Virus record (IMG/VR): IMGVR_UViG_3300042308_001511
Span: 1 to 64,000 of that record
Reading direction: 5' to 3' (one strand)
DNA length: 64,000 nt
Part shown: piece by piece, positions 1 to 64,000 of the stretch
How positions within the stretch are numbered: position 1 is the first letter of the stretch
How the letters are laid out: each line of letters opens with the position of its first letter
Notes under the pieces: generated by a model
Told to the model about the DNA's origin: nothing
What the model saw: only the letters and a program-made list of their open reading frames with translations
Databases searched by the model: none
Program-made: the position numbers and the translations under genes

Positions 1-1
1 A

Positions 2-469
2 GTTGGTGACTTACTAATATGTAACTCAAAAGGTCACAAAACTCTGACTTATGGTAAGATGTACCGTATCGAGGATCTCATATCTAAAAAGAACAAATAC
101 TACGTAGAGAAAAAGATAAAACTCGAGGGTGTTCCTAGATCATTCTCGTTCAACAACTGGAACTGGCGGAAACTCACAAAAGATGAACAAAGAGATATAC
201 ATTTATTAGAAGTTCTCGATAACCAAACACCAGATATAGTAAAGGAGGTTATAAGAGATAAATTCTCGGCAATGCCTAATCCGGAAGTTGAATTATTCAA
301 GGCTATAAGTGAGTCTATGGTTGACCGTAAAAGACACCACTTTGGATTGGTGGAGTGGTATTGTAGAACAACACCAGGTAAGAGGATGAATGCAAAACCT
401 GAGGACTTTGATAGAATAATGGATATGTCACTACGTGAAATTATTGAATTGATTGATGAGACAAAATAA
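2..469 (+). CDS. Hypothetical phage protein, 5'-truncated by the window edge
   Basis: Frame is open from nt 2 (VGDLLICNSKGHKTLTYGK-MYRIEDL...) and is followed by a terminator hairpin. Confidence 0.7.
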   Translation, partial: VGDLLICNSKGHKTLTYGKMYRIEDLISKKNKYYVEKKIKLEGVPRSFSFNNWNWRKLTKDEQRDIHLLEVLDNQTPDIVKEVIRDKFSAMPNPEVELFKAISESMVDRKRHHFGLVEWYCRTTPGKRMNAKPEDFDRIMDMSLREIIELIDETK

Positions 470-494
470 AAAAACGGACATTTGTCCGTTTTTT
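468..494. terminator. Bidirectional intrinsic terminator
   Basis: aaaaaaacggaca-tt-tgtccgtttttt inverted repeat with A/T tails between convergent genes. Confidence 0.8.
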
Positions 495-511
495 ATTAAA
501 GATTAATAAAT

Positions 512-541
512 AAAAAAGTCGCATAATTTTATGCGACTTTT
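512..541 (-). terminator. Intrinsic terminator of the S1-like gene
   Basis: aaaaaagtcgcataa-tt-ttatgcgactttt inverted repeat right after the stop codon. Confidence 0.75.
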
Positions 542-544
542 GTT

Positions 545-1672
545 TTATTTGTCCATTGTTAAGAATATCTTTCTCGATGATCTATCTACGGAAAGAACTT
601 TAACTTTTACGGATTGGCCAGCAGTGAATTTCTTACCGATTTTTTCCATCTCAGATGTGTGTATCAATCCTATGGTCTCATCGTCTAAGTTAACAAGTGT
701 TCCGAATTGCTTAGAGTCTTTCACTGTTCCTTCAATAACTTGACCGTTTTTGATTGTGTCCCATAACGTCTCTCTCAAAATTTGAGTAAGTATTATTTTG
801 TCTCTTGAGTGATCTCCTTTGTTGTTCTTAACAACTTCTTTTATATAGAAGTCAATTTCAAAACCAGGTTTTATCTCATTTAGTTTCTCTTGCCAATCTG
901 GATGAACGTTAGCTTTATGTATCATTCCTGTTAGACACGTGTCGAATTCTACGAATACTCCGAATGGTGTAGTTCCTGTTACGTGACCGGTGTATACTTT
1001 ATTGAACTCAAGTTCTTTTATTGCTTCCGGTATAAGTGTTTGTAGATATTTTCTTCTCGAAACTATGTAAGTTTTCTCATATTCTGAGAATGATTCAATC
1101 GCAACCTCGATAGATGTTCCAACAATTGAGTTTGGATCATAGAGTTTGTTTATTCCTGCTAATGTGTTAGGCATAAATCCTGGTAGTGTAACTCCACCAT
1201 TGTGGATTTCCATTTCGTATCCAGCAGGGTTTAGTGCTTTCACAATTGCAATTACTGATGCACCTTCACCTAAAGATTTGAGGTTTTCGTGTGCTCTGGA
1301 CTCATAAAGTGTTGAAATACTACCTCTGATTATGTAGTTATTGTTGTTGTTAACCTCAACTACCAAAACGTCAATCTCGTCACCAACTTCTGTATTTTTG
1401 AGGTATCTTGATTCGTTGTTCCTGTTATCTACTCTTACATAGTCTTTGTATCCAGGTACTTCGAACACAAAATGATCGTCATTAGAGCCAATGTATTTGG
1501 CAGAGACAACATTTCCTCTTTCAGGAAGTTTTATGTCCATCGTGTCGTATAGTTTCGACATTTCGATGTACTCTTTGGTGAGCCTTCTGGCTGCCATAGA
1601 TTTTTTCTTCCCTAATCTGTTATCATCCTCAAAGAGGTATGCCAGATCTTCGTTTCCAATTTTAGTCTGCAT
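545..1672 (-). CDS. rpsA: Ribosomal protein S1-like protein (about 4 S1/OB repeats)
   Basis: Repeated S1 motifs: GHVTGTTPFGVFVEF...GMIHKAN, GTVKDSKQFGTLVNL...GLIHTSEM...GQSVKVKVLSVDRSSRKIFLTM, IVSRRKYL. Confidence 0.85.
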   Translation of the reverse strand: MQTKIGNEDLAYLFEDDNRLGKKKSMAARRLTKEYIEMSKLYDTMDIKLPERGNVVSAKYIGSNDDHFVFEVPGYKDYVRVDNRNNESRYLKNTEVGDEIDVLVVEVNNNNNYIIRGSISTLYESRAHENLKSLGEGASVIAIVKALNPAGYEMEIHNGGVTLPGFMPNTLAGINKLYDPNSIVGTSIEVAIESFSEYEKTYIVSRRKYLQTLIPEAIKELEFNKVYTGHVTGTTPFGVFVEFDTCLTGMIHKANVHPDWQEKLNEIKPGFEIDFYIKEVVKNNKGDHSRDKIILTQILRETLWDTIKNGQVIEGTVKDSKQFGTLVNLDDETIGLIHTSEMEKIGKKFTAGQSVKVKVLSVDRSSRKIFLTMDK

Positions 1673-1724
1673 GTTTTTATTTTTTAGTGTTATGATGTTT
1701 ATATTACTTTTACCGAACTTGTTT

Positions 1725-2111
1725 TTAGTTTCTTCTGTTTATTTTAGATCTTCTCATATAATCTCTCAACCTTGCTGCTTCTTCGTACTTTTCTTCTATT
1801 AGGAATCTGTCTAATTTTTCGTTCAGGTATTCCTCTATTTCATCGGGTGTCCTGGTTCTTTTCTCCTCAAATAGTGATTCGTAGTATTCGTTCATACTTG
1901 ATATATCTGCGAAATATATCACTGGTAGGTTTTTAGATGATCCACCTTCTTCACTTTTTAAATCAGGTAGTTTACCACTCCTAGTCACCGATTCTATGAA
2001 TTCTTCGGTTAGTGCGGAGTTCTCTATTAGGTATTTTGCTAGATGGTACGGTCTATTCTTAAACATCTTTAGAAGTATTACAAGGTTTCTGTAAATTTCC
2101 TCTCTTTCCAT
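1725..2111 (-). CDS. UVR (UvrB/UvrC-motif) domain protein
   Basis: C-terminal LDRFLIEEKYEEAARLRD matches the UVR coiled-coil motif. Confidence 0.7.
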   Translation of the reverse strand: MEREEIYRNLVILLKMFKNRPYHLAKYLIENSALTEEFIESVTRSGKLPDLKSEEGGSSKNLPVIYFADISSMNEYYESLFEEKRTRTPDEIEEYLNEKLDRFLIEEKYEEAARLRDYMRRSKINRRN

Positions 2112-2140
2112 AAGAGTTATATTTTTGTCTAATACGAAGT

Positions 2141-2830
2141 TTATATTTTCTCGAAGTAGAGATTGAAGAAGTAGTCAAATTTGAATTGAGAACTATGTTG
2201 TAGTTGATCAAATAAAATCCTTATATTATTCTGGTTGAAGTCTGATATTGTCTGGAATTTGTTCGTTTTATTTACATCCATTACAACAGAAGGTGACCAT
2301 TTATTTTGATATCTAAGTACACTCTGACTTCTTAAATCCACATATTCTACATATAAGTCCACTCTAACAAGTGAATAACGATTATTTACGTTTAGTTCAA
2401 CGTATTTTTTAACAGCAGTATCTATGTCATTGTATATTGTCATCTGTGTCCTAACACCCTCAAGAGTTCTGTTACTTTTAAGTTTAGCGAATAAGTATTC
2501 ATTTAGTATTTTTGACACATTTATGTCAATTATCCACCTTGTGTTTTTTTCTTTCTTACTTTGTGTTTGTGTATCATCTATGGTGATTGTATGATTCAAA
2601 CCCATACTATCCGCAGATGAGTATAATTTAGGTGGAAGTGTGGTTTCCGTTACTTTGTCTATCTGTTCACCATTAAATCTTTGATTCCATATCATATTCT
2701 CGTTACCTATAAGCAAAGAGTCTTCAACCTCGAGCATCTTTGCACCAAAGAATGTACTCTCTTCGGACATACTTAATGTTCCGTTTACCTTTTTATAAAC
2801 ATATTCTGGTGAAATGTAGTTACGTCTCAT
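2141..2830 (-). CDS. Hypothetical protein, probably virion-associated
   Basis: 229-aa ORF overlapping the upstream ORF by 4 nt, in an operon with large structural-type genes. Confidence 0.65.
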   Translation of the reverse strand: MRRNYISPEYVYKKVNGTLSMSEESTFFGAKMLEVEDSLLIGNENMIWNQRFNGEQIDKVTETTLPPKLYSSADSMGLNHTITIDDTQTQSKKEKNTRWIIDINVSKILNEYLFAKLKSNRTLEGVRTQMTIYNDIDTAVKKYVELNVNNRYSLVRVDLYVEYVDLRSQSVLRYQNKWSPSVVMDVNKTNKFQTISDFNQNNIRILFDQLQHSSQFKFDYFFNLYFEKI

Positions 2831-3162
2831 TTGTTAGTCTCTATATAGTATTCCAAATCCCATGTGGATTTGAATATGAAGAAGTCTGAGTATGCGTATC
2901 CAAACTCATCCAACATTGGATATATCGAGTTTGTATCCTTTACCTCTGCTAGTTTGAGTACACTACTCAGTCTGTTTACTTTTCTAAACTTCCTTTCCTT
3001 TATCATACCGAAGTTTGTCAATGTTGTATCGAATGTATAATTACCCTGTAGAGGTCTAACATATGAGACCTTTTCGGTGTAGTTTTTAGTAGTACTAAAG
3101 AAAGTGGCTGCCATACTTTTTATTCTATTTATTATATGCTTATCCGTGTAGCGGATAAGCAT
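2827..3162 (-). CDS. Hypothetical protein, possibly the detached C-terminus of the 1698-aa protein
   Basis: 111-aa ORF in the same frame as the upstream gene, after TAA TAA ATA. Confidence 0.55.
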   Translation of the reverse strand: MLIRYTDKHIINRIKSMAATFFSTTKNYTEKVSYVRPLQGNYTFDTTLTNFGMIKERKFRKVNRLSSVLKLAEVKDTNSIYPMLDEFGYAYSDFFIFKSTWDLEYYIETNK

Positions 3163-3168
3163 TATTTA

Positions 3169-6100
3169 TTATGAGTAAATAAATACTCCGTTTATATTAT
3201 ATTTTTTCTCTTGTATCGTATTCACTGTGTAGTATCCGTTGTTTGCTGTTAATCCCAATACGTCTTTAACAATGACATTCGTTGCCACACCTTTTTGTTT
3301 TCCTAAGTAGTAGTCTGTTATCGAGAAAGCCGCACCATCTACAGAGAATTCATATGGTGGGTTTCCTCCAGTCGCACCTAATTGGAGGTTGTATGTGTTT
3401 ACTGACGGATCGAACGCATCATAAATGTCCATAGTAAGTTTAGGATACACTTGCATTAGTCCAATTGTTACGTAACCTGCACTAGCCGGATACTTTATCT
3501 GAAGTCCTTTATGTCCATTTTGAAATGATTCGATAATTTCCTCGTTTGTTATAGCTCTTTCATAAAATCTAATAGAATGTATTGCACCATTGAGAACACT
3601 AGTAGGAATTGTATCTAAATTCGTAAAATCTAAAGGTCCGCCAATTGTGAATTTAGTTTCTGATGTAATGGATTTACCCGCTACATTAGTAGTGTTTATG
3701 TGTGTTAGTGAAGTTGAATCGTCTGTTGTTTGATTTCGACCATCTACGTAAACCTCTAATGTTGTAATTCCATTTTTATCAGTTACTCTGAATAATAAGT
3801 GGTACCATACGTCTACTTCCAATATCGGTTCAGAATAAACTGAACCATCTAATAAATTACCTGTACTACTTTCAAACTTTGTTGTCATAAAAGCTCTACC
3901 TGCCTCGAATCCGAATAAAGTCTGACCATCACCAACAAACACTCTGTAAGATTGAACGTCGTTAGACTTTACTATGAATTCATAACTCCTGGATAATGAA
4001 TCTAAAAGTATTTTATTGGTCACCATCAGTGATTTTGCCGATGATCCACCATATATTTCTATATACTCACCCGGATACAAATCGGTTTTCTTCTTTTTTG
4101 GTGTATTAGAAGTTATTACTAATTCTGCATATCCTTCACCCGCAGTATCAAACCAAATACCTAATTCGGTGTTGAAATATCCTTCCTCGAGCTTGAAAAC
4201 TGACCCTTTAATTACATTTGAAAACTTATCTCTCACTTTATAGTGGAAGTCTATTCCGGTAACAGCTAATTCCAATTCGTCACTAACCTGTTTTAGATAT
4301 TCCAATGAGGTACTATAGGATGCACTAGGATATAAAGTTATCGATTGTTCGGTAAATGAACCGTTCATACCTATTGTAAGTGTGACATTCTGTGTTGTAC
4401 TTAGTTCAAACGATAAATCTATTACGTTATAAAACACTGGGTTGTCCGAATTGAATAACTCAACTTCATAGAATAATGGCATATAGTTACCACCGAATCT
4501 ATATATTTTATTATCCTTTATGTTTATAGTATTTCCGTAATTTACATACTCTACAATGTTGTTTTCGGTTTTTATTATCTCGGCACCTATGTTAGTTCCA
4601 TTGTAATAGTTAAGCTGATCAGTATTACTTATTTTACTATCTATTAGAACTTTACCAGGTTTGAGTTTTATTTGGTTTACTGCTAAATATTCTAAAGAGT
4701 CTATTCTTACATTAAGGCTCTCCGGTCTTTCTGCAACAATAATGAATGGTAGATTTTCCAGTCCATCACCGAATTTGTATTCACTAACTTCACCATTCTC
4801 CTTAATTACAATGTATTTTAGGTAGTCCGAAAAACCACCCTTTCTCGATAAATCATTTATACAATTTATAAAGTTAGATGCAATCAATGTATTAGATGTT
4901 TTATTATAAAGTTTATCTCTTTCGGTATTTTTTAAATTCGGTATTGTGTTGTCGTTTACATATATGTTAACGAGTATATTTTTATACTTTTTGTTTATGA
5001 ATATATTAATACCACTCTCAAGAGTAGAACTTCCTGGATTACTTATCATCCGGTAGATTGAGTTGTTAAGATATACGTAAGGATTTCTTGTCTTTGTATA
5101 AATCAAATCTGTATCTGCTACAAAACTATAAATTCGAGTCCACAATGACGAATTAGATGGAATTGTCCCTGATGGAATGTTTATACTACTATTCATATTA
5201 GCATAAAGAACATCTTTGTAAACTACATAGGACATACCAACGTATTGTTTGTTTGGAAGCCATAGATTGATTATAGACCATTTCATATTTGAAAAGTCAC
5301 TTTCGGAAATTGACCAGAATTTTTCTCCAGGTATGTAAATATTATTATCTATATCTGAAGTCCAAAACTTTTTATCATAGTATACTTTGACACCTTTTGT
5401 GTAACCTAACCTTATATGTCTTCCAGATCCTTCAGGCACTTCAATTGTACGCATTGCCAATATAGGATTCCAAAAATCAATTTTTCCCATATCATTCGAT
5501 AAGTAAAAATAATTACCATCTTTGTAGACAACGTCGAACTTGTTGTACCTACCAGACTTCTCAACCATCTTTTGTGGTTGCCAAAAAACATTTCCTATTT
5601 TATCATCTTTAGTTTCCGAATAGAGAACCCAATCTCCTGCACCAGATGTAAGAACATCACCTTTGATGTTCGTCATAGCATTTATGTCTTTATTTGCAAT
5701 CTGTGCCATCAGATTATGTGGTGCTGTGCGAACCTTTTCTACTCCACCACTTTTATTTTTAGCGAGTGTTATGTATAAGTCTTGACAAATTGTGTCTGTT
5801 GTTGCTCTGTATAATACACCACCACTTATGACTATTTCGTTTTTTTTATAGTTTTTTTTAGGTGACCATTCCTCTATAACATCCCAAATCATTCCGTTAT
5901 CTTCTGATGTCAGAAGTATAGAAAATTTATAATCTTCAAATGTGTTTCTTATTGATGTGTTTATTACGTCTATCTTTCCGTTGTTGAATTTTATATTACC
6001 AACGTCATAGATAGAAAATTTTATTCCCCTGAATAATGTATAATTCGGAGTTCCTACATCACCTTTTAGAAATTCAGAGTATTTTCGAGTTTTCTTCTGG

Positions 6101-8265
6101 ACTAAACCGTTTTCGAAAATTGATATTTGATTAAAAATACTATCGAAGTAATCTATCTCACCACTATGTGTTCCGGTTTTATCAGTATACGTAGTCTTTC
6201 CATAGTATCTATCGAAGTCGAATTTGTAGTCGTAGTCAACATCCGTTCCTAAGTTACCCTGTATATGTAGTGAATGAAATACATAAGAGTTTGATGGTGG
6301 GTTAACTGTATAAAAGTAATCTAAATTTCTACTTTGTCGGGAAGGAAGATGATAAAAACTATCGGTAGTTCGATTGAAATTTTCTAATATATCTGAGTTG
6401 TTTGCACAATACGGATAATCGTACGCAGATAGTGATCCTTCGTAACACCACCTACAATATACCGGATTCTTCCTCCATAATTGTGATACCTCTCCAAAAT
6501 CAACTTTGAACGTCTCTTGGTTTGCAGTATATTCAGAAGATACTGGTATATTAACTACCTTATTTTTATAGATATAGTCATCTAAAAGCTGAGGTCTCGT
6601 CTCAGTATTTAGGTCTGTGAAGTAAAGTTTTGTCTCCTCGGTCTCTGATATTTCATCCTTTAGTTCATATTCAAATTTTGACAATTCAGTTTCGATAATT
6701 CTTGTATCAAAGTCCTTTATATCGGTGAATTTTATCCTATAAATTGGAAAGTATATTGGTGCGTTATTCGAATCTACCGCAAAAGATGCAGTTTTTGTGT
6801 ATGCTGAATTGTTTTTGTTAACATAGTATTTATAAGTATCTTTCCCGAACTCGAATTTGTGGTCACAATTTACTTTTATACCAGAACCTTGTTTTACTAA
6901 TTTGTGATATACACCATCTATTTCAACCACCCAAACATCCGCTCTTTCGAAGTCATCTATTGTATGATAACTTCCATTTTCGTTCAAAATCATATTGTTG
7001 GAATCTATTATTCCGTAGTTTGAGTTTAACATAGATTCTTTCCCACTCAAATCTGCGTCGGATATTATTCTCCATTTATCAACAAATGTACTTGTTTTCT
7101 CATCGGTTGAGTAGTTACCACCTATTTCATTGCCTATGTCTTCCATTATGACATTCGAACTTACTACATCACCAAATTTATTTTTACTTAAACTAAAGTT
7201 ATTTTGAGTATCTGTTTCTACTTTCTTTACAGATGCTTTCATCTCGTAGATGAACTTCTCTACTTTATAGTATTTGTTTTCCAATTCTACGTAGTAAACC
7301 TTATCATCTGACCAACCTTCTAAAAAAGGAATTCCTGATGGAGAGTTTAGTATATTTCCTTCAATTATCTCTACGTCCGTTCTTAGTTTAGGTGGCATAT
7401 ATGGTGATATTGATGAAACCATATCCATTGAATCTAAATAAAATCCGTAGTATCTATTTATAGACCATTTCCTCAATGAATATTCATCCGCCGGTGTATC
7501 ATCAAATAGAAAGTTTAGGTTAAGTATGTTCGGAAAAACAATTTTATTATTCAGATATCCATCAAATATCAATTTTTCGAATTCGAATATCTCCTGTTCG
7601 TTAGTGAGTGTATCATCCATAAAAAGAGATTTTGTGATGTATCCACCCGATTCAAAATCTATTCCATTCCATTTCGAAAATTCTAAAGTATCGTAACTCA
7701 TTTCGAACGGTGTATCTGGGAAGAATTCATTTTCGTTAAAGTTTATGTTTAACCATTCTCCTAATGGTGTCTTTTTACTTAAGTCAAAAAGACTTACAAC
7801 TTTCATTTTATCTAATATCTCAGATTTGAAGTTATCTTTGTCTAATTTAACAATTCCTGGACCATCAACTCTAAATATTATGAAGTTTGATGGAAGTTTG
7901 TTTCTGAAAATATAGAGTGGTGCAAAGTACTCGTACTCTTCAGCGTAGTTTTTATTGTTAGTTATGTTTTTCGCACCGTATTGGTATATTTCGTCAAACT
8001 GGTCTACGAACTCTGTTGACATCGAGTCCGAGTCCATATCATATTTTATATGATATGCTGTACTGGACGGAAGCCCTTTATAGAAGTACGGTATCAATTC
8101 GTCATAATAGTTCGATTTGTTGAAAACGACTTTTTTATATCTGGATAGGGATAGTTCTGGCATAGAGTCTATACTCTCCAGACTAAGTCCGTAGTCTTTC
8201 TCGACAACAATCTTAACATTTGTAGTGAGGCCCGGATTTGTCCTCATTATGGCGAAACTTTTCAA
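3169..8265 (-). CDS. Large putative virion (baseplate/tail) protein with a C-terminal LamG/ConA-like domain
   Basis: 1698 aa, TTG start; WYHLLFRV...LEVYVDG...FTIGG...LNGAIHSIRFYERAITNEEI is a LamG signature; W-x-P-x-K-x-Y-type repeats. Confidence 0.7.
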   Translation of the reverse strand: MKSFAIMRTNPGLTTNVKIVVEKDYGLSLESIDSMPELSLSRYKKVVFNKSNYYDELIPYFYKGLPSSTAYHIKYDMDSDSMSTEFVDQFDEIYQYGAKNITNNKNYAEEYEYFAPLYIFRNKLPSNFIIFRVDGPGIVKLDKDNFKSEILDKMKVVSLFDLSKKTPLGEWLNINFNENEFFPDTPFEMSYDTLEFSKWNGIDFESGGYITKSLFMDDTLTNEQEIFEFEKLIFDGYLNNKIVFPNILNLNFLFDDTPADEYSLRKWSINRYYGFYLDSMDMVSSISPYMPPKLRTDVEIIEGNILNSPSGIPFLEGWSDDKVYYVELENKYYKVEKFIYEMKASVKKVETDTQNNFSLSKNKFGDVVSSNVIMEDIGNEIGGNYSTDEKTSTFVDKWRIISDADLSGKESMLNSNYGIIDSNNMILNENGSYHTIDDFERADVWVVEIDGVYHKLVKQGSGIKVNCDHKFEFGKDTYKYYVNKNNSAYTKTASFAVDSNNAPIYFPIYRIKFTDIKDFDTRIIETELSKFEYELKDEISETEETKLYFTDLNTETRPQLLDDYIYKNKVVNIPVSSEYTANQETFKVDFGEVSQLWRKNPVYCRWCYEGSLSAYDYPYCANNSDILENFNRTTDSFYHLPSRQSRNLDYFYTVNPPSNSYVFHSLHIQGNLGTDVDYDYKFDFDRYYGKTTYTDKTGTHSGEIDYFDSIFNQISIFENGLVQKKTRKYSEFLKGDVGTPNYTLFRGIKFSIYDVGNIKFNNGKIDVINTSIRNTFEDYKFSILLTSEDNGMIWDVIEEWSPKKNYKKNEIVISGGVLYRATTDTICQDLYITLAKNKSGGVEKVRTAPHNLMAQIANKDINAMTNIKGDVLTSGAGDWVLYSETKDDKIGNVFWQPQKMVEKSGRYNKFDVVYKDGNYFYLSNDMGKIDFWNPILAMRTIEVPEGSGRHIRLGYTKGVKVYYDKKFWTSDIDNNIYIPGEKFWSISESDFSNMKWSIINLWLPNKQYVGMSYVVYKDVLYANMNSSINIPSGTIPSNSSLWTRIYSFVADTDLIYTKTRNPYVYLNNSIYRMISNPGSSTLESGINIFINKKYKNILVNIYVNDNTIPNLKNTERDKLYNKTSNTLIASNFINCINDLSRKGGFSDYLKYIVIKENGEVSEYKFGDGLENLPFIIVAERPESLNVRIDSLEYLAVNQIKLKPGKVLIDSKISNTDQLNYYNGTNIGAEIIKTENNIVEYVNYGNTINIKDNKIYRFGGNYMPLFYEVELFNSDNPVFYNVIDLSFELSTTQNVTLTIGMNGSFTEQSITLYPSASYSTSLEYLKQVSDELELAVTGIDFHYKVRDKFSNVIKGSVFKLEEGYFNTELGIWFDTAGEGYAELVITSNTPKKKKTDLYPGEYIEIYGGSSAKSLMVTNKILLDSLSRSYEFIVKSNDVQSYRVFVGDGQTLFGFEAGRAFMTTKFESSTGNLLDGSVYSEPILEVDVWYHLLFRVTDKNGITTLEVYVDGRNQTTDDSTSLTHINTTNVAGKSITSETKFTIGGPLDFTNLDTIPTSVLNGAIHSIRFYERAITNEEIIESFQNGHKGLQIKYPASAGYVTIGLMQVYPKLTMDIYDAFDPSVNTYNLQLGATGGNPPYEFSVDGAAFSITDYYLGKQKGVATNVIVKDVLGLTANNGYYTVNTIQEKKYNINGVFIYS

Positions 8266-8296
8266 ACCAACTATTTTTTTTTATTCATACTTTTTA

Positions 8297-11200
8297 TCAA
8301 GGATTTAAATCGTTCTTGATTATGTATGGTTGAGTGAATGACTTCTGTTTATATGCGGCAGTTCTATTCCTATTGATTATAAACGTTACCGTAAATTTGA
8401 AAGGTGTTTGATCTGATTGATTCTGTAACATAAATTTCACACTTTTTATGTGTTTAACTGACGTTTTAGATTCCGATAGATCCACATATTTGAATCCTTC
8501 ACCGTTTGCACTATTATCCAGAGCATTCAATTTGAAGAATATTTTTACCGGTATAGCAATATCATCACCAGCATTTAAACTTCTTGATTTTGATTGGTTC
8601 AACTCTCTTATATTATTAAGTGATGTTGTTACTGGAAGGACTGTTGTTAGCAGTTTTTGTCTTGAATCTGATTGTCCATCGGTGTCTATCCATTTAGAAT
8701 TCTCGGTTATCTTAAGGTTATTGCCTATAAAGGACATCTTAGTTGTGTCTCCGTATGCGATATTGTATTGTTCTGAACCGAGAGATTTTACAATTGAGTT
8801 ATTACCATTCTGTGTGAATTGATTTCCAATGTTCATACCCAAAGAATTACCTTTGTCATAATTAACCGACCAAACGAATTGGTTGTCCATCTGTGTTTTG
8901 GTAACACCTCCGTCTTCACTAACTATAAGGTTGTCATTGGTATCTAACCAGAATACCTGAGGTGAGTCTGATTTGAATATGTCTATGTTACTGGTATATT
9001 GACTACTAGAAAGTAGACCTAATGATGAGTCAGAAGATACGTTACTAACCTTTATAACAAATTTGTCTATTACGTATATGTTATTCTGATATACTCTGTT
9101 CTTACCAATATTTGTATCTTCGTAAGGTGTACAGAAGTCTTCACATTCTAAGTTGAATTTCGTTTCTGAACCATTTGAAACTACAACCTCTTTAGAACCA
9201 TCTTCTATTATAGAAACCTTTAATGTTCCTTTTGTCTGTTGTATCTTTTCTTCTAACATTTTTATTCTGTCTTGAAGAGATTTAAGATATTCGTATAAAT
9301 CTAATGCATTACCACTTGAGTCTGTGAACTCAGATAATATCTTGCTGGATTTATGATGAAATGTCTTATTACCTAATGTTGCTTGATCAGAAACGTGATC
9401 AGTTACGCCAATAGTTGCCAAATCAGTCATCACTGATGTTTTGAGCTCTTCTTTGTTGGCCTCACTCGCAATCGATTGGTTTTGGTTTATATTGTTAACC
9501 AACTCCGCAGGGAAGTCCATTTCCATTATATCTGACCAATCAGACTCAACTGGAGATTCTGGCCAACCCGCTTCAGAAATAGATTTTATTCTAAATTGAA
9601 CCTTTTCATTTGGTTGTATTGGTATATCTATCTGGTTTATATTTGGAATATCTGCATTTGATAAATCCTGTTTTTCCCAAGTGTATGCACTTGTAGATGG
9701 ATCGTAAAGTCTCCTTCTCGCAGGTGTTTTCATTTCATTCCAATTTGAGAACGCACCAGTGTTTTGCGTGTTGTCAATATTGAAAGTAGTAATCTGTGGT
9801 TCTCTACCATTGTTACTTAGATATTTGTACTGAACTAAAAATTGTACAATCTCTTGTGATTTTGTTCCGTTAACAATTGTAGGATCTGGTATTGACCAAA
9901 AACCTCTTATCGCAAATTTAGGATCAGACTTACTTAGTGGATTCTTAGAAAGATCCAATATTTCTTGAGTAACCGTCGACATAAGTTTGGACTTTGAGTC
10001 CCTTTTCCTTGTTAGGTCATCAATTTCGAGTTGTGCTTGTTTTTTTGCAGACTCGGATTTAAACTTCTCGACTTTGGCTTTTTTATTCCTATCTATTATA
10101 GCTTGGTTTAATTGCTCTATCTCTGACTTAAGTGTCTTCTGATAATTACTCTTTTGTCTCAATAATTTAGAGTCTGGTGTATCAGTTAGATGTGTATTGA
10201 CCTGAACCACATTGAAGTTTGTAGAAACTAATGTTGGTGATACCGGAGTTCCTGCTTGAGAGTTTGGTATCTTTTTTGCAACCATATCCTTCAATAATGT
10301 TCCGTAGTCATACACAAAGTTTGTGTAGTAATCTTCCATTATTGTTCCGTTACCAGTTGGACTATTTAGTGTAAGATCATTCGTATAAAAACCAGTTCCT
10401 GTACTCCAATCTTTTGACATTATATGGTTATCGTCGTTTATAGCTTTTGCAAAAACTATGTTCCTTTCGTTATATCCTATACTTATCTTTACCTTTTTGT
10501 TACTAATAACTGGTGAGTAAACTTTAAGTGTTCCGACACCTTGAACTATTGGATCCATACCTTCGATACGTTCCACTCTTATTCTGGGTAATGCCGCGGC
10601 CGTCGAAATTTCTATTACTTTGTATCGAGTGTTAGTCTTAGCCATATTAACTATAAGTTCACTTCCTACTTCTAACTTTGCAATACCACCTGTTGAATTA
10701 TCAATGTAGTCAAGTGTATTTAGAGGATACCACAATTTCCTGTTTATCCTGTCTTCGACTGGCTGACTAACCGAGAACTCTCCCATATATTTTAATTCGT
10801 TAGGTTCAAGTTCGAATATCTGTTCGTCTATCTTTGGATTCTGTCCGTCTGCTACACCCGGTGTAGACTTATGCCAAGTTTCGAAGTCTGTTATATTTAT
10901 TGAAGAACTTCTATATGCTGCGTTAAAACTATTTAGTGCTGATTGTCCCGTAGCGGTTAGATTACCAACTCCATCCCTTTCAAACTCTACTATGTACCTT
11001 CTTACTAATATTCTTCTAACGTTATCCTCTATTTGACTTTGTAAATCTATTTCAACAGATAACATTGGATTTAACATTGAGTCGAAAAACCAGTTGTTAC
11101 TGGCTTTGAATTGTGTAACTGATCCAAGTGTTGAGATTGCAGAAGGATCTCTGTTTAAGTCTACTGCTACAACTTTTTTAAAGTTACCTGGTGAAGTCTG

Positions 11201-11455
11201 TATTAGAGACCCGGTTGTGTCGATGTTGTTCATCGCCTTTATGTTATTGTCGAGACGGCTTATCTCAGACTTTAGCGAAGAAATCGTTGGTAGGCTGTAT
11301 GTTCTTGGTACGCCGTTCTCGTCCAAAAGACTGACCTGTACGGACTCTTTTGTACTTGTGGTAACCTCGCTCAGCTTGCTTAGGATGTCAATCACGTTTT
11401 TATTGAGCGATAAAACTTGCTCGGCCACTTTCGGGAAACTCGATTGAATAGGCAT
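8297..11455 (-). CDS. Large putative virion structural protein (coiled coils, FN3-like segment)
   Basis: 1052 aa; coiled-coil stretches; VQFRIKSISEAGWPESPVESDWS FN3-like strand; TAATATATA motif upstream. Confidence 0.65.
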   Translation of the reverse strand: MPIQSSFPKVAEQVLSLNKNVIDILSKLSEVTTSTKESVQVSLLDENGVPRTYSLPTISSLKSEISRLDNNIKAMNNIDTTGSLIQTSPGNFKKVVAVDLNRDPSAISTLGSVTQFKASNNWFFDSMLNPMLSVEIDLQSQIEDNVRRILVRRYIVEFERDGVGNLTATGQSALNSFNAAYRSSSINITDFETWHKSTPGVADGQNPKIDEQIFELEPNELKYMGEFSVSQPVEDRINRKLWYPLNTLDYIDNSTGGIAKLEVGSELIVNMAKTNTRYKVIEISTAAALPRIRVERIEGMDPIVQGVGTLKVYSPVISNKKVKISIGYNERNIVFAKAINDDNHIMSKDWSTGTGFYTNDLTLNSPTGNGTIMEDYYTNFVYDYGTLLKDMVAKKIPNSQAGTPVSPTLVSTNFNVVQVNTHLTDTPDSKLLRQKSNYQKTLKSEIEQLNQAIIDRNKKAKVEKFKSESAKKQAQLEIDDLTRKRDSKSKLMSTVTQEILDLSKNPLSKSDPKFAIRGFWSIPDPTIVNGTKSQEIVQFLVQYKYLSNNGREPQITTFNIDNTQNTGAFSNWNEMKTPARRRLYDPSTSAYTWEKQDLSNADIPNINQIDIPIQPNEKVQFRIKSISEAGWPESPVESDWSDIMEMDFPAELVNNINQNQSIASEANKEELKTSVMTDLATIGVTDHVSDQATLGNKTFHHKSSKILSEFTDSSGNALDLYEYLKSLQDRIKMLEEKIQQTKGTLKVSIIEDGSKEVVVSNGSETKFNLECEDFCTPYEDTNIGKNRVYQNNIYVIDKFVIKVSNVSSDSSLGLLSSSQYTSNIDIFKSDSPQVFWLDTNDNLIVSEDGGVTKTQMDNQFVWSVNYDKGNSLGMNIGNQFTQNGNNSIVKSLGSEQYNIAYGDTTKMSFIGNNLKITENSKWIDTDGQSDSRQKLLTTVLPVTTSLNNIRELNQSKSRSLNAGDDIAIPVKIFFKLNALDNSANGEGFKYVDLSESKTSVKHIKSVKFMLQNQSDQTPFKFTVTFIINRNRTAAYKQKSFTQPYIIKNDLNP

Positions 11456-11477
11456 ATCTTTTATTTTTGGTTTTCCG

Positions 11478-11486
11478 TATATATTA
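11478..11486 (-). promoter_or_regulatory. Putative phage late promoter TAATATATA
   Basis: Exact motif about 22 nt upstream of the start; recurs before many genes in this window. Confidence 0.65.
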
Positions 11487-11521
11487 AATCAAATCCCTTC
11501 CGCGAAATAACTATTTTTATC

Positions 11522-11529
11522 TATATTTG
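11522..11529 (+). promoter_or_regulatory. Bacteroidota-type -7 promoter element TAnnTTTG
   Basis: TATATTTG 16 nt upstream of the ligase ATG. Confidence 0.6.
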
Positions 11530-11545
11530 TACAAAACACAAAACT

Positions 11546-13426
11546 ATGATTGAGGATTTAAGAAAACGAATTATTGAAGCCAATGAGGCTTACAGAAATG
11601 GTGATGCAATAATATCCGATATGGAGTTTGATGCACTATTAGACGAATTGACACTATTATCACCTGATGACGAATTACTATTAAAGATAGGACATAACGT
11701 AACAGACGATACTAGAAAAATGAAACTGCCTATTCCGATGGCATCAATGAACAAAATTAAGACAATTGATGAAATAAAAGATTGGCATAGACTTAAACTT
11801 ATACCTAGTGCAGTAGAAGTAATATGTACACCGAAATATGACGGATTATCTTTGTGTGTTAATGAGATTACCTGTGATGCAATCACACGAGGTGATGGAA
11901 CTTACGGTCAGAAATCTACCGAACACTACAGATTTATAGGTAATCACCTATACGACCAGAGAGAACCGGAATTTCAACAAAATACAAATGCATTTGGTTG
12001 CGGTCCTTTCGCCTATACATACGGTGAAGTAATTATGCCGAAATCGGTATTTTTAGAAAAATATGCAACAGAATTCGCAAATCCAAGAAACCTCGTAGCA
12101 GGTTTAATAAACTCAAAGACCATATCTGACCCTTTGAAAGATTGCCAATACATAAAATATGGTGCAGTTCTTCATGCAATTCAACAAAACCTATTCACAA
12201 CTAAAGCAGAACTTCTTGATTCACTTAATAATGGACAAAAGAAACAAGTACCTTACTACGTCTCTCCAATCACAGAACTTACAGAAGAGACATTGATTAA
12301 TTTATTTCATATGTGGTCTCAGGAATTTGAGATTGATGGAATTATTATCGAAGTCAACAACCTTGCAACACAGAAAACTTTAGGCAGAGAAGCAACTACC
12401 GGTAATCCTATCTACGCAAGAGCATTCAAACACGAGAGTTTTGAACAGAAAGCAGAGTCAACCGTTACCGGAATAAGTTGGAATATCTCAAAACAAGGTC
12501 TTCTAAAACCAATTGTACACATTAATCCTATCGGATTAGATGGTGTTACCGTTTCTAATGTTACTGGTAACAATGCTCGTTTTGTAAAAGATATGGGTAT
12601 TGGTGTAGGTGCCAAAGTAATAGTGAAAAGATCTGGTATGGTTATACCTAAAATTATCGATGTTGTGAAGACTGTTGATTTCACAGAACCTATCATCGAA
12701 GGTGTTGAAATTGGATGGAACGATGCCGGAATTGAATTGATAACATTGACCGAGACCGATGATCAACAATTGAAAAAGATTGTGGCATTCTTTGAAATTT
12801 TAGAAGCGGATAATGTAGGTGAAGGTGTAATCAAACAACTTTGGGACGCTGGATTTACAACAGTGAAATCGATACTTACTGCGAATGTTTCAGACTTTGA
12901 GAAGATTGAAGGATTTGGTAAGAGAAAAGCAAAAATTGTATTCGACTCTATCAAAAAATCCACAACAAATATACAATTGTCTAAGTTACAACACGCATCC
13001 GGTGTGTTTACGGGACTTGGCTCAAAAAAACTGGCATTACTCGAACACTTCTCACAGAAACCTACCATTGACCAGGTTATGGAGATTGAAGGTTTCGCGG
13101 AGATTTCTGCTAAGACATACGTTGATAATTTTGACAACTTTGTAGAATTTATACAGGGTCTTCCGGTCACAATCGAGGAGAAGAAAGAGGTGGTTCTTGA
13201 AGGAACTGATTTGGAAGGTATGGTTGTAGTTTTTACTGGAGTACGTGATAAAAAATCAGAAGAGGAGATTATTAGTAGAGGGGGTAAAATAGGATCTAGT
13301 GTAAGTAAAAATACTACACATCTTATTTGTAAAGATCCGGATAGTGGATCATCCAAATTAGAAAAGGCAAAATCTTTAGGAGTTAAGATAATGAGTTTAG
13401 ATGATTTAAATTCTTTATTATATTAA
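11546..13426 (+). CDS. ligA: NAD-dependent DNA ligase
   Basis: AYRNGDAIISDMEFDAL, KYDG adenylation motif, TRGDG, ANPRN, DGIII, OB fold, HhH repeats and a C-terminal BRCT (VVFTG...SVSKNTTHL...SSKLEKAKSLGV). Start moved to ATG 11546. Confidence 0.95.
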   Translation: MIEDLRKRIIEANEAYRNGDAIISDMEFDALLDELTLLSPDDELLLKIGHNVTDDTRKMKLPIPMASMNKIKTIDEIKDWHRLKLIPSAVEVICTPKYDGLSLCVNEITCDAITRGDGTYGQKSTEHYRFIGNHLYDQREPEFQQNTNAFGCGPFAYTYGEVIMPKSVFLEKYATEFANPRNLVAGLINSKTISDPLKDCQYIKYGAVLHAIQQNLFTTKAELLDSLNNGQKKQVPYYVSPITELTEETLINLFHMWSQEFEIDGIIIEVNNLATQKTLGREATTGNPIYARAFKHESFEQKAESTVTGISWNISKQGLLKPIVHINPIGLDGVTVSNVTGNNARFVKDMGIGVGAKVIVKRSGMVIPKIIDVVKTVDFTEPIIEGVEIGWNDAGIELITLTETDDQQLKKIVAFFEILEADNVGEGVIKQLWDAGFTTVKSILTANVSDFEKIEGFGKRKAKIVFDSIKKSTTNIQLSKLQHASGVFTGLGSKKLALLEHFSQKPTIDQVMEIEGFAEISAKTYVDNFDNFVEFIQGLPVTIEEKKEVVLEGTDLEGMVVVFTGVRDKKSEEEIISRGGKIGSSVSKNTTHLICKDPDSGSSKLEKAKSLGVKIMSLDDLNSLLY

Positions 13427-13454
13427 CTATTACTTTTTAAGTCTTTTCATATGG

Positions 13455-13589
13455 TTGGTTAGTTCATCTAACCATAAATTTGATGAGTTTTTAGAAAAAG
13501 AAGAAATATCAAAGCGATCCAAATATATTGAAAAATTAATCAGAGATGATATGGAAAAAAGGGGTAAAGACGTTAGTAAAGATTTTTAG
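13455..13589 (+). pseudogene. N-terminally truncated ribbon-helix-helix-like gene remnant
   Basis: Unannotated frame ...KFDEFLEKEEISKRSKYIEKLIRDDMEKRGKDVSKDF* resembles RHH helices (xSKYIExLI); no ATG. Confidence 0.45.
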
Positions 13590-13603
13590 AAGGAAATAGG
13601 AAT

Positions 13604-13918
13604 ATGAACGGATTTGAAAATGTAGTATTTCCACACATAAGATACATCATCGGCAACGAGACGAAAAACTCCAGATTGAGATACTACCTGGGCGGGGAGC
13701 CGCCTGAGAACGACTGCCGACTTACCGTCGGAAAGGAATACACGGTCAGTTTCCTTTGGTACTCACCGGACGCCAAAACCGATAGGAAATACGTATGGAC
13801 CTGCAAGTCGGAAGAGATAAACGAGCATGGTACCAACCGCTACGTCAACGTGGATCCGAAGAACTTCGGCACAAAGTCGGATCTCAGGGAAAGAAGGATA
13901 AACGAAATAATTGATTGA
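13604..13918 (+). CDS. Hypothetical protein with C-terminal RERRINEII motif
   Basis: 104-aa ORF in a visibly more GC-rich segment. Confidence 0.7.
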   Translation: MNGFENVVFPHIRYIIGNETKNSRLRYYLGGEPPENDCRLTVGKEYTVSFLWYSPDAKTDRKYVWTCKSEEINEHGTNRYVNVDPKNFGTKSDLRERRINEIID

Positions 13919-13919
13919 T

Positions 13920-14528
13920 ATGTTGATGAGATACAACCACGGTGACGTGCTACAGCTACTTCCCGTAATGCACAACGACGGCAGTCAGTCGTTCATGTTA
14001 ACCGCTACCTTTTTCTACAACCAGGCGAGAATGGTCTGGGACATCGGCGACACGCTCGCACAGGCTTACCAGATTGAGAAAAGAAAACAAAAGGAGCATA
14101 GGATTGGCACGTTCGGGCACGTCAGACTCTGTGGTGCTAAGAACCTGCGTACCGGCCAGGTCGGTATCGTTAAGTTCGGTGTCACGCTGAGGAGGAAGAT
14201 ATCCGATTACTACAGAGAGAACGGATTGAGGATGGACAGAATCGGGCAGGAAGAATACCAGTACCATTCCGAGATTCACGTATCGATAATCACCGAGACT
14301 ATTAGAAACTTAGGCGTAGCTAGCTACGACAAATCGAGTGTCGGCTACTGCGGTTTTCCTTACGAGAGCATAAATCCTACCAGTTTCTCGTCACTGAACA
14401 TAGACGATTTCATCTCGAACCACGGCTTGCAAAGGCACTGGCACACAATAGACAGCGAGACCGACGGCTTACTATCCGCCGTCCGTTCCAACAAACGTAA
14501 CGAAAAACTCGAAAAGATAGGAATATGA
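13920..14528 (+). CDS. Hypothetical protein with C-terminal RNEKLEKI motif
   Basis: About 202-aa ORF starting immediately after the previous stop. Confidence 0.7.
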   Translation: MLMRYNHGDVLQLLPVMHNDGSQSFMLTATFFYNQARMVWDIGDTLAQAYQIEKRKQKEHRIGTFGHVRLCGAKNLRTGQVGIVKFGVTLRRKISDYYRENGLRMDRIGQEEYQYHSEIHVSIITETIRNLGVASYDKSSVGYCGFPYESINPTSFSSLNIDDFISNHGLQRHWHTIDSETDGLLSAVRSNKRNEKLEKIGI

Positions 14529-14668
14529 TGTTTTACAACGAGGATTTACAAAATAAAATAACTTCTTATGGAAGAGGTATCATAAAAGAATACCTTATGT
14601 TCGTTAGAAAAGAAGAAAGAAAACAAAAAATAATCAAAATTTGGTCAAATAAAATCGATTCTAACTAA
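14525..14668 (+). CDS. Small unannotated 47-aa protein
   Basis: ATGA overlap with the previous stop; MMFYNEDLQNKITSYGRGIIKEYLMFVRKEERKQKIIKIWSNKIDSN carries the same RxxKIxxI motif. Confidence 0.6.
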   Translation: MMFYNEDLQNKITSYGRGIIKEYLMFVRKEERKQKIIKIWSNKIDSN

Positions 14669-14783
14669 ACTTTTAGTTATATTTATCGTATAAATTATGT
14701 GCAAATGGCACATAGAAGGCAGAAGAATTTATAAATAAGTGGAATTGACTACGAAGTCAAATAATAAAAAATAAAAAGCAAAT

Positions 14784-15395
14784 ATGATGGTAAACAACGG
14801 GTTATTTAGTGAACAAGAAAAAGTATTCGTGGAAAGAACTGGTAAGGACTTTTCAACATTATACAAAAAGTATTATCCAAAACTGATTTATTTCACGTCC
14901 AAAATGCTAGAATCCAATAAAATGGATATACAGTATGCAGAGGATATATCAACAGATTCTTTTCTTACCGCATTCGAGAAGATTGACAAATATGAAAAAG
15001 AGAAGGCGCAATTCTCTACCTGGCTATTTACAATAGCAAAAAACCTTGCGCTACAATCAATCAAAAATAATAAGAAACAAATTTCACTCGACGTAGAATA
15101 TGACGATGAGGGTACAACAATGAAAGACTTTATTCAGGAAGACGATAACAACTCAGTCGAGAGACAAGCAATTAGTGAGATAAAGGCTAAAATAATGGTT
15201 GATAAAATATATGAGCTGAAAGAACCTTACAAAACCGTTATCGAGATGCGTGAGATTAAGAAGATGGCTTACAAAGATATTTCTGAAATGTTAGGTAAAA
15301 ACTTATCTACTATAAAGAGTCAAATTCGAAATGGAAGAGCTATACTTGTAAAAGAGACAGAAGCAGAATTTTCCAAAATTGATGAATCGTTCTAA
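14784..15395 (+). CDS. ECF-type sigma-70 factor
   Basis: Region 2: AEDISTDSFLTAFEKIDKY...FSTWLFTIAKN; region 4: MAYKDISEMLGKNLSTIKSQIRNGR. Confidence 0.9.
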   Translation: MMVNNGLFSEQEKVFVERTGKDFSTLYKKYYPKLIYFTSKMLESNKMDIQYAEDISTDSFLTAFEKIDKYEKEKAQFSTWLFTIAKNLALQSIKNNKKQISLDVEYDDEGTTMKDFIQEDDNNSVERQAISEIKAKIMVDKIYELKEPYKTVIEMREIKKMAYKDISEMLGKNLSTIKSQIRNGRAILVKETEAEFSKIDESF

Positions 15396-15416
15396 ACAGA
15401 AACAACAAATAAAAAT

Positions 15417-15443
15417 AACCGCCTTCCAATTAGGCGGTTTTTT
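15417..15443 (+). terminator. Intrinsic terminator
   Basis: aaccgcct-tccaatt-aggcggtt followed by a T-run. Confidence 0.75.
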
Positions 15444-15461
15444 ACTAACCTCAAAATAATT

Positions 15462-16028
15462 ATGGCAAACAACTTACAACTACCAAAAGAAAGACAAATC
15501 TATTTCACAAAACAAGTAGATCAGTCATCAATCGCCGAACTTACAAGGCAAATTATAGAAATAAATGAAGATGATAGACACTTAGAGAAACTCTATGCAG
15601 TTTATGATCTTGAGTATAAACCAAAACCAATCAAAGTCTATATTGATTCATATGGTGGTGCTGTATACCAATGCTTCGGTTTATTATCAGTGATTGAAAG
15701 AAGTCAAACTCCTGTTCATACAATTGTAACTGGTTGTGCAATGAGTTGTGGTTTCCTTATATTACTCGCAGGACATAAGAGGTTTGCTCACAAAATGTCA
15801 ACTCCATTATACCATCAAGTTTCCACAGGATTCTTTGGTAAAGTACAGGATATGGAAGAGAAATTAGAAGAAGCCAAAAGATTACAGACACAGATTGAGG
15901 ATTACACTAAATCCAGAACCAAAATTGCTAAGAAGAAACTCAGAGAAATACTTGAAAACAAAAAAGATTGGTATATGAGTGCCGATGAAGCGTTGGAACT
16001 TGGTGTAGTTGATGAAATATTAGACTAA
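15462..16028 (+). CDS. clpP: ClpP-family serine protease
   Basis: YIDSYGG, CAMSCG (catalytic Ser), YHQ (His), KDWYMSADEALELGVVD. Confidence 0.9.
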   Translation: MANNLQLPKERQIYFTKQVDQSSIAELTRQIIEINEDDRHLEKLYAVYDLEYKPKPIKVYIDSYGGAVYQCFGLLSVIERSQTPVHTIVTGCAMSCGFLILLAGHKRFAHKMSTPLYHQVSTGFFGKVQDMEEKLEEAKRLQTQIEDYTKSRTKIAKKKLREILENKKDWYMSADEALELGVVDEILD

Positions 16029-16040
16029 AAACTAATTGAT

Positions 16041-17345
16041 ATGGAACTGAAAAGACTTGCAGAGGAGGCGATTGATTATTTAAAAAGTAGGTGGTCGCTT
16101 CCCGAGCAGGGCCTTCTTGCTGGAGGATCACTTGCTAATACAATTTGGGCACTTAAAAACGGAACAGAACCACTAATAAATGATATCGATGTATTCGTCT
16201 ATGTTGATCACTTAGACTTTATAGACCCTAATGATAGAGAGACACTTTTCAGATACACCGAAAAAGAGGTAGATTATTACGACGATTATAACGGATATCG
16301 AGAGCATCCTTATGATAAAAAGTTCTACGCTATAAAGGAATCTACACGTGACGGTATAGTAAACACAATAACCTATGATGCGTCAGATGATGATCCGATG
16401 ATGATATTAGAATCATTTGATCTTAGTTGTACAGGTGTAGGTTATGAATTAGAGACCGGAAAGTATTTATGGACACAGGACTTTGAAGATTTTGTAAATA
16501 CTGGTAAGATAAAAGTCAGTAACATCGGAACTCCATCACACACCGCGATAAGACTCGTAAAGAAGTCCAAAGATTTGGGTGTAAAAATGGACGAGTTCGA
16601 AATGAAGTTACTTATGCATGCTATTGATTACAACTTTACAGATACAGTAAAAAGGTACTTCAAACAAAAACGAATGGACGACTACATCAGTGTAGAAGAA
16701 CTAATTTCAGAATACCTTGTACCATACCGAGTAGAAGAGGTAGAGAAGATGATACTTTTGAAATATGATACAGAAGAGAGGATATATGGTCTAAAAAGAA
16801 AATATTCGACTGATTCAGAGGAAGAAACCAACACAGCATCTGTTATTTTTGACGACGGTGATATCGATTTTTTTGATAAAATTCTATTAGAAGATAAAAC
16901 TGTATTTGGTGACGACAACATATTTAGAATTATGACCGGTAAAGATTTTCTAAGCTATATGAGAAACGTTTATGGTGACGAACAGAAGATGATACTTTTT
17001 AAAGGATTAGTTCCTCTATTTGGTGCTAAAAACTACTTCGATGAAATTCCGAAAGAAGAAGATTCTAATATGATTTGTTTATTGTCATCAGTCTCACCAT
17101 TGATTACAAAAGCACTAAAAGGAATGACAATTTCACAACAGATATGTGCTGTAAAAACGACATTCAGCGCATTTGATGATAAGACGGTTTCACTTGCCTT
17201 ATTAGAAAGCGGTAGAATAGTTGAACAATGGATGGACGAATCGGATTTACTTCTGATGGAACTTTCAGTAAGAAAAGATATTTTCGGAAGAATAGAGAGT
17301 CGAATAAATTCGTTCTATGAACTTTTAGGAAACGACATAGTATAA
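16041..17345 (+). CDS. Nucleotidyltransferase-superfamily protein (PolyA-pol/CCA-like head)
   Basis: LLAGGSLAN...INDIDVFV (GS/DxD motif) and downstream ESFDLSC. Confidence 0.6.
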   Translation: MELKRLAEEAIDYLKSRWSLPEQGLLAGGSLANTIWALKNGTEPLINDIDVFVYVDHLDFIDPNDRETLFRYTEKEVDYYDDYNGYREHPYDKKFYAIKESTRDGIVNTITYDASDDDPMMILESFDLSCTGVGYELETGKYLWTQDFEDFVNTGKIKVSNIGTPSHTAIRLVKKSKDLGVKMDEFEMKLLMHAIDYNFTDTVKRYFKQKRMDDYISVEELISEYLVPYRVEEVEKMILLKYDTEERIYGLKRKYSTDSEEETNTASVIFDDGDIDFFDKILLEDKTVFGDDNIFRIMTGKDFLSYMRNVYGDEQKMILFKGLVPLFGAKNYFDEIPKEEDSNMICLLSSVSPLITKALKGMTISQQICAVKTTFSAFDDKTVSLALLESGRIVEQWMDESDLLLMELSVRKDIFGRIESRINSFYELLGNDIV

Positions 17346-17367
17346 TACTAAAATAAAAAAGAAATAT

Positions 17368-17688
17368 ATGGTTGCTTTTATAACAGAATTGAACAACGAC
17401 AACTACAAAGAATTCATCAAAGAAGGAGTAGTATTGGTAGACATTTGGGCTTCTTGGTGCAATCCTTGTCGCACAATATCACCAATTGTAGATAAAGTAT
17501 CTGCTGACTACCAAGGTAAAGCTAAAGTTGGAAAACTTGAAGCCGATCCAAATAGAGAACTCGTTTCCGAACTTGGAATTAAAAACATTCCTACATTACT
17601 TGTTTATAAAGACGGAGAGATTGTTGATAGATTAGTTGGTGCAGTTCAGGAAGATAAGATTACTGAGTCATTAGACGCACAAATCTAA
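17368..17688 (+). CDS. trxA: Thioredoxin
   Basis: VDIWASWCNPC active site, cis-Pro IPTL, 106 aa. Confidence 0.92.
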   Translation: MVAFITELNNDNYKEFIKEGVVLVDIWASWCNPCRTISPIVDKVSADYQGKAKVGKLEADPNRELVSELGIKNIPTLLVYKDGEIVDRLVGAVQEDKITESLDAQI

Positions 17689-17689
17689 T

Positions 17690-18202
17690 ATGTACAAAAC
17701 ACTCGAAATATTGAATTATGAAGATAAAGTCCGCCGTATAGCGGATCTTATCTCGTTTAACGAGCCTTATGTTACCGTACTGGGTCACGACTCACACGGT
17801 GAGAGTATGATTGATTCCGTTCTCGAAAAACTTGGTGGTGATTACGTGGTTTCAATATACGACGTAGACGACCTAAGACAGGTACATAGGGACAGGAGGA
17901 TAGATAGTGTAATCAACGAGTGTGAAGAAGTCTCAAACATTCATCCAAACTTCCTTGCGATACGGTTAGAGAGAAAGATTGATGATACAATGTTGCAAGA
18001 CTTAAGAATCAAAGTCCGTCGGATATCACATCAGGCACACGAGATTGGTATCAGGGTGATATTCATATCACAGGTGAATAAAACTTTACCAGGAGACTCA
18101 CAGATGTCTTTCGTCGGTGGTATCCAGGTTATTTACGGAGCAGACCTGGCAATCGTCGCCATAGGAGAGAATGTCAAAGTGATTAAGAATAGATACGAAT
18201 AG
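17690..18202 (+). CDS. Degenerate DnaB/RecA-fold C-terminal-like protein
   Basis: VIFISQVNK...GADLAI...VKVIKNRY echoes DnaB motifs H3/H4; no Walker A. Confidence 0.45.
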   Translation: MYKTLEILNYEDKVRRIADLISFNEPYVTVLGHDSHGESMIDSVLEKLGGDYVVSIYDVDDLRQVHRDRRIDSVINECEEVSNIHPNFLAIRLERKIDDTMLQDLRIKVRRISHQAHEIGIRVIFISQVNKTLPGDSQMSFVGGIQVIYGADLAIVAIGENVKVIKNRYE

Positions 18203-18225
18203 AAGAACTTTTATAATTTAGAGCC

Positions 18226-18666
18226 ATGATGATAAAAAACAGAAAAGCATACCATGAGTACACAGTACTCGAAGATTTTGAGTGTGGTTTAATACTTACT
18301 GGTTCAGAGGTTAAGTCAATACGTGGTGGTGACGTAACTATTGGTGACTCTTTTGCTTATTTCAAAGCAGGTGAGATATTTGTGAAGAATATGAAAGTTT
18401 CACCGTATAAACAAGCACATAAAGCAGAGAAACACGATGAGAACCGTGAAAAAAAGTTACTTCTAAAAAAAAAGGAAATCGCTAAGATTGACAGGATGAT
18501 GGAAGAGAAGGGAACTACAATGATCCTACTTGATCTACACCTTAATAATAACCGAATAAAAGCGAAAATTGGTGTCTGTAAAGGTAAGAAACTTTGGAAC
18601 AAAAAAGAGGACATCAAACGACGTGATATTGATCGAGATATGAAAAGAGAGATTAGTCAAAGATGA
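18226..18666 (+). CDS. smpB: SsrA-binding protein SmpB
   Basis: NRKAYHEY, GLILTGSEVKSIR, REKKLLLKKKEI, KGKK and a basic C-terminal tail. Confidence 0.92.
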   Translation: MMIKNRKAYHEYTVLEDFECGLILTGSEVKSIRGGDVTIGDSFAYFKAGEIFVKNMKVSPYKQAHKAEKHDENREKKLLLKKKEIAKIDRMMEEKGTTMILLDLHLNNNRIKAKIGVCKGKKLWNKKEDIKRRDIDRDMKREISQR

Positions 18667-19022
18667 GTAAGACCGAAGATGAGCTCAATGTGTTGGTAGA
18701 AATATTGAGTAAGGCCAACACAGAAGAAGAGATAATAGAACATTTACGAACAATGGTTAAGGGATTTAGTCCATCAATGTATATTGAATTCGTTCGTTCA
18801 AATCCATACTTCAAATCTTTATTTGAAGATGTGCGTCAAATTGTTTTCGAAGACATTGAAAAGATGAAGGATGCTATAAAGGATGAGATATTGGCCATAG
18901 ACAAAGAGAGATCTCACGATGATGAGGCTATGCAAAAACTTAGTAATTTAAAAATTGAGTGTAAGATGCTTTTGGTCGATTTGATTGAAAAAGAGAAAGA
19001 GATAATGGCTATAAAGATTTAG
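18663..19022 (+). CDS. Hypothetical helical protein
   Basis: 119-aa ORF with an ATGA overlap on smpB. Confidence 0.65.
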   Translation: MSKTEDELNVLVEILSKANTEEEIIEHLRTMVKGFSPSMYIEFVRSNPYFKSLFEDVRQIVFEDIEKMKDAIKDEILAIDKERSHDDEAMQKLSNLKIECKMLLVDLIEKEKEIMAIKI

Positions 19023-19047
19023 CCACATATAAAAATAAAAAAAAGTA

Positions 19048-20361
19048 ATGGTAGAAACAAATGAAAGACTTGCCTACAAAGTGAAAGATATGTCACTAGC
19101 AGAATGGGGAAGAAAAGAAATTACACTTGCAGAAGCTGAGATGCCTGGACTTATGGCACTAAGAGATGAATATGGAACTACTAAACCACTAACCGGATCT
19201 AGGATTGCGGGTTGTTTACATATGACAATTCAGACAGCAGTTCTTATTGAGACATTGGTTGAATTAGGTGCACAAGTTTCTTGGTCATCTTGTAACATAT
19301 TCTCTACACAGGATCACGCTGCTGCTGCGATTGCTGCCGCCGGAATTCCAGTTTATGCTTGGAAAGGTATGAATGAAGAAGAATTCGATTGGTGTATCGA
19401 ACAAACATTGTATGCATTTGAGGGTGGAGAACCTTTGAATATGATTCTTGATGATGGTGGGGATTTAACAAATATGGTATTTGACAGGTATCCTAATTTA
19501 GCAGCAGGTATCAAAGGTCTTTCCGAAGAAACTACAACCGGAGTTCATAGATTATATGAGAGAGTTAAGAATGGAACTCTTTTAGTTCCTGCAATTAACG
19601 TAAACGACTCAGTTACTAAATCAAAGTTTGATAACAAATATGGTTGTAAAGAGTCTTTGGTTGATGCAATTAGACGTGCAACTGATATAATGATGGCTGG
19701 TAAAGTTGCAGTTGTTTGTGGTTATGGTGACGTTGGTAAAGGATCTGCAGCATCTTTACAAGGTGCTGGTGCAAGGGTTATTGTTACTGAGATTGATCCA
19801 ATCTGTGCTCTTCAAGCAGCTATGGATGGTTATGAGGTAAAGAAACTGGATAACGTTATTGACAGAGTTGATATTGTGGTTACGGCAACTGGAAACAAAG
19901 ACATTGTTAATGAGAAACACTTCCGAAAAATGAAGGATAAGACAATTGTATGTAATATCGGACATTTTGATAACGAGATTGATATGGCTTGGTTGAACAC
20001 AAACTACGGTTCTACAAAGAACGAAGTGAAACCACAAGTTGACATCTACAATGTAGAAGGAAATGACATCATTATTCTCGCAGAAGGTAGATTAGTAAAT
20101 CTCGGTTGTGCAACTGGACATCCATCATTTGTTATGTCAAATTCTTTTGCAAATCAGACATTAGCACAAATTGAACTTTGGACGAACTATCAAAACTATG
20201 ATAATCAGGTTTATGTTTTACCTAAGAAGTTAGATGAAAAGGTTGCTATGTTACACCTTTCTAAAATCGGTGTAGAACTTGATGTACTTACTTATGAACA
20301 GGCCGAGTATATCGGTGTGTCGGTAGAAGGACCATTCAAAAACGATGAATATAGATACTAA
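19048..20361 (+). CDS. ahcY: Adenosylhomocysteinase (SAH hydrolase)
   Basis: [78 protein letters not shown]. Confidence 0.98.
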
Positions 20362-20373
20362 ATATCTAAAAAT

Positions 20374-20404
20374 AAAAAGCCTCGACTTAGTCGAGGCTTT
20401 TTTT
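20374..20404. terminator. Bidirectional intrinsic terminator
   Basis: aaaaagcctcgact-t-agtcgaggctttt between convergent genes. Confidence 0.85.
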
Positions 20405-21362
20405 ATACAGTTGGACCATCAAAAACTTTTGGTTCTTCACCTTCTTTGATTAGTTGACTTTTTGGTGGAGTAGGTTTTGTTACAAATTCACCTACTTTCA
20501 AAGATTGTATTATTACATCAACATCGAACATCTCCGCAGTAGAAGAAACAATCTGTGTTGGATCACCAACTATATCGTATGGTTCATAAATACTATTCTT
20601 TAAATCACCTGCTTGAAAATTACCATATATGTTATCATGTATATCATATCCTAATACAATTGGACTATTACAACCCCATAATACCGTTGATTTTAGACCA
20701 AAAGCCGCGGAAGCGTGTTGTATAAAAGAGTCAATAAGTAATCTTCTATCTGAGTGAAGGAGCATAAGAGCAGTTTGTCTTAGACCTGTTATATATGATT
20801 CTGCATTATTCAATTGTATTTGATCATGTCTCCTAATTTGTATTACTCTAAACTCATCACAAAGTTCGTCAATAACTTTTTGTACTATAGATGGTGGTAT
20901 ATCTCTGGCCCAAGAGTATTTATGTTGTTGATTTTCTGAACCACCAAAAGCGTTGACCATAAGTATTGGTCTTTCGTCTTTATTTATCATTTTCTGACAG
21001 AAGTCGTTTTCTAATTGTGTAAAATACATCTCTGGAATAGGACCATCCCAATTAACACCACATAATTCACACCATATATCAGTTACATGTCTTCTTCTGT
21101 ATATGTAGTCAGTGGTTTTATATGGATCGTGAAGAAATATTAAAGAGTTTTTATCATCGATGAAGTCGCTATAGAAATACTGCATCGTTCCAAAATGTAT
21201 TACTTTATGAACTCTTTGATTATTTAGCCATACATCTGTATGTGCAGTAACGACTACTATTTTTCGATTAGGATATGTTTTGTTGATGGCTCTTACAACC
21301 GCAGTTGCCATTACATTTTTACCAATACCACCTTCAATTTGAATAACTACGTAACTACTCAT
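20403..21362 (-). CDS. GT-B glycosyltransferase (GT9/heptosyltransferase-like)
   Basis: GGIGKNVMATAVVRAI...YP N-terminus and IDSFIQHASAAFGLKSTVLW C-terminal motif. Confidence 0.7.
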   Translation of the reverse strand: MSSYVVIQIEGGIGKNVMATAVVRAINKTYPNRKIVVVTAHTDVWLNNQRVHKVIHFGTMQYFYSDFIDDKNSLIFLHDPYKTTDYIYRRRHVTDIWCELCGVNWDGPIPEMYFTQLENDFCQKMINKDERPILMVNAFGGSENQQHKYSWARDIPPSIVQKVIDELCDEFRVIQIRRHDQIQLNNAESYITGLRQTALMLLHSDRRLLIDSFIQHASAAFGLKSTVLWGCNSPIVLGYDIHDNIYGNFQAGDLKNSIYEPYDIVGDPTQIVSSTAEMFDVDVIIQSLKVGEFVTKPTPPKSQLIKEGEEPKVFDGPTV

Positions 21363-21407
21363 ATAACTAAATTTTTTATAGTTATATTACTATTATGTTT
21401 TTAGTTC

Positions 21408-23183
21408 TTATATGTAAAGTGGTATTTTTAAATCTACATTATTTATTTTTGCACATAGGAAATGACTGAATGTTCCAGCAGATGCCGTTCCAATCCAGCT
21501 ATATGTTGATGCTAAAACCAATTGGTTATTAGCAGTTGGTAGTGCACAATAACCAATTACGATATTGTTACAAAATGCGGCATAAGTTACTCTCGTATCA
21601 GAACGAGAACCTATTGTAATATTTCTACATCCACCAGTACTTGAACCTGCACAATAACCAATTATAATACTATCACACAAATCAATCGCAGTAGTACTCG
21701 TTGAGTTCTTACCTGCATCAAAACCTATTATAACATTACACTTACCACCACTTCCTGAACCTGCACGAGCACCAATAACAACACTTTGACCTCCTAGTGC
21801 ATCTGATTGATGGCCAACCGCAACACTATAACATATATCAGTGTTTGTTGTGACACCGTTTATAGAACCATAAACTCCAGATCCCTGACCAACAAATGTA
21901 TTACCACATCCATTCGTCAAATCACGACCAGCATCATTACCAATATAGACGTTTGAAATACCATTTGAGTTAAACATACCAGAACAAACACCAACGAAAG
22001 AATTTAAACATCCAGAATTATTACATGAACCAGATTGTAATCCAACAAATGTATTTTCACAACCTGTATTATTTTTCAAACCTGAACAAACACCAACGAA
22101 TACGTTACTTCTACCAGTGGTTGTACAGAATCCTGAACACATTCCAACGAATGTGTTTGAATTACCTGTACTTATGCAATATCCGGCACCAAACCCAATA
22201 ATTGTACTCGATGTACCTGTATAAAATGCACCTGATTGAAGTCCTGAACCTGCACATGCACCAACGAATACGTTACCTGAACCACTTGTTGCGTTTCTAC
22301 CCGAACAGAATCCAATGAATGTGTTACACGCACTTGTGTTAAGATATCCCGATTGATATCCTACATTAACACTACCACCTGTCAAAGTGTTACACGCACC
22401 TGCACAAGATCCCAACATCACATTTGCATTACCACTTGTATTTTTTGTACCGGCTTGGTATCCAACAAAAGTATTATCTGCCGCTGTAGTTACACACCCA
22501 GAAAGGTTTCCTACAAACACGTTTTTATTTGCGGCGGCGTTGGCAGCGTTACAACCAGCTTCGTGACCTATAATAACGTTTTCCGAACCTGACGAGTTAA
22601 GTCCTGCCCAAGATCCGATAAAAGTACTTTTGCACGCACCCAAACTTGAGTTTCCTGCCTGAAATCCAACAAAGGTATTGTGACCAAGTGACCCTGTTTT
22701 ATTTGCACCCGCTTCTGTACCTATGAACGTATTACACTCTCCTGATGTATTACTAGCACCTGATTTGAATCCTACGAATGTGTTACAATTTGCGGTGTTA
22801 GTCGCACTAGATCCTGCACACGCACCCAAAAAAGTATTACCCGACTGTGTTGTTAGTGCATGTCCTGCAGTAAGACCTAAGAATGTATTATTTGTTCCGG
22901 TTACGGGAACAGAACCTCCTATTTCGTTGAATGATAGATTACCTTTTGGATAATCAACTAATCCGAATCCAGTAAGACCAGTAGCCACACTAAGTTGTAC
23001 AGAAAAATAAGGTTGTGCTGCATTAATACTTCCTGAACCCGAACCGGTTCCAGCGGTCGCCCATCTGACTATATTATCATTGCCCAGTACGAGGTATTTT
23101 GTCGATTGTGTGGATCCTGATGCTGTCGCTACAGATGCTGTTGCTATTGCAAGACCTTTCCTTATATAAAATTCGTTAGCCAT
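21408..23183 (-). CDS. Tail-fibre/adhesin-like protein with Cys-rich ~14-aa N-x-F-V-G-x-x-A/S-G repeats
   Basis: Many tandem NTF(I/V)GxxAG repeats, typical of trimeric beta-roll adhesin heads. Confidence 0.7.
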   Translation of the reverse strand: MANEFYIRKGLAIATASVATASGSTQSTKYLVLGNDNIVRWATAGTGSGSGSINAAQPYFSVQLSVATGLTGFGLVDYPKGNLSFNEIGGSVPVTGTNNTFLGLTAGHALTTQSGNTFLGACAGSSATNTANCNTFVGFKSGASNTSGECNTFIGTEAGANKTGSLGHNTFVGFQAGNSSLGACKSTFIGSWAGLNSSGSENVIIGHEAGCNAANAAANKNVFVGNLSGCVTTAADNTFVGYQAGTKNTSGNANVMLGSCAGACNTLTGGSVNVGYQSGYLNTSACNTFIGFCSGRNATSGSGNVFVGACAGSGLQSGAFYTGTSSTIIGFGAGYCISTGNSNTFVGMCSGFCTTTGRSNVFVGVCSGLKNNTGCENTFVGLQSGSCNNSGCLNSFVGVCSGMFNSNGISNVYIGNDAGRDLTNGCGNTFVGQGSGVYGSINGVTTNTDICYSVAVGHQSDALGGQSVVIGARAGSGSGGKCNVIIGFDAGKNSTSTTAIDLCDSIIIGYCAGSSTGGCRNITIGSRSDTRVTYAAFCNNIVIGYCALPTANNQLVLASTYSWIGTASAGTFSHFLCAKINNVDLKIPLYI

Positions 23184-23221
23184 TTGTTACCTAATTTTTT
23201 CACTGTCCAAAACAGGTAGTA

Positions 23222-23230
23222 TATATATTA
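23222..23230 (-). promoter_or_regulatory. Putative late promoter TAATATATA
   Basis: Exact motif upstream of the start at 23183. Confidence 0.6.
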
Positions 23231-23250
23231 ATCTTTGTATGTGTGTATTT

Positions 23251-23284
23251 AAAAAAGAAGAGCGACATTGTCGCTCTTCTTTTA
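23251..23284. terminator. Intrinsic terminator
   Basis: aaaaaagaagagcgaca-t-tgtcgctcttcttttt. Confidence 0.85.
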
Positions 23285-23295
23285 TTCTTTTTTAT

Positions 23296-26200
23296 TTATA
23301 CTGCTCTTATTATAGCTTTTATTGTCCATATTCCACCACCAACTGCCGTTGTTGCACTAAGTAATACGTTTGTGCCCGAAAGTGAAACATTTAATGTTAT
23401 AGCACCAGTGCCAGATCCTATGTCTTGTGTACTCGTCTCATTGTATTCGAGATTAGTACCGTTCCATATTGCAACTATAGTCCCTGCTCTTGTACTCAAA
23501 CCACTCTGAACGTTGTAGTCTATGTGTGCCGATGTGTATGTTGTTGCACTGAATTGGTAGATTGTTGAATTTACAAGTCCTGCTGCTCTTACTTGTTTGG
23601 TAGTTGTATATAATGAAGGTGCTTGGTAGTCTCCCATCACAATTGTGTTGTCCGAGAATGCTTCGAATACCGGAATACCAGATATATCATTCACAGAGAA
23701 AAGTGATCCGACTAAGTTATCTGTTGCTGTTAGTATTTCACCTGCAACACCATCTGTTTTTATAATCGTAGAGTTTGCAATATTACTTCTTACGTGTAAT
23801 TCTGCAGTAGGTACGGTTAGACCGATACCAACATTACCGAAACGATCAACACGCATTCTCTCAGTACCTCTTGTTCCAATCACAACATTGTTGTTCATAT
23901 CATCAACAGTTGAGTATCCTGTTATATCTATGTATGTTTTTCCACTACCGGGGTTTGTACCACCACCTGCAGATATTCTAAGGAATCCATCATCATAATT
24001 AGAACCAGAAGCACCATATGCTCTTATCTCACCATTTGTAAGTGTTCCCGCAGAAACGGTTGGTCGTAAAGACGTGTTATTTAGTCCAGAAAGAACGTTT
24101 ATTGAACCTGCAACATCTAATTTAGCACTAGGAGATGCTGTACCTATACCCACATCACCACTTGTAGAGATTACGAATTGTGTTGTGTCTGGATTCGTAA
24201 AATCTTCTACTACGAATGCATTACCAGTTCCGGTTTGTGTAATTCTTACTAAATCGGTTGTGGTTGAACCTGATGCTATTATTGCAGATACTGTGTTAGA
24301 TGTAATATGAAGTCTTGCAGCAGCTGATAATGTACCAATACCAACATTATCACCATTTAGATAAATAGAACTTGTTGCGGATAAGTTATTCACACTTCTC
24401 CAATATGGTACATAATTTACAACACCAGAACCAGTAACACCATTTACTGCTGCAAGTATATTAGAATATGTTAACCAAGAACCATGCCCAGTTGCATCAG
24501 ATACAAGTGCTTTATTTACACCTTGTGTTGTATCTTGAAGTCTGAATCCAGTTGCAACAGAAGATGCCCAGATGTGCATTTTTGCAGTGTTAGAGAAAGT
24601 ACCAATTGAAACTCCACCACCATCTGCTTGCATAATGATTGGTTTCGTTCCGCCTACTCCTCTGGTTGCCGCATACATATAAGCAAAATCCATTCTTTGG
24701 TCTACACCCATAACAAAGTAATCACCACCTGTAGAAGGACTACCTATCATAAGTGCGTGTAATGCATTCGTTCCTGCACTATACGAAGTACCTAATGGTC
24801 CAGTGTTTATTGAAAGATAAGATGTTGGGTTTATTGCGGTATTAGAATAATCACCTATACCGACGTTTCCATCTGATGCAATTCTCATTCTTTCTAAAAC
24901 ACCATTTGATGCAATTGCTCTATTTCCAGTTGATATTGTTCCAGTTCTGAATACTAACGAACCTGCCTGAGTTGCACCTGCAGTTATAGATCCTACACCT
25001 GCTACTGAATAAGTCCCATTCATAAATTGAACTAATCCATTTACTGCAGTATTTGTTGTAGATACAACATTTCTCGAAAGAGATAACACTGAATCGTCAC
25101 CAGCGAAATTTATATGTAATGGTGATATAGGTGTAGTAGTTCCTATACCAACATAGTTATTTTCACCTTCTAACGTCATAACAGTATTTGTGTTATCGTT
25201 GAAGTTTAGTCTATATGATTGTGTTGAACCAGAATCGGTGATGTTCCATTGTTTGTGTGATGATGTTGCACCACCATTTGTTTGATTTGCAATATATAAA
25301 CTTTCTAAAGAAGAACCACCTAATGATATTGGAAAAGTTGCACGTGATAACCATCTTACATTCAATGGATCAATTGTTTGTGTTGATTTTATAAGTTCTC
25401 CAGACGCCCATGTCCATCCTAAACTATAACCAAGTGTCTTTTCAACGTAGATTCTCATATCGTGTCCTGGTGACTGATCAATTGAGAAAAGTCCTTCTAA
25501 GTAATAAATTGTTGATGTTGTTGTAGGATTTTCGTTTTTGACAATTCTTACTTCCTTAATGTAATTCGCGTTTCCGAATTTTTGTAGAGAAAGTGTTGTT
25601 ACGTCAGTATAGTCTTTATATGCGTCTATTACATATGTAACTGGTAAATAGTTTCCACCTGTGTAAGAAATAATTATTCTTATATTACCTCGTCCTGATG
25701 GGTTGGAAACGGAACCAATTTGATACCAATATTGTTCAGTTATGTTTGTAGATGATATTGATGCCGTCCCCACATATTCAACCGTAAGTGGACCTGCAAT
25801 AGTAACAGATCCTGTTGCAGAAAATGTTCCAGTAAGGTTAAGTATTGAACCATCAAATGTTAGATTTTGTTCTGCTGTTACATTTGGTGATGTTCCGTTT
25901 AATGTTATTATACCATTATTAGTATTTCCAGTCAATGCTAATGAACCTGTAGGTCCAATTGGACCAGTAGAACCTTGTGGTCCTTGTGTACCGGATGTTC
26001 CTGATGATCCTGATGTTCCACTTGAACCGGATGTTCCTGATGATCCTGACGATCCACTTGTTCCTGAAGATCCTGACGATCCACTTGTTCCTGATGATCC
26101 TGACGATCCTCTTGTTCCTGATGATCCTGACGATCCACTTGTTCCTGACGACCCAGAAGTACCAGACGACCCTGATGTTCCTGACGACCCTGATGTTCCT

Positions 26201-29200
26201 GACGACCCAGAAGTACCAGACGACCCTGATGTTCCTGATGATCCTGACGATCCTCTTGTTCCTGACGATCCTGACGACCCTGATGTTCCTGATGACCCAG
26301 AAGTACCAGACGACCCTGATGTTCCTGATGTTCCTGATGACCCAGAAGTACCAGACGACCCTGATGTTCCTGATGACCCAGAAGTACCAGACGATCCACT
26401 TGTTCCTGATGATCCTGATGACCCAGAAGTACCAGACGACCCTGATGTTCCTGATGACCCAGAAGTACCAGACGATCCTGATGATCCTGATGATCCTGAC
26501 GATCCTCTTGTTCCTGACGATCCTGACGACCCAGAAGTTCCACTTGAACCAGATGTTCCTGACGATCCTGACGATCCTGACGACCCTGATGTTCCGTTTG
26601 TACCATTACCGCCTGACGCACCTGCTAAGTTTACTGTCCAACTATTATATGTGTTTCCTAAACCAACACCACTATTTACACTCACAACTAAAACTCCTGT
26701 TCCAGAATTATAAGAGGTTACAGTCGCATTCATATAATCGGCACCACTCGAAATAAGAACCGTTTGATTAGGAGTATATGCTAAACCTGTTCCAACTGTA
26801 AATGTCTTACTTCCAGATGATACTATAGTATTAGATGTTGTAGATGTAGTTGCATATTTGTCACTTTGACCTGAAGATCCACTCGACCCTGATGTTCCAG
26901 AAGACCCTGAACTACCAGATGTTCCTGTTGTTCCTGAACTACCAGATGTTCCTGTTGTTCCTGAACTACCAGATGTTCCTGTCGATCCTGAACTACCAGA
27001 TGTTCCTGAAGATCCTGATGTTCCTGAAGATCCTGATGTTCCTGAAGATCCTGAACTTCCTCTGGTTCCGGATGATCCTGATGATCCAGATGTTCCTGAA
27101 CTACCAGATGTTCCTGAAGATCCTGAACTACCAGATGTTCCTGATGATCCTGACGACCCTCTTGTTCCTGACGACCCAGACGTTCCACTTGACCCAGATG
27201 TTCCACTCGAACCTGATGTTCCACTCGAACCTGATGTTCCTGAAGATCCACTTGGCCCAGATGTTCCTGATGATCCTGACGACCCAGACGTTCCACTTGA
27301 CCCTGATGATCCTGATGTTCCTGATGTTCCACTCGAACCTGATGTTCCACTCGAACCTGATGTTCCACTCGACCCTGATGTTCCAGAAGATCCACTTGTT
27401 CCTGACGACCCAGATGATCCTGATGATCCAGATGTTCCTGATGTCCCACTTGAACCAGAAGTTCCGGATGATCCGGATGTTCCTGAAGATCCTGAACTTC
27501 CTCTGGTTCCGGATGATCCTGATGATCCAGATGTTCCTGATGTCCCACTTGAACCAGAAGTTCCGGATGATCCTGATGTTCCTGATGATCCTGATGTTCC
27601 TGAAGATCCACTTGACCCAGATGTTCCTGATGTTCCTGAAGATCCACTTGAACCAGATGTTCCTGATGTTCCTGAAGACCCACTTGTTCCTGAAGACCCA
27701 CTTGTTCCTGAAGACCCACTTGTTCCACCTAAACTTATTGATGATTTGTATCTAACTACTCCATCAGTACCCAAAACCAAAATGTTGGTTTCTGTTGTTC
27801 CGACTACTCCATTGTATATTGTAAGACTATTGACTGAAGTATTTCCTGAGAAAGTTGCATTACCAGTCAAAGTTAATGTATTGTTATCGAATGTTAAGTT
27901 ATTTCTTGCTATTGCACTATTTGAAGATGCACCATCCGCAGTTAGTATTCTGTTAGGTCCAGGTGTAGTTATACTATTGAATCCGGTTCCACTTGTTCCT
28001 GACGACCCAGATGTTCCTGAACTACCTGAAGATCCTCTTGTTCCCGAACTACCTGAAGATCCACTTGTTCCTGAACTACCTGAAGACCCACTTGTTCCTG
28101 AAGACCCACTTGTTCCTGATGTTCCTGAACTACCTGAAGATCCTCTTGTTCCCGAACTACCTGATGACCCACTTGTTCCTGAACTACCTGAAGATCCACT
28201 TGTTCCTGATGAACCAGATGTTCCTGATGAACCAGATGTTCCTGATGTTCCAGAACTACCTGAAGATCCTCTTGTTCCTGATGAACCAGATGTTCCTGAT
28301 GAACCAGATGTTCCTGATGTTCCTGATGACCCTGCCGACCCTGAACTACCTGAAGATCCTGCAACACCTACATCACCAATAATACTAACTAGCCAATCAT
28401 CATAAGTACCTGTACCTACTACATAATCAACATTTACTAAAATATCGGTTGTTTGTGGATTAGTTATACTGGAAGCTATCTGTCCCTCCATATAAGTTGT
28501 CGCACTGTTCCAAATTCGAACTCGTGTTCCTTGTGTCCAACCTAAGTTTACGATTGGTGAACTAGGGTTAATAGGTAGTGTTTTTGAACCGGTTGTTAAA
28601 CTCAAAGAACTTGCACTATATGATAAACTCATAATTGGTCTTGTTCCAGATGTTCCGGATGATCCACTAGAACCTGATGTTCCTGATGTCCCACTTGACC
28701 CACTGGTTCCTGATGTTCCTGAAGATCCTGAACTTCCTCTAGTTCCAGATGATCCACTAGAACCTGATGTTCCTGAAGATCCACTTGTTCCTGATGACCC
28801 AGATGTTCCTGAAGATCCACTTGTTCCTGATGTCCCACTTGACCCACTGGTTCCTGAAGATCCTGAACTTCCTCTAGTTCCAGATGATCCACTAGAACCT
28901 GATGTTCCTGAAGATCCACTTGTTCCAGATGTTCCGGATGATCCTGCACTACCGGAAGAGCCTGATGTCCCACTTGAACCGGATGATCCTGATGTTCCTG
29001 ATGATCCACTAGAACCAGATGTTCCTGATGATCCTGAACTTCCGCTGGTTCCGGATGATCCTGATGTTCCTGAAGATCCTGAACTTCCTCTGGTTCCTGA
29101 TGATCCAGATGACCCAGATGTTCCTGATGTCCCACTTGAGCCTGATGTTCCTGATGAGCCTGATGTTCCTGATGAGCCTGATGTTCCTGATGAGCCTGAT

Positions 29201-31425
29201 GTTCCTGAAGATCCACTTGTTCCTGAAGATCCACTTGTTCCTGATGACCCAGATGTTCCCGAAGATCCACTTGTTCCAGATGTTCCAGATGATCCACTAG
29301 AACCTGACGTTCCTGAAGATCCACTAGAACCAGATGTTCCGGATGTTCCAGATGATCCGGATGTTCCACTTGTCCCAGATGACCCTGAACTTCCTCTGGT
29401 TCCAGATGACCCGGATGACCCTGATGTTCCACTAGAACCAGATGTTCCACTTGATCCAGATGTTCCACTTGATCCTGATGTCCCACTTGATCCTGATGAA
29501 CCACTAGAACCAGATGTTCCACTAGAACCTGATGTTCCTGATGATCCACTAGAACCTGATGTTCCAGATGTTCCAGATGATCCGGATGTTCCACTAGAAC
29601 CAGATGTTCCTGATGTTCCACTAGAACCAGATGTTCCACTTGACCCAGATGACCCTGAACTTCCACTTGACCCAGATGATCCGGATGTTCCACTAGAACC
29701 AGATGTTCCTGATGTTCCACTAGAACCAGATGTTCCGGATGTTCCGGATGTTCCACTAGAACCGGATGTTCCTGATGTTCCAGATGATCCACTGGTCCCT
29801 GATGATCCTGAACTTCCTCTGGTTCCGGATGACCCGGATGACCCAGATGTTCCACTAGAACCAGATGTTCCACTTGACCCAGATGTTCCACTTGACCCAG
29901 ATGTTCCTGATGATCCACTAGAACCAGAAGTTCCGGATGTTCCTGATGATCCTGAACTTCCTCTTGTTCCTGAACTTCCGCTTGTTCCTGAACTTCCGCT
30001 TGTTCCTGATGTTCCACTTGACCCCGAAGATCCAGAAGAACCTGACGATCCGCTTGTTCCTGATGTTCCACTGGTTCCTGATGACCCACTGGTTCCAGTA
30101 CTACCGGATGTTCCTGACGATCCACTGGTTCCTGATGAACCGGATGTTCCAGTACTACCGGATGATCCTGAAGACCCCGAAGTTCCTGATGTTCCTCTGG
30201 TTCCTGATGTTCCTGATGACCCTGAAGATCCTGATGTTCCTGATGACCCACTGGTTCCAGTACTACCCGAAGATCCCGAAGTTCCTGATGAACCAGATGT
30301 TCCTGATGAACCGGATGTTCCACTGGTTCCTGACGATCCACTGGTTCCTGATGACCCACTGGTTCCTGACGATCCACTAGTTCCAGTACTACCCGAAGAT
30401 CCCGAAGTTCCTGATGAACCACTGGTTCCTGATGACCCTGATGACCCTGATGTTCCTGATGTTCCTGAAGACCCTGAAGACCCGGATGATCCTGATGAAC
30501 CACTGGTTCCTGATGTTCCTGATGATCCATCACCACCAGATGCACCATCCAAATTTACGGTCCATGATGCAGATGAATTAGTAGGACTTCCTACAACACC
30601 GGACGATAGTGGGTGTAGTGTGTTTCCTTTTGCTGCAACAATTTGTCCTGTTGTTTTGTTATATGAAGTTATTGTTGCTTCTATATAGTTTAGACTATCT
30701 ATTGCAAATATTATAGATTGACCTGGACTATATGCTAAGCCAGTTTCAATTGTTAGTGTCCAATTAGATTGTGATGAGTCTATAGTAAGTGTGTTTACAC
30801 TTCTGTACCTATCACCGGAACCTGTTGCACCCACCGGACCTGTTGCACCTGTTACACCACCACCAAAGGTCGCATTTGAGAGTGACTCACCTATATAATA
30901 GTAAATCTCAGCTGTTACGGGTATTGGTCCAGTTGTTTTTTCTTGCCAGAAAATACCCGATTGATATTGATGTATCCAGTTTCTCGCATCATCTGCAACA
31001 ATCTGTGTTGAAGTTCCATCAAAAACTTTTATACCATATAGAGAACCATAAGAGTTAGATATTGCATTATTTACTCTTACACCAGGATATATTCCAACTA
31101 AAGAACCTGTATTATATGCAAATGAAAGACCAGTCTTTGGATCTGTTCCTGAAGGAGCTACAGATGGCCACTCTAAGAAGTATCCGTGGTTGTTAGAAGA
31201 AGTATCTACAACAAAATCCGCAGTTACTAAAAGTGCAATTCCATTTGTCACTGCAGAACTTGGATCGTTTGAAGGTATAACACTTGTCCAAACGTTGGTA
31301 GAACTAACGTTAAAGAATATACCTTCGGCTTCACCACCAAGATCTTTATTGATATCGGTGTTTGATTTACCTAAAAGGTTTTTGAATGCTATATTCGCCT
31401 GGTTGTTCGGTTCTATTCCTGCCAT
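23296..31425 (-). CDS. Giant collagen-like tail fibre (Gly-Ser/Thr triplets) with C-terminal phage fibre domains
   Basis: 2709 aa; four G-X-Y blocks (GSS/GTS/GTR); C-terminal GNVGIGTxxP..LH / ERMRI repeats typical of phage fibres. Confidence 0.85.
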   Translation of the reverse strand: MAGIEPNNQANIAFKNLLGKSNTDINKDLGGEAEGIFFNVSSTNVWTSVIPSNDPSSAVTNGIALLVTADFVVDTSSNNHGYFLEWPSVAPSGTDPKTGLSFAYNTGSLVGIYPGVRVNNAISNSYGSLYGIKVFDGTSTQIVADDARNWIHQYQSGIFWQEKTTGPIPVTAEIYYYIGESLSNATFGGGVTGATGPVGATGSGDRYRSVNTLTIDSSQSNWTLTIETGLAYSPGQSIIFAIDSLNYIEATITSYNKTTGQIVAAKGNTLHPLSSGVVGSPTNSSASWTVNLDGASGGDGSSGTSGTSGSSGSSGSSGSSGTSGTSGSSGSSGTSGSSGTSGSSGSTGTSGSSGTSGSSGTSGSSGTSGTSGSSGTSGSSGTSGSSGSTGTSGSSGTSGSSGSSGTSGTRGTSGTSGSSGSSGSTGTSGSSGTSGSSGTSGSTGTSGSSGTSGTSGTSGSSGSSGSSGSSGTSGTSGSSGTSGSSGTRGSSGSSGTSGTSGSSGSSGTSGSSGTSGSSGTSGSSGTSGSSGSSGTRGSSGSSGTSGSSGTSGTSGSSGTSGTSGTSGSSGTSGTSGSSGTSGSSGSSGSSGSSGSSGTSGSSGTSGTSGSSGTSGSSGTSGTSGSSGSSGTSGSSGTSGSSGSSGSSGTSGSSGTSGSSGTSGSSGTSGSSGSSGTRGSSGSSGTSGTSGSSGTSGTSGSSGSSGTSGSSGSSGTSGTSGSSGTSGSSGTSGSSGTSGSSGTSGSSGTSGSSGTSGSSGTSGSSGTSGTSGSSGSSGTRGSSGSSGTSGSSGTSGSSGSSGTSGSSGSSGTSGSSGSSGTSGSSGSAGSSGTSGTSGSSGTSGSSGSSGTRGSSGSSGTSGSSGTSGTSGSSGTSGSSGTSGSSGTSGSSGSSGTRGSSGSSGTSGTSGSSGTSGTSGSSGSSGTSGTRPIMSLSYSASSLSLTTGSKTLPINPSSPIVNLGWTQGTRVRIWNSATTYMEGQIASSITNPQTTDILVNVDYVVGTGTYDDWLVSIIGDVGVAGSSGSSGSAGSSGTSGTSGSSGTSGSSGTRGSSGSSGTSGTSGSSGTSGSSGTSGSSGSSGTSGSSGSSGTRGSSGSSGTSGTSGSSGTSGSSGSSGTSGSSGSSGTRGSSGSSGTSGSSGTSGTGFNSITTPGPNRILTADGASSNSAIARNNLTFDNNTLTLTGNATFSGNTSVNSLTIYNGVVGTTETNILVLGTDGVVRYKSSISLGGTSGSSGTSGSSGTSGSSGTSGTSGSSGSSGTSGTSGSSGSSGTSGSSGTSGSSGTSGSSGTSGTSGSSGSSGTRGSSGSSGTSGSSGTSGSSGTSGTSGSSGSSGSSGTSGSSGTSGSSGTSGSSGTSGSSGTSGTSGSSGSSGTSGSSGSSGTSGPSGSSGTSGSSGTSGSSGTSGSSGTSGSSGTRGSSGSSGTSGSSGSSGTSGSSGTSGSSGSSGTRGSSGSSGTSGSSGTSGSSGTSGSSGSTGTSGSSGTTGTSGSSGTTGTSGSSGSSGTSGSSGSSGQSDKYATTSTTSNTIVSSGSKTFTVGTGLAYTPNQTVLISSGADYMNATVTSYNSGTGVLVVSVNSGVGLGNTYNSWTVNLAGASGGNGTNGTSGSSGSSGSSGTSGSSGTSGSSGSSGTRGSSGSSGSSGSSGTSGSSGTSGSSGTSGSSGSSGTSGSSGTSGSSGTSGSSGTSGSSGTSGTSGSSGTSGSSGTSGSSGSSGTRGSSGSSGTSGSSGTSGSSGTSGSSGTSGSSGTSGSSGTSGSSGSSGTRGSSGSSGTSGSSGSSGTSGSSGSSGTSGSSGTSGSSGTSGTQGPQGSTGPIGPTGSLALTGNTNNGIITLNGTSPNVTAEQNLTFDGSILNLTGTFSATGSVTIAGPLTVEYVGTASISSTNITEQYWYQIGSVSNPSGRGNIRIIISYTGGNYLPVTYVIDAYKDYTDVTTLSLQKFGNANYIKEVRIVKNENPTTTSTIYYLEGLFSIDQSPGHDMRIYVEKTLGYSLGWTWASGELIKSTQTIDPLNVRWLSRATFPISLGGSSLESLYIANQTNGGATSSHKQWNITDSGSTQSYRLNFNDNTNTVMTLEGENNYVGIGTTTPISPLHINFAGDDSVLSLSRNVVSTTNTAVNGLVQFMNGTYSVAGVGSITAGATQAGSLVFRTGTISTGNRAIASNGVLERMRIASDGNVGIGDYSNTAINPTSYLSINTGPLGTSYSAGTNALHALMIGSPSTGGDYFVMGVDQRMDFAYMYAATRGVGGTKPIIMQADGGGVSIGTFSNTAKMHIWASSVATGFRLQDTTQGVNKALVSDATGHGSWLTYSNILAAVNGVTGSGVVNYVPYWRSVNNLSATSSIYLNGDNVGIGTLSAAARLHITSNTVSAIIASGSTTTDLVRITQTGTGNAFVVEDFTNPDTTQFVISTSGDVGIGTASPSAKLDVAGSINVLSGLNNTSLRPTVSAGTLTNGEIRAYGASGSNYDDGFLRISAGGGTNPGSGKTYIDITGYSTVDDMNNNVVIGTRGTERMRVDRFGNVGIGLTVPTAELHVRSNIANSTIIKTDGVAGEILTATDNLVGSLFSVNDISGIPVFEAFSDNTIVMGDYQAPSLYTTTKQVRAAGLVNSTIYQFSATTYTSAHIDYNVQSGLSTRAGTIVAIWNGTNLEYNETSTQDIGSGTGAITLNVSLSGTNVLLSATTAVGGGIWTIKAIIRAV
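25950..26597 (-). repeat. 9-bp-period coding repeat block 4, ending in canonical collagen GPQGSTGPIGPTG
   Basis: Same units as block 1; boundaries approximate. Confidence 0.85.
26866..27727 (-). repeat. 9-bp-period coding repeat block 3
   Basis: Same units as block 1; boundaries approximate. Confidence 0.85.
27985..28362 (-). repeat. 9-bp-period coding repeat block 2
   Basis: Same units as block 1; boundaries approximate. Confidence 0.85.
28640..30530 (-). repeat. 9-bp-period coding repeat block 1 (GSS/GTS)
   Basis: Tandem degenerate units such as gatgttcct/gatgatcct on the + strand; boundaries approximate. Confidence 0.9.
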
Positions 31426-31447
31426 AGTTATAACTTAATTGTTAAAC

Positions 31448-31456
31448 TATATATTA
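31448..31456 (-). promoter_or_regulatory. Putative late promoter TAATATATA
   Basis: Exact motif about 22 nt upstream of the start at 31425. Confidence 0.65.
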
Positions 31457-31484
31457 AATCTCCAACCGGCTTATTTACAATTAC

Positions 31485-34382
31485 CTATCCCCACGCAAAG
31501 GTTAATCCAGTAAAGTTTCCGGTGAAGCCCTGTGCAACCGTAATCTTAATTACTACATAACCACCAGACGTTGAATTATTTCTGGAACCAATACCTAGAC
31601 CCCAGATTGCACCAAATGCTTTACCTGCACCACCGGATGCCTTCCAAGCGCCTCTTCCATCATCCCAAGGTCCTGGTAAAGTTTCGTTGTATGCGTTGTA
31701 ACAATCTAACCAACCAGTTGTAGGAGTCGACGTTCCTGGTAACTTCATTTCAACCCATATATTATTTGTACCGGTTATTGGCGTAGTCTTTGCAACAAAA
31801 GTTCCTCCAGAACCATTTATAGTTATTTTAAAGCTACCGTATGTCGTTGCGTTGTAAAAAGACCTTATGTAAGTTCTTACACCTGTTGTAGTTGAATAAT
31901 TCCTGTTTGTGATTCCGTAGTTTGGATTTGTTGTTGTACTTGTTCCTATTCCACTAAAATTAGTCGTTGGGTATATAAGAGAACTATTATATACCTGAAG
32001 ACCGGTATTATGATATGTGTTTGTGTCGTTCAATGATTGTGCACTATCCCACAAACCTGAGGTTGTGTTAAGTGTTGTTATGTTAGAAATCAAACTATAA
32101 CTAAGTCCAGCACCCTCACCTTTTAGTCTGAAGTTCTCGTCATCGAAGCCTTCGGTTGTTGAGTTATTGGAAGAAGCGATAATGTTGTCCAAAAATACGT
32201 TGGTTATAGATTGTGCACCTCCGGTAGTATTTCCCTGTAGTGTTCGTTTGGCATTTACGGAAATACCCAATGTGTCATTTAGACGTCTTTTACCACTTGA
32301 TATTATGTTGAACGTCAATGGAGAACCACTATTGAAATCTGTAGAAAGAACTGTATTTCTAAGTTCGTTTCCTGCACTATTTACTAAAGAATCTATTCTA
32401 CTTACTGTTATTATAGGATTTGTTCCAGCGTTTCCTGTATTACTAATATCGTTGTATGATATTGCATTCGAATCTGGGCTATATGTGTTTCTGTAAAGGT
32501 TTGCTATTGTAGCATTGTAATTTAAAAAACCTCCTGTGTAATATTCTATACCAGAAAGATATTTAGAACCATTCAAAGTGTATCCAGTTATTGATGATGA
32601 GACGTATGAAGTTGCGTCTGTGTTGTTATCTTGTATGAATTCAAATCTTGTCAATGTTCTAGTAAATGCAGGATTTGTAGATTTATGTTCTGCAATTATG
32701 TAATTATATCCGTTCCTTATTCTGACATCGTTTGCCTTCACAACCCATGTACCTGTTCTACTTATAAAAGCTGGTGTTGATGTTACGAAAGGAGATCCGG
32801 TAGGAAATTTCGAAAATGTTGCTGCAGATAAAACGAATCCACTAATTGTATTTGTCGATGTATTGTTTATTGTGTTATCTGTAGAAGATAAACTCGCTGT
32901 TGATACTATTACACCATTTATACTAAGTGTTAAGTTTCCTACTTTAGCATCACCAAATGAATATGCTGCATATGCTGGAGTTGGTACTCCTGTATGTAAT
33001 GGTGTATTAGTTGCTAATGTTCCTCCTATGTCGTTTGTATTAGATGCTGCATATACTGAAAGTCTTTTTCCTGAAGATGACCATAAAGAATCGACATTAA
33101 CTGGTGATGGTGCGGTATTTGCACCAAAATATGTTGAACCAGATATTGGATTTGAATCGTCAAAACTTAGTTTTCCGTTTACACCACCTGTTCTTGAACC
33201 TGACCAGTCACCTGCGAGTATAGAAGGTGCTGCAGAAGGAACAAGTGCTAAGAAAAGTTCGTTAAACCTATCTACTGCAGTTCCTATTGGTGTACTCGGA
33301 CTGAAATCTGTAAAAACACCATCGGTATAAGTACCATCACCAGCCTCAGCCGGTCCAATAACACCACCAGTAACCGCATTTGTAGTTACTGATGATCCAT
33401 TACTATCAGGTTCACCCATATATCCATCAAAGTTCCAACCTCTTTGTAAGAGTATATAATCTGTTCTGAAGTTTGCACTTGAACCTGATGCACCACCGGC
33501 CATTCTAAGTGTCATTGATTGTATTAATGACATATTGTTTCCAAATTTAGAAGTAGGTACAACTACATGTTGCCAAGAGTTTACTACATCTCTCTGAAGA
33601 CCATAAGTCATAAGATTCAATGTATTCCCGAATACTGCTGCACCATTTGCAGTACCTTGAATCTGAACAAAAAGACTTTTATTATCTGGAACAATTGATG
33701 TGAATTTTACCCTCATCGAAAGTGAACCAAATATTGACGCTGTTAAACCACTCAAAGGTCTTGTAAACTTTACTCCAGTTCTGTAGTCTGTTCCTAATTG
33801 AACACATGAACCAGATTCATAATCATCTCCACCAAAGTTGGCATCGAAACTTCCGTATTGTGATCCGGATAATTGATATGGTGTTACATTCCATTGTCCG
33901 TTGTTTGCATATATTGTCTCACTTGAACCGATTTTTGTTGCACCTGCTTGGATGTATGCGTATTGAACGAGTATCTGACTTTCGCTTATAGTCGGTAATG
34001 GTGGTGTAGTTCCTGGTTCGCCCTTAACTATTGAAAGTGTACCTCCTTCGTTTATAACAACCGCGTCAATCCTATCCATAGAATCACCATTTGAAAAAAT
34101 AAGGTTAGGTGAACCCGCAGATATACTAAGATTCTCTCCAGTGAATGTATAATATAGTTTACTTGTACTAAAAGTCATGCCTTCGCCAAGGTTGTACCAT
34201 TCAAGACCACCACCCATAAGTCGTTTGTGTGGTTTTACCAGACCATCAACGTAGTTTTTATCAACTAACGATAACTTAGAAAACGTTCCACTATAGTCGA
34301 AATCGTACTTTACTGGTCCGTTGAAAGGGTATCTCAAAAACTCTTCGACCACCTCTGTATTGCCATACCTTGATTTTTGCAT
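31485..34382 (-). CDS. Putative virion/tail protein (beta-rich, carbohydrate-binding-like domain)
   Basis: 965 aa, S/T/G/N-rich; LVDKNYVD fibre motif; WQHVVVP CBM-like strand. Confidence 0.65.
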   Translation of the reverse strand: MQKSRYGNTEVVEEFLRYPFNGPVKYDFDYSGTFSKLSLVDKNYVDGLVKPHKRLMGGGLEWYNLGEGMTFSTSKLYYTFTGENLSISAGSPNLIFSNGDSMDRIDAVVINEGGTLSIVKGEPGTTPPLPTISESQILVQYAYIQAGATKIGSSETIYANNGQWNVTPYQLSGSQYGSFDANFGGDDYESGSCVQLGTDYRTGVKFTRPLSGLTASIFGSLSMRVKFTSIVPDNKSLFVQIQGTANGAAVFGNTLNLMTYGLQRDVVNSWQHVVVPTSKFGNNMSLIQSMTLRMAGGASGSSANFRTDYILLQRGWNFDGYMGEPDSNGSSVTTNAVTGGVIGPAEAGDGTYTDGVFTDFSPSTPIGTAVDRFNELFLALVPSAAPSILAGDWSGSRTGGVNGKLSFDDSNPISGSTYFGANTAPSPVNVDSLWSSSGKRLSVYAASNTNDIGGTLATNTPLHTGVPTPAYAAYSFGDAKVGNLTLSINGVIVSTASLSSTDNTINNTSTNTISGFVLSAATFSKFPTGSPFVTSTPAFISRTGTWVVKANDVRIRNGYNYIIAEHKSTNPAFTRTLTRFEFIQDNNTDATSYVSSSITGYTLNGSKYLSGIEYYTGGFLNYNATIANLYRNTYSPDSNAISYNDISNTGNAGTNPIITVSRIDSLVNSAGNELRNTVLSTDFNSGSPLTFNIISSGKRRLNDTLGISVNAKRTLQGNTTGGAQSITNVFLDNIIASSNNSTTEGFDDENFRLKGEGAGLSYSLISNITTLNTTSGLWDSAQSLNDTNTYHNTGLQVYNSSLIYPTTNFSGIGTSTTTNPNYGITNRNYSTTTGVRTYIRSFYNATTYGSFKITINGSGGTFVAKTTPITGTNNIWVEMKLPGTSTPTTGWLDCYNAYNETLPGPWDDGRGAWKASGGAGKAFGAIWGLGIGSRNNSTSGGYVVIKITVAQGFTGNFTGLTFAWG

Positions 34383-34397
34383 TTCTTTTCTTTATTT

Positions 34398-36812
34398 TTA
34401 GAATTTAGGAACGAACAGGTAAGGATCATATATGAACCCACTTGGGTCGAACAGATCCGTTATGTTATTACCATTGTCTTTGTTAGACCTCACGTTATGT
34501 AATCCAATAGTGTAATCAGAGAACGTACAATTTATGAAATCACCCAATGCTCCCGGACTATATCCCAATGAGTTATAGATTCCTATCATAGACTCAACTC
34601 TTTCAACTTTTACTATACTTGAGTCCGTTAGTCCGTTATAAACAGTCGAGTTGCTTATATACATACTTGCACTCGAGCCCATATAGATTGATTGTGTGAA
34701 AGTTCCGAGTCCTTCACTCTTTATAAGAGAATTACTTATCCTTAGGTCAGAGAAGTTGTTTACGTCATAAACTGCTTCTTTCATACTAAAGATGTTTCCT
34801 TCAACTATAACTTGACTTTTACCACCATCCGAAAGGTATATTCCGTATGAATTATTTCCATTTACATCACCTTTCATCGTTAAATTTCCAGATGCTATAT
34901 GTAGTGCTGCGTTATTTCCACCACTCGTTGTCGAAATATCAGAAACGTCTGCGTTTATTTTAATTGTTCCGGTAGAGGAATCACCTATTCTAACTGCGTG
35001 TACTATACCATTTATCACACCACTATTACCTATAACACCATCAGAATATATCGATTTTGCTCTAATTGTAGAACTTCCCGAATATCCATTTTGGAAAAAT
35101 ATAGTTTCGTACGCACCCATTACATAATCAGTCAAAATTAAATTCAAATTTGTGTTACCCTCCACTGAGAGTCCGTATCCTGAACCTGATTTGGTTTTGG
35201 CACTTCTACCTTCTATGGTTACGTTACAATTCGTACCGTATAACCTACCTATTGCCTGTGTTACGTCTATAGTATCGAATTCGAACCTAATTGTAGAACC
35301 GAATGCTACGACAAGAGGTATAAGTGAAACGTTCGTTCCAAAAAACGATGCATTACCATATATGTTTGCTGTCACCGAATAGTAATCACGAAATCCGTTC
35401 TGTGTGAATTTTACACCGTGATCACAATAGTAATCTACGTTATTCTCCAATCTGGCAACTGATGTATAATCACCTTTTCTAAGCCATATCATCGCCCTAT
35501 CTAACGAACTATAATTACTCGAAGTAACGCCTAACATTGCAGAACTAATTGTTTGATAAGGTTTGTTTGGTTTATTTAAAGCACCAGTTATGTCATTTCC
35601 TTCGTTAGGATCCACATATGCAATCAAATGAGTGTTATAAGAACCACCTGCAGCATCTACATAAGCTTTCGTTACTAACGAGTTTGTTGCGAAAGTAGCA
35701 CTATAGTCTGTCGAATATTTAAGACCTTGAAGGTCTCTGGTAGTTATAGATGCTGTTCCAAAATCTACTACGTATGCTTCTGATTCTTGGTAGAAACTAT
35801 TAGTTCCTACAATTAGAATTCCTTGAGTTGCACCTATACCACCACTAGATATTAATATTCTATCCGAACCTCCATTTCCTGTGTGGTCGAGACTTATTAT
35901 GTTTCCATTAACTACCGTGGAAATATTACTACTTGTTCCTAATATAAAGGATTGTGCAGTATCCATTATTATCGAATTTGGCCCCGAATAGTTACCAACT
36001 AACAAAACTTCAGAAAGTGATGGTTTAGAAACAGAAAATGATGCCCAAGAAGCCGTTCCGTTTCCGTTTGTTGTAAGTATTTGATTAGATAAACCATCTA
36101 CATTTGGTAAAGTATATGCGTTATTTATGTTAACCCAGTTTCCGAGATAAACATAATTAGAACGACTTGCAGTTAAACCTGCGCCACCAATTATTACAGA
36201 GTTCATTACACCATAAGATGTGGTTGAACCAAATGTGTTTATATGTACATATGCTTTGTTTACGGAACCAACACCATTATACGTCTTTCCTGATTCGAAA
36301 ACACTTATTTTTCCGTCTGTCCCTATTGTTGTATCTTTATGACCTATTGAAATTTTATTTTCATAATTCTCTATAAAAGTTGAGTAAGTAGTTGTTCCAA
36401 CATATGTCGAGAATGTTCTATGACTTATTTCGATCTTCCCTGTCATAGTTGAATTATCAACATAGAGCCCAACACCACTAAGTGAAGTTCTATTTGTAGT
36501 GGTTATTCCGGAAGCAGTTACCGATATGTTTACTGAACTTGTTGAACCGTAGTCTAATTGTATAGTTCCAGAACCATTTATGGATGTTATTCTGGATGCT
36601 GTTCCCATTTTTATTGAGTAAGTACCAGAGTAGTTGCCATTTGTTAATGTAGTTTCGAGATCCTGTGATGCGGATAGTGGTGTTATAACACCATTCTCAT
36701 CTTTCTGTTTTAGAATTCCGTCTACATCATAGCCAATTGTGTAACCTATTCCGGAAGGCGTCGCCGCGACGGTCGCCATATCGATATAGCTATTGAATAT
36801 AACCTGACTCAT
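34398..36812 (-). CDS. Putative tail spike/fibre with a beta-helix C-terminus
   Basis: YTLPNVDGLSNQILTTNGNGTASW, LVTKAYVD, YVDPNEGND...KPYQTI (pectin-lyase-like start). Confidence 0.7.
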   Translation of the reverse strand: MSQVIFNSYIDMATVAATPSGIGYTIGYDVDGILKQKDENGVITPLSASQDLETTLTNGNYSGTYSIKMGTASRITSINGSGTIQLDYGSTSSVNISVTASGITTTNRTSLSGVGLYVDNSTMTGKIEISHRTFSTYVGTTTYSTFIENYENKISIGHKDTTIGTDGKISVFESGKTYNGVGSVNKAYVHINTFGSTTSYGVMNSVIIGGAGLTASRSNYVYLGNWVNINNAYTLPNVDGLSNQILTTNGNGTASWASFSVSKPSLSEVLLVGNYSGPNSIIMDTAQSFILGTSSNISTVVNGNIISLDHTGNGGSDRILISSGGIGATQGILIVGTNSFYQESEAYVVDFGTASITTRDLQGLKYSTDYSATFATNSLVTKAYVDAAGGSYNTHLIAYVDPNEGNDITGALNKPNKPYQTISSAMLGVTSSNYSSLDRAMIWLRKGDYTSVARLENNVDYYCDHGVKFTQNGFRDYYSVTANIYGNASFFGTNVSLIPLVVAFGSTIRFEFDTIDVTQAIGRLYGTNCNVTIEGRSAKTKSGSGYGLSVEGNTNLNLILTDYVMGAYETIFFQNGYSGSSTIRAKSIYSDGVIGNSGVINGIVHAVRIGDSSTGTIKINADVSDISTTSGGNNAALHIASGNLTMKGDVNGNNSYGIYLSDGGKSQVIVEGNIFSMKEAVYDVNNFSDLRISNSLIKSEGLGTFTQSIYMGSSASMYISNSTVYNGLTDSSIVKVERVESMIGIYNSLGYSPGALGDFINCTFSDYTIGLHNVRSNKDNGNNITDLFDPSGFIYDPYLFVPKF

Positions 36813-36835
36813 ATTTGAAATTTATTTGTTGCAGG

Positions 36836-36844
36836 TATATATTA
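36836..36844 (-). promoter_or_regulatory. Putative late promoter TAATATATA
   Basis: Exact motif upstream of the start at 36812. Confidence 0.65.
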
Positions 36845-36870
36845 AAATGTCACGTGACCTTTTTGAAAAA

Positions 36871-37239
36871 TCAATACTTAGTTATAGGCATATCGGAAGT
36901 TACCTGAACTTTGAATCCGTAGCCACTATCTTCGTCTGATCCATATCTTGTCTCGGTATAATATCCACCTCTACCGTCAAAACTAACAGGTCCTTGTGAA
37001 TTTGGTTTGTTAGTACGTTGTAATTTCTCATTCCTAATCTTTGCATCCTCACGTGCAATCATCTCTTCAAACGTAAGTCCTTCATCCGTTTCAATCGGAT
37101 TATGTGAGTCTGTAGGTGAGTTTGTCGGATTTTTATAACCGTATTTCCTCATCAATTGTTCGGCTTCCCATGAATCTATCTGAGGTGATTGGTTTATTTC
37201 TGTTTGTTGGTTCTGTATTATCCTAACATCTGGTTTCAT
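36871..37239 (-). CDS. Hypothetical protein
   Basis: About 122-aa ORF; probable ATG at 37239. Confidence 0.6.
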   Translation of the reverse strand: MKPDVRIIQNQQTEINQSPQIDSWEAEQLMRKYGYKNPTNSPTDSHNPIETDEGLTFEEMIAREDAKIRNEKLQRTNKPNSQGPVSFDGRGGYYTETRYGSDEDSGYGFKVQVTSDMPITKY

Positions 37240-37246
37240 ACACAAT

Positions 37247-37801
37247 CTATCTTTTTTTAACTATAAATATTCGGTTACCCTTATCTTCAACTAAATATCC
37301 GTCTATTGGATTCCTATCAAGGAATCTTTTATATAATTTCGTTCTCTTTGTCAATCCGGACTCACCATACTTAGATAATCCTTCGAGACGAAGCATACGT
37401 GTCTCTGGTCGATTCGATAAAAAATTTGTTGTTATATCACCTAAAACCGTTGCAACAACTTTGTATATGTTTGTAGGAACAATCTTTTCAATACTCCAAA
37501 ATCTATCGTTCCATTTGTTTATTTTAGCACTACGGTTGTTCAACAGTACGAATGAACCATCAGTATCAACGGTAACTTCTGATTCATCAACTTCAACTAG
37601 GTATATCACCTCCCAACTATCACCAACTCTTTTAGAAAATTCGGGACCAATTGTATCGTTTTTGAAAACGACCAGGAACTTATTTCCAAAGTCATCTACA
37701 AACTCATACTTTACGTTCGTATCTTTTTCATCAACGACTAAAGAGTCGTAGTGTAAATCTAAATCTTCGTTCATAGAATAAAAACTTTTTAGGTATTGCA
37801 T
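37247..37801 (-). CDS. Hypothetical protein with CTS-like N-terminus
   Basis: MQYLKSFYSMNED; TAATATATA at 37806-37814. Confidence 0.65.
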   Translation of the reverse strand: MQYLKSFYSMNEDLDLHYDSLVVDEKDTNVKYEFVDDFGNKFLVVFKNDTIGPEFSKRVGDSWEVIYLVEVDESEVTVDTDGSFVLLNNRSAKINKWNDRFWSIEKIVPTNIYKVVATVLGDITTNFLSNRPETRMLRLEGLSKYGESGLTKRTKLYKRFLDRNPIDGYLVEDKGNRIFIVKKR

Positions 37802-37844
37802 AAACTATATATTATGGTATCGATTCGGTTTTATATATAAAACT

Positions 37845-38570
37845 ATGAAATACAATGTAGTATCATTAGATCAATCACTTATATCAACCGCATTAGTAGT
37901 CGAAGGACCTTCTGGTATAAGAATGATAAATTATTGCCGTGAATCCGCAGCTGCCGGTAAAAAAGGTATGAAAAAATGGTTTAAACTAGCGGAACAACAC
38001 GTCGAATATCGTTTCATCGAATATAGAGAATATGCTAATTATTCGGAAGGTGAAATTATAAAACTGAAAGATTACGACCGAATAACAGATATGATAATCG
38101 ATGACATATTGGCAACGATTGACATAAATATACCTACAAAAGTGGGTATTGAAGGATACTCCTATGCGAGTTCGGCAGGTGATATAATTGACCTTGTTAC
38201 ATTTTCTACCTTACTTAGGAAAAAACTTTTTGACCGTGTATCAGAAGATATAACTGTTTTATCACCAGCAACACTAAAACTCGAAACGTGTAAACTCACA
38301 TACGATCCAATAGTAACCGAAACTGGTAAGAAAGTGAAAAAGTTAAAATACGAATGGAGAAACAATATGGGTATTGCCGGAGGAAGTTTTACAAAAACGG
38401 ATATGTTGATGGCCATAATTGATAACAAATCAATGCAAGGTGGTTGGGCAGAACATTGTCGTCAGGTAAAAGATGATTTACTTTCGGTATCCACAATTCC
38501 TAAACCATACGAGGATATAAATGATGCCTTTTTAATATACAACGTAATTAAATCAGAAAAGCCAGTTTAG
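37845..38570 (+). CDS. RuvC-like (RNase H fold) Holliday-junction resolvase
   Basis: VVSLDQSLISTAL, VGIEGYSY and EDINDAF give the D/E/D acidic triad. Confidence 0.7.
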   Translation: MKYNVVSLDQSLISTALVVEGPSGIRMINYCRESAAAGKKGMKKWFKLAEQHVEYRFIEYREYANYSEGEIIKLKDYDRITDMIIDDILATIDINIPTKVGIEGYSYASSAGDIIDLVTFSTLLRKKLFDRVSEDITVLSPATLKLETCKLTYDPIVTETGKKVKKLKYEWRNNMGIAGGSFTKTDMLMAIIDNKSMQGGWAEHCRQVKDDLLSVSTIPKPYEDINDAFLIYNVIKSEKPV

Positions 38571-38587
38571 AACTGGCTTTCTTTTTT
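38558..38587. terminator. Bidirectional terminator
   Basis: aaagccagtt-tag-aactggcttt between convergent genes. Confidence 0.75.
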
Positions 38588-38598
38588 ATATTATAAAA

Positions 38599-40302
38599 TT
38601 ATCTCCTTATTTTGGATTCGTTTATTCTTTTGAGTTCAATGTCCCAAACCCTTTTAGCCTCACCTTTCAAGAATGTATTTTTGAGGTATCCTGCAAGTTC
38701 GTAGTCCTCATCACGAACTGCCCTCTGTATCTCGTCCTGTATCTCTGCGGCAGTCATATCTTTGTATTCTTTATTATTTACCTCTTCCGGTTCTTCTTCA
38801 CCGGAAAGTGTTTGTCTTACAAGTCTATCAATCTCCGACTCAGGCTCTTCATCAGTCTTATATTCACCTTCTGATTCACTACCGAACTTTTGTTCCATCT
38901 CCCAGTTTCTCATCGCCTCTTCGTATTCTCCCCAGATTTTGTTGAATTCTGCGATTATCTTCTCAATCTCGTACTTAGCTTTACTCTCTGAGAACTTTTC
39001 TCTGTTGAGTATGAAACGTATCTTGCCGTTCTCCTCGGTTTTGTCGAACGATGAGAAAATCTCCTTCGTCATTTCGAGAAACTCCTCGTCGGTAAACTTA
39101 CCACCTCTTCCTTTGTCGAGTGCGAGTGAACCAAATATTCTCTCTTTCGCATTAGGAAATGTCGCTGCACCAGCACAATTGTTTACAAAACTAGAAAACA
39201 TTTGGTTAGCAAGAGGACCGTATCTGAACTCTTCTGCTTCATCTCTGTATGAAGAAGTAGCTCTTTTTATCTCTTTCGCCAATTCTGGATCCATTTTAAT
39301 CGCCGCAGATTGTAGAAGTATGTGAACTCCTTTTGTTGCCTCGTGTATCAACATAGGGAAATCTATTCCGTATGCCCTAATGACAATCTTGTTGTAGTCA
39401 GTATTCTCTTTTAGTAGAGACAAATTATTTAGCTTGTTTGAAAGTGATTCCCATTTAACACTTACAGAACCTGCTAATCCCTCTGGTGCATCTTTGAACA
39501 TTGCTTGTTTCCGTCCAATTGGAATGGTCCAGTCAAGTTTGTCTGCCTCGTCGGATATACCACACCACAATTTTAATATTCTCTCACCTTTCTCTTTACC
39601 GAATATCTTTTCGATACCATTCTTAGCGGTTTCCGATAGGCTTATTATGTCCTTGGTCGCCTTTCCAGCACCCTGTGTTATTGTGTTCAAGAGCTTCTTC
39701 TTATCAATCGCCAGTTTAACTTCTTTGTTAGATAATGTCTCAACATTTTCTTCTTCTGATTGTGTCGCTTCTTCTGGTTGTGTCGCTTCTTCTGGTGTCT
39801 CATCATCATCAAAAAAACTGAAGAAATCATCTTCTTCCTGTTCCTGTGATTGTTCCTCATCTGATTGTTCAGACTCTTGTGCGAACTCGTCCTGAGTCTC
39901 TTCCTCTTCTTCATCAGGTACCTCCTCTGCTACTTCCGACTTCTGTCTTAATTCTGGCATCTCAGAGATTACACTCTTTACCAACCTTATGTCAAGTTCT
40001 ACCGGCTTCTGTGATGCCCTCAACACAAAACCGAACTCTTCCATTATGACTTCTTTAGCAAGTTCATTAAGTTGTTTATACCTTTCTTCAACCTCTTTCT
40101 TACTACCCTCGTTCATCATCTCAGAGGATTGTGCCATCAGCGAACGGATGTTGCTAGGTCCTTCTCGGTCGATTCTGACTCCGAGGTTCTTTCTAGCCTC
40201 TTCCTCAGCAGACGACATAAAGTCAGATGGAAGACCTTTCGATTTTTTCAAGTTTGCCTCAACTAAAAACTGGTCGAAATCTTTTAATGTTTTCTTTTTC
40301 AT
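38599..40302 (-). CDS. Acidic protein with CTS-like N-terminus and C-terminal UVR-like motif
   Basis: MKKKTLKDFDQFLVEA; FPMLIHEATKG; IQRAVRDEDYELAGYL. Confidence 0.7.
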   Translation of the reverse strand: MKKKTLKDFDQFLVEANLKKSKGLPSDFMSSAEEEARKNLGVRIDREGPSNIRSLMAQSSEMMNEGSKKEVEERYKQLNELAKEVIMEEFGFVLRASQKPVELDIRLVKSVISEMPELRQKSEVAEEVPDEEEEETQDEFAQESEQSDEEQSQEQEEDDFFSFFDDDETPEEATQPEEATQSEEENVETLSNKEVKLAIDKKKLLNTITQGAGKATKDIISLSETAKNGIEKIFGKEKGERILKLWCGISDEADKLDWTIPIGRKQAMFKDAPEGLAGSVSVKWESLSNKLNNLSLLKENTDYNKIVIRAYGIDFPMLIHEATKGVHILLQSAAIKMDPELAKEIKRATSSYRDEAEEFRYGPLANQMFSSFVNNCAGAATFPNAKERIFGSLALDKGRGGKFTDEEFLEMTKEIFSSFDKTEENGKIRFILNREKFSESKAKYEIEKIIAEFNKIWGEYEEAMRNWEMEQKFGSESEGEYKTDEEPESEIDRLVRQTLSGEEEPEEVNNKEYKDMTAAEIQDEIQRAVRDEDYELAGYLKNTFLKGEAKRVWDIELKRINESKIRR

Positions 40303-40316
40303 TTATATAGTTGTTT

Positions 40317-40502
40317 TTATTCGAAATATGAGTCAATATCATTCTTCTCGGATTTGTCAAGATCAGAATATATTTTTGAAAGTCTTTCAACAACCTCATC
40401 AGAACCTGACATAGGAAGTTTATCTACCGGTTTATTTACAGACTTAGTCTTTGTCACAACCGCAGTTTCGAAGAACCTTACGTATTTGTTCAGGTATTTC
40501 AT
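40317..40502 (-). CDS. Small protein with CTS-like N-terminus
   Basis: MKYLNKYVRFFET; TAATATATA at 40525-40533. Confidence 0.6.
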   Translation of the reverse strand: MKYLNKYVRFFETAVVTKTKSVNKPVDKLPMSGSDEVVERLSKIYSDLDKSEKNDIDSYFE

Positions 40503-40588
40503 ATCTTAGTGTTTTTTTGTAGGTTATATATTAAAATGGTTTTGTGCTATTTAACATTTTATATATAGAGAAAATACAACGATATAAA

Positions 40589-41185
40589 ATGAAGAAATTC
40601 TCAGAAATCAAAAAGATAAAGAGGTTCAACGAAGCGGATGACGCTAATGATTTGAAGAACCTTTCAATCGAGGAGCTTAGAAAGCTTGCTGAAAAAGAGG
40701 GGCTTATAAAAAATGATGAAAACGAATCTAACGAAGATGAGAATTCACTTACTAAGCAACTTGTGGAACAACCGGTCGAAAATGAAAAGAATGAAGACAA
40801 TACATCAAGTAATCCTTCTAAATTCTTTTCTAAACTTTTCGAAAGTCGTGAGATGGCACATATTTACCACTTACAGGTTAATGGTGAGATGGGATCTCAT
40901 GCAAAACATACGGCACTTGGTGATTATTATGAAGGTGTTTTAGGTTTTATTGATGATATCATAGAAATATGGCAAGGTCAATATGGTATTATTGAAGAAT
41001 ATGATACTATCGATACTACAGAAACAAAAACTAAAGATACTATTGAATACTTTAATGAATTGGCAAGATTTATTAAGGAAGAAAGAAAATGTATTCCTGC
41101 GGAAGACACACATCTACATAATATTGTTGACGAAGTAGTTGCACTCGTATACAAAACATTGTATAAATTGAAATACAACAAATAA
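40589..41185 (+). CDS. Ferritin/Dps-like four-helix-bundle protein (DUF5856-like)
   Basis: AHIYHLQ...AKHTALGDYYE...DDIIE...LHNIVDEV...TLYKL; start moved to ATG 40589. Confidence 0.7.
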   Translation: MKKFSEIKKIKRFNEADDANDLKNLSIEELRKLAEKEGLIKNDENESNEDENSLTKQLVEQPVENEKNEDNTSSNPSKFFSKLFESREMAHIYHLQVNGEMGSHAKHTALGDYYEGVLGFIDDIIEIWQGQYGIIEEYDTIDTTETKTKDTIEYFNELARFIKEERKCIPAEDTHLHNIVDEVVALVYKTLYKLKYNK

Positions 41186-41212
41186 AAAAAGCCGACACTT
41201 AGTCGGCTTTTT
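41184..41212. terminator. Bidirectional terminator
   Basis: aaaaaaagccgac-actta-gtcggcttttt. Confidence 0.8.
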
Positions 41213-41456
41213 TGTTTATGTCTATTGTTCCGTAGAAGTTATTGTTGACCTGTGTTATGGCATACCTACTCTTCACTGAAGTTTTCGGGGAAAAGAAGTT
41301 GTCTTCTTTAGATGGGAAACCCCATAGTTCACTCATCAAAGACATCCTCCTTTGTGCGACCCAGTTGCCCAATTTGATGTTTTCTGCCATAACATATCGT
41401 GCCCATACGTATCCAGCTTCTAAACCTCCAGACTTTTTACCTACGACTTCACTCAT
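41199..41456 (-). CDS. Small protein resembling the C-terminus of the T4 gp23-type major capsid protein
   Basis: EAGYVWARYV...FSPKTSVKSRYA...FY versus gp23 DAGxxYxPYV...FQPxxGFKTRYG. Confidence 0.55.
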   Translation of the reverse strand: MSEVVGKKSGGLEAGYVWARYVMAENIKLGNWVAQRRMSLMSELWGFPSKEDNFFSPKTSVKSRYAITQVNNNFYGTIDINKKAD

Positions 41457-41496
41457 TTTAAAAATAATTCAATTAATTATTATGTGAATTTTTTAA

Positions 41497-41814
41497 CTAT
41501 TTGTTTTCGTCGAATAGATATTGTCTTCCATCATCAGAGTAAGATTGTAGACTTGTAACTGCGTTGTCAACTTTGTCTATTGCTTCGTCGATTGACCTTT
41601 TGACAATTCGAAGAGCATTTATTGTTGAATCTATTTGGTCCTCTTCTTTACCATCTGGTATTTGATATTCAACTAATTCGTTTATTAGTGAGTCTGTAGT
41701 GGTTTGTCTGTCCTTCAGTTGTGCTACGAAGTCTCCTAATTGATCTAATATTTCTCCTACCCTGTCATCGTCCATTCTTTTGACTTCTGACTCGTTGAAT
41801 CTCTTTATCCTCAT
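41497..41814 (-). CDS. Coiled-coil protein with CTS-like N-terminus
   Basis: MRIKRFNES followed by a helical hairpin. Confidence 0.65.
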   Translation of the reverse strand: MRIKRFNESEVKRMDDDRVGEILDQLGDFVAQLKDRQTTTDSLINELVEYQIPDGKEEDQIDSTINALRIVKRSIDEAIDKVDNAVTSLQSYSDDGRQYLFDENK

Positions 41815-41847
41815 AAAGTGTGTATAAAATTTTAATATATATAAAAT

Positions 41848-42528
41848 ATGAAAAGAGGTAACAAACTAATTCTCGAATTCACCGAATTCAATCTTCAGCG
41901 TTTCAATGACACTTCGGCACAACCTGCAGCACACGTAGATGATCCGAGTCTTTCTACAAACGCCTTTGATAAACATCAAGACGCAATACGTGCTGCAATG
42001 TCAAGATTAGACGATATTATGCACAGACTTGGTGGAACGAGTGTATATAAGAATCTTAGGAGTAAACTTGCATTGGAAAAACAGGACGTCAAAAATCTTG
42101 TAATACAAAGAATAGTTAAGATAAATAGTATATCTTACAACGCTTATATAAGTTTTGTAGTAGATGGTGAACAATACTGGGGAGTAGTTGAGAATATAAC
42201 CGGAACCGATCCAGTTATGAAGTCAGAAGTCTTCAAAGATCAAAGTCTTTATCAAGCAACAGAATGGGTTATAAAGATTAAGGGTATCATTATAAAAGCC
42301 ATAAAAGATTGGTTGAAGCCTGAACCAGGAATGTACAAATTGTTAGAAGATGATATATACTGTTACTCTGTCGAAACTGGGAAACAATTAGAAATGAAAT
42401 CTGGTATAGAAATCGAACTAATTAGATCACACGCAAACTATATTCTTGTAGAATATAGTGGTGATAAATATGAACTAAAAGGTGATAACTATATCTACTT
42501 TAATTGGTGGTTCGAAAAAATTGACTAA
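41848..42528 (+). CDS. Hypothetical protein with CTS-like N-terminus
   Basis: LILEFTEFNLQRFND; TAATATATA at 41833-41841. Confidence 0.7.
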   Translation: MKRGNKLILEFTEFNLQRFNDTSAQPAAHVDDPSLSTNAFDKHQDAIRAAMSRLDDIMHRLGGTSVYKNLRSKLALEKQDVKNLVIQRIVKINSISYNAYISFVVDGEQYWGVVENITGTDPVMKSEVFKDQSLYQATEWVIKIKGIIIKAIKDWLKPEPGMYKLLEDDIYCYSVETGKQLEMKSGIEIELIRSHANYILVEYSGDKYELKGDNYIYFNWWFEKID

Positions 42529-44051
42529 AATTTGAATCTGAATAACGCACTAATTGCACCAATTGTATATAACGCTGCTATTTGATTAGATTCATATACT
42601 CTTAACTTCTTCTGTGCCCAATAACCATCGGGTGAAGAAAGCATAACATCGTAACTAATAAACCTACCCGTCATTATATCATTACCAAATGGATCATATA
42701 TTGCAGAAAGTGGTCCATAATCATAGTCGTATATGAAGAAAAATATGTCACTACCAATTATGTTTTGTCTCATTACGTCTAATTTCAACTCTTTCTTTTC
42801 AACTACCAATTTATCAATTGATCTCAACAAAGAATTGTCTGCAATTGTAGATGATGTAAAACCGTAGAAGAAAGGATATACTCCAGTTATTGATGCAGTT
42901 GCTGTATTCGATTCGAGACCATCACTGGCGGTTATCCTAAATACGGTTGTGTTCTGTTCTATCGGAACTATTGCAATTCCTTTAGCAAGTCCTGTTACAG
43001 TTCTCGATGTACCCTTAATTGGTGGTATTTGGTTTGGATTCATATTCGACAACGCCGTTGGATATGTATCGTTTGACCGTTTGGTTATTTCGTACCTAAT
43101 ACTTATGTTTGGAGTGGAACCTATTTCTGGATACTCCATAGTCGGATCAACTAATCTAAGTGAACAAGTAGGTGGAAGATACCCATATACCATTCTTTCT
43201 AAAATATCAAAGATTGATCTATTACTGAAATTTTCTCCTAAGTTTATGTCACCTATATCTACAGGACAATATCTTGAATCTGAGAAGTCAAGTGAGTATC
43301 CGTTCAAATATGTCTCTAAACCATAAATCGGAACGACAGTGTTGGTCGCACCATAATATTTTGGATCTGTTGGTGTTAAACCCACTAAGGAAACTATTCC
43401 TGATGTATAAGTTAGTGCTCTAACTTCTGTTGTGTTTGTTTGATTTAGGTCCTGTATGTTTGAATATGTTATACCATTTATCGTCACATATCCACCCGGA
43501 TCGTTAGCACCTGGTCCTTTAGATAGAACGTTTATGTCACCCTGTGGATTTATAATTGATAAATCTAACCACCTATTACCTGCATTATTCGAAATCTGAC
43601 TTGCCTCTACCGATGGTTGTAATGAAACTATTGCAGATTGTGTACCTGTAAGAAAGGACATAACGGTTTTGTATTGTGTCCTAGATATATCACTTTTTGT
43701 GTTGTAAATTGTTATATCATTTGCAGATAAAATAGATGTATTAACTACTTCTTCTCCTAGATAGTGTCTTTTACCAAAATAAATTGGCATCTTCAGGTTC
43801 TGGTTAGTATTACCAATACCTATAAAATATTTATTACCAACTAAGTTTTCTTTGAAAGGTACACTATCATATAATGAAAGTATAGCATTTCTCAATTTTT
43901 CTGGATATATTAGTTTAGATGTATTATCCGGAATATCTGTAAAAACAGCGTCTTCTGTGAAATGATATGACTGAGTTGCAGGATTTGACAACTGCAGTGT
44001 GCTACCCACCGTTACCCATGCCGTTCCGCTATAGTTACTATACGTTGCCAT
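42525..44051 (-). CDS. Putative virion protein, paralogue of the upstream gene
   Basis: Start moved to ATG 44051 (TGATG coupling); shares PDNTSKLIxP and DPxG motifs with 44051..45688. Confidence 0.7.
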   Translation of the reverse strand: MATYSNYSGTAWVTVGSTLQLSNPATQSYHFTEDAVFTDIPDNTSKLIYPEKLRNAILSLYDSVPFKENLVGNKYFIGIGNTNQNLKMPIYFGKRHYLGEEVVNTSILSANDITIYNTKSDISRTQYKTVMSFLTGTQSAIVSLQPSVEASQISNNAGNRWLDLSIINPQGDINVLSKGPGANDPGGYVTINGITYSNIQDLNQTNTTEVRALTYTSGIVSLVGLTPTDPKYYGATNTVVPIYGLETYLNGYSLDFSDSRYCPVDIGDINLGENFSNRSIFDILERMVYGYLPPTCSLRLVDPTMEYPEIGSTPNISIRYEITKRSNDTYPTALSNMNPNQIPPIKGTSRTVTGLAKGIAIVPIEQNTTVFRITASDGLESNTATASITGVYPFFYGFTSSTIADNSLLRSIDKLVVEKKELKLDVMRQNIIGSDIFFFIYDYDYGPLSAIYDPFGNDIMTGRFISYDVMLSSPDGYWAQKKLRVYESNQIAALYTIGAISALFRFKF

Positions 44052-45688
44052 CAGAATTTTATTACAAAGTTGTTCGGCTCTGATATAGAGCAAGTAAGAC
44101 CACTAACCCATACTTTCCATTGTGACGTCTGTCCGTTTACGGTCTTTCCACTATTTATAGTAAGACCTCCATTTCGTGTGGTTGCACTAAAGAATGAGTT
44201 TGTTAAATCGGATGAATTGTGAAGTATGAACCCATTAGGATCATACATCTTAGAAATTGGTGTTGTAAATGTATTCTTTTCATATATCACATAAAAGTAT
44301 CCACTACCAGAATAGTTATTGAGTGATACACTACCACTTACACCCGGATATGGTGATATTTGTTTTTTTAAACTTTTTACTATGTTATTGAATGACGTAG
44401 TTATCGTTGTATTGTTTGTAGTGTTTATTGTTCCTTGTGTCATTCCGTAGTATATTGGCCATATGTGATTAATAGGTGCGGTTGAACTATATGAGAATCC
44501 AGTAGGATATGCGTTCCATGTGTTTCCGGGCATATCAGTTGCATTGAAAGAGTATAAAGATTGTGTTGGTGATGATACAGATCCTGCAACAAGTGATGCG
44601 ATTCCTGAAAAAGATGCACCAGGTATACCTGAGAATGAAAGTCCACGGTAAGTTGAGAGTGTCTCTGTGTTTCCAGTTTTTGAAGTTATTATATAATCGT
44701 TTAAATAATCATATTGATCTCTTGCATAAAGTGTCAAATCCCAGTTGAAGTTTATGTTTGTAGTAGTTCCAATCTCTACAAAAGGAATTCCACTCAAAAC
44801 ACTACTTGCAGTAACACTTATTGATGGTGGAACTTTCGGGTATAGTATCTTACGTATAACTTCACTTAGTGGCCATTTGCCACCATTAAAGGATGTCGCT
44901 GAAAAAGAGAATCCTGCAGGAACTCCACCTACTGCAATAGGAGTCATTGTTGGATTCACAAACTCTAATTCATATCCGTTTAGACTAACAGTTCCACCAT
45001 ATATGTTTGTAACTTTACCAGCATCACCGAGTTGTGATATTGTAACGTTGGAAGAGTCCCACTTTAGATATCCATTAGGGTAGTTACCTACATATCTTAA
45101 TATTTTTCCATCTGTTGCACCAGCGTTATCACTTACCTTAGGAAATCTTATCCCATTCAATGCCACATATCCAGTATTACTATAAAGGTTTATACTTCCA
45201 CCACCCAACTGAGGATTTCTTACATTGAAATCTATGTTACCCGTAGATGTGTTGTATTCGGAACCAATGTATGGTGCTGTTGAAAAAAGTGAACTATATG
45301 TTCCTGCAAGGAATCCAATATTAGTAGAGTTCTGTGATGCTGAATCCGAACGTGTATTGTATACGAATATATCAACGTTTTCGTCATTTAGAAGTGAACC
45401 AGACATTATGTCCAGTGAACCATAACTTCTTTTACCAAGAACTATCTTTTGTTTTATGTCTCTGTTTCCGGGGTTACCAGAATCTATACCTATGTATTCT
45501 ACACCGGCTATAGTTCTCGTCTGTTTTATCGGAGAGGACGCCCAAGTTGTAAGTACCGCGTCTCTGACGTCACGTGGGCTTATTAACTTGCTGGTGTTGT
45601 CTGGGAGTTCCTTCAATATAGTAGTTATATCATCTTTGACCGATGACTCGAATTGAGTACCCATATTCACGCTGTAGGTTGCAGGCAT
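44051..45688 (-). CDS. Putative virion protein
   Basis: 545 aa, S/T/G-rich; TAATATATA at 45709-45717. Confidence 0.7.
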   Translation of the reverse strand: MPATYSVNMGTQFESSVKDDITTILKELPDNTSKLISPRDVRDAVLTTWASSPIKQTRTIAGVEYIGIDSGNPGNRDIKQKIVLGKRSYGSLDIMSGSLLNDENVDIFVYNTRSDSASQNSTNIGFLAGTYSSLFSTAPYIGSEYNTSTGNIDFNVRNPQLGGGSINLYSNTGYVALNGIRFPKVSDNAGATDGKILRYVGNYPNGYLKWDSSNVTISQLGDAGKVTNIYGGTVSLNGYELEFVNPTMTPIAVGGVPAGFSFSATSFNGGKWPLSEVIRKILYPKVPPSISVTASSVLSGIPFVEIGTTTNINFNWDLTLYARDQYDYLNDYIITSKTGNTETLSTYRGLSFSGIPGASFSGIASLVAGSVSSPTQSLYSFNATDMPGNTWNAYPTGFSYSSTAPINHIWPIYYGMTQGTINTTNNTTITTSFNNIVKSLKKQISPYPGVSGSVSLNNYSGSGYFYVIYEKNTFTTPISKMYDPNGFILHNSSDLTNSFFSATTRNGGLTINSGKTVNGQTSQWKVWVSGLTCSISEPNNFVIKF

Positions 45689-45716
45689 CTGAATCTATGT
45701 TTTTTCGTTATATATT

Positions 45717-45753
45717 AAAAAAGAAGTGCCCGGTGATGAACCGGGCACTTCTT
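45717..45753 (-). terminator. Intrinsic terminator
   Basis: aagaagtgcccgg-tgatgaa-ccgggcacttctt with an A-tract on the left. Confidence 0.8.
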
Positions 45754-45764
45754 ATTAGTTTTTA

Positions 45765-46166
45765 TTAGTCAAAAAGAAACTCAATTTTTATTAGATCCTT
45801 TATTTTAGCAGTTTTTAACTCAAGCTCTTCAAACTTTACCTTATCAAAAGGTATCTCATTCTCTATATTCATAAGAGAGTTCATCTCTTCTGAGAATGAT
45901 TGTGGATTTATTATATTTACTGCACCTGGAATTACATTACCCGATTCGTCTAACGCTTGTGATGGATTACCTTCTTCATCTTTCTGTGTCCACTTATCAA
46001 GTATTTTTCGTTCCATTTTAATCTTATCCTCCACTATTGAGTTTAATTCTTTTATAATTCTGGTTAATTTGAACGCAGTTACTGCGTTTATGTCCATTTC
46101 TATAAGTTGGTTAAGTGCAGAAATCGTCTCTTCAGTTAATTGTGAATTTTTGACTACTAATGACAT
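45765..46166 (-). CDS. Hypothetical helical protein (tail-assembly-chaperone/DUF1617-like)
   Basis: ALNQLIEMDINAVTAFKLTRIIKEL pattern. Confidence 0.5.
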   Translation of the reverse strand: MSLVVKNSQLTEETISALNQLIEMDINAVTAFKLTRIIKELNSIVEDKIKMERKILDKWTQKDEEGNPSQALDESGNVIPGAVNIINPQSFSEEMNSLMNIENEIPFDKVKFEELELKTAKIKDLIKIEFLFD

Positions 46167-46201
46167 ATTATTTTATTTTATTTTTTTATATTCTTATTTT
46201 A

Positions 46202-46909
46202 CTATTTGTTTAAAAGTTCTATTCTCGATTTGGCAATTTCATAATAACTAGAATCTCTTTCAACGGATATATGTTGACGTCCCGAAACTAAACAAGCATG
46301 TGCAACTGTTCCTGAACCTGAGAAAGTATCCAAAACTAAATCACCTGGATTTGAATGTTTCTCTAATATTTCCTTAATCAAAGAAATTGGTTTTTGAGTC
46401 GGATGATTCAGTTTCTCCCATTTTGTTATAGTAGGATGTTTGTAAATACCATTATCGTATTCTGAATTGAACGTCGGTTTCTTTCCTTTTACGAAAGTGA
46501 AAAAAAACTCTACCGAATTAGAAAGGTAGTTTCTCTTAGAGTTTATCGGAACTGGATTGGCTTTCTGCCATTGACACACTCTTGGTTGTTTGAAACCCGC
46601 AGTTTCTGCTAATTGTTTTAAAACACCTGCTTTCCAAAAATCGTAGAAGATTGCTAATGTTCCACCAGGTTTAAGTATTCTATAGTATTCTACCATAAGT
46701 GTGGCTATGTCTATATCCTCTCTATCCCAATCACCAAAATCCATAGTTATATCACCGTATTTTACGGCCATCTCTTCGGTTGTGTTACCACTAAATTGTC
46801 CGAATGCAGACTTTCTGGATATTCCATAAGGTGGATCAACCAATATAAGGTCGACCGACTTAGTAATTATATCAGGTAGAACGTTGAAACAATCATCGTG
46901 TATAAGCAT
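46202..46909 (-). CDS. Amino-DNA methyltransferase (N6-A/N4-C, beta class)
   Basis: DPPY catalytic motif, HPTQKP, VLDTFSGSGT SAM-binding motif. Confidence 0.92.
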   Translation of the reverse strand: MLIHDDCFNVLPDIITKSVDLILVDPPYGISRKSAFGQFSGNTTEEMAVKYGDITMDFGDWDREDIDIATLMVEYYRILKPGGTLAIFYDFWKAGVLKQLAETAGFKQPRVCQWQKANPVPINSKRNYLSNSVEFFFTFVKGKKPTFNSEYDNGIYKHPTITKWEKLNHPTQKPISLIKEILEKHSNPGDLVLDTFSGSGTVAHACLVSGRQHISVERDSSYYEIAKSRIELLNK

Positions 46910-46994
46910 ATTCGAATATATATTCGACGAGAGTCTGTCCCAAAAATATATACTTAAATACTTATCTAAAAGTGTTCAAAAAAAATTAGCTCAA

Positions 46995-47765
46995 ATGAGT
47001 CTACTTAAGAAAATACAAAATATGTTATCGAAAAGAAAACATATTGATGTAAAAATATTACCATCACAAGGTTTTTTTTACGAGTCGGATTTCAAGATTC
47101 ATATAAAGAGAGCAGAAGATGAAGACATTGCAGATTATGAAAATGAGTTCAATAAAGAAAACATTGGTGCTATATTGAGCAAATTAAAGATGATAGTTGA
47201 AAGAAACACAATAATTCGTGGTAATTATGACTTTAATCACATTAGAAGTATAGATGTTGTATATCTTTTTCTCGAAATTGTTAAGTTCACAAAAAATAAA
47301 TCTATTATTATAGAATATTGGGACGATGAAAATGGTACAAACAATAGTTTAGAATTCTCTACTGAGAATTTCAATTACTTCGAATTGGATGAAAATTTGT
47401 TGGAATCTTGGAATACCGAATTTAGGAGTTTTGATATCGATGGATACAAATACAAACTTCCTTCTATCGGAATAGAAAACTCAGTTACTGCGTATCTAAT
47501 AGAAAAGTCATACGAACAAAATGCTGAGAAGTTTAACGAATATAATTACAACTTCACGTACTTCCTCGGTAATAAAGATACGTTGAGTTTTCAGGAAATA
47601 GAAAATCTAATACAAATATTCAACTTCGATATAGATCGAGAAGAGAGAATTTTAATAGACAAAATTGTATCAAATATGAACTCGATACAGAAATATTCAC
47701 TAAGAAAAGGCAAGCGTGTTATAGATCTTAATGCCAAACTCAACCTGGAAAAAATCTGGAAATAA
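46995..47765 (+). CDS. T4 gp26-like baseplate hub assembly protein
   Basis: LPSQGFFY...IHIKRA...D..YLFLEI pattern; probable start ATG 46995. Confidence 0.55.
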   Translation: MSLLKKIQNMLSKRKHIDVKILPSQGFFYESDFKIHIKRAEDEDIADYENEFNKENIGAILSKLKMIVERNTIIRGNYDFNHIRSIDVVYLFLEIVKFTKNKSIIIEYWDDENGTNNSLEFSTENFNYFELDENLLESWNTEFRSFDIDGYKYKLPSIGIENSVTAYLIEKSYEQNAEKFNEYNYNFTYFLGNKDTLSFQEIENLIQIFNFDIDREERILIDKIVSNMNSIQKYSLRKGKRVIDLNAKLNLEKIWK

Positions 47766-48563
47766 CTATTTGACAAACATTCTAGGCATACCTTTCTCAC
47801 CCTCAGGTATGATTGCTAGAAACTCTTCCTCATCGTGTCCTCTCTGAAGACCAAATTCAACCGTATCATACATTACATTCACTGGACGATCATCGTCGTT
47901 CAGGAGTCTCCTTGCACGTGCCAGTTGTGTATCCGATGACTCTTTTGTGTAAGTCTTCACAACGAAGTAGTCGGTACCCAACTTTTTGTTGAATTTAGAC
48001 AACTCTTCCTCAACCCTAACCTTCAAATCCTTTATGTAGTCTTTGTCGAACGAGTAATCGAGTGAGAAGAACTTCAACCTTCCTTGTTGTATCAACACCG
48101 AACCGAATACCGGTTTGAGTTCTTTTTGTAAAACAGGATCTAAGTTTATCTCCTTTATAGGTCTAAAACGGTATGCTACACCAAGTCTTTTGAGTTCGTC
48201 TATATGTTTGTACTCGACGAAAGAATGTGCCCATACACCTCCGGTGAACATTGTTTGACCAGTACGTATAGCGTTCTTATTGAGGAAGTCTTCTGCTTCT
48301 TTTCTACCGGTCTCCATCTCGGTCGGTTTCCTGTAAAGTCTATATGGTTTGAGACTACCGTCACCTTCTTCTTTGTGAACAAAATAGTCGTCCTCTGAAA
48401 CCTCGTCGTATTTGTAGTCTGTTATGGACTTCCTGAGGTATTCCATCGCGTCTTCTTCACTAGCGAACCAACGACCGACAATGTATCTATTATCAAAAGG
48501 TGTCAGATCCATTTCGTCATACGTAAGTTTCTCAAAAAGTGTGTAGTTCAATAAGTGCTTCAT
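47766..48563 (-). CDS. Hypothetical protein with CTS-like N-terminus
   Basis: MKHLLNYTLFEK; TAATATATA at 48569-48577. Confidence 0.7.
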   Translation of the reverse strand: MKHLLNYTLFEKLTYDEMDLTPFDNRYIVGRWFASEEDAMEYLRKSITDYKYDEVSEDDYFVHKEEGDGSLKPYRLYRKPTEMETGRKEAEDFLNKNAIRTGQTMFTGGVWAHSFVEYKHIDELKRLGVAYRFRPIKEINLDPVLQKELKPVFGSVLIQQGRLKFFSLDYSFDKDYIKDLKVRVEEELSKFNKKLGTDYFVVKTYTKESSDTQLARARRLLNDDDRPVNVMYDTVEFGLQRGHDEEEFLAIIPEGEKGMPRMFVK

Positions 48564-48577
48564 ACCGTTATATATTA

Positions 48578-48603
48578 AAAAGAAAACGGGACTTTCGTCC
48601 CGT
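48578..48603 (-). terminator. Terminator of the Ro60 gene
   Basis: acgggac-gaaa-gtcccgt followed by TTTCTTTTT on the minus strand. Confidence 0.75.
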
Positions 48604-48607
48604 CTCT

Positions 48608-50050
48608 CTAAAGCTCGATTGCTTTGATCTCGTTGACAAGTGCGTTCCTGTCTGTCTTCAACAACTCCATAACATCAAAGACTTTTTCTGAGAATCCTGC
48701 CAAACAATATACCTGATTCTCCGGAAATTGCATTGTTGAATATCCTGCTAAATCCCAAGAGAACACGTGTGGGTTAGCACCAGTTTTCTTTTTCCACTCG
48801 TTGAACTGCTTGGTAGGTGTGTCGTAACCAATCCAACCTTGCATATCACTCAAAATTATGATATTATCATAGGACTTCTTCGCAGTTTTGAAGATGGAAG
48901 GGAAGTTTGTACCACCTCCGCTGAACCTGAACGAGTTTCTAATTGACATCACTGAGTCGAGTGGATTATAACTCATATAACGAGCAGACTCCGCGAAAGT
49001 CATTACATCACACGAGTTTACTTTTGCCAAAACCGCACCGAAAAGGCTAGCAATTTCAGATGGTTTACCCATCATAGATCCAGAAACGTCCATAACAACA
49101 AGACAGTTGTCTAGTTTAGGTACGTTCACAACGGATACCTCGAGTGCCTGGTTGATTGCCACGAGTACGTCCCTTACCTCCTTAGATCCACCAAGTCTCG
49201 AAATCTCGTCGTAAGCTGTTGCGAACCTAAATGGAAGTACCTTACTCTTAGAAATCAGTCTCGCATCAACTAACATCTCACATGCCGCAGTAACCGTATC
49301 TGGTGCTTGTTGGATAATGTTTCTGAGGTTTCTAAGAAGTGCGAAATATCCAATCTTCCTGGTTGATACAAGTTCTGCCCAGGCATCAGACTTCAACTGT
49401 TCGAGTTCCTCCGCATTTCCAGCAACCTGACCTGCCGCCGAAAGTTTTGCTTCCCATGTGTCGGTACTCTTCAACTTATCAGTGATAAGTAAAGAAAGTG
49501 CCTCTTTGTTCCTATCAGTAGGAATTGGATGCACGATGTTCACAACATCGACCAATTTGAAGTCTCTGTTCGACATTTTGTACTTTGCAATCTGGTAGTC
49601 ATCGAACTTGTCGAATGCAGCAGCGAACCCCTTTTTGATGGAGTTAGGAAACTTCACCTTACCTTTCCCGTTTTTAGAAAGGTAGTATGATAGGATCTCT
49701 GTCATATCGTCCGGTCTGGAAACAACCTTCTCATAGAAGGATTTACCCCACTCAGCACCAGAAACCAAAGGTGCAATTTCACCTGCCAATGCATGTGTAA
49801 TTGATCTCATTCCGAACCTATCTCTTGCATAAATCGCAGCTTTAGCCGCGAATACAGGATCGACTTTCGAAAGAAGTGACTTCACCTCGGACAATGTATC
49901 CGATGAACCACGATAGAACTGGTCACTAACGAACGACGTTAGTAATACAGAAGCGAGAGCTAACTCGTCTGATTGTTTGTAAGCCTTACCACCAGCTAGG
50001 TTTTCAGTAAGTGTTTTCGCCTTAGGCGACTTTGTGTTGAACTTTGCCAT
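48608..50050 (-). CDS. rsr: Ro60/TROVE-domain RNA-binding protein (Rsr-like) with C-terminal vWA domain
   Basis: NLAGGKAY, TWEAKLS, YFALLRNLRN, VLPFRF, vWA MIDAS DVSGSM, GGTNF, ILSDMQ, GFSEKVF; true start MAKFN at 50050. Confidence 0.92.
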   Translation of the reverse strand: MAKFNTKSPKAKTLTENLAGGKAYKQSDELALASVLLTSFVSDQFYRGSSDTLSEVKSLLSKVDPVFAAKAAIYARDRFGMRSITHALAGEIAPLVSGAEWGKSFYEKVVSRPDDMTEILSYYLSKNGKGKVKFPNSIKKGFAAAFDKFDDYQIAKYKMSNRDFKLVDVVNIVHPIPTDRNKEALSLLITDKLKSTDTWEAKLSAAGQVAGNAEELEQLKSDAWAELVSTRKIGYFALLRNLRNIIQQAPDTVTAACEMLVDARLISKSKVLPFRFATAYDEISRLGGSKEVRDVLVAINQALEVSVVNVPKLDNCLVVMDVSGSMMGKPSEIASLFGAVLAKVNSCDVMTFAESARYMSYNPLDSVMSIRNSFRFSGGGTNFPSIFKTAKKSYDNIIILSDMQGWIGYDTPTKQFNEWKKKTGANPHVFSWDLAGYSTMQFPENQVYCLAGFSEKVFDVMELLKTDRNALVNEIKAIEL

Positions 50051-50072
50051 ATATCTTATAAAAATTAGTATC

Positions 50073-50105
50073 AAAAAAAAGACCGATGTACATGTACATC
50101 GGTCT
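50073..50105 (-). terminator. Perfect 26-bp palindrome plus U-tract between the ncRNAs and the Ro ORF
   Basis: agaccgatgtacatgtacatcggtct (50080-50105) followed by a T-run on the minus strand. Confidence 0.85.
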
Positions 50106-50114
50106 AATAGGAAT

Positions 50115-50369
50115 GCAGACAAGAAAATTTAGCCTAAGCGATACAGAGAATTCTCCCGAAACTCTGCCGGTCATTAAGGTTTGACCTACCTGCCTTTCTT
50201 TTATCGGAAACAAGGCTTTTCCTATGAGCTTATCGTCCTCCAGACGGGCATTTTCACTAGTCCCGCGGTTCCTTTGACCCGGGCATTCGTGGCTTTGCTG
50301 CCGCTAAGCGTTTTCTCTTTATAGTTTAGAATTGTCTTACGAAGTATCTTAAACTATAGCTATGTCTGC
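50115..50369 (-). ncRNA. Long Y-RNA-like ncRNA (~255 nt) with a pseudoknotted internal domain
   Basis: Ends pair (GCAGACA/UGUCUGC; UAGUUUAAG/CUUAGGCUA); shares the UAG...UACUUCG...UxCU architecture with the neighbouring element; GC-rich hairpins inside; lies directly upstream of Ro60. Confidence 0.7.
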
Positions 50370-50380
50370 GTTCAATATCG

Positions 50381-50454
50381 ACCGAGTAAGTCGAGATAGG
50401 GTGTGTGTCAAATTATTTCAGAAAATCGAAGTAACCCTTTTCTCTCACTACGGC
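50381..50454 (-). ncRNA. Short Y-RNA-like ncRNA (~74 nt)
   Basis: GCCG-UAGU-GAGAGAAAAGGGU-UACUUCG...ACCCUAUCUC-GACUUACU-CGGU: terminal stem, internal loop and second stem, as in bacterial Ro-binding RNAs. Confidence 0.7.
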
Positions 50455-50496
50455 TATTGTCTTAGTTATTGTTATATATCCTCTTTTTTACTTTGT

Positions 50497-50805
50497 TTAA
50501 GAGTTTTGAGGATTTTTTATAGTTTTTATTTCAATTTTGTAAAAGGTACCTTTGCTTTTGTTTTTAGTAGTAGTCTCGTGACAGATTCTCTTTCTCACTG
50601 ACTCACCCTTCAATTTCAGTATTGTTATAGCCTTCTCAATCGACTCTTTGTCGTTGGTTGCGGTTTTTGTAGTTAGTTTGCCCCATCTGTAAGTAGGGAA
50701 TGATGGTTTTATAACGACCTTCATCTCTTGCTCTGATCTCGGTATTGCTTCCCAGATTTCTTGCGAGGTCATCGTTCTCCATACATACTTTACCTTTTCT
50801 TTCAT
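50497..50805 (-). CDS. Basic hypothetical protein (early, host-type promoter)
   Basis: Start MKEKVKY at 50805; TATATTTG at 50813-50820. Confidence 0.6.
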   Translation of the reverse strand: MKEKVKYVWRTMTSQEIWEAIPRSEQEMKVVIKPSFPTYRWGKLTTKTATNDKESIEKAITILKLKGESVRKRICHETTTKNKSKGTFYKIEIKTIKNPQNS

Positions 50806-50812
50806 CGTTCTA

Positions 50813-50840
50813 CAAATATAATAAAAAAAAGAGTGCCAAA
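50813..50840 (-). promoter_or_regulatory. Bacteroidota-type promoter (TTTG ... TATATTTG)
   Basis: TTTG at 50840-50837 and TAnnTTTG at 50820-50813 on the minus strand. Confidence 0.6.
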
Positions 50841-50869
50841 CGACACTCTTCATATATTTTTATGAATAT

Positions 50870-51517
50870 TTATTCGACGTTCTGTGGAACATCCACTTGT
50901 GCGTCTTTGAAACGGTACGTTATGTCAGTACGCTTTCTCCTGTTTTCCGGATCGTACTCAAAGACCTTTATATGTGGATACTTTTTCAAGTATTCCGAAA
51001 TTTTACTCTCTATCTCTAAAGCACGGTTTCTATTTGAATTTGACCGCTCTAGGTTTATTGACATTATATACCTACCGAGGTTTGGTATGTCCTGAAAGAT
51101 ACGTTCCTCGAACTCTGTCTCCAACACTGGATCAGTTGGTAGGTCAAGTCCGTGTTTTGTTCCTCTTTTCCCTGATTTCACTTCGTCGAAGTTGGACTTC
51201 GAGAAATTCCTGGTTTTATCCTGCTTAATGGCTGAACCAAGCTCGTCCGCTGGATAAGGTCTTATACCAGCACGCATAAGCTTGTCTGCATCCAACTCGA
51301 TAATCTCTGATATACCAGCACCGTCGTGTGAGAAGTCTATGTTCCTCGTAACTGATATGGACTTATTCTTTCCGTGTGTTACTCTGGTTGGCTTACCACA
51401 CCTCAAAAGGTCGCTATCCAGTATGGCAACGAACCTGGTGGTCAGGTGGTATAGAGGCTGTCTTGATCCTTCGAGATAAGACTCCTCGATAAACTCTACG
51501 AATGTTTGTATTTTCAT
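50870..51517 (-). CDS. Putative ADP-ribosyltransferase-fold virion protein with CTS
   Basis: MKIQTFVEFIEE; LYHLT, ISVTRN, EFEERI triad; TAATATATA at 51522-51530. Confidence 0.55.
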   Translation of the reverse strand: MKIQTFVEFIEESYLEGSRQPLYHLTTRFVAILDSDLLRCGKPTRVTHGKNKSISVTRNIDFSHDGAGISEIIELDADKLMRAGIRPYPADELGSAIKQDKTRNFSKSNFDEVKSGKRGTKHGLDLPTDPVLETEFEERIFQDIPNLGRYIMSINLERSNSNRNRALEIESKISEYLKKYPHIKVFEYDPENRRKRTDITYRFKDAQVDVPQNVE

Positions 51518-51540
51518 AAAATATATATTATATTTACTAA

Positions 51541-51741
51541 ATGGAAAAACAAATAAAATACGAGAGAGATTACGTCCAGTACCTCATAGAGAACAAAAAG
51601 TCGATTGACACCGAACTTCTCGATAAGTATTTCCTTAATGAGATTGAGTTCCAGGAACTAATCGATACGGTAGAATTAGATGATATACTTTCATTTCAAA
51701 GTTTTGTGAAATCTAAAAAGATAGATTCTTTATTGGGTTAA
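51541..51741 (+). CDS. Small hypothetical protein with C-terminal KSKKIDSLL motif
   Basis: 66-aa ORF followed by a terminator. Confidence 0.6.
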   Translation: MEKQIKYERDYVQYLIENKKSIDTELLDKYFLNEIEFQELIDTVELDDILSFQSFVKSKKIDSLLG

Positions 51742-51745
51742 AAAG

Positions 51746-51770
51746 AAAAAGACAGATTTATCTGTCTTTT
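51746..51770. terminator. Bidirectional terminator
   Basis: aaaaagacagat-tt-atctgtctttt. Confidence 0.75.
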
Positions 51771-51805
51771 CTTATTTATGTTATGTCCCTCAACCTACAC
51801 AGGTT

Positions 51806-54352
51806 TCAGGCACCACACGCCTCGCAATCGGACGGATTATCAAGTGAACACGAGATTTCGGCCATTTGTTCATCAACCGTTTTAGTCTCCTGAACCGTGA
51901 ACTTAACTGCATCGGATGCTGATTTGTTTCTAAGATAGTAGATACCAGTTTTTAGTGTATATCTCTTATCTCTGTAACACTTAGGATTTCCTTCCTCATC
52001 ATAAATGACTTGGATGTTATCACCCTGTGGGATAATTGCTTTACCATCCTCACCAATCATAAGATTTCTTCTTCCCCATCCATAAAAGTGCATAGCAGTA
52101 AGTTTAGCGAAGTTTGGTGAATCCATAAATATGTTCATCGATTGTGTCTGATCAATGAATGCACCTCTTTCTGCCGCCATCTCAATCACATCTCTCTGTT
52201 TGATTTCGTAAACAGTTTTGAAAATTTCTTTTAGATTCGTTGGTATTTCAGGAATATTCTGAACAGATCCGTTCTCTGTAATGATTTTCTTTCTTAGTGT
52301 CTCGTTCCATATTCCTAATTTCACAAGTTCTTTCACAAGGTATTTATTTACTAATATGAAAGTTCCAGAAAGAACACTTCTTGTATACATATTTGATGTC
52401 TGTGCTTCACAAGATGCTTCGTTTCCTAAGATAGATGCAGTGGATGCAGTTGGCATAATACATGTCGTAAGAGAGTTTCTAACACCATATTTCTTAACTT
52501 CTTCTCTTAGTTTTTCCCAATCCCATCTTTTACCTGGTTTTGTTCCCCAAAGGTCAAATTGAAACTTACCTTGTGAAATTGGAGATCCTTCGTAAGATGC
52601 ATAAGTTCCCTGAGTCTTAGCTAAATCACAAGAAGCTTTTATAGAAGCATAATAGATAGTTTCGAATATCTCTTTATTCAATTGTTTAGCATCATCTGAC
52701 TCATATGAAATACCCAAAGTGAAGAATACATCTGCAAGACCTTGTACTCCAAGTCCAACTGGTCTGTGACAAAGGTTTGAGAACTTAGCGGCCGGAGATG
52801 GATAATAGTTGACATCAATAACATTGTTCAAATTTACAATTGCATCGTAAGCAATATCATAAAGTTTGTTGAAATTGTAAGTTTTGTTTTTATTGATAAA
52901 CTTAGGTAGAGCAATTGATGCAAGGTTACAAACCGCAGTCTCATTCACTTCATTTTGTCCCCAGAACTCACCAAGATTCAAAGACTCTAATTTTGCTTTA
53001 TCCTTCAATATCTCTTTACCAAATTCAGTAACGCCTGTACATTCTACAATTTCAGCGCACAAATTAGACGATTTGATGTTTCCAATATTTGATTGGTTTG
53101 ACTTCTCATTGATAGCATCTTTATAAAGTAAATAAGGTGTACCTGTCTCAATTTGTGATTCGAGTATTTTGTTCCACACTTCTCTGGCTTTTACAACTTT
53201 TTTGTATTTACCTTCGGACTCATATTTGATGTATAGTTCAGCGAACTTTTCACCATAAGTATCATTTAGACCCGGACACTCATGTGGACACATTAGTGAC
53301 CAATCTGTATCAAGTTCTACTCTTTCCATAAAAAGGTCATTCATCCACATCGCTAAAAATAAATCCCTAGCTCTCAATTCCTCTTTACCTTGGTTCTTTC
53401 TAAGATCTAAGAAGTCCATTATGTCAGCATGCCATGGTTCCATATAGATTGCCATAGAACCTTTTCTTTTGCCACCACCTTGATCCACCGCACGTGCAGT
53501 CTCATTGTAGATTTTCAAGAAAGGAACAATACCGTTAGAAGTTCCATTTGTTCCAGCGATGTAAGTACCTGTTGCTCTAACTTTATTGAAAGCAATTCCA
53601 ATACCACCTGCATTCTTAGAAATAAGAGCAGCTTCTTTAAGAGTATCAAAGATACCTTCAATAGAATCACCTTGTGTATCGAGAAGGAAACAAGATGATA
53701 ACTGAGGTCTAGGTGTACCTGAGTTGAATAATGTTGGTGTTGCATGAGTGTAGTAACCCTCTGACAATTCGTTATAAGTCTTTACAACCTTTTCCATATT
53801 CTCACCCCAAATTTGAAGTGCGGTTCTCATATACATATATTGTGGTCTTTCTGCAACTCTTCCGTTTATTTTAAGAAGATAAGATTTTTCCAAAGTTTTG
53901 TATCCAAAGAAGTCAAAGTTATGGTCTCTTGAATGTACAATTGCAGAATCTAATTCATCTGCGTGTGTCTTAACTAAGTTTCTGAAATTGAGTGAAACTA
54001 TTGGAGAGTGTTTACCTGTTCTTGGGTCTACATATTTGTAGAGGTCATCAACTGTTTCTGAGAAACTTTTTTTGGTTTCTTTGTGCAATGCTGTTATCGC
54101 TAACCTTGCAGCAAGTACTGAATAGTCTGGATGTTTTGTAGCCAACGATGCTGCAGTTTCCATCGCAAGTTCATCGAGTATAGACGTTCTGATGTCTGGT
54201 GTTATACCCTCGATTACCTTTTGTGCTATTTCGAATGGAACGATCCACTTTTGGTCCAGACCATAAGTCTGTTGTGTGATTCGATCCACGATTTTGTTGA
54301 AGTTTACGGCTTCTTTTTTACCGTTTCTCTTCGTTACTTTTATCATGCTCAT
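51806..54352 (-). CDS. nrdA: Ribonucleotide reductase class Ia alpha subunit
   Basis: ATP cone (VTKRNG), HATPTLFN, LSSCFL, QGGGKRKG, SNLCAEI, MPTAST, YYLR, C-terminal CEAC. Confidence 0.97.
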   Translation of the reverse strand: MSMIKVTKRNGKKEAVNFNKIVDRITQQTYGLDQKWIVPFEIAQKVIEGITPDIRTSILDELAMETAASLATKHPDYSVLAARLAITALHKETKKSFSETVDDLYKYVDPRTGKHSPIVSLNFRNLVKTHADELDSAIVHSRDHNFDFFGYKTLEKSYLLKINGRVAERPQYMYMRTALQIWGENMEKVVKTYNELSEGYYTHATPTLFNSGTPRPQLSSCFLLDTQGDSIEGIFDTLKEAALISKNAGGIGIAFNKVRATGTYIAGTNGTSNGIVPFLKIYNETARAVDQGGGKRKGSMAIYMEPWHADIMDFLDLRKNQGKEELRARDLFLAMWMNDLFMERVELDTDWSLMCPHECPGLNDTYGEKFAELYIKYESEGKYKKVVKAREVWNKILESQIETGTPYLLYKDAINEKSNQSNIGNIKSSNLCAEIVECTGVTEFGKEILKDKAKLESLNLGEFWGQNEVNETAVCNLASIALPKFINKNKTYNFNKLYDIAYDAIVNLNNVIDVNYYPSPAAKFSNLCHRPVGLGVQGLADVFFTLGISYESDDAKQLNKEIFETIYYASIKASCDLAKTQGTYASYEGSPISQGKFQFDLWGTKPGKRWDWEKLREEVKKYGVRNSLTTCIMPTASTASILGNEASCEAQTSNMYTRSVLSGTFILVNKYLVKELVKLGIWNETLRKKIITENGSVQNIPEIPTNLKEIFKTVYEIKQRDVIEMAAERGAFIDQTQSMNIFMDSPNFAKLTAMHFYGWGRRNLMIGEDGKAIIPQGDNIQVIYDEEGNPKCYRDKRYTLKTGIYYLRNKSASDAVKFTVQETKTVDEQMAEISCSLDNPSDCEACGA

Positions 54353-54372
54353 ACTCTAATTTTTTTGTTGTT

Positions 54373-54381
54373 TATATATTA
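54373..54381 (-). promoter_or_regulatory. TAATATATA motif upstream of nrdA
   Basis: Exact motif about 20 nt upstream of the start. Confidence 0.55.
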
Positions 54382-54442
54382 GGCCGTTTTTTGGATTAAA
54401 ATATATTCAGTTGAAAATTTGTGATTTTTTACAGTTCTATGT

Positions 54443-55348
54443 TTATAAAAAATCGATGTTGTTAAGTTTATTCAGGTTATGTTTGAACTTTGTGTTATTT
54501 AGAATTTTGGTTATCTCACTTATGTGTATGAAGTATATTCTCTCGTAAGAATCAACTTTAAACTCACTGGTCTCATAATATGTTTCCAATACAACACCCG
54601 TTATTGAAACACAGTGACCCCAACCATCATCCTGTATGAATTCAATTTCGGTTCCTTCATAAATATTTCTATTCATAACTTCATTTGAGTTCTGGTTTTT
54701 ACCGATGTGTTCTTGTAGTTCATTTATTATCATATTTCTCCATTTGTTGTCTAAAAGTTTAAACATATTGAACAAATTATCTGAGAAATATACAGCAAGC
54801 TCATTGAATAATTCTACGTTTGTAAAACTTTCTTCTTCTAATTGAACTTTTAGAAGATTGTAATATGTGTTAAAGTCTGCTCTGGATGGTTTGCGTCTGT
54901 TATTCATAAAGTTTAGTTCTGTTTGTTCACAGAGTATTGTATAAACTTTTTCCTTAACTAACTTTGATCTAACATAGCTCTCATTATCTATTGATTCGAA
55001 GTAGTAATTTGATGATTTATCAACTTCTATAGACTCTTTATGATAGTATGCGAATCCGTCTAATTCGTCTTCATCCATAGGAGTTTCCTTCTTACCTTTA
55101 AATATTGAGTCATATTTAAGTGAGTGCTTACCCTCCATTTTGTGTTTTGATAAGACTATACTTTCATCATCTTCTGTAGGTGATTTTTCTTCGTCTTCAT
55201 CGAGATTCAAATCTTCGTCATCAATCTCTATCATTATGTCGAGGTTATCGTCATCATCTAAGATTTCGTCATCGTCTTCCTGTACGTCATCGTTGTTTTC
55301 TGGCAATTCTTCGTATAATTCTTCATCATCATTAACCCGTTTATTCAT
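54443..55348 (-). CDS. Hypothetical protein with highly acidic N-terminus
   Basis: 301-aa ORF between the helicase and nrdA. Confidence 0.7.
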   Translation of the reverse strand: MNKRVNDDEELYEELPENNDDVQEDDDEILDDDDNLDIMIEIDDEDLNLDEDEEKSPTEDDESIVLSKHKMEGKHSLKYDSIFKGKKETPMDEDELDGFAYYHKESIEVDKSSNYYFESIDNESYVRSKLVKEKVYTILCEQTELNFMNNRRKPSRADFNTYYNLLKVQLEEESFTNVELFNELAVYFSDNLFNMFKLLDNKWRNMIINELQEHIGKNQNSNEVMNRNIYEGTEIEFIQDDGWGHCVSITGVVLETYYETSEFKVDSYERIYFIHISEITKILNNTKFKHNLNKLNNIDFL

Positions 55349-55393
55349 AGAATTTTTATATTTTTTATTATATTTGTTATTTTTGATTTGGTT

Positions 55394-56725
55394 TTATTGA
55401 TCCAAAAATTGATCGTTCTCTAATGTTAGATAAGTTGGATTTAAGTTCAATTTTATCTGAGCTCTCGAGAAATCACCATCCCTCTGTTTTAATAGTTTGA
55501 ACCTGTAGATATTCTGTCTTTTCATCTCCTCTGTTCTTATTATAGCAAAAAAGGTATCTGCCGTTTCTGCAATCGCCTTAGATTCTGGAACAGATTCAAG
55601 TGTTATATCTGCTGAGTTCCAAGCATCTTTGGCAACTTGTACTCCGGTGATGACTGGTGCTCCCCATTTGGCACCTATCGCTCTTAGACCCTCTGCAAGT
55701 GATTTTCCTTTGGTATATAGGTTATCTGCAATTGCACCCTTTGTTGCGGCAATAAGTGTGATGTAATCCACCACAATCATGTCTATTTTTATACCTCTCT
55801 TCTCCTTTAACTTCTGTATATAATTATCAAAGTCAGAAACTGTTGCAGTTCCTGCTGCCCAGAACTTAGTTATAATTTTTCCGACTTTCTTATCAAAGAG
55901 ATCACCACCAGATTGACTACTAAGTGATGAAATCCTTTTCTTTATCATTTCTGTGTCCTTTGAGAGTGTATCGTAGTCATTGATTGGTATCTGAAGTCTC
56001 ATAGCACCCAGCCTCTTCATAACCTTTCTCTCACTCATCTCAAGTGTTATGTAAAGAACGTTATGACCCATATTAGCAGATTTCACAGCAAAGTTCTGCA
56101 TCCATAAACTCTTACCTCCATTAGTTTGAGCCATAATTACGTTTAGTGTGGCAATATCCCATCCACCACCGAGCATATGATCTATTGTTTCAAATCCACA
56201 CTTAACTTTAAATTTTGCAGAATCTTGAACGTGATTTTCTGGTTCGTCAAAGTCAGAACCGAGATCATCTTCGTCAACGAAATTTGTAGAAGACATCTCA
56301 TCTACGATGTTTTTTATACGGTTAGCTGCCTCTATTGCTTTTTCGAAATCTGATATATTGTCGAGACCTCTTGTCTCATCTATGATATCAACGGTTCCGT
56401 TCTTTAACCTATTGGAAAGTAACCACCCATTGAACTTTGGTTCTATAAAGTTTTTTTCATCATATTCTCTCAAATCCACCTGTAAGATTGACTTTAGTAT
56501 TTCTTTAGTGATGATACCTTCTTTGTCATCTATATTGACCATATCGAGTATTTGTCTTGGTGTAGGAACCGCTATATCTGATCCGGATATCATATATTTC
56601 CTTATAACACCATAAACAAATTGTATTTCGGAATTTCTGAAAAAATGTGGTTGTACAAGTTCAAAATATTTCTTATTTTTGAGTATGTAATTGAAGTAAA
56701 CCTTCTCTAATTGTGGGGTAGTCAT
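55394..56725 (-). CDS. Replicative DnaB/T4 gp41-like helicase
   Basis: Walker A AQTNGGKS, YITLEMS, VVDYI, VITGVQ, ESKAIAETAD, KQRDG. Confidence 0.92.
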   Translation of the reverse strand: MTTPQLEKVYFNYILKNKKYFELVQPHFFRNSEIQFVYGVIRKYMISGSDIAVPTPRQILDMVNIDDKEGIITKEILKSILQVDLREYDEKNFIEPKFNGWLLSNRLKNGTVDIIDETRGLDNISDFEKAIEAANRIKNIVDEMSSTNFVDEDDLGSDFDEPENHVQDSAKFKVKCGFETIDHMLGGGWDIATLNVIMAQTNGGKSLWMQNFAVKSANMGHNVLYITLEMSERKVMKRLGAMRLQIPINDYDTLSKDTEMIKKRISSLSSQSGGDLFDKKVGKIITKFWAAGTATVSDFDNYIQKLKEKRGIKIDMIVVDYITLIAATKGAIADNLYTKGKSLAEGLRAIGAKWGAPVITGVQVAKDAWNSADITLESVPESKAIAETADTFFAIIRTEEMKRQNIYRFKLLKQRDGDFSRAQIKLNLNPTYLTLENDQFLDQ

Positions 56726-56805
56726 AAATTAAATGTCTTTATAAGATATTATATGACACCGATACTCTTGGTTTGCAACCAAAAGTCTATTTTTAGTACC
56801 GATAT

Positions 56806-57702
56806 TTATTGTTCCTTTATAAGGTCGTGACCATCACCGTCAATATCACCAACTTTTTTTATAAGTGGTACCTCTATATCTTCGACTTCTTTTTTTAGTC
56901 TTTCTCTATCCTTATTAGAAATTTTGAGTACATCTTTTAGTTTGTTCATAAAGAAACCGATACCGTGTTTGGCCATCAATGCGGTTATACCGGCGGAGAA
57001 CATAGCCAGATTCATAAGGAATGTTTCTAAGTCCATATTGTAAATACCGATAATTGCATTTATACCATTCATTACCGGGACTAACATAGCCGTATATGAA
57101 ATCATATCTATGAATCCGGTCCTTAGTGCTGCATTTCCACGCATAAAAAATTCTAATGTATCCATCAGACCTATCTTTTTGATTCCCTTTATGAGTATAA
57201 AGAAAATCTTTTTAGTTGCCTTTAAACACTCTACGACTTTTGACAAAACCGAACTATCTGATCCGTTTTTACTTCCGGTATTTGCGTTAGGGAATCCGGC
57301 GAGTTGTAGTTCAGAAAGTATTAACTTAACTTCAGCAAGCATCTGTTTTCTGTGTCCATCTTCGTTACTTTTAGAGTGTTTCTTTTCTTCGAGAACTATT
57401 AAGTAAACAGCTGCTATTGTTAGAAGTACAACCGTACGTGTATCCATTGCTGGTGCGGTCTTCGATATTAGATTATCTACTATAGGATAAAGTGCACCAA
57501 TTCCTGCACCAAAAGTTCCTATAAGGTTGAAATTAAGTTTAATATCTCCTTTTACTCCGGATTTGAACTTATCAATCTCCTCAGTTTGTATCTTTTTATA
57601 TTCTTCTTTGTTAACCGACTCATTTATAGCGGTGTCCATATTTTTGAAGAAGTCCAGAGCCATTTCTCGACCCAGGTTGTATTCGTCGAATTTTCCAATC
57701 AT
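56806..57702 (-). CDS. Membrane-associated protein with CTS-like N-terminus
   Basis: MIGKFDEY...INES; several hydrophobic helices; TAATATATA at 57707-57715. Confidence 0.65.
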   Translation of the reverse strand: MIGKFDEYNLGREMALDFFKNMDTAINESVNKEEYKKIQTEEIDKFKSGVKGDIKLNFNLIGTFGAGIGALYPIVDNLISKTAPAMDTRTVVLLTIAAVYLIVLEEKKHSKSNEDGHRKQMLAEVKLILSELQLAGFPNANTGSKNGSDSSVLSKVVECLKATKKIFFILIKGIKKIGLMDTLEFFMRGNAALRTGFIDMISYTAMLVPVMNGINAIIGIYNMDLETFLMNLAMFSAGITALMAKHGIGFFMNKLKDVLKISNKDRERLKKEVEDIEVPLIKKVGDIDGDGHDLIKEQ

Positions 57703-57777
57703 ACTTTATATATTATTGTAAGAATTTCGCTTTTTGGTATTAGAAAAGAAATATATACTAAAAAATAAATCTAAAAG

Positions 57778-58323
57778 ATGAAATTAAAAAACATAAAGGC
57801 TTTCGAAGAATTTTTCTACTTTGATCAAGAAGAAGAAAGAGCTTCAAACGAAAGACCAGAAACGGATAGTTGTCCGGATTGTGGAGACGACGTTGCAACA
57901 TGTGATTGTGTAGATTACGATGACGAATTGAGAGATTACGTAAAACCATCAAATCGTGAAGAGGAAATCTATGGTGACGATGATGATTATGATAAAAATT
58001 TCGAGTTAGCACCAGTAGGTGAAGAAGACTCTGAGTATGATGAGGAAGAAGAAGAGGAAGAAGACGATACTAATAAACCATGGGGTGATGAAGGTATCAG
58101 ACTCGAAAGATTCTCAACATTCAACGAAAAGAAGAAAGCTCCTAAGAAGGATGACGAAAAAACTCCTAAAAAACCAGACTTCAAAGACTTCGACAAAGAC
58201 GGAGACACAGAAGAGCCTATGACTAAAGCACTCAAAGACAAAGGTAGTAAGAAGTTTGAAAAACCTAAGAAAGGTGAAATTCCTGCGGCACTAGCAGCAT
58301 ACCAGAAAAAGAAAAAGAAATAA
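57778..58323 (+). CDS. Low-complexity acidic/basic internal-protein-like ORF
   Basis: MKLKNIKAFEEF; CPDC...CDC; EF-hand-like DFDKDGDTEEPM. Confidence 0.7.
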   Translation: MKLKNIKAFEEFFYFDQEEERASNERPETDSCPDCGDDVATCDCVDYDDELRDYVKPSNREEEIYGDDDDYDKNFELAPVGEEDSEYDEEEEEEEDDTNKPWGDEGIRLERFSTFNEKKKAPKKDDEKTPKKPDFKDFDKDGDTEEPMTKALKDKGSKKFEKPKKGEIPAALAAYQKKKKK

Positions 58324-58325
58324 AT

Positions 58326-58354
58326 AAAAGCCCACTCGATTGAGTGGGCTTTTT
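58326..58354. terminator. Bidirectional terminator
   Basis: aaaagcccactc-gatt-gagtgggctttt. Confidence 0.85.
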
Positions 58355-58356
58355 AT

Positions 58357-60024
58357 TTATGCCTCAAATTTCACGTTGATCTTTTTTATCGCTAGCTGGA
58401 ACCATTCCGGAAGAAAGTGCGAACTATGTCTCATAACATCACCAAATCCACCATCTATTATTATCGTGTCTGCGTAATCTATATCAGACCTTACGGCACG
58501 ACCAGTCATTTGTATCAATCCACAGACGGTTTTCCATGAGTACCAGTCAGAGTTTGTGTGTTGTCGCATCTTATTTTTTTGTGACGCAAGTGATGGATAT
58601 GGTACTTTGGCAATCACCTGAAAACGTGCTTTGTCGTTGTCGAAACTAACACCAGTATCCATAGATGGTGAAACTATCACCGTTGCATCCTCTGTCTCAC
58701 AATGTTCTCTTAGAACTTCATCTTTGTTGCTAGAGTCGTGGAATCTAAGTCTTTTGTCTTTAACCGACTTCTGAATCCATCCGGATAGTTCGAAAGAGTT
58801 TGTATGTATTATTCCTTTTTTATTTTTGTACTTATCGAGAAGTTTGCTTATATAAGGAATGTAATTTTTGAATGTCTCATCTTTACTTTTGTAAGACATC
58901 TTTCCTAAGGGCATATAATAGATTGGTCTATTTCTTAATGGGAAAGGAGATTCTATGGAGTAGAATGCTGCCAAATCTGCATCAAGTCCGTTGAGTTGAC
59001 AAAATAAGTTTTTATCAAGTATAGTTCCGGACATAAGAAAAACCATATCATAGTTACTAAAAACATATTTGTCTAAATAATCACTTGCCCATATAGGTTC
59101 AAGTGAAAGTTCTTTCTGACGTGTTTTTTCGTTCCAGTTACTTTCGAGTACCCAGTTGTCTGGATTCTCTTTGTATTCTTTCAAAAATACATCTATTTTA
59201 ACTTGTAACTGTTTTAAGTCTGTAATAAGGTTCATCAGTTTTACATCAGAGTTCTTTTTACCGAGTACTTTGTCTATCTTTAGGTCCCTTTTGTCAGTTT
59301 TTTCACTTCTTCCTGCAGTGACTAAACCTTTCTCCATACCTTCTAATGAGTCTAATATATCACCATTCAACTCCTTTAGAAATTCTACATAAGTTGATAT
59401 ACTTGAAACTGACTTCAACTTCTTCATAAGTCCGTATTCGTTACCCAATTTATATCTCTTTAGTGTTGTTTCTGTTATCTTTATTGATATAAAGTTAGAC
59501 ATTACATCATCAAATTCGTGTGCTTCGTCAACTATAAGAACCCTAGACCCTCTACTTTCTAATAATTTGGGACTATATATGGCGTAGAGTATGTATAGGT
59601 AAAAGTTTGTCAGAGATACTGTTCCTGACATATAACCTTCTCTTGCACTAGCGTATGGACATTCCTCACACCTTGTTTTGTTCAATCGGTTGAACTCGGC
59701 ACCCTGTGCACATGAACACGAATAAGCTTCACACTCATAGTTCTCCTTTCCCTTCAAATCACATATGGATGTATATGTCTCAGAGTATTGATCCTGTAGT
59801 ATCTTACTATTTGTTATCACATCTACCCTCGCCATACGAGAAACATTCTTTCGGTACCAGTCTGCAATCATAAGTGCTAGGTGGCTTTTGCCCACTCCGA
59901 CGGGGAGGTTCAAAAGGAAGAATTTAGTGGTTGGATTTTTCTTCCATTGTGAGTCAACAAACTCGAGAGCTTCTCTTTGAGCTTTTCTCGGTTTATATAT
60001 CCCTAGGTCTTTTTTGAGTGACAT
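58357..60024 (-). CDS. DinG/XPD-family SF2 helicase
   Basis: Q motif (PRKAQ), PVGVGKS, Fe-S Cys cluster, DEAH, MSGT, KVPYP, QMTGRAVRS. Confidence 0.9.
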   Translation of the reverse strand: MSLKKDLGIYKPRKAQREALEFVDSQWKKNPTTKFFLLNLPVGVGKSHLALMIADWYRKNVSRMARVDVITNSKILQDQYSETYTSICDLKGKENYECEAYSCSCAQGAEFNRLNKTRCEECPYASAREGYMSGTVSLTNFYLYILYAIYSPKLLESRGSRVLIVDEAHEFDDVMSNFISIKITETTLKRYKLGNEYGLMKKLKSVSSISTYVEFLKELNGDILDSLEGMEKGLVTAGRSEKTDKRDLKIDKVLGKKNSDVKLMNLITDLKQLQVKIDVFLKEYKENPDNWVLESNWNEKTRQKELSLEPIWASDYLDKYVFSNYDMVFLMSGTILDKNLFCQLNGLDADLAAFYSIESPFPLRNRPIYYMPLGKMSYKSKDETFKNYIPYISKLLDKYKNKKGIIHTNSFELSGWIQKSVKDKRLRFHDSSNKDEVLREHCETEDATVIVSPSMDTGVSFDNDKARFQVIAKVPYPSLASQKNKMRQHTNSDWYSWKTVCGLIQMTGRAVRSDIDYADTIIIDGGFGDVMRHSSHFLPEWFQLAIKKINVKFEA

Positions 60025-60136
60025 TTCGTTTTTTTTGTGTTTTTTATAAAAAATTATACAGTATTTTCGAAAAATAGTTTAGGAAAAGAGGTTTTTTACA
60101 TTTTTGACATAATATATACAGAAAAATATAAAAATT

Positions 60137-60316
60137 ATGCACATCCTTGACTATGATGAGTTCAACATCTACACAAGCGAGGCAGATGTTGTTAGCTACG
60201 TTGAGCAACTGATCGAGGAGGGCATAGAGCTGAAGGAAGATGCTTATGACAAATGTCTAGTTCACTTCGGCGAAAACCTCCGGAGTTTGATTGACTCTAT
60301 CTTCGTCGCTGAGTAA
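60137..60316 (+). CDS. Small unannotated 59-aa protein with CTS-like N-terminus
   Basis: MHILDYDEFNIYTSEADVVSYVEQLIEEG...IFVAE*; TAATATATA at 60110-60118 upstream and a terminator downstream. Confidence 0.7.
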   Translation: MHILDYDEFNIYTSEADVVSYVEQLIEEGIELKEDAYDKCLVHFGENLRSLIDSIFVAE

Positions 60317-60343
60317 AAATACCATCCAACGATGGTATTTTTT
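60315..60343. terminator. Bidirectional terminator
   Basis: aaaaataccatc-caac-gatggtattttt. Confidence 0.8.
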
Positions 60344-60647
60344 ATTCTAAGATATTGTCTATCTGTCTGTTGCGTCTTATCGTTTTGAGCAGGTTTTTAA
60401 GTTCCTTTTCCTCGAACTTCAACCGATTCTTGCTACTCTTACCGAGTTTCTCTTTACACCATTCACCCGGTTCACAGAACCTACCGACCGGAAATTTGTG
60501 TAGCAGGTAGAAGTCTTGGTTGTCCCAATTATCGAGATCTTCGCAGTAGGCCACTATCGCGTCGTCGTATTCGGTCCACACAGACCTTATCTCAGGAAGT
60601 GCCTGACCACGTTGACAGGATATTATGTAGACAAATTGTTCTTTCAT
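60342..60647 (-). CDS. Hypothetical protein with C-terminal RNRQIDNIL motif
   Basis: 101 aa, ATGA overlap with the polB stop. Confidence 0.7.
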   Translation of the reverse strand: MKEQFVYIISCQRGQALPEIRSVWTEYDDAIVAYCEDLDNWDNQDFYLLHKFPVGRFCEPGEWCKEKLGKSSKNRLKFEEKELKNLLKTIRRNRQIDNILE

Positions 60648-62170
60648 ATCTGCGATTCTAATTTTTTTATCTCATCGAGAACTGCTTTTAGTTCTTCTTT
60701 TCGATCCATCATTATCTTTTTGTTCTTTTTCCTATCCGCATAAACGTCTTCAAGCATAATAAGTGTAGGTGACATTCGTTTCTCAAATACAACTCCGTTC
60801 ACACAAAGAACGTGTTTATCATAATCTATCTCACGTCCGTTATCACAATGTGTTAGTTTCTTAGTATCCTGTACTCCAACAAAGTTTTCTGGTGCGATAA
60901 AGAATTGCCTTTGAGTTGTTGGATAAAGTGAGGCAAAATCGTATGTCACGCACCATCTGTTCATTCCAACCACCGGATCTTTTACCCACCCACCAGCTAA
61001 TGCTGACTCACCTTCACCTTTACCTTCTTTGAAAAGTACTATGTTATCCATTTCTCGGAATCTACCTCTCAAAACACCTTCAGTGATTGCTAATGATGCC
61101 AATGCGTTGTTCATCTGTGAAACAACGTCTACAATTTTTATTTTAGATAATGAAGAGATTGCATATACAATAGATATGTAATTTTTAGAGTCATGTATCT
61201 TTTGAACCAACACAGAATCGACGGCGTTGTAATACATAAATGTTTCGAAGTCATCCTCATATAATTTCTGTAAAGATCCTGTATATTTTATCTTCTCAAC
61301 ACCAACCAATTTATTCGATACGAAATCCAGTGAAGATGACTCTTTAACTTTTATGGATGTGTCACATATCTCATATAGTTGCATATAGTCAAAAATCATT
61401 CGATGCATAGGTACTTCGAATTCAGTTCCCCATATTTTATTCATTCTTTTGAGTGGTGATGATTCTGCTGGATTTATTGTCCATTCTTTCCCGTTCATCC
61501 ATTTGGTTATCTTCCTAGCTCGGTTGACAAGGTATAACCAGTCATAGTTGAGGAAGTTCCAACCGGTCATCAAAGGCATTTTTGGTGCCATCTTATGGAA
61601 GAATGTGTAAAGCATTTCAAATTCGTCTTCGTACTTAACATATTTGAATTTATAATCTACACCAAACTTCTCAAAGTATTTATTTGTGTTCTTCTGTATT
61701 CTAAGTTGCATATCTTCTGGCATGTCTTTTAGTCCCAGAAGTATTATTTTATCATCATATACTATGGATATAGACAGAACCTGTGTAGATGCTCCTTCTT
61801 TAACAACATTTCCTTCGGCATCTTTAACGTCTGCCGGTTCTGGAAATCCGTCAACAATCTCGGTCTCGATATCAAGGAAGTAAACTTTCGGAAGGTTGAA
61901 CTCAAAAAGCTCTTCCTGTTCCTTTGCTGGTAATCCATCTAAGAACTCGTAGATTGCGTACCTGTCAGGTCTGTCGACCTCTATTTGTTTAACGTGTTTT
62001 CCATCCCACGATTTGTAGTCTGGGTGTCTTTGTGGATCATTCTCTTCACACGTTACATATTTCATAGGATTCTCCCAGTCGTAGTATTTTAGTTTTATTT
62101 CTCCAGATTTGTCTACGTAGCTGGCTACCAGTTTTTTTGTATGTGTTAGGTATTGTGTCTCTATAAGCAT
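60644..62170 (-). CDS. Family B DNA polymerase, N-terminal part (3'-5' exonuclease plus motif A)
   Basis: ExoI DIETE, ExoII GWNFLNYD, ExoIII YNAVD, motif A DFASLYP; ends in the fingers helix without KxxxNSxYG or YGDTDS. Confidence 0.88.
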   Translation of the reverse strand: MLIETQYLTHTKKLVASYVDKSGEIKLKYYDWENPMKYVTCEENDPQRHPDYKSWDGKHVKQIEVDRPDRYAIYEFLDGLPAKEQEELFEFNLPKVYFLDIETEIVDGFPEPADVKDAEGNVVKEGASTQVLSISIVYDDKIILLGLKDMPEDMQLRIQKNTNKYFEKFGVDYKFKYVKYEDEFEMLYTFFHKMAPKMPLMTGWNFLNYDWLYLVNRARKITKWMNGKEWTINPAESSPLKRMNKIWGTEFEVPMHRMIFDYMQLYEICDTSIKVKESSSLDFVSNKLVGVEKIKYTGSLQKLYEDDFETFMYYNAVDSVLVQKIHDSKNYISIVYAISSLSKIKIVDVVSQMNNALASLAITEGVLRGRFREMDNIVLFKEGKGEGESALAGGWVKDPVVGMNRWCVTYDFASLYPTTQRQFFIAPENFVGVQDTKKLTHCDNGREIDYDKHVLCVNGVVFEKRMSPTLIMLEDVYADRKKNKKIMMDRKEELKAVLDEIKKLESQI

Positions 62171-62221
62171 CTAATTGTGTATTTGTTGTTGTTTATATTT
62201 TTGACTTTAACTATGTTTATG

Positions 62222-62734
62222 TTAGAAGTCACAGTCGTAGTAATCCAATATTCCACCATCACTCTTTACGAATATTAGTTCGTCGCGTCTTACAAGTTGA
62301 TAATCATAATGCCTTCCTAATTTGAACAGCGTTCTTATGAAAGGTATTCCTTCACCTTCGTTAACTTGTTTTTCTTCTATCATTAGACAAAGTATTTTTC
62401 TGTCTTCCTCAGGATTGTAATTAACTACTTCATCTTCATGATCTCTTTCGAGTCCTTTTTTACCATATGTTATGAATGTTGATTCAAGTCTTTCACCACT
62501 AGGTGTATACTCTATCCATACGTTGTCACCTATTTTTATATTGACATCTTCATCCTTTAAATAAACCCTTGTCCAGAAGTATACTTTCTCAGGTGTTACT
62601 TCTACCTGTATTTCACTTACATCGTCACTCAAATCGGTGGTATCTACATCCTGTAGTTGTTCTCTTACAAAGTCGTAAAGAGATATTGGATCTCCAGACC
62701 CAATAATGTATTCCTTTTCAGTACTAGTTTCCAT
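62222..62734 (-). CDS. Hypothetical protein
   Basis: 170-aa ORF in the operon. Confidence 0.65.
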   Translation of the reverse strand: METSTEKEYIIGSGDPISLYDFVREQLQDVDTTDLSDDVSEIQVEVTPEKVYFWTRVYLKDEDVNIKIGDNVWIEYTPSGERLESTFITYGKKGLERDHEDEVVNYNPEEDRKILCLMIEEKQVNEGEGIPFIRTLFKLGRHYDYQLVRRDELIFVKSDGGILDYYDCDF

Positions 62735-63008
62735 TTTTTTCGTTTGTTTTTTTATATTCTAACCAAGACTCCAAACTTTCGTAGTCTCTTGATTTACCCG
62801 CATCAAATGCTGCATTCAATTCTTTATAATTGTATTTTGGTATCGTCTTTGGTATTTCATAATTGTGGTTTCCATTCGACACAAAAGCTTGAAATAGTTT
62901 CATCTCCTCATTATATGGTCCATATTTTTCCTCGTTACGGTTGTTTATTTCGATTACGATTTGGTGTGAAGGATTGTTAGGGTCAAGACCCTCGTTCAAT
63001 TTGCTCAT
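62724..63008 (-). CDS. Hypothetical protein
   Basis: 94-aa ORF overlapping its neighbours. Confidence 0.6.
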   Translation of the reverse strand: MSKLNEGLDPNNPSHQIVIEINNRNEEKYGPYNEEMKLFQAFVSNGNHNYEIPKTIPKYNYKELNAAFDAGKSRDYESLESWLEYKKTNEKNGN

Positions 63009-63571
63009 ATTATCTCGTTTATTTTTTTGTTTCTTACATATGCCTTAGTCCACTCTTCAAGACTCAACACACCGAAGTCTGGATCCTCCACGTTGTGCTC
63101 ACTACGTACAGGTGATCTAGGCAGCAAAGTAGCATACCTATTTTCCTGGTGTCGTATGTATTTGTCATAGTTTATACAATAACCTTTGTCGGTATTGTTG
63201 TTTTTGTCAGTATCCAATAAAAACTCTAAAACAAATACATCACACGGAATACTCCTAATAAGACGTACATACTCTACAAACGGATAGTCATCTATCAGAT
63301 TGTGTATCATAAGACCTTCAACAAATACAAAAGTGTTAGGTTCCTTCTCTACGAGTTCACGGACTAATGTCAATCTTTTTGAGTCCTCAACTATGTCGGT
63401 TGAAAGAGTGAATTTCCACGTGAACTTCGAGTCAGGATATGGCATAACCTTCTGAACTTCTCTATGTGTGAGAAGAATAGATTGGTAGCCAGAGGTTTCA
63501 AGTCTCTTAGTCATCTCGATAAAAAAATAGGTCTGACTATTTGTGTCAAGCTTTATTAGTGTGTTCGGCAT
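63005..63571 (-). CDS. Hypothetical protein with C-terminal RNKKINEII motif
   Basis: 188-aa ORF. Confidence 0.65.
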   Translation of the reverse strand: MPNTLIKLDTNSQTYFFIEMTKRLETSGYQSILLTHREVQKVMPYPDSKFTWKFTLSTDIVEDSKRLTLVRELVEKEPNTFVFVEGLMIHNLIDDYPFVEYVRLIRSIPCDVFVLEFLLDTDKNNNTDKGYCINYDKYIRHQENRYATLLPRSPVRSEHNVEDPDFGVLSLEEWTKAYVRNKKINEII

Positions 63572-63603
63572 GACTATTATAAAGAGTAATCAACGGTAAG
63601 TTT

Positions 63604-63999
63604 TTAGTAGGGACAATACGGAATCCACTTTTCTTCAAACCAGAAAGTTCTTCCGGTGCTATCCTTTACCCCAACTCCTTTTTGGTAGAATACCCACTCA
63701 GAAAAGTCTTTTACATCACCACCGTTAGGATTATGCCAGTCTCTGAGTTGACCTCCATTATATTTGTATGCTTGTAATGGAATATCACAACACATATCGA
63801 GTATGTCTGGTCTTTTGTTTATAACATCTCTGGCTTTATCGAACGGATTTTCACCTAAGTAATAAAGTATAGTCGAACGAAGATAGTTGCCAATTCCATT
63901 AAAGTATTTCTGATCCAACAACGCCTCACAGATTGGTTTGTCGAATACCTTTTTGTGTAGGTTATTTAGTACATTTTCTTTAAAAACATCAAATTCTTT
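63604..63999 (-). CDS. Fpg/Nei DNA glycosylase, NEIL1-like (5' part outside the window)
   Basis: Frame is open to the window edge: FKENVLNNLHKKVFDKPICEALLDQKYFNGIGNYLR (H2TH) and DSTGRTFWF (zincless finger). Confidence 0.88.
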   Translation of the reverse strand, partial: KEFDVFKENVLNNLHKKVFDKPICEALLDQKYFNGIGNYLRSTILYYLGENPFDKARDVINKRPDILDMCCDIPLQAYKYNGGQLRDWHNPNGGDVKDFSEWVFYQKGVGVKDSTGRTFWFEEKWIPYCPY

Positions 64000-64000
64000 A

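Follow-up and report, generated by a model that had tools for sequence, protein, structure and literature searches.

In bacteriophage T4, several unrelated internal proteins are directed to one phage-built structure by a short peptide, the capsid targeting sequence, which lies at the N-terminus, is removed by the prohead protease and is limited to a handful of proteins. The cargo-loading peptides of encapsulins and the encapsulation peptides of microcompartments are also short, terminal, carried by unrelated cargo and bound to the shell interior, the latter being amphipathic helices and the former having a Gly/Ser-Leu-rich consensus (GSLxIGSLK-like). Large, fast-turnover sets of unrelated small proteins share a short address in the case of the oomycete RxLR, the Plasmodium PEXEL and the type IV effector E-block (C-terminal), and the PIP-box, with the pattern Q-x-x-[ILM]-x-x-[FY]-[FY], is often C-terminal too. 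In phage P22, R293 and K296 at the helical C-terminus of the scaffolding protein, three residues apart, are the key residues in contact with the acidic ones in the N-arm of the coat (PMC9965877), and fusion with a C-terminal fragment of this scaffold directs any cargo into procapsids (PMC9962691).

The window analysed here (64 kb) is the first part of the 344-kb genome of a huge phage, from a lineage sampled in lakes and rivers, in which about one protein in six terminates in one common tag, [K/L]-x-E-hydrophobic-R-[D/E/N]-x-[K/R]-[I/L]-x-x-[I/L]-[G/L]-[I/x]. Nearly all of these proteins are small and, apart from the tag, unrelated. Like the P22 scaffold, the tag is a C-terminal helix with a basic pair at i/i+3, and no polar residue is better conserved than its R0 and K3; in P22, however, one protein bears a helix-loop-helix of about 40 residues, whereas the present tag is one helix of some 14 residues shared by about 100 natural proteins. 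When the tag was compared with P22 gp8, a profile of 89 C-terminal 32-mers yielded no PDB relative, and the models show a single helix. Unlike the T4 signal, the tag is found at the C-terminus, or inside proteins at the end of a domain, and not at the N-terminus. It resembles the encapsulin peptides in its place at the C-terminus of unrelated proteins, but its logo (R-[DEN]-x-[KR]-[IL]-x-x-[IL]-[GL]) has no G-S-L-type motif, and we know of no parallel for a scale of 15-18% of a proteome. RxLR, PEXEL and the E-block are cellular secretion or export signals, whereas the present tag belongs to a phage. The PIP-box is matched in the spacing of tag positions 1, 4, 7 and 8, but its Gln is replaced by D/E/N/K and its two aromatics by aliphatic residues or Gly; the sliding-clamp models PF09116 and PF02768, which divergent clamps could escape, match nothing in the phage genome. 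The Pfam models for SAP, HeH and Rho_N match none of the 89 C-terminal 32-mers at E-values up to 10, and the ESM Atlas, searched with a C-terminal 26-mer, returned unnamed short clusters only. Literature searches on the motif, on Mahaphage and on shared C-terminal phage motifs gave no description of this tag, which appears to be undescribed so far.

Tag statistics and position

Proteins were counted as carriers when the pattern R-x-x-[KRQ]-[IL]-x-x-[ILV] lay at most six residues from the C-terminus. This applies to 89 of the 488 phage proteins, against a mean of 0.92 and a maximum of 4 in 200 per-protein shuffles, and likewise to 129 of 928 proteins in LR745206 (2.2 expected) and 95 of 906 in LR756504 (1.6 expected), so that the C-terminal recurrence noticed by the earlier note is real, is far more extensive than noticed there, and goes well beyond that of shuffled proteomes in the three genomes. 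Internal matches in the phage proteome number 32, where 22 are expected. Positions left free by the pattern are informative as well (D/E/N at +1, 1.5 bits; G/L at +8, 1.7 bits), while R0 is invariant, position 3 is K or R in 90-99% and positions -30 to -8 carry practically no information, leaving a conserved stretch of about 14 residues. The stop usually follows after 0-3 further residues (full range 0-8), which are often acidic. Of the profile matches reaching at least 8 bits, 82 of 88 lie at the C-terminus or internally at domain ends; internal copies at this threshold number 6 in this genome and 14 in LR745206.

Carriers in the window

Only a minority of the carriers lies in the window; most are encoded further along the contig, at 196-202 kb and 285-343 kb. 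The nine peptide strings listed by the earlier note are all present at the ORFs that it named; scored with a profile built from 218 tags, four of them are clear tags and two are borderline, one is doubtful and two are chance matches, namely those in the ORFs at 2-469 (2.7 bits, internal) and at 41199-41456 (no match to the tag profile). The other seven are as follows.

13604 to 13918, plus strand: carrier of 104 aa; tag coded at 13874-13915, KSDLRERRINEIID and then the stop (14.8 bits, clear)
13920 to 14528, plus strand: carrier of 202 aa from the ATG at 13920; tag coded at 14484-14525, RSNKRNEKLEKIGI and then the stop (9.5 bits, clear)
14525 to 14668, plus strand: borderline carrier of 47 aa; basic variant RKQKIIKIW coded at 14606-14647, then 6 residues (6.6 bits)
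17690 to 18202, plus strand: protein of 170 aa; internal copy resembling the tag, RQVHRDRRIDSVIN, coded at 17876-17917 (5.8 bits, borderline)
51541 to 51741, plus strand: ORF of 66 aa ending in KSKKIDSLLG, coded at 51697-51738 (2.6 bits, doubtful)
60342 to 60647, minus strand: carrier of 101 aa; tag coded at 60345-60386, KTIRRNRQIDNILE and then the stop (9.8 bits, clear)
63005 to 63571, minus strand: carrier of 188 aa; tag coded at 63008-63046, KAYVRNKKINEII and then the stop (16.2 bits, clear)

The carriers at 13604 and 63005 match no Pfam or PHROG family. The one at 13920, of LGI-type flavour and with no Pfam family, has a TGA stop that overlaps the ATG of the next ORF, whose basic variant (RKxKIxKIW type) is similar to the RKxKIxxIF flavour on very small proteins of LR745206. 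In the ORF at 51541 the otherwise invariant R is replaced by K, and although the K-I..L-L spacing fits the tag, the score does not. Internal copies stronger than that at 17690 occur elsewhere in the genome and resemble fused carriers. The carrier at 60342, immediately downstream of the DNA polymerase gene, keeps the tag in 55 of 55 homologues (41-98% identity) with the R invariant; in its AlphaFold model (pLDDT 90) the tag forms the C-terminal half of a helix at residues 80-100, and Foldseek gave no PDB fold match for it.

A proposed docking or address helix

On a helical projection computed from the logo, the conserved R0, D/E1, K3, I/L4, I/L7 and L/G8 fall on one face (300-100 degrees), with the variable positions 2, 5, 6 and 9 opposite. 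On balance, we lean towards the tag, some 14 residues long, being a portable helix that docks its carriers to, or addresses them towards, one lineage-specific putative partner. Within one clade of freshwater huge phages, the helix is attached to the ends of roughly a hundred accessory proteins in each genome, which are small, evolve fast and are unrelated to one another. It would expose a single face, with the invariant Arg flanked by Asp/Glu and Lys and with three aliphatic residues; this face, we infer, would bind a common putative partner and thereby gather diverse cargo at the same place or machine. The cargo might go to the procapsid or to something else that the phage builds, to a chaperone or usher, or to a complex of the host. 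Some points weigh against the docking helix: about 100 ligands per receptor is a lot for a phage, and the high pLDDT of the modelled helix could mean that it is packed on its own domain instead of being free.

Each phage lineage has a tag flavour of its own. Position +1 is E/D in this phage, D in LR745206 and K in LR756504, and at position +8 the three have G, L and L/N in that order. Since the consensus differs between lineages in such a concerted manner, the putative partner probably changes with the phage lineage and would be encoded by the phage itself or belong to a narrow group of hosts. Nevertheless, these shifts (E/D to K, G to L/N) parallel a falling GC content (36.6%, 29% and 26% in the same order), and they could reflect mutational drift instead of co-evolution with a receptor. 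The DNA polymerase of the phage is 79% identical to those of LR745206 and LR756502, phages of 635-642 kb. As judged from its canonical codon form, which has 48 matches in IMG/VR and 1 in 596 Gbp of prokaryote genomes, the tag is virus-specific. DNA-pattern counts are too low for the LR756504 tag, which is visible only at protein level. Searches for the LGI flavour found no such tags in the cultured relatives Flavobacterium phage MaF61 and Chryseobacterium phage MA9V-2.

LR756501 is devoid of this tag and has, in its place at the C-terminus, DPYGEExW in 41 proteins on 40 unrelated bodies. That a sister lineage has another tag, unrelated to the first, suggests a general strategy and not the quirk of one clade. 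A broader proposal, which we regard as speculative and rather unlikely as a whole, is that huge phages run interchangeable tag-receptor pairs (the RxxK helix here, DPYGEExW in LR756501) that would load about 100 small, fast-evolving effectors into the virion or a phage-built compartment, for joint delivery or local concentration, in a manner comparable to effector translocation signals.

Huge phages have hundreds of small genes of unknown function, about one sixth of which are joined here by one label. Identifying the reader of this label would show at once to which common place some 100 unknown proteins of each genome are sent, or what becomes of them, and the natural 14-residue tag could direct any protein to that destination. 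Be it cargo loading, a compartment or a hub, this could be a new organising principle of huge-phage infection, and the tag sorts phage ORFans in metagenomes.

In place of a separate receptor, the helix might pair with itself, for example in an antiparallel manner with R0 facing D/E1, giving dimers, oligomers or a glue between carriers. Many small phage proteins function as dimers, the tag is a short amphipathic helix with complementary Arg and Asp/Glu side by side, and one protein (315824-316408 of the contig) has two copies. Self-association is nonetheless unlikely in our view, given that a self-complementary helix could drift separately in each protein, whereas about 100 unrelated proteins keep these residues and shift them together, and that indiscriminate pairing within a set of 100 proteins would do harm.

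Diversity of the carrier bodies

Could all carriers descend from one duplicated small gene, of which the C-terminal helix is the slowest-evolving structural piece? Such an origin is hinted at by the placing of carriers in tandem arrays of small co-directional genes, and by the largest body cluster, whose 44 members share an extended F-I-P-L-x-E-W-R lead-in. However, the 403 trimmed carrier bodies fall into 257 clusters after three rounds of profile searches, 198 of them singletons; they span 35 to 731 aa, show no information upstream of -7, and a purely structural helix would not keep surface charges. Two AlphaFold models have different folds, alpha/beta and an SH3/Tudor-like barrel, and both end in the tag helix (pLDDT 90-92). 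The barrel family, for which Foldseek returned weak SH3/Tudor-class matches alone, includes 5,795 cluster representatives, and its domain is also found tag-free, as tandem repeats, and once behind an N-terminal MKxLKxY motif. A single hyper-diverged family is therefore distinctly unlikely, and the 257 clusters and two predicted folds bear out a module that is portable at the protein level.

The earlier note had also held that the host proteins share nothing else and that none has a CTS-like N-terminus, and both statements agree with the data. Besides the number of clusters and the difference in folds, searches of Pfam, PHROGs and PADLOC gave no real family for the carriers as a set, with a real Pfam domain in 1 of 90 carriers here and in 0 of 128 in LR745206; a DNA methylase match was discarded as a false positive of the regular expression. 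An N-terminal MKxLKxFEEF-like motif is present on 10 phage proteins, none of which has the C-terminal tag, the two being mutually exclusive. Orthologues retain the tag as their bodies drift apart, identity being 49% in the tag and 34% in the body, a modest gap that is inflated because the search pattern itself fixes the R. Among orthologues, LGI can turn into IL and IL into LGI; between lineages, orthologous bodies are too diverged to show whether tags are swapped.

Phage proteostasis and ClpP

The window contains a gene proposed by the earlier note as a candidate hub for the tag.

15462 to 16028, plus strand: ClpP-family protease (PF00574, 5.6e-29)

The tag could be read by the phage proteostasis system (ClpP with a Clp/Hsp100 unfoldase, or Hsp70-GrpE) and set the moment at which early proteins are removed or folded. 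The phage genome encodes two ClpP, a 707-aa two-AAA unfoldase, Hsp70, GrpE and SmpB; ClpP and the tag are co-distributed among four genomes, and both ClpP genes and GrpE are among the only 16 non-carrier genes common to three tag-bearing genomes and missing from the tag-less LR756501. On a wider set, however, ClpP is missing from three tag-bearing IMG/VR genomes (G002, G003 and G004; 95%, 91% and 94% complete) and present in the tag-less LR756500 and Lak-A1, which weakens it as a hub and rejects it as an obligatory partner. A degron read at the free C-terminus is a poor fit because internal copies exist and 0-8 residues, often acidic, trail the core; an ssrA/ClpX-type tag would have a fixed register at the free C-terminus and co-occur with Clp, and neither is found. 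Hsp70-binding motifs, for their part, are unlike the conserved acidic residues of the tag. Taken together, a degradation or chaperone tag is quite improbable. The idea of a tmRNA tag peptide was likewise dropped, as ARAGORN finds no tmRNA or tRNA here and no tmRNA in LR745206, SmpB being present here.

Codon usage and gene ends

Synonymous codons at the conserved positions of the tag track the codon usage of the genome (for Arg, AGA 0.61, AGG 0.16 and CGN 0.23, vs 0.52, 0.22 and 0.26 genome-wide), which places selection at the level of the protein. A signal acting at the ends of genes on the level of nucleic acid or translation (translational coupling, for instance, or a site of recombination) and merely resembling a peptide motif is thus largely ruled out and most improbable, in spite of the excess among carriers of TGA stops (52% vs 28%) and of stops overlapping the next ATG as ATGA (45% vs 16%), since codon choice at conserved residues varies as in the remaining genome, tags before TAA and an intergenic spacer are equally conserved, and internal copies exist. 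As a minor observation, and with the promoter classes themselves not relied on, carrier genes are weakly enriched in units with TAnnTTTG boxes as compared with those with ATATATA boxes (26% vs 11% of genes per unit).

A C-Terminal Tag on Unrelated Small Proteins

The window comprises bases 1-64000 of a single contig of 344,083 bp, a linear virus record with a GC content of 36.6% and a completeness that CheckV estimates at 91%. Genes were called on the full contig by a simple scorer of codon usage, which gave 488 ORFs at a coding density of 93%; these calls are crude, and the tag counts depend on stop positions alone. The tag, a C-terminal helix of about 14 residues with the pattern R-x-x-[KRQ]-[IL]-x-x-[ILV], lies within six residues of the end in 89 proteins (hereafter carriers) versus a mean of 0.92 and a maximum of 4 in per-protein shuffles, the test that the earlier note had proposed for its claim of C-terminal enrichment, which is thereby confirmed. 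Internal matches amount to 32 versus 22 expected, and exactly two residues follow the eight-residue core in 58 of the C-terminal cases. A profile built from 218 tags matched, at 8 bits or more, 82 C-termini and six internal sites. The nine peptides that drew attention to the motif are all found in place, four being clear instances by the tag profile, two borderline, one doubtful and two chance matches. The phenomenon is real, and most of it lies beyond the window, at 196-202 kb and 285-343 kb of the contig, the window itself having only the fringe.

One of the cases that the earlier note had listed as weaker, the ORF at 41199-41456 (-), resembles by eye a 75-aa protein (255010-255237) of the huge-phage relative LR745206, with the common stretches GKKS..LEAG..VW and KSRYA..VNN.(F)YG; the LR745206 protein ends in a basic variant of the tag (IRKRKIENIFK...), and the window copy ends without a tag.

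Might the peptide be the by-product of a DNA-level signal? Codons at the conserved residues vary (AGA, AGG, CGA, CGT and CGC for Arg, all six for Leu and all four for Gly), with frequencies that follow genome-wide usage in the two genomes examined, and tags before TAA and a spacer are no worse than those whose TGA overlaps the next ATG, which largely rules out that origin. Overlap with the next gene is frequent among carriers (45% vs 16%), which fits tight operon-like arrays and does not explain the peptide.

In carriers aligned on the invariant Arg (position 0), positions -30 to -8 carry no information, all of it falling between -4 and +9. BLASTP of the tail-trimmed carriers resolves the 89 into 79 groups, and three profile-search rounds over 403 trimmed bodies, pooled from the window's genome, LR745206 and IMG/VR loci, leave 257 clusters, with 198 singletons and a largest cluster of 44 members. 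The clusters and the alignment thus uphold the claim that the tagged proteins have nothing else detectable in common. Carriers are small (median 95-105 aa), slightly acidic and not membrane proteins; a real Pfam domain (a DUF) was present in one of the 218 scanned, and PHROGs and PADLOC gave no matches among them.

A homologue in LR745206 exists for 21 of the 89 carriers versus 103 of 288 small non-carriers. Seventeen of these 21 homologues fit the tag pattern and the remaining four end in related sequences, and the two flavours of the ending, LGI and IL, interconvert between homologues. All 55 database homologues of one window carrier, at 60342-60647 (-) and 101 aa long, keep the tag. In a freshwater metatranscriptome run, contigs about 90% identical over this gene (window 60397-60629) reach a word depth of 24-32 versus 0-3 over the neighbouring polymerase; these contigs may stem from DNA carry-over and do not prove transcription.

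Distribution, Lineage Flavours and Other Tags

The window's phage has a DNA polymerase with 79% identity to its counterparts in two uncultured huge phages, LR745206 (635 kb) and LR756502 (642 kb); identity is 40-42% for LR756501 (735 kb) and LR756504, 33% for LR756500 and 29% for the Lak phages. About 12 studies have yielded at least 19 metagenome runs, from lake, river and freshwater sites, that contain near-identical DNA. At the protein level, over whole genomes, the tag is borne by 89 of 488 proteins in the window's genome, 129 of 928 in LR745206 and 95 of 906 in LR756504. DNA pattern counts give 28 LGI-stop matches in LR756502 (0 in the reversed control) and 3-35 tag matches vs 0-1 in eight large IMG/VR genomes. 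Dozens of tag loci occur in IMG/VR, some with 15-18 tags in 13-15 kb, and most have other proteins in common with the window's phage. LR756501 is tag-less at the protein level (2 versus 1.3 expected), LR756500 and Lak-A1 show no excess by DNA pattern, and the same kind of search gave no LGI-flavour matches in the cultured phages MaF61 and MA9V-2. Searched for in a codon-specific form, the tag gave 48 matches in IMG/VR versus one in 596 Gbp of prokaryote genomes; it is virus-specific. No description of the motif was found in the literature searched, which is not proof of absence.

The consensus changes with the lineage: R-E-x-K-L-x-E-L-G-I in the window's genome, R-D-x-K-I-N-x-I-L in LR745206 and R-K-x-[KR]-I-E-N-L-L in LR756504, with about 100 unrelated proteins per genome keeping to their own lineage's flavour. 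These shifts run parallel to falling GC and may be partly mutational.

An unbiased scan for C-terminally enriched patterns recovered the tag in three bearers and, in tag-less LR756501, a quite different motif, DPYGEExW. In that genome, 41 of 984 proteins end in (R/K)(V/I)(F/Y)(S/T)-x-x-DPYGEE-x-W plus 1-3 residues, the stretch before the motif being basic-aliphatic-aromatic, and these endings belong to 40 unrelated bodies and are encoded by varied codons (for example at 499.6-506.3 kb and 552.4-561.9 kb, loci L215-L251). DPYGEExW is also internal 62 times in LR756501, and has 0-1 matches in the window's genome, LR745206 and LR756504.

A further motif, the N-terminal M-[KR]-x-[ILV]-[KR]-x-[FY]-[DENQ]-[DE]-[FL] (MKYIKLFEEF-like), starts 10, 18 and 18 proteins in the three tag-bearing genomes (in the window's genome outside the window, at 80589, 158435, 166882, 209069, 237269, 292683, 299307, 312789 and other sites of the contig), whereas LR756501 has no such protein. 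The motif has no internal copies and hardly ever shares a protein with the C-terminal tag, and it resembles the T4 capsid targeting sequence.

Structure and Portability

AlphaFold models were made for two carriers with enough homologues. The window carrier at 60342-60647 is modelled as a confident alpha/beta protein (pLDDT 90), with no fold match in the PDB, in which helix 80-100 has the tag as its C-terminal half. A 71-aa member of the largest carrier family is predicted to be a five- to six-stranded barrel (pLDDT 92), with the tag as helix 58-68 immediately behind the last strand; its best fold matches, with weak E-values, are to barrels of the SH3, Tudor and KOW-like types. As modelled, the two carriers differ in fold but end alike. 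A helical wheel drawn from the logos puts R0, D/E1, K3, I/L4, I/L7 and L/G8 on a single arc that spans about 160 degrees, opposite the variable positions 2, 5, 6 and 9, and the L-G-I of the G flavour looks like a helix C-cap.

The barrel-family profile matched 5,795 cluster representatives in a library of 1.84 billion proteins. Matches to small single-domain barrels extend through the tag; the long ones, from public metagenomes, consist of 3-16 tandem barrels (up to 2,766 aa), the match stopping just before the tag, which is absent, as the sequences read out bear out. One three-barrel protein starts instead with an N-terminal MKHLKKY motif. Internal copies of the tag run on into linkers rich in Gly, Asp and Glu and then into further sequence. 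In one protein an internal copy is joined by a second one at the C-terminus, the arrangement that a fusion of neighbours would give. The idea of a portable module therefore stands, given the same ending on different modelled folds, the barrel that also occurs without it and the 257 body clusters.

Possible Functions of the Tag

We lean, by a little, towards the earlier proposal that the tag is a docking peptide with one partner. The conserved face would be read by that common partner, whatever body is attached. Such docking is suggested by the single conserved face (the invariant Arg, an acid and a Lys), the indifference to the attached body and the tolerance of internal positions, as well as by retention despite rapid body turnover, the concerted lineage-specific consensus and a sister lineage that uses another tag in its place.

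Mechanistically, the nearest precedent is found in the scaffolding protein of phage P22, which has a pair of coat-binding helices at its C-terminus. Within this pair R293 and K296, spaced by three residues, bind to acidic residues in the N-arm of the coat (PMC9965877), and any protein fused as cargo to the C-terminal fragment is loaded into procapsids (PMC9962691). Because of this precedent, the leading sub-hypothesis, which we hold to be rather improbable, is that the tag might load carriers into the virion or another phage-built structure. Against such loading, carriers are located in small-gene arrays outside the structural block, and these arrays contain TATATTTGTA boxes like the Bacteroidota -7 promoter element (TAnnTTTG), which weakly suggest early expression.

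In a survey of intergenic regions over the whole contig (an example being at window 55369), the TATATTTGTA box was found 15-25 nt before start codons at 41 sites and is common between carrier genes; an (A/T)ATATATA box lies upstream of 83 genes and, within the structural block (20-60 kb), no other type occurs. These boxes hint that the host belongs to the Bacteroidota and that there are two classes of promoter.

The phage ClpP, which the earlier note had named as a candidate hub, is not supported as an obligatory partner: only 16 non-carrier genes are common to three tag bearers and missing from LR756501, GrpE and the two ClpP genes among them, but in a wider genome sample the link is broken, ClpP being missing from three tag-bearing genomes (91-95% complete) and present in two tag-less relatives. 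The full proteostasis set of the genome, notable in a phage, consists of two ClpP, a 707-aa Clp/Hsp100 unfoldase with two AAA domains, Hsp70, GrpE and SmpB, although ARAGORN found no tmRNA or tRNA in the 344-kb contig. Its genes lie at the following positions:

Window 15462-16028 (+), the candidate hub ClpP, and 18226-18666
Contig ~93.9-96 kb, 118678-119217, 138097-139878 and 243344-244093

Other Features of the Window

Genes of the window include those for a NAD-dependent ligase, a ClpP-family protease, ribonucleotide reductase, a family B DNA polymerase fragment, a sigma factor, thioredoxin, SmpB, a helicase and AdoHcy hydrolase. Two ORFs stand out:

60644-62170 (-), family B DNA polymerase ORF, 508 aa
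23296-31425 (-), ORF of 2,709 aa

The polymerase ORF aligns to positions 21-151 of the 453 of Pfam DNA_pol_B, no second polymerase piece was found in the genome, and a tag carrier and the helicase come directly after it; the polymerase may therefore be split, or very divergent in the palm and thumb. The 2,709-aa ORF lies in a stretch of clearly higher GC (0.42-0.44 vs ~0.35); other frames and the opposite strand also have several long ORFs there, a sign of repetitive or compositionally odd coding sequence.

What the first reader, a model, noticed from the sequence alone, without database searches (positions are those of the whole stretch)
37247..60316. About 11 proteins share a T4-like capsid-targeting N-terminus, most behind the TAATATATA promoter
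Seen: MQYLKSFYSMNE, MKKKTLKDFDQFLVE, MKYLNKYVRFFE, MKKFSEIKKIKRFNE, MRIKRFNE, MKRGNKLILEFTEF, MKHLLNYTLFE, MKIQTFVEFIEE, MIGKFDEY, MKLKNIKAFEEF (with an internal RLERFSTFNE) and MHILDYDEF. Established: T4 internal proteins carry a ~10-aa capsid-targeting sequence (MKTYQEFIAE-type) that the prohead protease cleaves after Glu. Inference: a large set of head-packaged, injected proteins, including ferritin-like, ART-like, UVR-bearing and membrane proteins.
Basis: partly seen in the sequence, partly recalled or inferred. Interest (0 to 1): 0.72.

Follow-up and report, generated by a model that had tools for sequence, protein, structure and literature searches.

The report
Shared N-terminal address tag, huge phage
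About one in ten proteins of this freshwater huge phage and its 634-kb relative start with the same roughly 10-residue tag, which most likely loads them into the phage head as in phage T4 and is then cut off, so these phages may inject dozens of different proteins into their host.

Summary
All 11 N-termini are at the stated coordinates.

**How common the tag is**
- The core motif is M-K/R-x-I/L-K/R-x-F/Y, followed by an acidic "φ-x-E" end.
- It opens 39-63 of the 457 genes I called on this 344-kb record. None of 1,947 internal Met-started segments match it.
- It opens 104-121 of 898 genes in the 634-kb relative LR745206.1.

**What kind of signal it is**
- Conserved positions use synonymous codons freely, so selection acts on the peptide.
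- The tagged proteins are otherwise unrelated.
- The tag is followed by variable linkers and is present or absent among homologues.

**Link to TAATATATA**
- TAATATATA also precedes tail genes here, and portal and protease genes in the relative.
- Tagged genes are strongly linked to it, mostly with the motif ending only 4-6 nt before the ATG.

**Link to T4-type head assembly**
- The clade has T4-type head genes. These include a gp21-family protease fused to scaffold-like repeats that carry (L/I)-A-E sites.
- None of these head genes lies on this record, which is probably only half of a genome of about 660 kb.

**Verdict**
The best reading is a T4-type capsid-targeting propeptide, with confidence about 0.55. 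Packaging and cleavage are not shown. The main rivals are a tag read by the phage's own Clp/DnaK machinery and a constraint linked to gene expression.

The parts
37247..37801 (-). Tagged ORFan, 184 aa, N-terminus MQYLKSFYSMNE (canonical register)
   Evidence: PSSM 8.9. TAATATATA at 37806-37814 ends 4 nt before the ATG. No Pfam or PHROG hit.
38599..40302 (-). Tagged acidic protein, 567 aa, N-terminus MKKKTLKDFDQFLVE followed by A (long, T4-like variant)
   Evidence: The LR745206.1 orthologue starts MKNFKDFMNEE. UVR motif only at E = 0.0099, below the cut-off. No exact TAATATATA upstream.
40317..40502 (-). Tagged small protein, 61 aa, N-terminus MKYLNKYVRFFE (best canonical match in the window)
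   Evidence: PSSM 15.2. TAATATATA at 40525-40533, 22 nt upstream of the ATG.
40589..41185 (+). Tagged DUF5856 / Dps-like protein, 198 aa, N-terminus MKKFSEIKKIKRFNE, then an acidic linker; the domain starts near residue 100
   Evidence: Pfam DUF5856 at 5e-17 over residues 103-194; phrog_858 at 2e-20. The orthologue in LR745206.1 starts MKKFSDFGGKKPVKRINEAD.
41497..41814 (-). Tagged protein, 105 aa, N-terminus MRIKRFNES (short variant)
   Evidence: The orthologue in LR745206.1 starts MKIKRLYEND, PSSM 6.4.
41848..42528 (+). Tagged protein, 226 aa, N-terminus MKRGNKLILEFTEFNLQRFND (long variant with a second RFN-D/E element)
   Evidence: TAATATATA at 41833-41841, 6 nt upstream. The first 20 residues are almost identical in the 62%-identical orthologue of LR745206.1.
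47766..48563 (-). Tagged ORFan, 265 aa, N-terminus MKHLLNYTLFE (canonical)
   Evidence: PSSM 10.7. TAATATATA at 48569-48577, 5 nt upstream.
50870..51517 (-). Tagged protein, 215 aa, with a weakly ART-superfamily-like fold; N-terminus MKIQTFVEFIEE followed by S (the most T4-CTS-like)
   Evidence: In the 31-member family alignment A1, F6 and F9 are >= 90% conserved and E12 is invariant, with S/A after it. AF2 model: the tag is a low-confidence helix at residues 6-12, separate from the domain. Foldseek hits DarT, Tpt1 and Arr. TAATATATA at 51522-51530, 4 nt upstream.
56806..57702 (-). Weakly tagged protein, 298 aa, N-terminus MIGKFDEY, with one strong TM-like segment (residues 85-104)
   Evidence: TAATATATA at 57707-57715, 4 nt upstream. 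The orthologue in LR745206.1 has MKIQRYQEYENY at an internal Met that is probably the true start.
57778..58323 (+). Tagged, very acidic protein, 181 aa, N-terminus MKLKNIKAFEEF, with an internal RLERFSTFNE
   Evidence: D+E = 32%. Only a one-mismatch AAATATATA lies upstream.
60137..60316 (+). Doubtful member, 59 aa, N-terminus MHILDYDEF
   Evidence: TAATATATA at 60110-60118, 18 nt upstream. It does not fit the register and my gene caller did not call it.
36836..36844 (-). TAATATATA 23 nt upstream of an untagged 804-aa tail-fibre-like gene. It shows that the same element drives structural genes.
   Evidence: Other copies precede genes matching tail-spike and virion-structural, tape-measure and adaptor PHROGs and RNR.

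Best explanation
The shared N-terminus is a modular address tag of the T4 capsid-targeting-sequence (CTS) kind.

**Proposed form.** It is an amphipathic N-terminal helix of about 8-12 residues. Positions 2 and 5 are basic, positions 4, 7 and 10 are hydrophobic or aromatic, and the end is acidic. The consensus is M-K/R-Y/H-I/L-K/R-x-F/Y-(N/E)-E.

**Proposed mechanism.**
1. The tagged proteins are made late, from the same TAATATATA promoter as the virion genes.
2. The helix docks them onto the scaffolding core of the assembling prohead.
3. The T4 gp21-family prohead protease of this phage clade then cuts after the Glu of the terminal φ-x-E element.
4. The mature cargo stays in the DNA-filled head and is injected with the genome.

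Candidate cargo includes an ART-fold protein, a GNAT acetyltransferase, a kinase/HAD RNA-repair-like enzyme, a Dps-like protein, one membrane-active protein and many ORFans.

**Shown:** the tag exists, it is under peptide-level selection, it is modular, it has two parts, it is linked to the promoter, and the clade has T4-type head genes including the protease.

**Inferred:** docking to the core, cleavage after Glu, residence in the virion and injection.
For: 1. **Enrichment.** 36-39 strict and up to 63 loose tags among 457 N-termini, against 0 of about 1,900 internal Met segments. In LR745206.1, 104 of 898 N-termini match against 4 of 3,107 internal segments. There are none in 80 T4 genes.
2. 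**Peptide-level selection.** Leu, Ile, Lys, Arg, Phe, Tyr and Glu codons vary freely at the conserved positions.
3. **Unrelated carriers.** After trimming 16 residues, BLASTP finds only 3 small paralogue groups among 48 tagged proteins. Carriers include GNAT, PNK/HAD, GATase, P-loop and Dps-like domains.
4. **Modularity.** In the GNAT family the tag is conserved, the linker after it varies in length, and 3 of 12 members lack the tag. One orthologue pair differs in whether the tag is present. In the AF2 model the tag is a detached, low-confidence helix.
5. **Two-part structure.** Proteins picked on residues 1-7 alone have E at positions 8-12 in 90% of cases (background 30%). They have φ-x-E in 80% (background 19%) and φ-x-E-[S/A/N/G] in 47% (background 4%). 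All known T4-family and φKZ-family prohead proteases cut after Glu (PMC5694885).
6. **T4-like subclass.** MIKKYLQFIKE|A, MKLKKYKQFIKE|S and M.I.xFxEFIxE|S/A resemble the T4 IPII/IPIII N-terminus MKTYQEFIAE|A, read from the T4 record.
7. **Head genes in the clade.** LR745206.1 has a gp20 portal (3e-57), a head-maturation protease (phrog_207 at 4e-30; S77 weak; the motif NRNERIY against T4 NRNKRLY), a gp23 capsid protein (2e-26) and a gp17 terminase. The protease is fused to about 14 repeats of YSEY[L/I]AENLDKNI, which puts an (L/I)-A-E site every 13 residues. The same arrangement is found in all 80 IMG/VR relatives examined.
8. **Co-regulation.** Tagged genes are enriched behind TAATATATA (Fisher p = 3e-9). 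The same element precedes genes matching tail-spike, tape-measure and adaptor PHROGs here. In the relative it precedes the portal and protease genes.
Against: - No capsid, portal, terminase or gp21-type protease gene is on this 344-kb record. The link to a Glu-specific protease therefore rests on relatives.
- No proteomic or N-terminal data exist for any member.
- The main consensus is not the T4 CTS (T4 IPs score -8 to -14).
- The residue three before the Glu is often F, T or K rather than L or I, and the Glu sits at position 8, 9 or 11.
- More than 100 different packaged proteins in one phage would be unprecedented.
- Tagged proteins are acidic (median pI 5.1), unlike the basic T4 IPs (their basic character is from my own knowledge).
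- The tightest link is to TAATATATA ending only 4-6 nt before the ATG. This hints at a role in expression.
- The phage encodes its own Clp ATPase, two ClpP homologues and DnaK. These could also read N-terminal tags.
Confidence: 0.55

Rival explanations
1. The tag is a recognition signal for the phage's own proteostasis machinery. It could be an N-terminal degron or handle for the phage-encoded Clp/Hsp100 unfoldase with ClpP, or a DnaK-binding element. It would give a whole class of late proteins a controlled lifetime or assisted folding, rather than sending them into the capsid.
For: - The genome encodes DnaK (82% identical to that of LR745206.1).
- It encodes a 706-aa ATP-dependent protease ATPase (phrog_4871, 8e-231).
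- It encodes two ClpP-family proteins (7.5e-54 and 8e-29) and SmpB.
- Two tagged proteins carry DnaJ-type zinc-finger-like motifs.
- The tag is basic and hydrophobic at the extreme N-terminus. From my own knowledge, this is the general flavour of ClpX/ClpA N-motifs and DnaK-binding cores.
Against: - The conserved acidic end (E in 90%) is disfavoured in DnaK-binding motifs (own knowledge).
- This reading gives no reason for the φ-x-E-small element, for the T4-CTS-like subclass, or for sharing a promoter with head genes.
- No test of binding was possible.
Confidence: 0.12
2. The tag is a docking helix for some other assembly or compartment. It might bind the membrane, oligomerise, or sort proteins to a phage-built intracellular structure. 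In this reading it is not removed by the head protease.
For: - The tag has an amphipathic helical pattern, with hydrophobic residues at 4, 7 and 10 and charged residues at 2, 5, 8 and 9. AF2 predicts a helix at residues 6-12.
- The number of carriers (about 10-13% of genes) is more typical of a general sorting signal than of a head-cargo set.
- The carriers are very diverse.
Against: - No candidate compartment gene was identified. I did not search specifically for chimallin-type shell genes.
- The Glu-small end and its likeness to gp21-type cleavage sites are left unexplained.
- Co-expression with head genes fits capsid loading better.
Confidence: 0.15
3. The conserved N-terminus reflects a requirement of expression. 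Most tagged genes sit 4-6 nt behind TAATATATA and are probably leaderless. In this reading the first ten codons, or the nascent peptide, are constrained for initiation on leaderless mRNAs in a host without Shine-Dalgarno use.
For: - In the 4-7-nt spacing class, 15 of 23 genes in this record and 34 of 67 in LR745206.1 are tagged. Among genes without the motif the figure is 11-12%.
- No Shine-Dalgarno signal lies upstream of starts; the region is A-rich instead.
Against: - Synonymous codons are used at genomic frequencies at the conserved positions. The constraint is therefore on amino acids, not on mRNA sequence.
- Many tagged genes have a 17-29-nt leader or no exact motif at all (28+17 in this record, 66+24 in the relative).
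- Aromatic residues at fixed positions and a Glu-small end have no known role in initiation.
- About a third to half of the close-spaced genes are untagged.
Confidence: 0.08

Closest known systems
Capsid-targeting sequence (CTS) of phage T4 internal proteins IPI-III and Alt, cut by prohead protease gp21
   Same: - N-terminal position and a length of about 10 residues.
- Shared by otherwise unrelated, fast-evolving proteins.
- Skeleton of M1, K2, a hydrophobic or aromatic residue at 4 and F7 (T4 ipI MKTFKEF, ipII/III MKTYQEF).
- Ends in φ-x-E followed by a small residue.
- One subclass here reads Y-x-x-F-I-x-E followed by S/A.
- The clade has gp20-, gp21-, gp23- and gp17-type head genes.
   Different: - The main consensus (MKYLKxF-N/E-E-S) is distinct, and T4 IPs score poorly on it.
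- There are 40-120 carriers per genome, against fewer than ten in T4.
- The carriers are mostly acidic.
- The protease is fused to a repeat scaffold.
- Many tagged genes have the promoter element 4-6 nt from the ATG.
- Packaging and cleavage are untested.
Long N-terminal propeptides of head and ejection proteins in giant phages φKZ, 201φ2-1 and SPN3US, cut at A/S/G-x-E by a gp21-related protease (PMC5694885)
   Same: - Giant phages with many internal head proteins.
- A protease of the same superfamily that cuts after Glu.
- Conserved N-termini among diverged paralogues were noted there too.
   Different: - Those propeptides are mostly 100-160 residues long and belong to a few paralogue families (8 of about 50 head proteins in SPN3US).
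- Here the tag is short, uniform and sits on dozens of unrelated proteins.
Cargo-loading (targeting) peptides of encapsulins, and packaging signals of phage P1 Dar proteins
   Same: A short terminal peptide, or an N-terminal region, that is enough to load diverse cargo into an HK97-fold shell.
   Different: - Encapsulin peptides are usually C-terminal and are not removed.
- No sequence likeness was tested.
- This comparison is from my own knowledge, apart from mentions of a P1 CTS in PMC9024508, which was listed and not read.

Membership tests
T4-type capsid-targeting sequence / gp21-cleaved N-terminal propeptide | Located at the extreme N-terminus and 10-20 residues long | tested here: met
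   The motif starts at Met1 and ends by residue 8-15. It is absent from internal Met-started segments.
T4-type capsid-targeting sequence / gp21-cleaved N-terminal propeptide | Shared by proteins that are otherwise unrelated | tested here: met
   Only 3 small BLASTP groups among 48 tagged proteins after trimming the tag. Their Pfam domains are diverse.
T4-type capsid-targeting sequence / gp21-cleaved N-terminal propeptide | Ends in a gp21-type cleavage site, (L/I)-x-E followed by a small residue | tested here: inconclusive
   φ-x-E is present in 80% and φ-x-E-[S/A/N/G] in 47% of tags, against 19% and 4% background. However, φ is often F or Y, and the Glu position varies between 8, 9 and 11. Cleavage itself was not observed.
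T4-type capsid-targeting sequence / gp21-cleaved N-terminal propeptide | Sequence likeness to the T4 CTS (MKTYQEFIAE) | tested here: inconclusive
   T4 IPs score -8 to -14 on the tag PSSM. One subclass (Y-x-x-F-I-x-E followed by S/A, 17 genes in LR745206.1, plus the 50870 family) matches the T4 pattern closely.
T4-type capsid-targeting sequence / gp21-cleaved N-terminal propeptide | The same genome encodes a gp21-family prohead protease and a scaffolding core | tested here: inconclusive
   Absent from this record, which lacks all head genes and is probably about half a genome. Present in LR745206.1 and in 80 IMG/VR relatives as a protease-scaffold-repeat fusion next to a gp23-type capsid gene.
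T4-type capsid-targeting sequence / gp21-cleaved N-terminal propeptide | Expressed together with head-assembly genes | tested here: met
   Tested at sequence level only. The same TAATATATA element precedes the tagged genes, genes matching tail, tape-measure and adaptor PHROGs here, and the portal and protease genes in LR745206.1. Transcript data were inconclusive.
T4-type capsid-targeting sequence / gp21-cleaved N-terminal propeptide | Sufficient to package a foreign protein, and absent from the mature virion protein | not testable with these tools
   Needs virion proteomics or a reporter-packaging assay. The phage is uncultured.
φKZ/SPN3US-type long head-protein propeptides | Propeptide mostly over 100 residues, cut at A/S/G-x-E | tested here: not met
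   The tags are 8-15 residues long. In the GNAT and 50870 families the domain starts within about 15-30 residues of Met1.
Sec/Tat signal peptide | Hydrophobic core of 10 or more residues after a basic N-region | tested here: not met
   Columns 8-16 are dominated by E, N, K, S and D, and residues 13-40 are enriched in D and E.
ClpX/ClpA N-terminal degron | N-terminal motif that confers Clp-dependent degradation | not testable with these tools
   Only the presence of Clp genes is shown. No binding or degradation test was possible.

The most novel reading that the evidence does not exclude
The largest known phages (the Mahaphage clade, with Bacteroidota hosts) use one short N-terminal label to load an arsenal of 50 to more than 100 different proteins into the capsid for injection with the DNA. 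That would be about a tenth of their coding capacity. The cargo would include enzymes such as ART-fold, GNAT and RNA-repair-like proteins. The label would be coupled to dedicated, probably leaderless, late transcription units, so that new effector genes become injectable simply by acquiring a cassette of promoter plus ten codons.
Probability: 0.4. Interest if true: 0.88.

Novelty: new variant of a known kind. Interest (0 to 1): 0.76.

Why it matters
**If the tag is a capsid-loading signal**
- It gives a sequence-only way to read off the injected proteome of uncultured huge phages. That set would be dozens to over a hundred candidate first-strike effectors per genome, most with no known function.
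- It would help explain what part of these very large genomes is for.
- It would extend the T4 CTS principle to a remote, environmentally widespread clade. The phage is found in many lake and river metagenomes, and IMG/VR holds 223 capsid-gene relatives.
- It would offer a natural, portable packaging tag for phage engineering.

**If the tag turns out to have another function**
A peptide label on about 10% of a virus's proteins, tied to a specific promoter geometry, would still be a new sorting or regulatory system worth identifying.

Tried and rejected
**Chance or composition artefact.** Rejected on three grounds: the internal-Met controls, the T4 control and the codon analysis.

**Paralogue family.** Rejected.

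**Head genes on this record.** Searches for PF03420, PF07068, PF04586, PF05065 and PF03237, and tblastn with the relative's head proteins, all found nothing. Five rounds of PHROG scans of large, promoter-bearing or conserved proteins also found no head genes. They found only tail, baseplate, replication and chaperone genes. Conclusion: the record is incomplete, not that the phage lacks these genes.

**The two ClpP homologues as prohead protease.** The ClpP gene in the window sits among sigma-factor, thioredoxin and SmpB genes, not among head genes, so it was not adopted as the prohead protease. The second ClpP, near baseplate genes, remains open.

**Metatranscriptomes (read laying).** Only scattered low-depth contigs from relatives were found. 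They do not define 5' ends, so leaderless transcription remains an inference.

**Complex prediction of the protease domain with a tagged protein.** I did not pursue it further, so there is no verdict.

**Extending the record.**
- The 660-kb JGI contig that carries 97-98%-identical proteins could not be searched.
- No IMG/VR contig overlapped the record's ends or the head loci.

**Rfam and tRNA scans of the window.** Nothing found.

**Atlas look-ups of two tagged proteins.** Only viral clusters of hypothetical proteins, plus one weak DarT/PARP lead.

Full report
**What the window is.**
- The window is the first 64 kb of a 344,083-bp IMG/VR virus record with 36.6% GC.
- Gene starts are preceded by A-rich sequence and no Shine-Dalgarno signal.
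- Its DnaK is 82%, 78% and 64% identical to those of LR745206.1 (634 kb), LR756502.1 (642 kb) and LR756501.1 (735 kb). These lengths match the largest phage genomes described, of the Mahaphage clade with predicted Bacteroidetes hosts (PMC7162821).
- 184 of my 457 called proteins have a homologue in LR745206.1.
- The phage, or close strains of it, occurs in many lake, river and freshwater metagenomes.

- A crude gene call of the whole record (457 genes) shows the pattern is genome-wide.
- The regex ^M[KR].[ILMV][KRDTN].[FY] matches 36 N-termini and none of 1,861 internal Met-started segments.
- A PSSM built from the tags scores >= 8 for 39 N-termini and for 0 of 1,947 internal segments.
- Looser variants bring the total to about 63.
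- I stitched LR745206.1 together from the public record. There, 79 N-termini match the regex and 104 score PSSM >= 8 among 898 genes, against 4-5 of about 3,000 internal segments.
- The first 50 kb of T4, which has similar GC, has none.
- The consensus is M-K/R-Y/H-L/I-K/R-x-F/Y-(N/E/K)-E.
- Only three of the eleven window proteins fit this strict register. The rest are shorter, longer or T4-like variants, and several of them are supported by conserved orthologues. MHILDYDEF and MIGKFDEY are weak.

**It is a peptide signal, and it is modular.**
- Conserved positions use synonymous codons at about genomic frequencies. For example, position 4 uses ATA, TTA, CTG, TTG, CTT and CTA.
- After removing 16 residues, 48 tagged proteins fall into only three small BLASTP groups.
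- Carriers with recognisable domains include a GNAT, a kinase/HAD protein, a GATase, a P-loop protein, a DUF5856/Dps-like protein, DnaJ-zinc-finger-like proteins and a DUF2793 protein. Most carriers are ORFans.
- In the GNAT family the tag is conserved, and a linker of variable length follows it before the invariant start of the domain. Three of twelve members lack the tag.
- In the family of the 50870 protein, the tag M-x-I-K-x-F-x-E-F-I-x-E followed by S/A is conserved down to 31% identity. E12 is invariant.
- The AlphaFold model (pLDDT 71.7) puts the tag in a short, low-confidence helix (residues 6-12) separated from the first strand.
- The fold gives weak matches to DarT, Tpt1/KptA and Arr, which belong to the ART superfamily.

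**The tag has two parts.**
- I selected proteins on residues 1-7 alone. Of these, 90% have Glu at positions 8-12 (background 30-35%).
- 80% have φ-x-E (background 19-27%), and 47% have φ-x-E-[S/A/N/G] (background 4-7%).
- In LR745206.1 the residue after the Glu is Ser in 35 of 79 tags.
- T4, φKZ, 201φ2-1 and SPN3US prohead proteases all cut after Glu. T4 CTS propeptides are 10-20 residues long (PMC5694885).
- Read from the T4 record, IPII and IPIII start MKTYQEFIAE followed by A, and IPI starts MKTFKEF. This is the same skeleton of M1, K2, φ4 and F7.
- The T4 sequences score poorly on the tag PSSM, so the main class is a distinct sequence.
- One subclass matches the T4 pattern closely. Examples are MIKKYLQFIKE|A, MKLKKYKQFIKE|S and MKIRKYIEFITE|D. 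There are 17 such genes in LR745206.1, plus the 50870 family.

**Head machinery.**
- This record has no T4-type or HK97-type capsid, protease or terminase gene. It also has no tblastn match to the relative's head proteins.
- Proteins 97-98% identical to two of its proteins lie on a 660,742-bp JGI contig. The record is therefore probably about half a genome.
- LR745206.1 carries, within 25 kb, a gp17-type terminase, a gp20-type portal (3e-57), a head-maturation protease and a gp23-type capsid protein (2e-26). The protease matches phrog_207 at 4e-30 and Pfam S77 weakly.
- The protease domain has NRNERIY where T4 gp21 has NRNKRLY.
- The protease is fused to about 14 tandem repeats of YSEY[L/I]AENLDKNI. 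This looks like a scaffold with an (L/I)-A-E site every 13 residues.
- All 80 IMG/VR relatives examined have this fusion directly upstream of the capsid gene, and their flanks hold 53 tagged ORFs.
- The N-terminus of the capsid protein has an invariant HSINENAY, a possible I-N-E|N site.

**Promoter link.**
- TAATATATA occurs 13 times in the window against 1.7 expected.
- It occurs 55 times in the record, against about 11 expected from a first-order Markov model. Of these, 47 lie within 60 nt upstream of a start on the same strand.
- Tagged genes are enriched behind it: 21 of 57 against 26 of 400 (p = 3e-9).
- There are two spacing classes.
  - In one, the motif ends 17-29 nt before the ATG, with an A-rich leader. 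This class holds genes matching tail-spike, tape-measure and adaptor PHROGs, and RNR. In the relative it also holds the portal and protease genes.
  - In the other, the motif ends 4-7 nt before the ATG. In this class 15 of 23 genes (this record) and 34 of 67 (relative) are tagged.
- The close spacing suggests leaderless mRNAs. Metatranscriptome contigs could not settle this.

**Interpretation.**
- The best-supported reading is a T4-type capsid-targeting propeptide that has been expanded to an unprecedented number of cargo proteins.
- The tag, its selection, its modularity, the Glu-small end, the shared promoter and the T4-type protease in the clade are shown.
- Docking, cleavage and injection are inferred.
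- Evidence against this reading:
  - the head genes are missing from this record;
  - the number of carriers is very large;
  - the carriers are acidic (median pI 5.1);
  - the consensus is not the T4 one;
  - the phage has its own Clp/Hsp100, ClpP and DnaK;
  - the tag is tied to the close-spaced promoter class.
- I found no paper that links a CTS to huge phages.

Noticed in passing
window 37806-37814, 48569-48577, 51522-51530, 57707-57715 (close class); 36836-36844, 45709-45717, 54373-54381 (leader class): TAATATATA falls into two sharp spacing classes: it ends either 4-7 nt or 17-29 nt before the ATG. The close class would give leaderless or nearly leaderless mRNAs and is mostly tagged genes. 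The far class has an A-rich leader and holds structural genes and RNR. LR745206.1 shows the same two classes (41 genes at exactly 4 nt).
   Followed up: partly
whole record G000 (344,083 bp): The record has no capsid, portal, terminase or head-protease gene, although CheckV estimates it as 91% complete. Proteins 97-98% identical to two of its proteins lie on a 660,742-bp JGI contig, so the true genome is probably about twice as long.
   Followed up: partly
L030:6546-8666 (LR745206.1 198546-200669); same gene in L048-L127: The head-maturation protease is fused to about 14 tandem 13-residue repeats, YSEY[L/I]AENLDKNI, followed by an acidic tail. This looks like a built-in scaffold that carries a protease site in every repeat.
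   Followed up: partly
window 14784-20361 (+ strand): The window holds a host-like cluster. By eye it contains a sigma-70/ECF-like factor (14784-15395), thioredoxin (17368-17688), SmpB (18226-18666) and S-adenosylhomocysteine hydrolase (19048-20361). It also has a ClpP-family protein (15462-16028), identified by Pfam. Elsewhere the record has DnaK, a Clp/Hsp100 ATPase, a second ClpP and a 534-aa protein matching an uncharacterised PHROG (phrog_12136) at 8e-187. No tmRNA was found in the window.
   Followed up: partly
window 48608-50050 (-): This gene encodes a TROVE (Ro60-like) domain protein, according to the Pfam annotation of the near-identical JGI contig. Neither Rfam nor ARAGORN finds a Y-RNA, tRNA or tmRNA anywhere in the window.
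   Followed up: partly
window 23296-31425 (-): A 2,709-aa gene behind TAATATATA has 46% GC in a 36% GC genome. It lies in a block of very large genes that are probably tail or fibre genes (1,692, 1,052, 965 and 804 aa).
   Followed up: no
L022:18966-19130 (T4 gene 61.1): The T4 hypothetical protein gp61.1 starts MKTFKEFIKE. This is very like the T4 IP capsid-targeting sequence.
   Followed up: no
G000 127767-129575, 132671-134443, 189534-191453, 175667-177259: The record has several large homing-endonuclease/HNH genes (phrog_3339 and phrog_559 at 1e-115 or better, phrog_1314).
   Followed up: no
L030:8752-10431 and L048-L127 (capsid gene): In the gp23-type capsid protein, the N-terminal segment HSINENAY is invariant across 54 distinct sequences. 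A variable linker follows it, then GSGDVGQN, which corresponds to T4 GGDHGYN just after the gp23 cleavage site. INE|N may be the maturation site.
   Followed up: partly
window 42525-45688 (-): Two adjacent paralogous genes of about 510-545 aa share an N-terminal motif (TSKLI.P...R.A.L). The second gene sits behind TAATATATA. They are probably structural (fibre-like) proteins. PHROGs gave only a weak hit.
   Followed up: no

What the first reader, a model, noticed from the sequence alone, without database searches (positions are those of the whole stretch)
41199..41456. Stand-alone 85-aa mini-copy of the major capsid protein C-terminus
Seen: VGKKSGGLEAGYVWARYV ... NFFSPKTSVKSRYA ... NNFYGTIDI. 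This mirrors the gp23-family C-terminal segment (GYKG...DAGxxYxPYV...FQPxxGFKTRYG...YFRRV), with a short basic helix (QRRMSLMSEL) inserted. Inference: a capsid-derived decoy for capsid-sensing anti-phage systems, an assembly modulator, or an inhibitor of competing phage assembly.
Basis: partly seen in the sequence, partly recalled or inferred. Interest (0 to 1): 0.62.

Follow-up and report, generated by a model that had tools for sequence, protein, structure and literature searches.

The report
Stand-alone capsid-protein tail mini-gene
A freshwater huge phage carries a conserved 85-residue gene that copies only the last ~65 residues of a T4-type major capsid protein, the hairpin that joins neighbouring capsomers, with a basic helix inserted at its tip; it belongs to a widespread family with no tested function.

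Summary
Window 41199-41456 (-) is an intact 85-aa ORF. Its family aligns to the last ~65 residues of Gp23-type major capsid proteins (hhalign 98.9 %, E 4e-17), and the helix at residues 30-45 is an insertion. The gene is syntenic in related huge phages and under purifying selection (dN/dS ~0.2-0.6). It ends in a conserved terminator. In this clade it sits directly behind a conserved ~105-aa coiled-coil gene.

It is one member of a large viral family: 44 small-protein clusters at 50 % identity, of which 13 are circular permutants. The same genome holds a second mini-gene made from a different capsid-protein piece with the same helix.

By alignment to T4 gp23, the copied segment is the two P-domain strands either side of the P loop. 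In T4 that loop is the inter-capsomer contact at quasi-threefold axes, and capsid-length mutations map there.

AlphaFold2 predicts only the helix with confidence. The complex test gave no answer. No RNA data exist.

My best reading, an inference, is a trans-acting P-domain mimic that binds the capsid lattice during assembly or stabilisation. The decoy and anti-competitor readings remain open. The phage's own capsid gene is missing from this 344-kb record, which appears incomplete.

The parts
41199..41456 (-). Mini-gene, 85 aa (P0001): a stand-alone copy of the C-terminal ~65 residues of a Gp23-type major capsid protein with an inserted helix.
   Evidence: ORF and translation. hhalign to capsid proteins 98.85 %, E 4.1e-17. 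Homologues of 83-86 aa at 72-98 % identity. dN/dS 0.2-0.58.
41385..41444 (-). Residues 5-24, VGKKSGGLEAGYVWARYVMA ('motif A'). Equivalent to T4 gp23 ~437-456 (...DAGIYYAPYVAL), the first P-domain strand before the P loop.
   Evidence: Alignments. G15, Y16 and Y21 are invariant or nearly so across the family.
41397..41399 (-). Codon 20: CGA (Arg) here, CCA (Pro) in every other sequence aligned. A natural polymorphism, not an error.
   Evidence: Position 41398 C>G is carried by 3 contigs, 114 of 203 depth, in run X2. The Arg allele is also in runs X3 and X6. Pro is nearly invariant in the family.
41322..41369 (-). Residues 30-45, NWVAQRRMSLMSELWG: a basic amphipathic helix inserted where the capsid protein has its P loop.
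   Evidence: It is the only element AlphaFold2 predicts with confidence: helix 30-45 and 31-45, pLDDT ~76-80. hhalign treats it as an insertion. A helix HMM finds only this ORF and ORF71 in the genome.
41217..41297 (-). Residues 54-80, FFSPKTSVKSRYAITQVNNNFYGTIDI ('motif B' plus the last strand). Equivalent to T4 gp23 ~467-478 (FQPVMGFKTRYG) and the following C-terminal segment.
   Evidence: R64 and Y65 are invariant, S63 nearly so.
41185..41213 (.). Bidirectional intrinsic terminator shared with the convergent Dps-like gene. The mini-gene's stop codon lies in the loop and its last codons (KKAD) form the 5' arm of the stem.
   Evidence: 12-bp stem, T tracts on both strands. The hairpin is kept in relatives with different stem sequences. 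Rfam gives only sub-threshold terminator-like hits here.
41497..41814 (-). Upstream partner gene, 105 aa: an acidic coiled-coil/helical-hairpin protein with the N-terminal leader MRIKRFNE. It forms a conserved two-gene cassette with the mini-gene.
   Evidence: A homologue is found upstream of the mini-gene in 14 of 22 loci checked directly, and blastp finds one upstream in L006, L009 and L012 as well (1.4 kb away in L006), at 31-50 % identity in alignment A3. Pfam and PDB give only generic coiled-coil hits, all sub-threshold in Pfam.

Best explanation
The gene encodes a capsid-protein-derived 'mini P-domain'. It consists of the two long P-domain beta-strands of a T4-type major capsid protein plus the final strand, with the P loop between the two strands replaced by a basic amphipathic helix.

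I propose that it does not fold alone. Instead it docks by strand pairing and charge contacts onto the capsid lattice, or onto unassembled capsid protein, at the inter-capsomer (quasi-threefold) contact that these strands normally make. It probably acts together with the coiled-coil protein encoded just upstream. Its role would then be that of a late morphogenetic or capsid-associated accessory factor that tunes or reinforces capsomer-capsomer contacts in a very large head.

Shown:
- homology and the exact segment copied;
- the helix is an insertion;
- conservation, purifying selection and synteny in a structural gene block;
- the partner gene;
- the absence of a confidently predicted autonomous fold.

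Inferred:
- binding to the capsid protein;
- the site of binding;
- the effect on assembly;
- late timing of expression.
For: (1) The copied segment is precisely capsid-protein columns 439-503 of 505. By the alignment of a Gp23-type capsid protein to solved T4 gp23, that equals gp23 ~437-478 and onward: the strands either side of residues 457-461.

(2) In T4 those strands and the P loop are the main inter-capsomer contacts at quasi-threefold axes. P-loop mutations T457A, R460C and G461S change capsid length (PMC9546572).

(3) The most conserved residues of the mini-proteins lie in the motifs shared with the capsid proteins: G15, R64 and Y65 invariant, Y16, P20, Y21 and S63 nearly so. That argues the same strand geometry and contacts are kept.

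(4) AlphaFold2 twice predicts only the helix and no strands, pLDDT ~60 elsewhere. This fits a peptide that needs a partner.

(5) The gene sits at a fixed position next to tail-fibre-like and virion structural genes across relatives. It is paired with a coiled-coil protein in 14 of 22 loci.

(6) Selection is purifying: dN/dS 0.2-0.58, and 52 % protein identity is retained where dS is saturated.

(7) Other mini-genes in the same kind of genome carry other capsid-protein pieces followed by a similar basic helix, and the ORF71 family shares the helix significantly and aligns to a capsid-protein segment. That suggests a general strategy of displaying capsid-protein interface segments.
Against: There is no direct evidence of binding. 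The one complex prediction (relative G001's capsid protein plus its mini-protein) returned 'no answer' with score 0.00.

No RNA, proteome or cultured relative is available.

The mini-gene is absent from some related huge phages (LR756504, LR756500, PTm1), so it is dispensable for building this type of capsid.

The window's own allele has Arg at a nearly invariant Pro.

For 4 of 6 genomes with a known capsid protein, the mini-protein resembles T4-like capsid tails more than its own phage's tail. A partner co-evolving with its own lattice need not show that.
Confidence: 0.35

Rival explanations
1. Weapon against co-infecting phages. The mini-protein mimics the canonical T4-type P-domain hairpin and poisons capsomer-capsomer contacts of competing Gp23-type phages. 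The producer's own capsid protein, whose tail has diverged, is insensitive.
For: 52 of 59 mini-proteins score higher against T4-like capsid tails (environmental or isolate) than against huge-phage-type capsid tails. For 4 of 6 genomes with a known capsid protein, the mini is closer to T4-like tails than to its own. The copied segment is an inter-capsomer interface. Presence among relatives is patchy.
Against: It has a fixed syntenic place in a structural block with a conserved partner, not a variable accessory island. Two of the six minis are as close or closer to their own capsid protein. The greater likeness to T4-like tails may simply reflect retention of ancestral motifs. No test of inhibition was possible.
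Confidence: 0.15
2. Immune decoy or anti-defence protein. It occupies host sensors that recognise a conserved capsid-protein epitope and so prevents them from firing.
For: It displays a highly conserved capsid-protein segment without the rest of the protein. Several different capsid fragments are displayed by separate mini-genes. Presence among relatives is patchy. Capsid-sensing defences exist (my general knowledge; none was searched for here).
Against: The mini usually does not copy the producer's own capsid tail, which a decoy for sensors of that protein should. To my knowledge (not checked here), the known capsid-fragment case, the T4 Gol peptide acting on Lit, activates rather than blocks the sensor. 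The gene lies in a structural block with a coiled-coil partner. No defence-related family hit was sought or found for it. The literature search found no such decoy.
Confidence: 0.15
3. Co-opted for a non-capsid role. The hairpin is only a scaffold, and the basic helix binds nucleic acid or another target, for example as a regulator of late gene expression or a DNA-condensing head protein.
For: The helix is the only confidently predicted element. It is shared significantly with the ORF71 family and in similar form with other capsid-fragment mini-genes. Residues 10-37 of this subfamily weakly resemble the helicase-associated (HA, PF03457) repeat.
Against: The strongest conservation is in the capsid-derived strands, not in the helix. 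Helix-less members exist, for example P0028 and P0032. The HA likeness is sub-threshold: 3 of 34 members, best E 0.078.
Confidence: 0.1
4. Non-functional relic of a capsid-gene duplication, or a chance ORF.
For: It is short, has no predicted autonomous fold, and this allele has lost a nearly invariant Pro.
Against: The frame is intact in all 9 loci compared (8 distinct sequences), with dN/dS below 1 throughout and dS up to saturation. Start, stop and terminator are conserved. There are 44 small-protein clusters at 50 % identity and 27 Atlas clusters of 50 or more members.
Confidence: 0.03

Closest known systems
T4 gp23 / Pfam PF07068 major capsid protein (HK97 fold)
   Same: Clear homology to the last ~65 residues: the motifs GYVWAPYV (gp23 DAGIYYAPYVAL) and KSRYA (gp23 FKTRYG), plus the terminal strand.
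   Different: It is only 85 aa. The N-arm, E-loop, A domain, insertion domain and the full spine helix are all absent. A 16-residue helix replaces the P loop. It cannot be a shell-forming subunit.
T4 gp24 vertex protein (a capsid-protein paralogue with a specialised role)
   Same: A duplicated capsid-protein derivative kept alongside the main capsid gene in the same kind of phage.
   Different: gp24 is a full-length HK97-fold paralogue that forms pentons (PMC9546572). This is a fragment with rearranged topology, and some family members are circular permutants.
Capsid decoration or cement proteins at quasi-threefold sites (e.g. T4 Soc)
   Same: The proposed site of action, the P-domain junctions between capsomers, is where Soc clamps capsomers (PMC9546572).
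   Different: No sequence relation. Soc has its own fold and is not derived from the capsid protein. Binding of the mini-protein has not been shown.
Capsid-size redirecting proteins of phage satellites (P4 Sid, SaPI CpmB, PLE TcaP) (recalled from general knowledge)
   Same: Small trans-acting proteins that alter capsomer-capsomer geometry.
   Different: Those are satellite-encoded scaffolds unrelated to the capsid protein. This one is encoded by the phage and derived from the capsid protein. No effect on size has been shown.
T4 Gol peptide (the gp23 fragment that triggers Lit) (recalled from general knowledge)
   Same: A short capsid-protein segment with activity of its own.
   Different: Gol comes from a different, N-proximal part of gp23. 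It is not a separate gene, and it activates a defence rather than serving the phage.

Membership tests
Pfam PF07068 Gp23 (major capsid protein) | Profile match at or above the family's gathering score | tested here: inconclusive
   P0001 alone scores 15.3 bits against a 24.4 cut-off, E 0.013. At family level 27 of 34 members match, the best at 4.5e-13, and hhalign gives 98.85 %, E 4.1e-17. Homology of the segment is established, but this sequence alone does not pass the curated threshold.
Pfam PF07068 Gp23 (major capsid protein) | Complete HK97-type architecture (N-arm, E-loop, spine helix, A domain and P domain) of about 450-600 aa | tested here: not met
   The protein is 85 aa and covers only capsid-protein columns 439-503 of 505. 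No further capsid-like sequence lies upstream or downstream. It is a derivative, not a major capsid protein.
Pfam PF07068 Gp23 (major capsid protein) | Forms hexamers or pentamers of the shell | not testable with these tools
   The AlphaFold2 monomer shows only a helix. The complex job gave no answer.
Stand-alone 'Gp23 C-terminal' mini-protein family (uncharacterised; defined here) | 65-131 aa protein with motif A (G-Y-V/I-W/F-x-P-Y) and motif B (S-R-Y ... N-x-x-F/Y-Y-G), not part of a longer capsid ORF | tested here: met
   Both motifs are present, with R in place of P in motif A. There are 44 small-protein clusters at E <= 1e-3, stand-alone ORFs in viral contigs, and 27 Atlas clusters.
Stand-alone 'Gp23 C-terminal' mini-protein family (uncharacterised; defined here) | Basic amphipathic helix between, or after, the two motifs | tested here: met
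   Helix at 30-45. It aligns with RKxKIxKIF-type helices of other members.
Helicase-associated (HA) domain, PF03457 | Profile match over the ~64-residue HA repeat | tested here: not met
   Only 3 of 34 members match, best E 0.078. The reverse hits are weak per-repeat matches (14 bits or less) to residues 10-37, summed over many repeats.
Capsid decoration proteins (Soc-like) and satellite size-redirecting scaffolds | Sequence or fold relation to a known member, and demonstrated capsid binding | tested here: not met
   No such family appears in the Pfam, PHROG or PDB sequence searches. Binding is untested. The comparison is functional analogy only.

The most novel reading that the evidence does not exclude
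Huge phages encode a toolkit of trans-acting 'capsid-fragment' mini-proteins. Each displays one interface segment of the major capsid protein (the C-terminal P-domain hairpin here; the segment around the A-N-x-I-V motif in ORF71; E-loop and spine-helix pieces in relatives), and several carry a similar basic helix. They would act at capsomer junctions to set or stabilise the geometry of very large heads, or alternatively to sabotage the heads of rival T4-type phages. That would be a new class of morphogenetic or competitive factor made by miniaturising, and even circularly permuting, the capsid protein itself.
Probability: 0.25. Interest if true: 0.85.

Novelty: new variant of a known kind. Interest (0 to 1): 0.6.

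Why it matters
How very large phage heads set and hold their size is an open question. In T4 the only known shell-side determinants lie at the quasi-threefold P-domain contacts.

This gene is a naturally evolved, separately encoded copy of exactly that contact element. It is conserved across a clade of 100-700-kb phages and is accompanied by sibling mini-genes made from other capsid-protein segments. That gives direct handles for experiment: supply or delete the mini-proteins and look at head size, stability and cross-phage interference.

If it is instead a decoy or an anti-competitor weapon, it would be the first capsid-fragment gene I know of that a phage keeps for conflict.

The family also illustrates domain miniaturisation and circular permutation in viral proteins. 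Databases currently label its members only as 'Gp23 domain-containing'.

Tried and rejected
**Searches and predictions that led nowhere**
- A PDB sequence search with the close-homologue profile gave only a chance hit to an adenine methyltransferase, E 0.035.
- PHROGs gave nothing for the mini-gene or its partner.
- tblastn of P0001 against 50,697 phage records found no match. A more typical family member was needed.
- AlphaFold2 was run with 34 and then 52 sequences. Both models have mean pLDDT ~63-64 with only one helix. No fold search was run, because a low-confidence model gives meaningless matches.
- Complex prediction on relative G001's capsid protein plus its mini-protein returned 'no answer', score 0.00. 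This is not evidence either way.

**The phage's own capsid gene**
- I looked for it with Pfam Gp23 over six frames, with HMMs from 3 and from 5 related capsid proteins, and with the neighbours of relatives' capsid genes.
- It is absent from the record, and the whole head module of relative G001 has no counterpart.

**Ideas tested and not supported**
- That the inserted helix derives from the end of the capsid protein's spine helix: the best local hhalign and HMM placements do fall there, but they are not significant (E 0.37, negative HMM scores). It remains a suggestion only.
- That the helix is a general tag on many small proteins of this phage: rejected. An HMM finds it only in this ORF and in ORF71.
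- That the mini-gene is multi-copy in this record: rejected. It is single-copy.
- That the sigma-70-like promoter hit just upstream of the ORF is meaningful: it is no more than chance gives.

**Expression and literature**
- No RNA runs hold this DNA.
- Two of the three literature searches looked for capsid-fragment, decoy or small capsid-like proteins in huge phages and found nothing relevant. The third was the T4 capsid-length search.

- No alternative genetic code was needed.
- Read laying was given 1,001 letters.

Full report
**What is there**

Window 41199-41456 on the minus strand is an intact ATG-to-TAA ORF of 85 codons (P0001).

The window is the first 64 kb of a 344,083-bp linear virus record with 36.6 % G+C. 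Near-identical DNA occurs in lake and river metagenomes from 14 studies, so this is a freshwater phage.

A 1,052-aa neighbouring protein is 53 % identical to proteins of the 635-642-kb 'huge phage' genomes LR745206 and LR756502. It is more distantly related to proteins of Lak phages, Tenacibaculum phage PTm1 and Sphingomonas phage PAU.

**Is it a capsid-protein tail?**

Yes.
- On its own the ORF gives only a sub-threshold Pfam Gp23 hit (E 0.013, profile positions 307-356 of 376).
- 27 of 34 aligned family members hit Gp23 individually, the best at 4.5e-13.
- A profile-profile comparison with six full-length Gp23-type capsid proteins gives probability 98.85 %, E 4.1e-17. Mini residues 4-85 lie on capsid columns 439-503 of 505, and the central helix is left unaligned as an insertion.
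- tblastn with family members lands on the extreme C-termini of ~505-aa capsid ORFs (...DAGYVWAPYVPL...RTRYA..NFYGTVTVNNL). It also lands on annotated capsid proteins of Microcystis phage Mel-JY01, Flavobacterium phage immuto and Xanthomonas phage XacN1.
- One of those environmental capsid proteins matches solved T4 gp23 at E ~1e-25. That alignment places motif A on gp23 DAGIYYAPYVAL (~445-456) and motif B on FQPVMGFKTRYG (~467-478).

**Is it a real gene?**

- Nine clusters of 56-86 aa at 72-98 % identity exist in public data.
- Gene order around it is the same in relatives.
- Relative G001 is collinear with window 16-64 kb at 50-93 % protein identity.
- Across 8 distinct sequences (9 loci) the frame is intact, and pairwise dN/dS is 0.2-0.58. 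A 52 %-identical homologue persists where synonymous sites are saturated.
- The gene ends in a bidirectional terminator shared with the convergent Dps-like gene. The stop codon sits in the loop, and the last four codons (KKAD) form one arm of the stem. The hairpin is kept in relatives with different stem sequences.
- Rfam gives only sub-threshold terminator-like hits at this hairpin and nothing else in 39000-44000.
- This allele has Arg (CGA) where the family has a nearly invariant Pro. Contigs from other lakes carry both alleles, so it is a natural polymorphism.

**The wider family**

An exhaustive profile search of 1.84 billion representatives found 52 proteins at E <= 1e-3. Of these, 44 are small (65-163 aa) and 8 are unrelated HA-repeat proteins, discussed below. 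The ESM Atlas holds 27 clusters of 50 or more members of 78-100-aa viral 'Gp23 domain-containing' proteins.

Members come in several forms:
- motif A, helix, motif B, as here;
- motif A, motif B, helix;
- forms without the helix;
- 13 circular permutants with the order motif B, motif A, helix;
- one 163-aa form (P0053) that joins the capsid protein's N-terminal VAVQPM.APVG strand motif to the C-terminal motifs, with the whole middle missing.

The mini-gene is single-copy in this record. It is present once each in LR745206 and LR756501 and absent from LR756504, LR756500 and PTm1.

**Sibling mini-genes**

Related huge phages have full-length Gp23 capsid proteins (554-622 aa) plus several 63-83-aa ORFs that match other parts of the Gp23 profile. 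The four I examined each end in a similar basic helix, such as ...EKRKNSIKNIFP or ...IRKRKIENIFKI; its match to the helix HMM is weak for these four.

This genome has one such sibling, ORF71 (genome 151975-152187, minus strand; 67 aa).
- Its family aligns to capsid columns 339-380, the segment around the A-N-x-I-V-x-S motif, at 84.6 % probability, E 6.9e-6.
- It hits Pfam Gp23 in 11 of 14 members.
- It is conserved in 28 clusters.
- It ends in KRKEKIKELWGISSKD. A helix HMM built from the P0001-type family scores this at 16.4 bits, while no shuffled ORF reaches 10.

The helix is therefore specific to these capsid-fragment genes and is not a general tag.

By eye it resembles the end of the capsid protein's spine helix (SKQIVAKIFELGDL), and the best hhalign placement falls there. 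This is not significant.

**Partner and context**

A homologue of the 105-aa ORF at 41497-41814 lies upstream of the mini-gene in most loci. It was found directly upstream in 14 of 22 loci. blastp also finds it upstream in L006, L009 and L012, 1.4 kb away in L006. Identities in alignment A3 are 31-50 %.

The partner is acidic and helical. It matches only generic coiled-coil families, below Pfam's cut-offs, and unrelated coiled-coil chains in the PDB. Its N-terminus, MRIKRFNE, is one instance of a leader found on about 13 ORFs of this genome, against fewer than 2 expected by chance.

The cassette lies among tail-fibre-like and virion structural genes.

**Structure**

AlphaFold2, run with 34 and then 52 sequences, predicts only the helix at residues 30-45 with confidence. 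It predicts no strands. The complex test on relative G001's capsid protein plus its mini-protein gave no answer.

**What the copied segment does in a capsid**

In T4, capsomers are held together near quasi-threefold axes in two ways. One is hydrophobic contact between P loops. The other is charge contact between a short acidic P-domain helix and a basic patch on the P-domain strands. These contacts stay fixed during expansion, and the capsid-length mutations T457A, R460C and G461S lie in the P loop (PMC9546572).

By the alignment, the mini-protein is the pair of strands either side of that loop. Its inserted helix sits where the loop would be.

**Interpretation**

The best-supported reading (confidence ~0.35) is a trans-acting P-domain mimic. 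It would gain structure only on binding the capsid lattice or unassembled capsid protein at inter-capsomer contacts, probably together with its coiled-coil partner, and would act as an accessory in building or stabilising a very large head.

The rivals are:
- an inhibitor of competing T4-type phages (0.15). In its favour, 52 of 59 minis, including 4 of the 6 with a known cognate capsid protein, resemble T4-like capsid tails more than huge-phage tails;
- an immune decoy (0.15). The same observation weakens it;
- a non-capsid role carried by the helix (0.1);
- a dead relic (0.03). The conservation data contradict this.

**The missing capsid gene**

No Gp23-type capsid gene, and none of G001's 60-kb head/tail module, is present in the 344-kb record. 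All relatives examined have one, and the nearest relatives are 460-735 kb.

**Novelty**

I found no published description. Databases annotate members only by the Pfam domain. I class it as a new variant of a known kind: a capsid-protein derivative, but miniaturised, rearranged and separately encoded.

Noticed in passing
L002:9976-10176 (-) = genome 151975-152175, outside the window: ORF71 is a second conserved mini-gene, 67 aa, in 28 clusters. It is made of a different capsid-protein segment (around the A-N-x-I-V-x-S motif; hhalign 84.6 %, E 6.9e-6) followed by the same basic helix (KRKEKIKELWGISSKD). It lies next to a NusG-like gene (by eye, not searched).
   Followed up: yes
genome 141793-142296 (-), outside the window: A 168-codon open frame contains YQTSIYGQGNVGDIKFYLDMYIN, which weakly matches capsid-protein positions 483-505 (E 0.74). 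It may be a third capsid-fragment gene or may be chance.
   Followed up: no
whole record G000 (344,083 bp); window 16000-64000 compared with G001 61-118 kb: The record has no major capsid gene and no counterpart of relative G001's 60-kb head/tail module. Collinearity with G001 stops at about 64 kb. The record is probably much less complete than the 91 % estimate, since the nearest relatives are 460-735 kb.
   Followed up: partly
window 41497-41814 (-), 40589-41185 (+), 41848-42528 (+), and about 10 further ORFs across the genome: A recurrent N-terminal leader, M-[KR]-x-[LI]-[KR]-[KR]-[FY]-[ND]-E (MRIKRFNE, MRIRRFNE, MKHLRRFNE and similar), occurs on about 13 ORFs against ~1.75 expected. From memory, it resembles the T4 capsid-targeting/prohead-protease leader (MKTYQEFIAE). 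These may be head-packaged proteins.
   Followed up: partly
window 41444-41827: In one lake metagenome (run X2) some contigs join 41443 (or 41420) to ~41828-41830. They skip or replace the 105-aa partner gene, so strains differ at this spot.
   Followed up: no
window 41397-41399 (-): There is an Arg/Pro polymorphism at the nearly invariant Pro of GYVWAPYV. Both alleles circulate in natural populations.
   Followed up: yes
P0001 residues 10-37; proteins P0014, P0029, P0043, P0049: The profile of close homologues also pulls out proteins made of helicase-associated (HA, PF03457) repeats, through a weak likeness of ...GYVWAPYVMAENIKLGNWVAQRR to the HA core (G.V.VP..y....kLG.WV..RR). It is sub-threshold in the reverse direction and remains unexplained.
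   Followed up: partly
proteins P0024, P0031, P0033, P0041, P0046, P0050, P0052, P0054, P0056, P0059, P0061 and others; P0053: Circularly permuted family members have the order motif B, motif A, helix. A 163-aa 'N-terminal plus C-terminal' mini capsid protein lacks the whole middle. The permuted and helix-less forms sit in unrelated gene contexts without the coiled-coil partner.
   Followed up: partly
L015:3150-3803: In one viral contig the ORF just upstream of the mini-gene looks like a GIY-YIG homing endonuclease (VFYIGKT...), by eye only and not searched, instead of the coiled-coil partner.
   Followed up: no
window 48608-50122 (-), 19048-20361 (+), 60644-62170 (-): The phage encodes a Ro60/TROVE-like protein with a vWA domain and an S-adenosylhomocysteine hydrolase. 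It also has a 508-aa family-B DNA polymerase piece (exonuclease plus the start of the polymerase domain) that may be a split polymerase.
   Followed up: no
window 42525-44093 (-) and 44051-45688 (-): Two adjacent paralogous ~520-545-aa proteins share an N-terminal DNTSKLI.P...R.A.L motif. They are conserved next to the cassette in all relatives and are probably fibre or other virion proteins. The database searches assigned no function (only a weak hit to a PHROG of unknown function).
   Followed up: no
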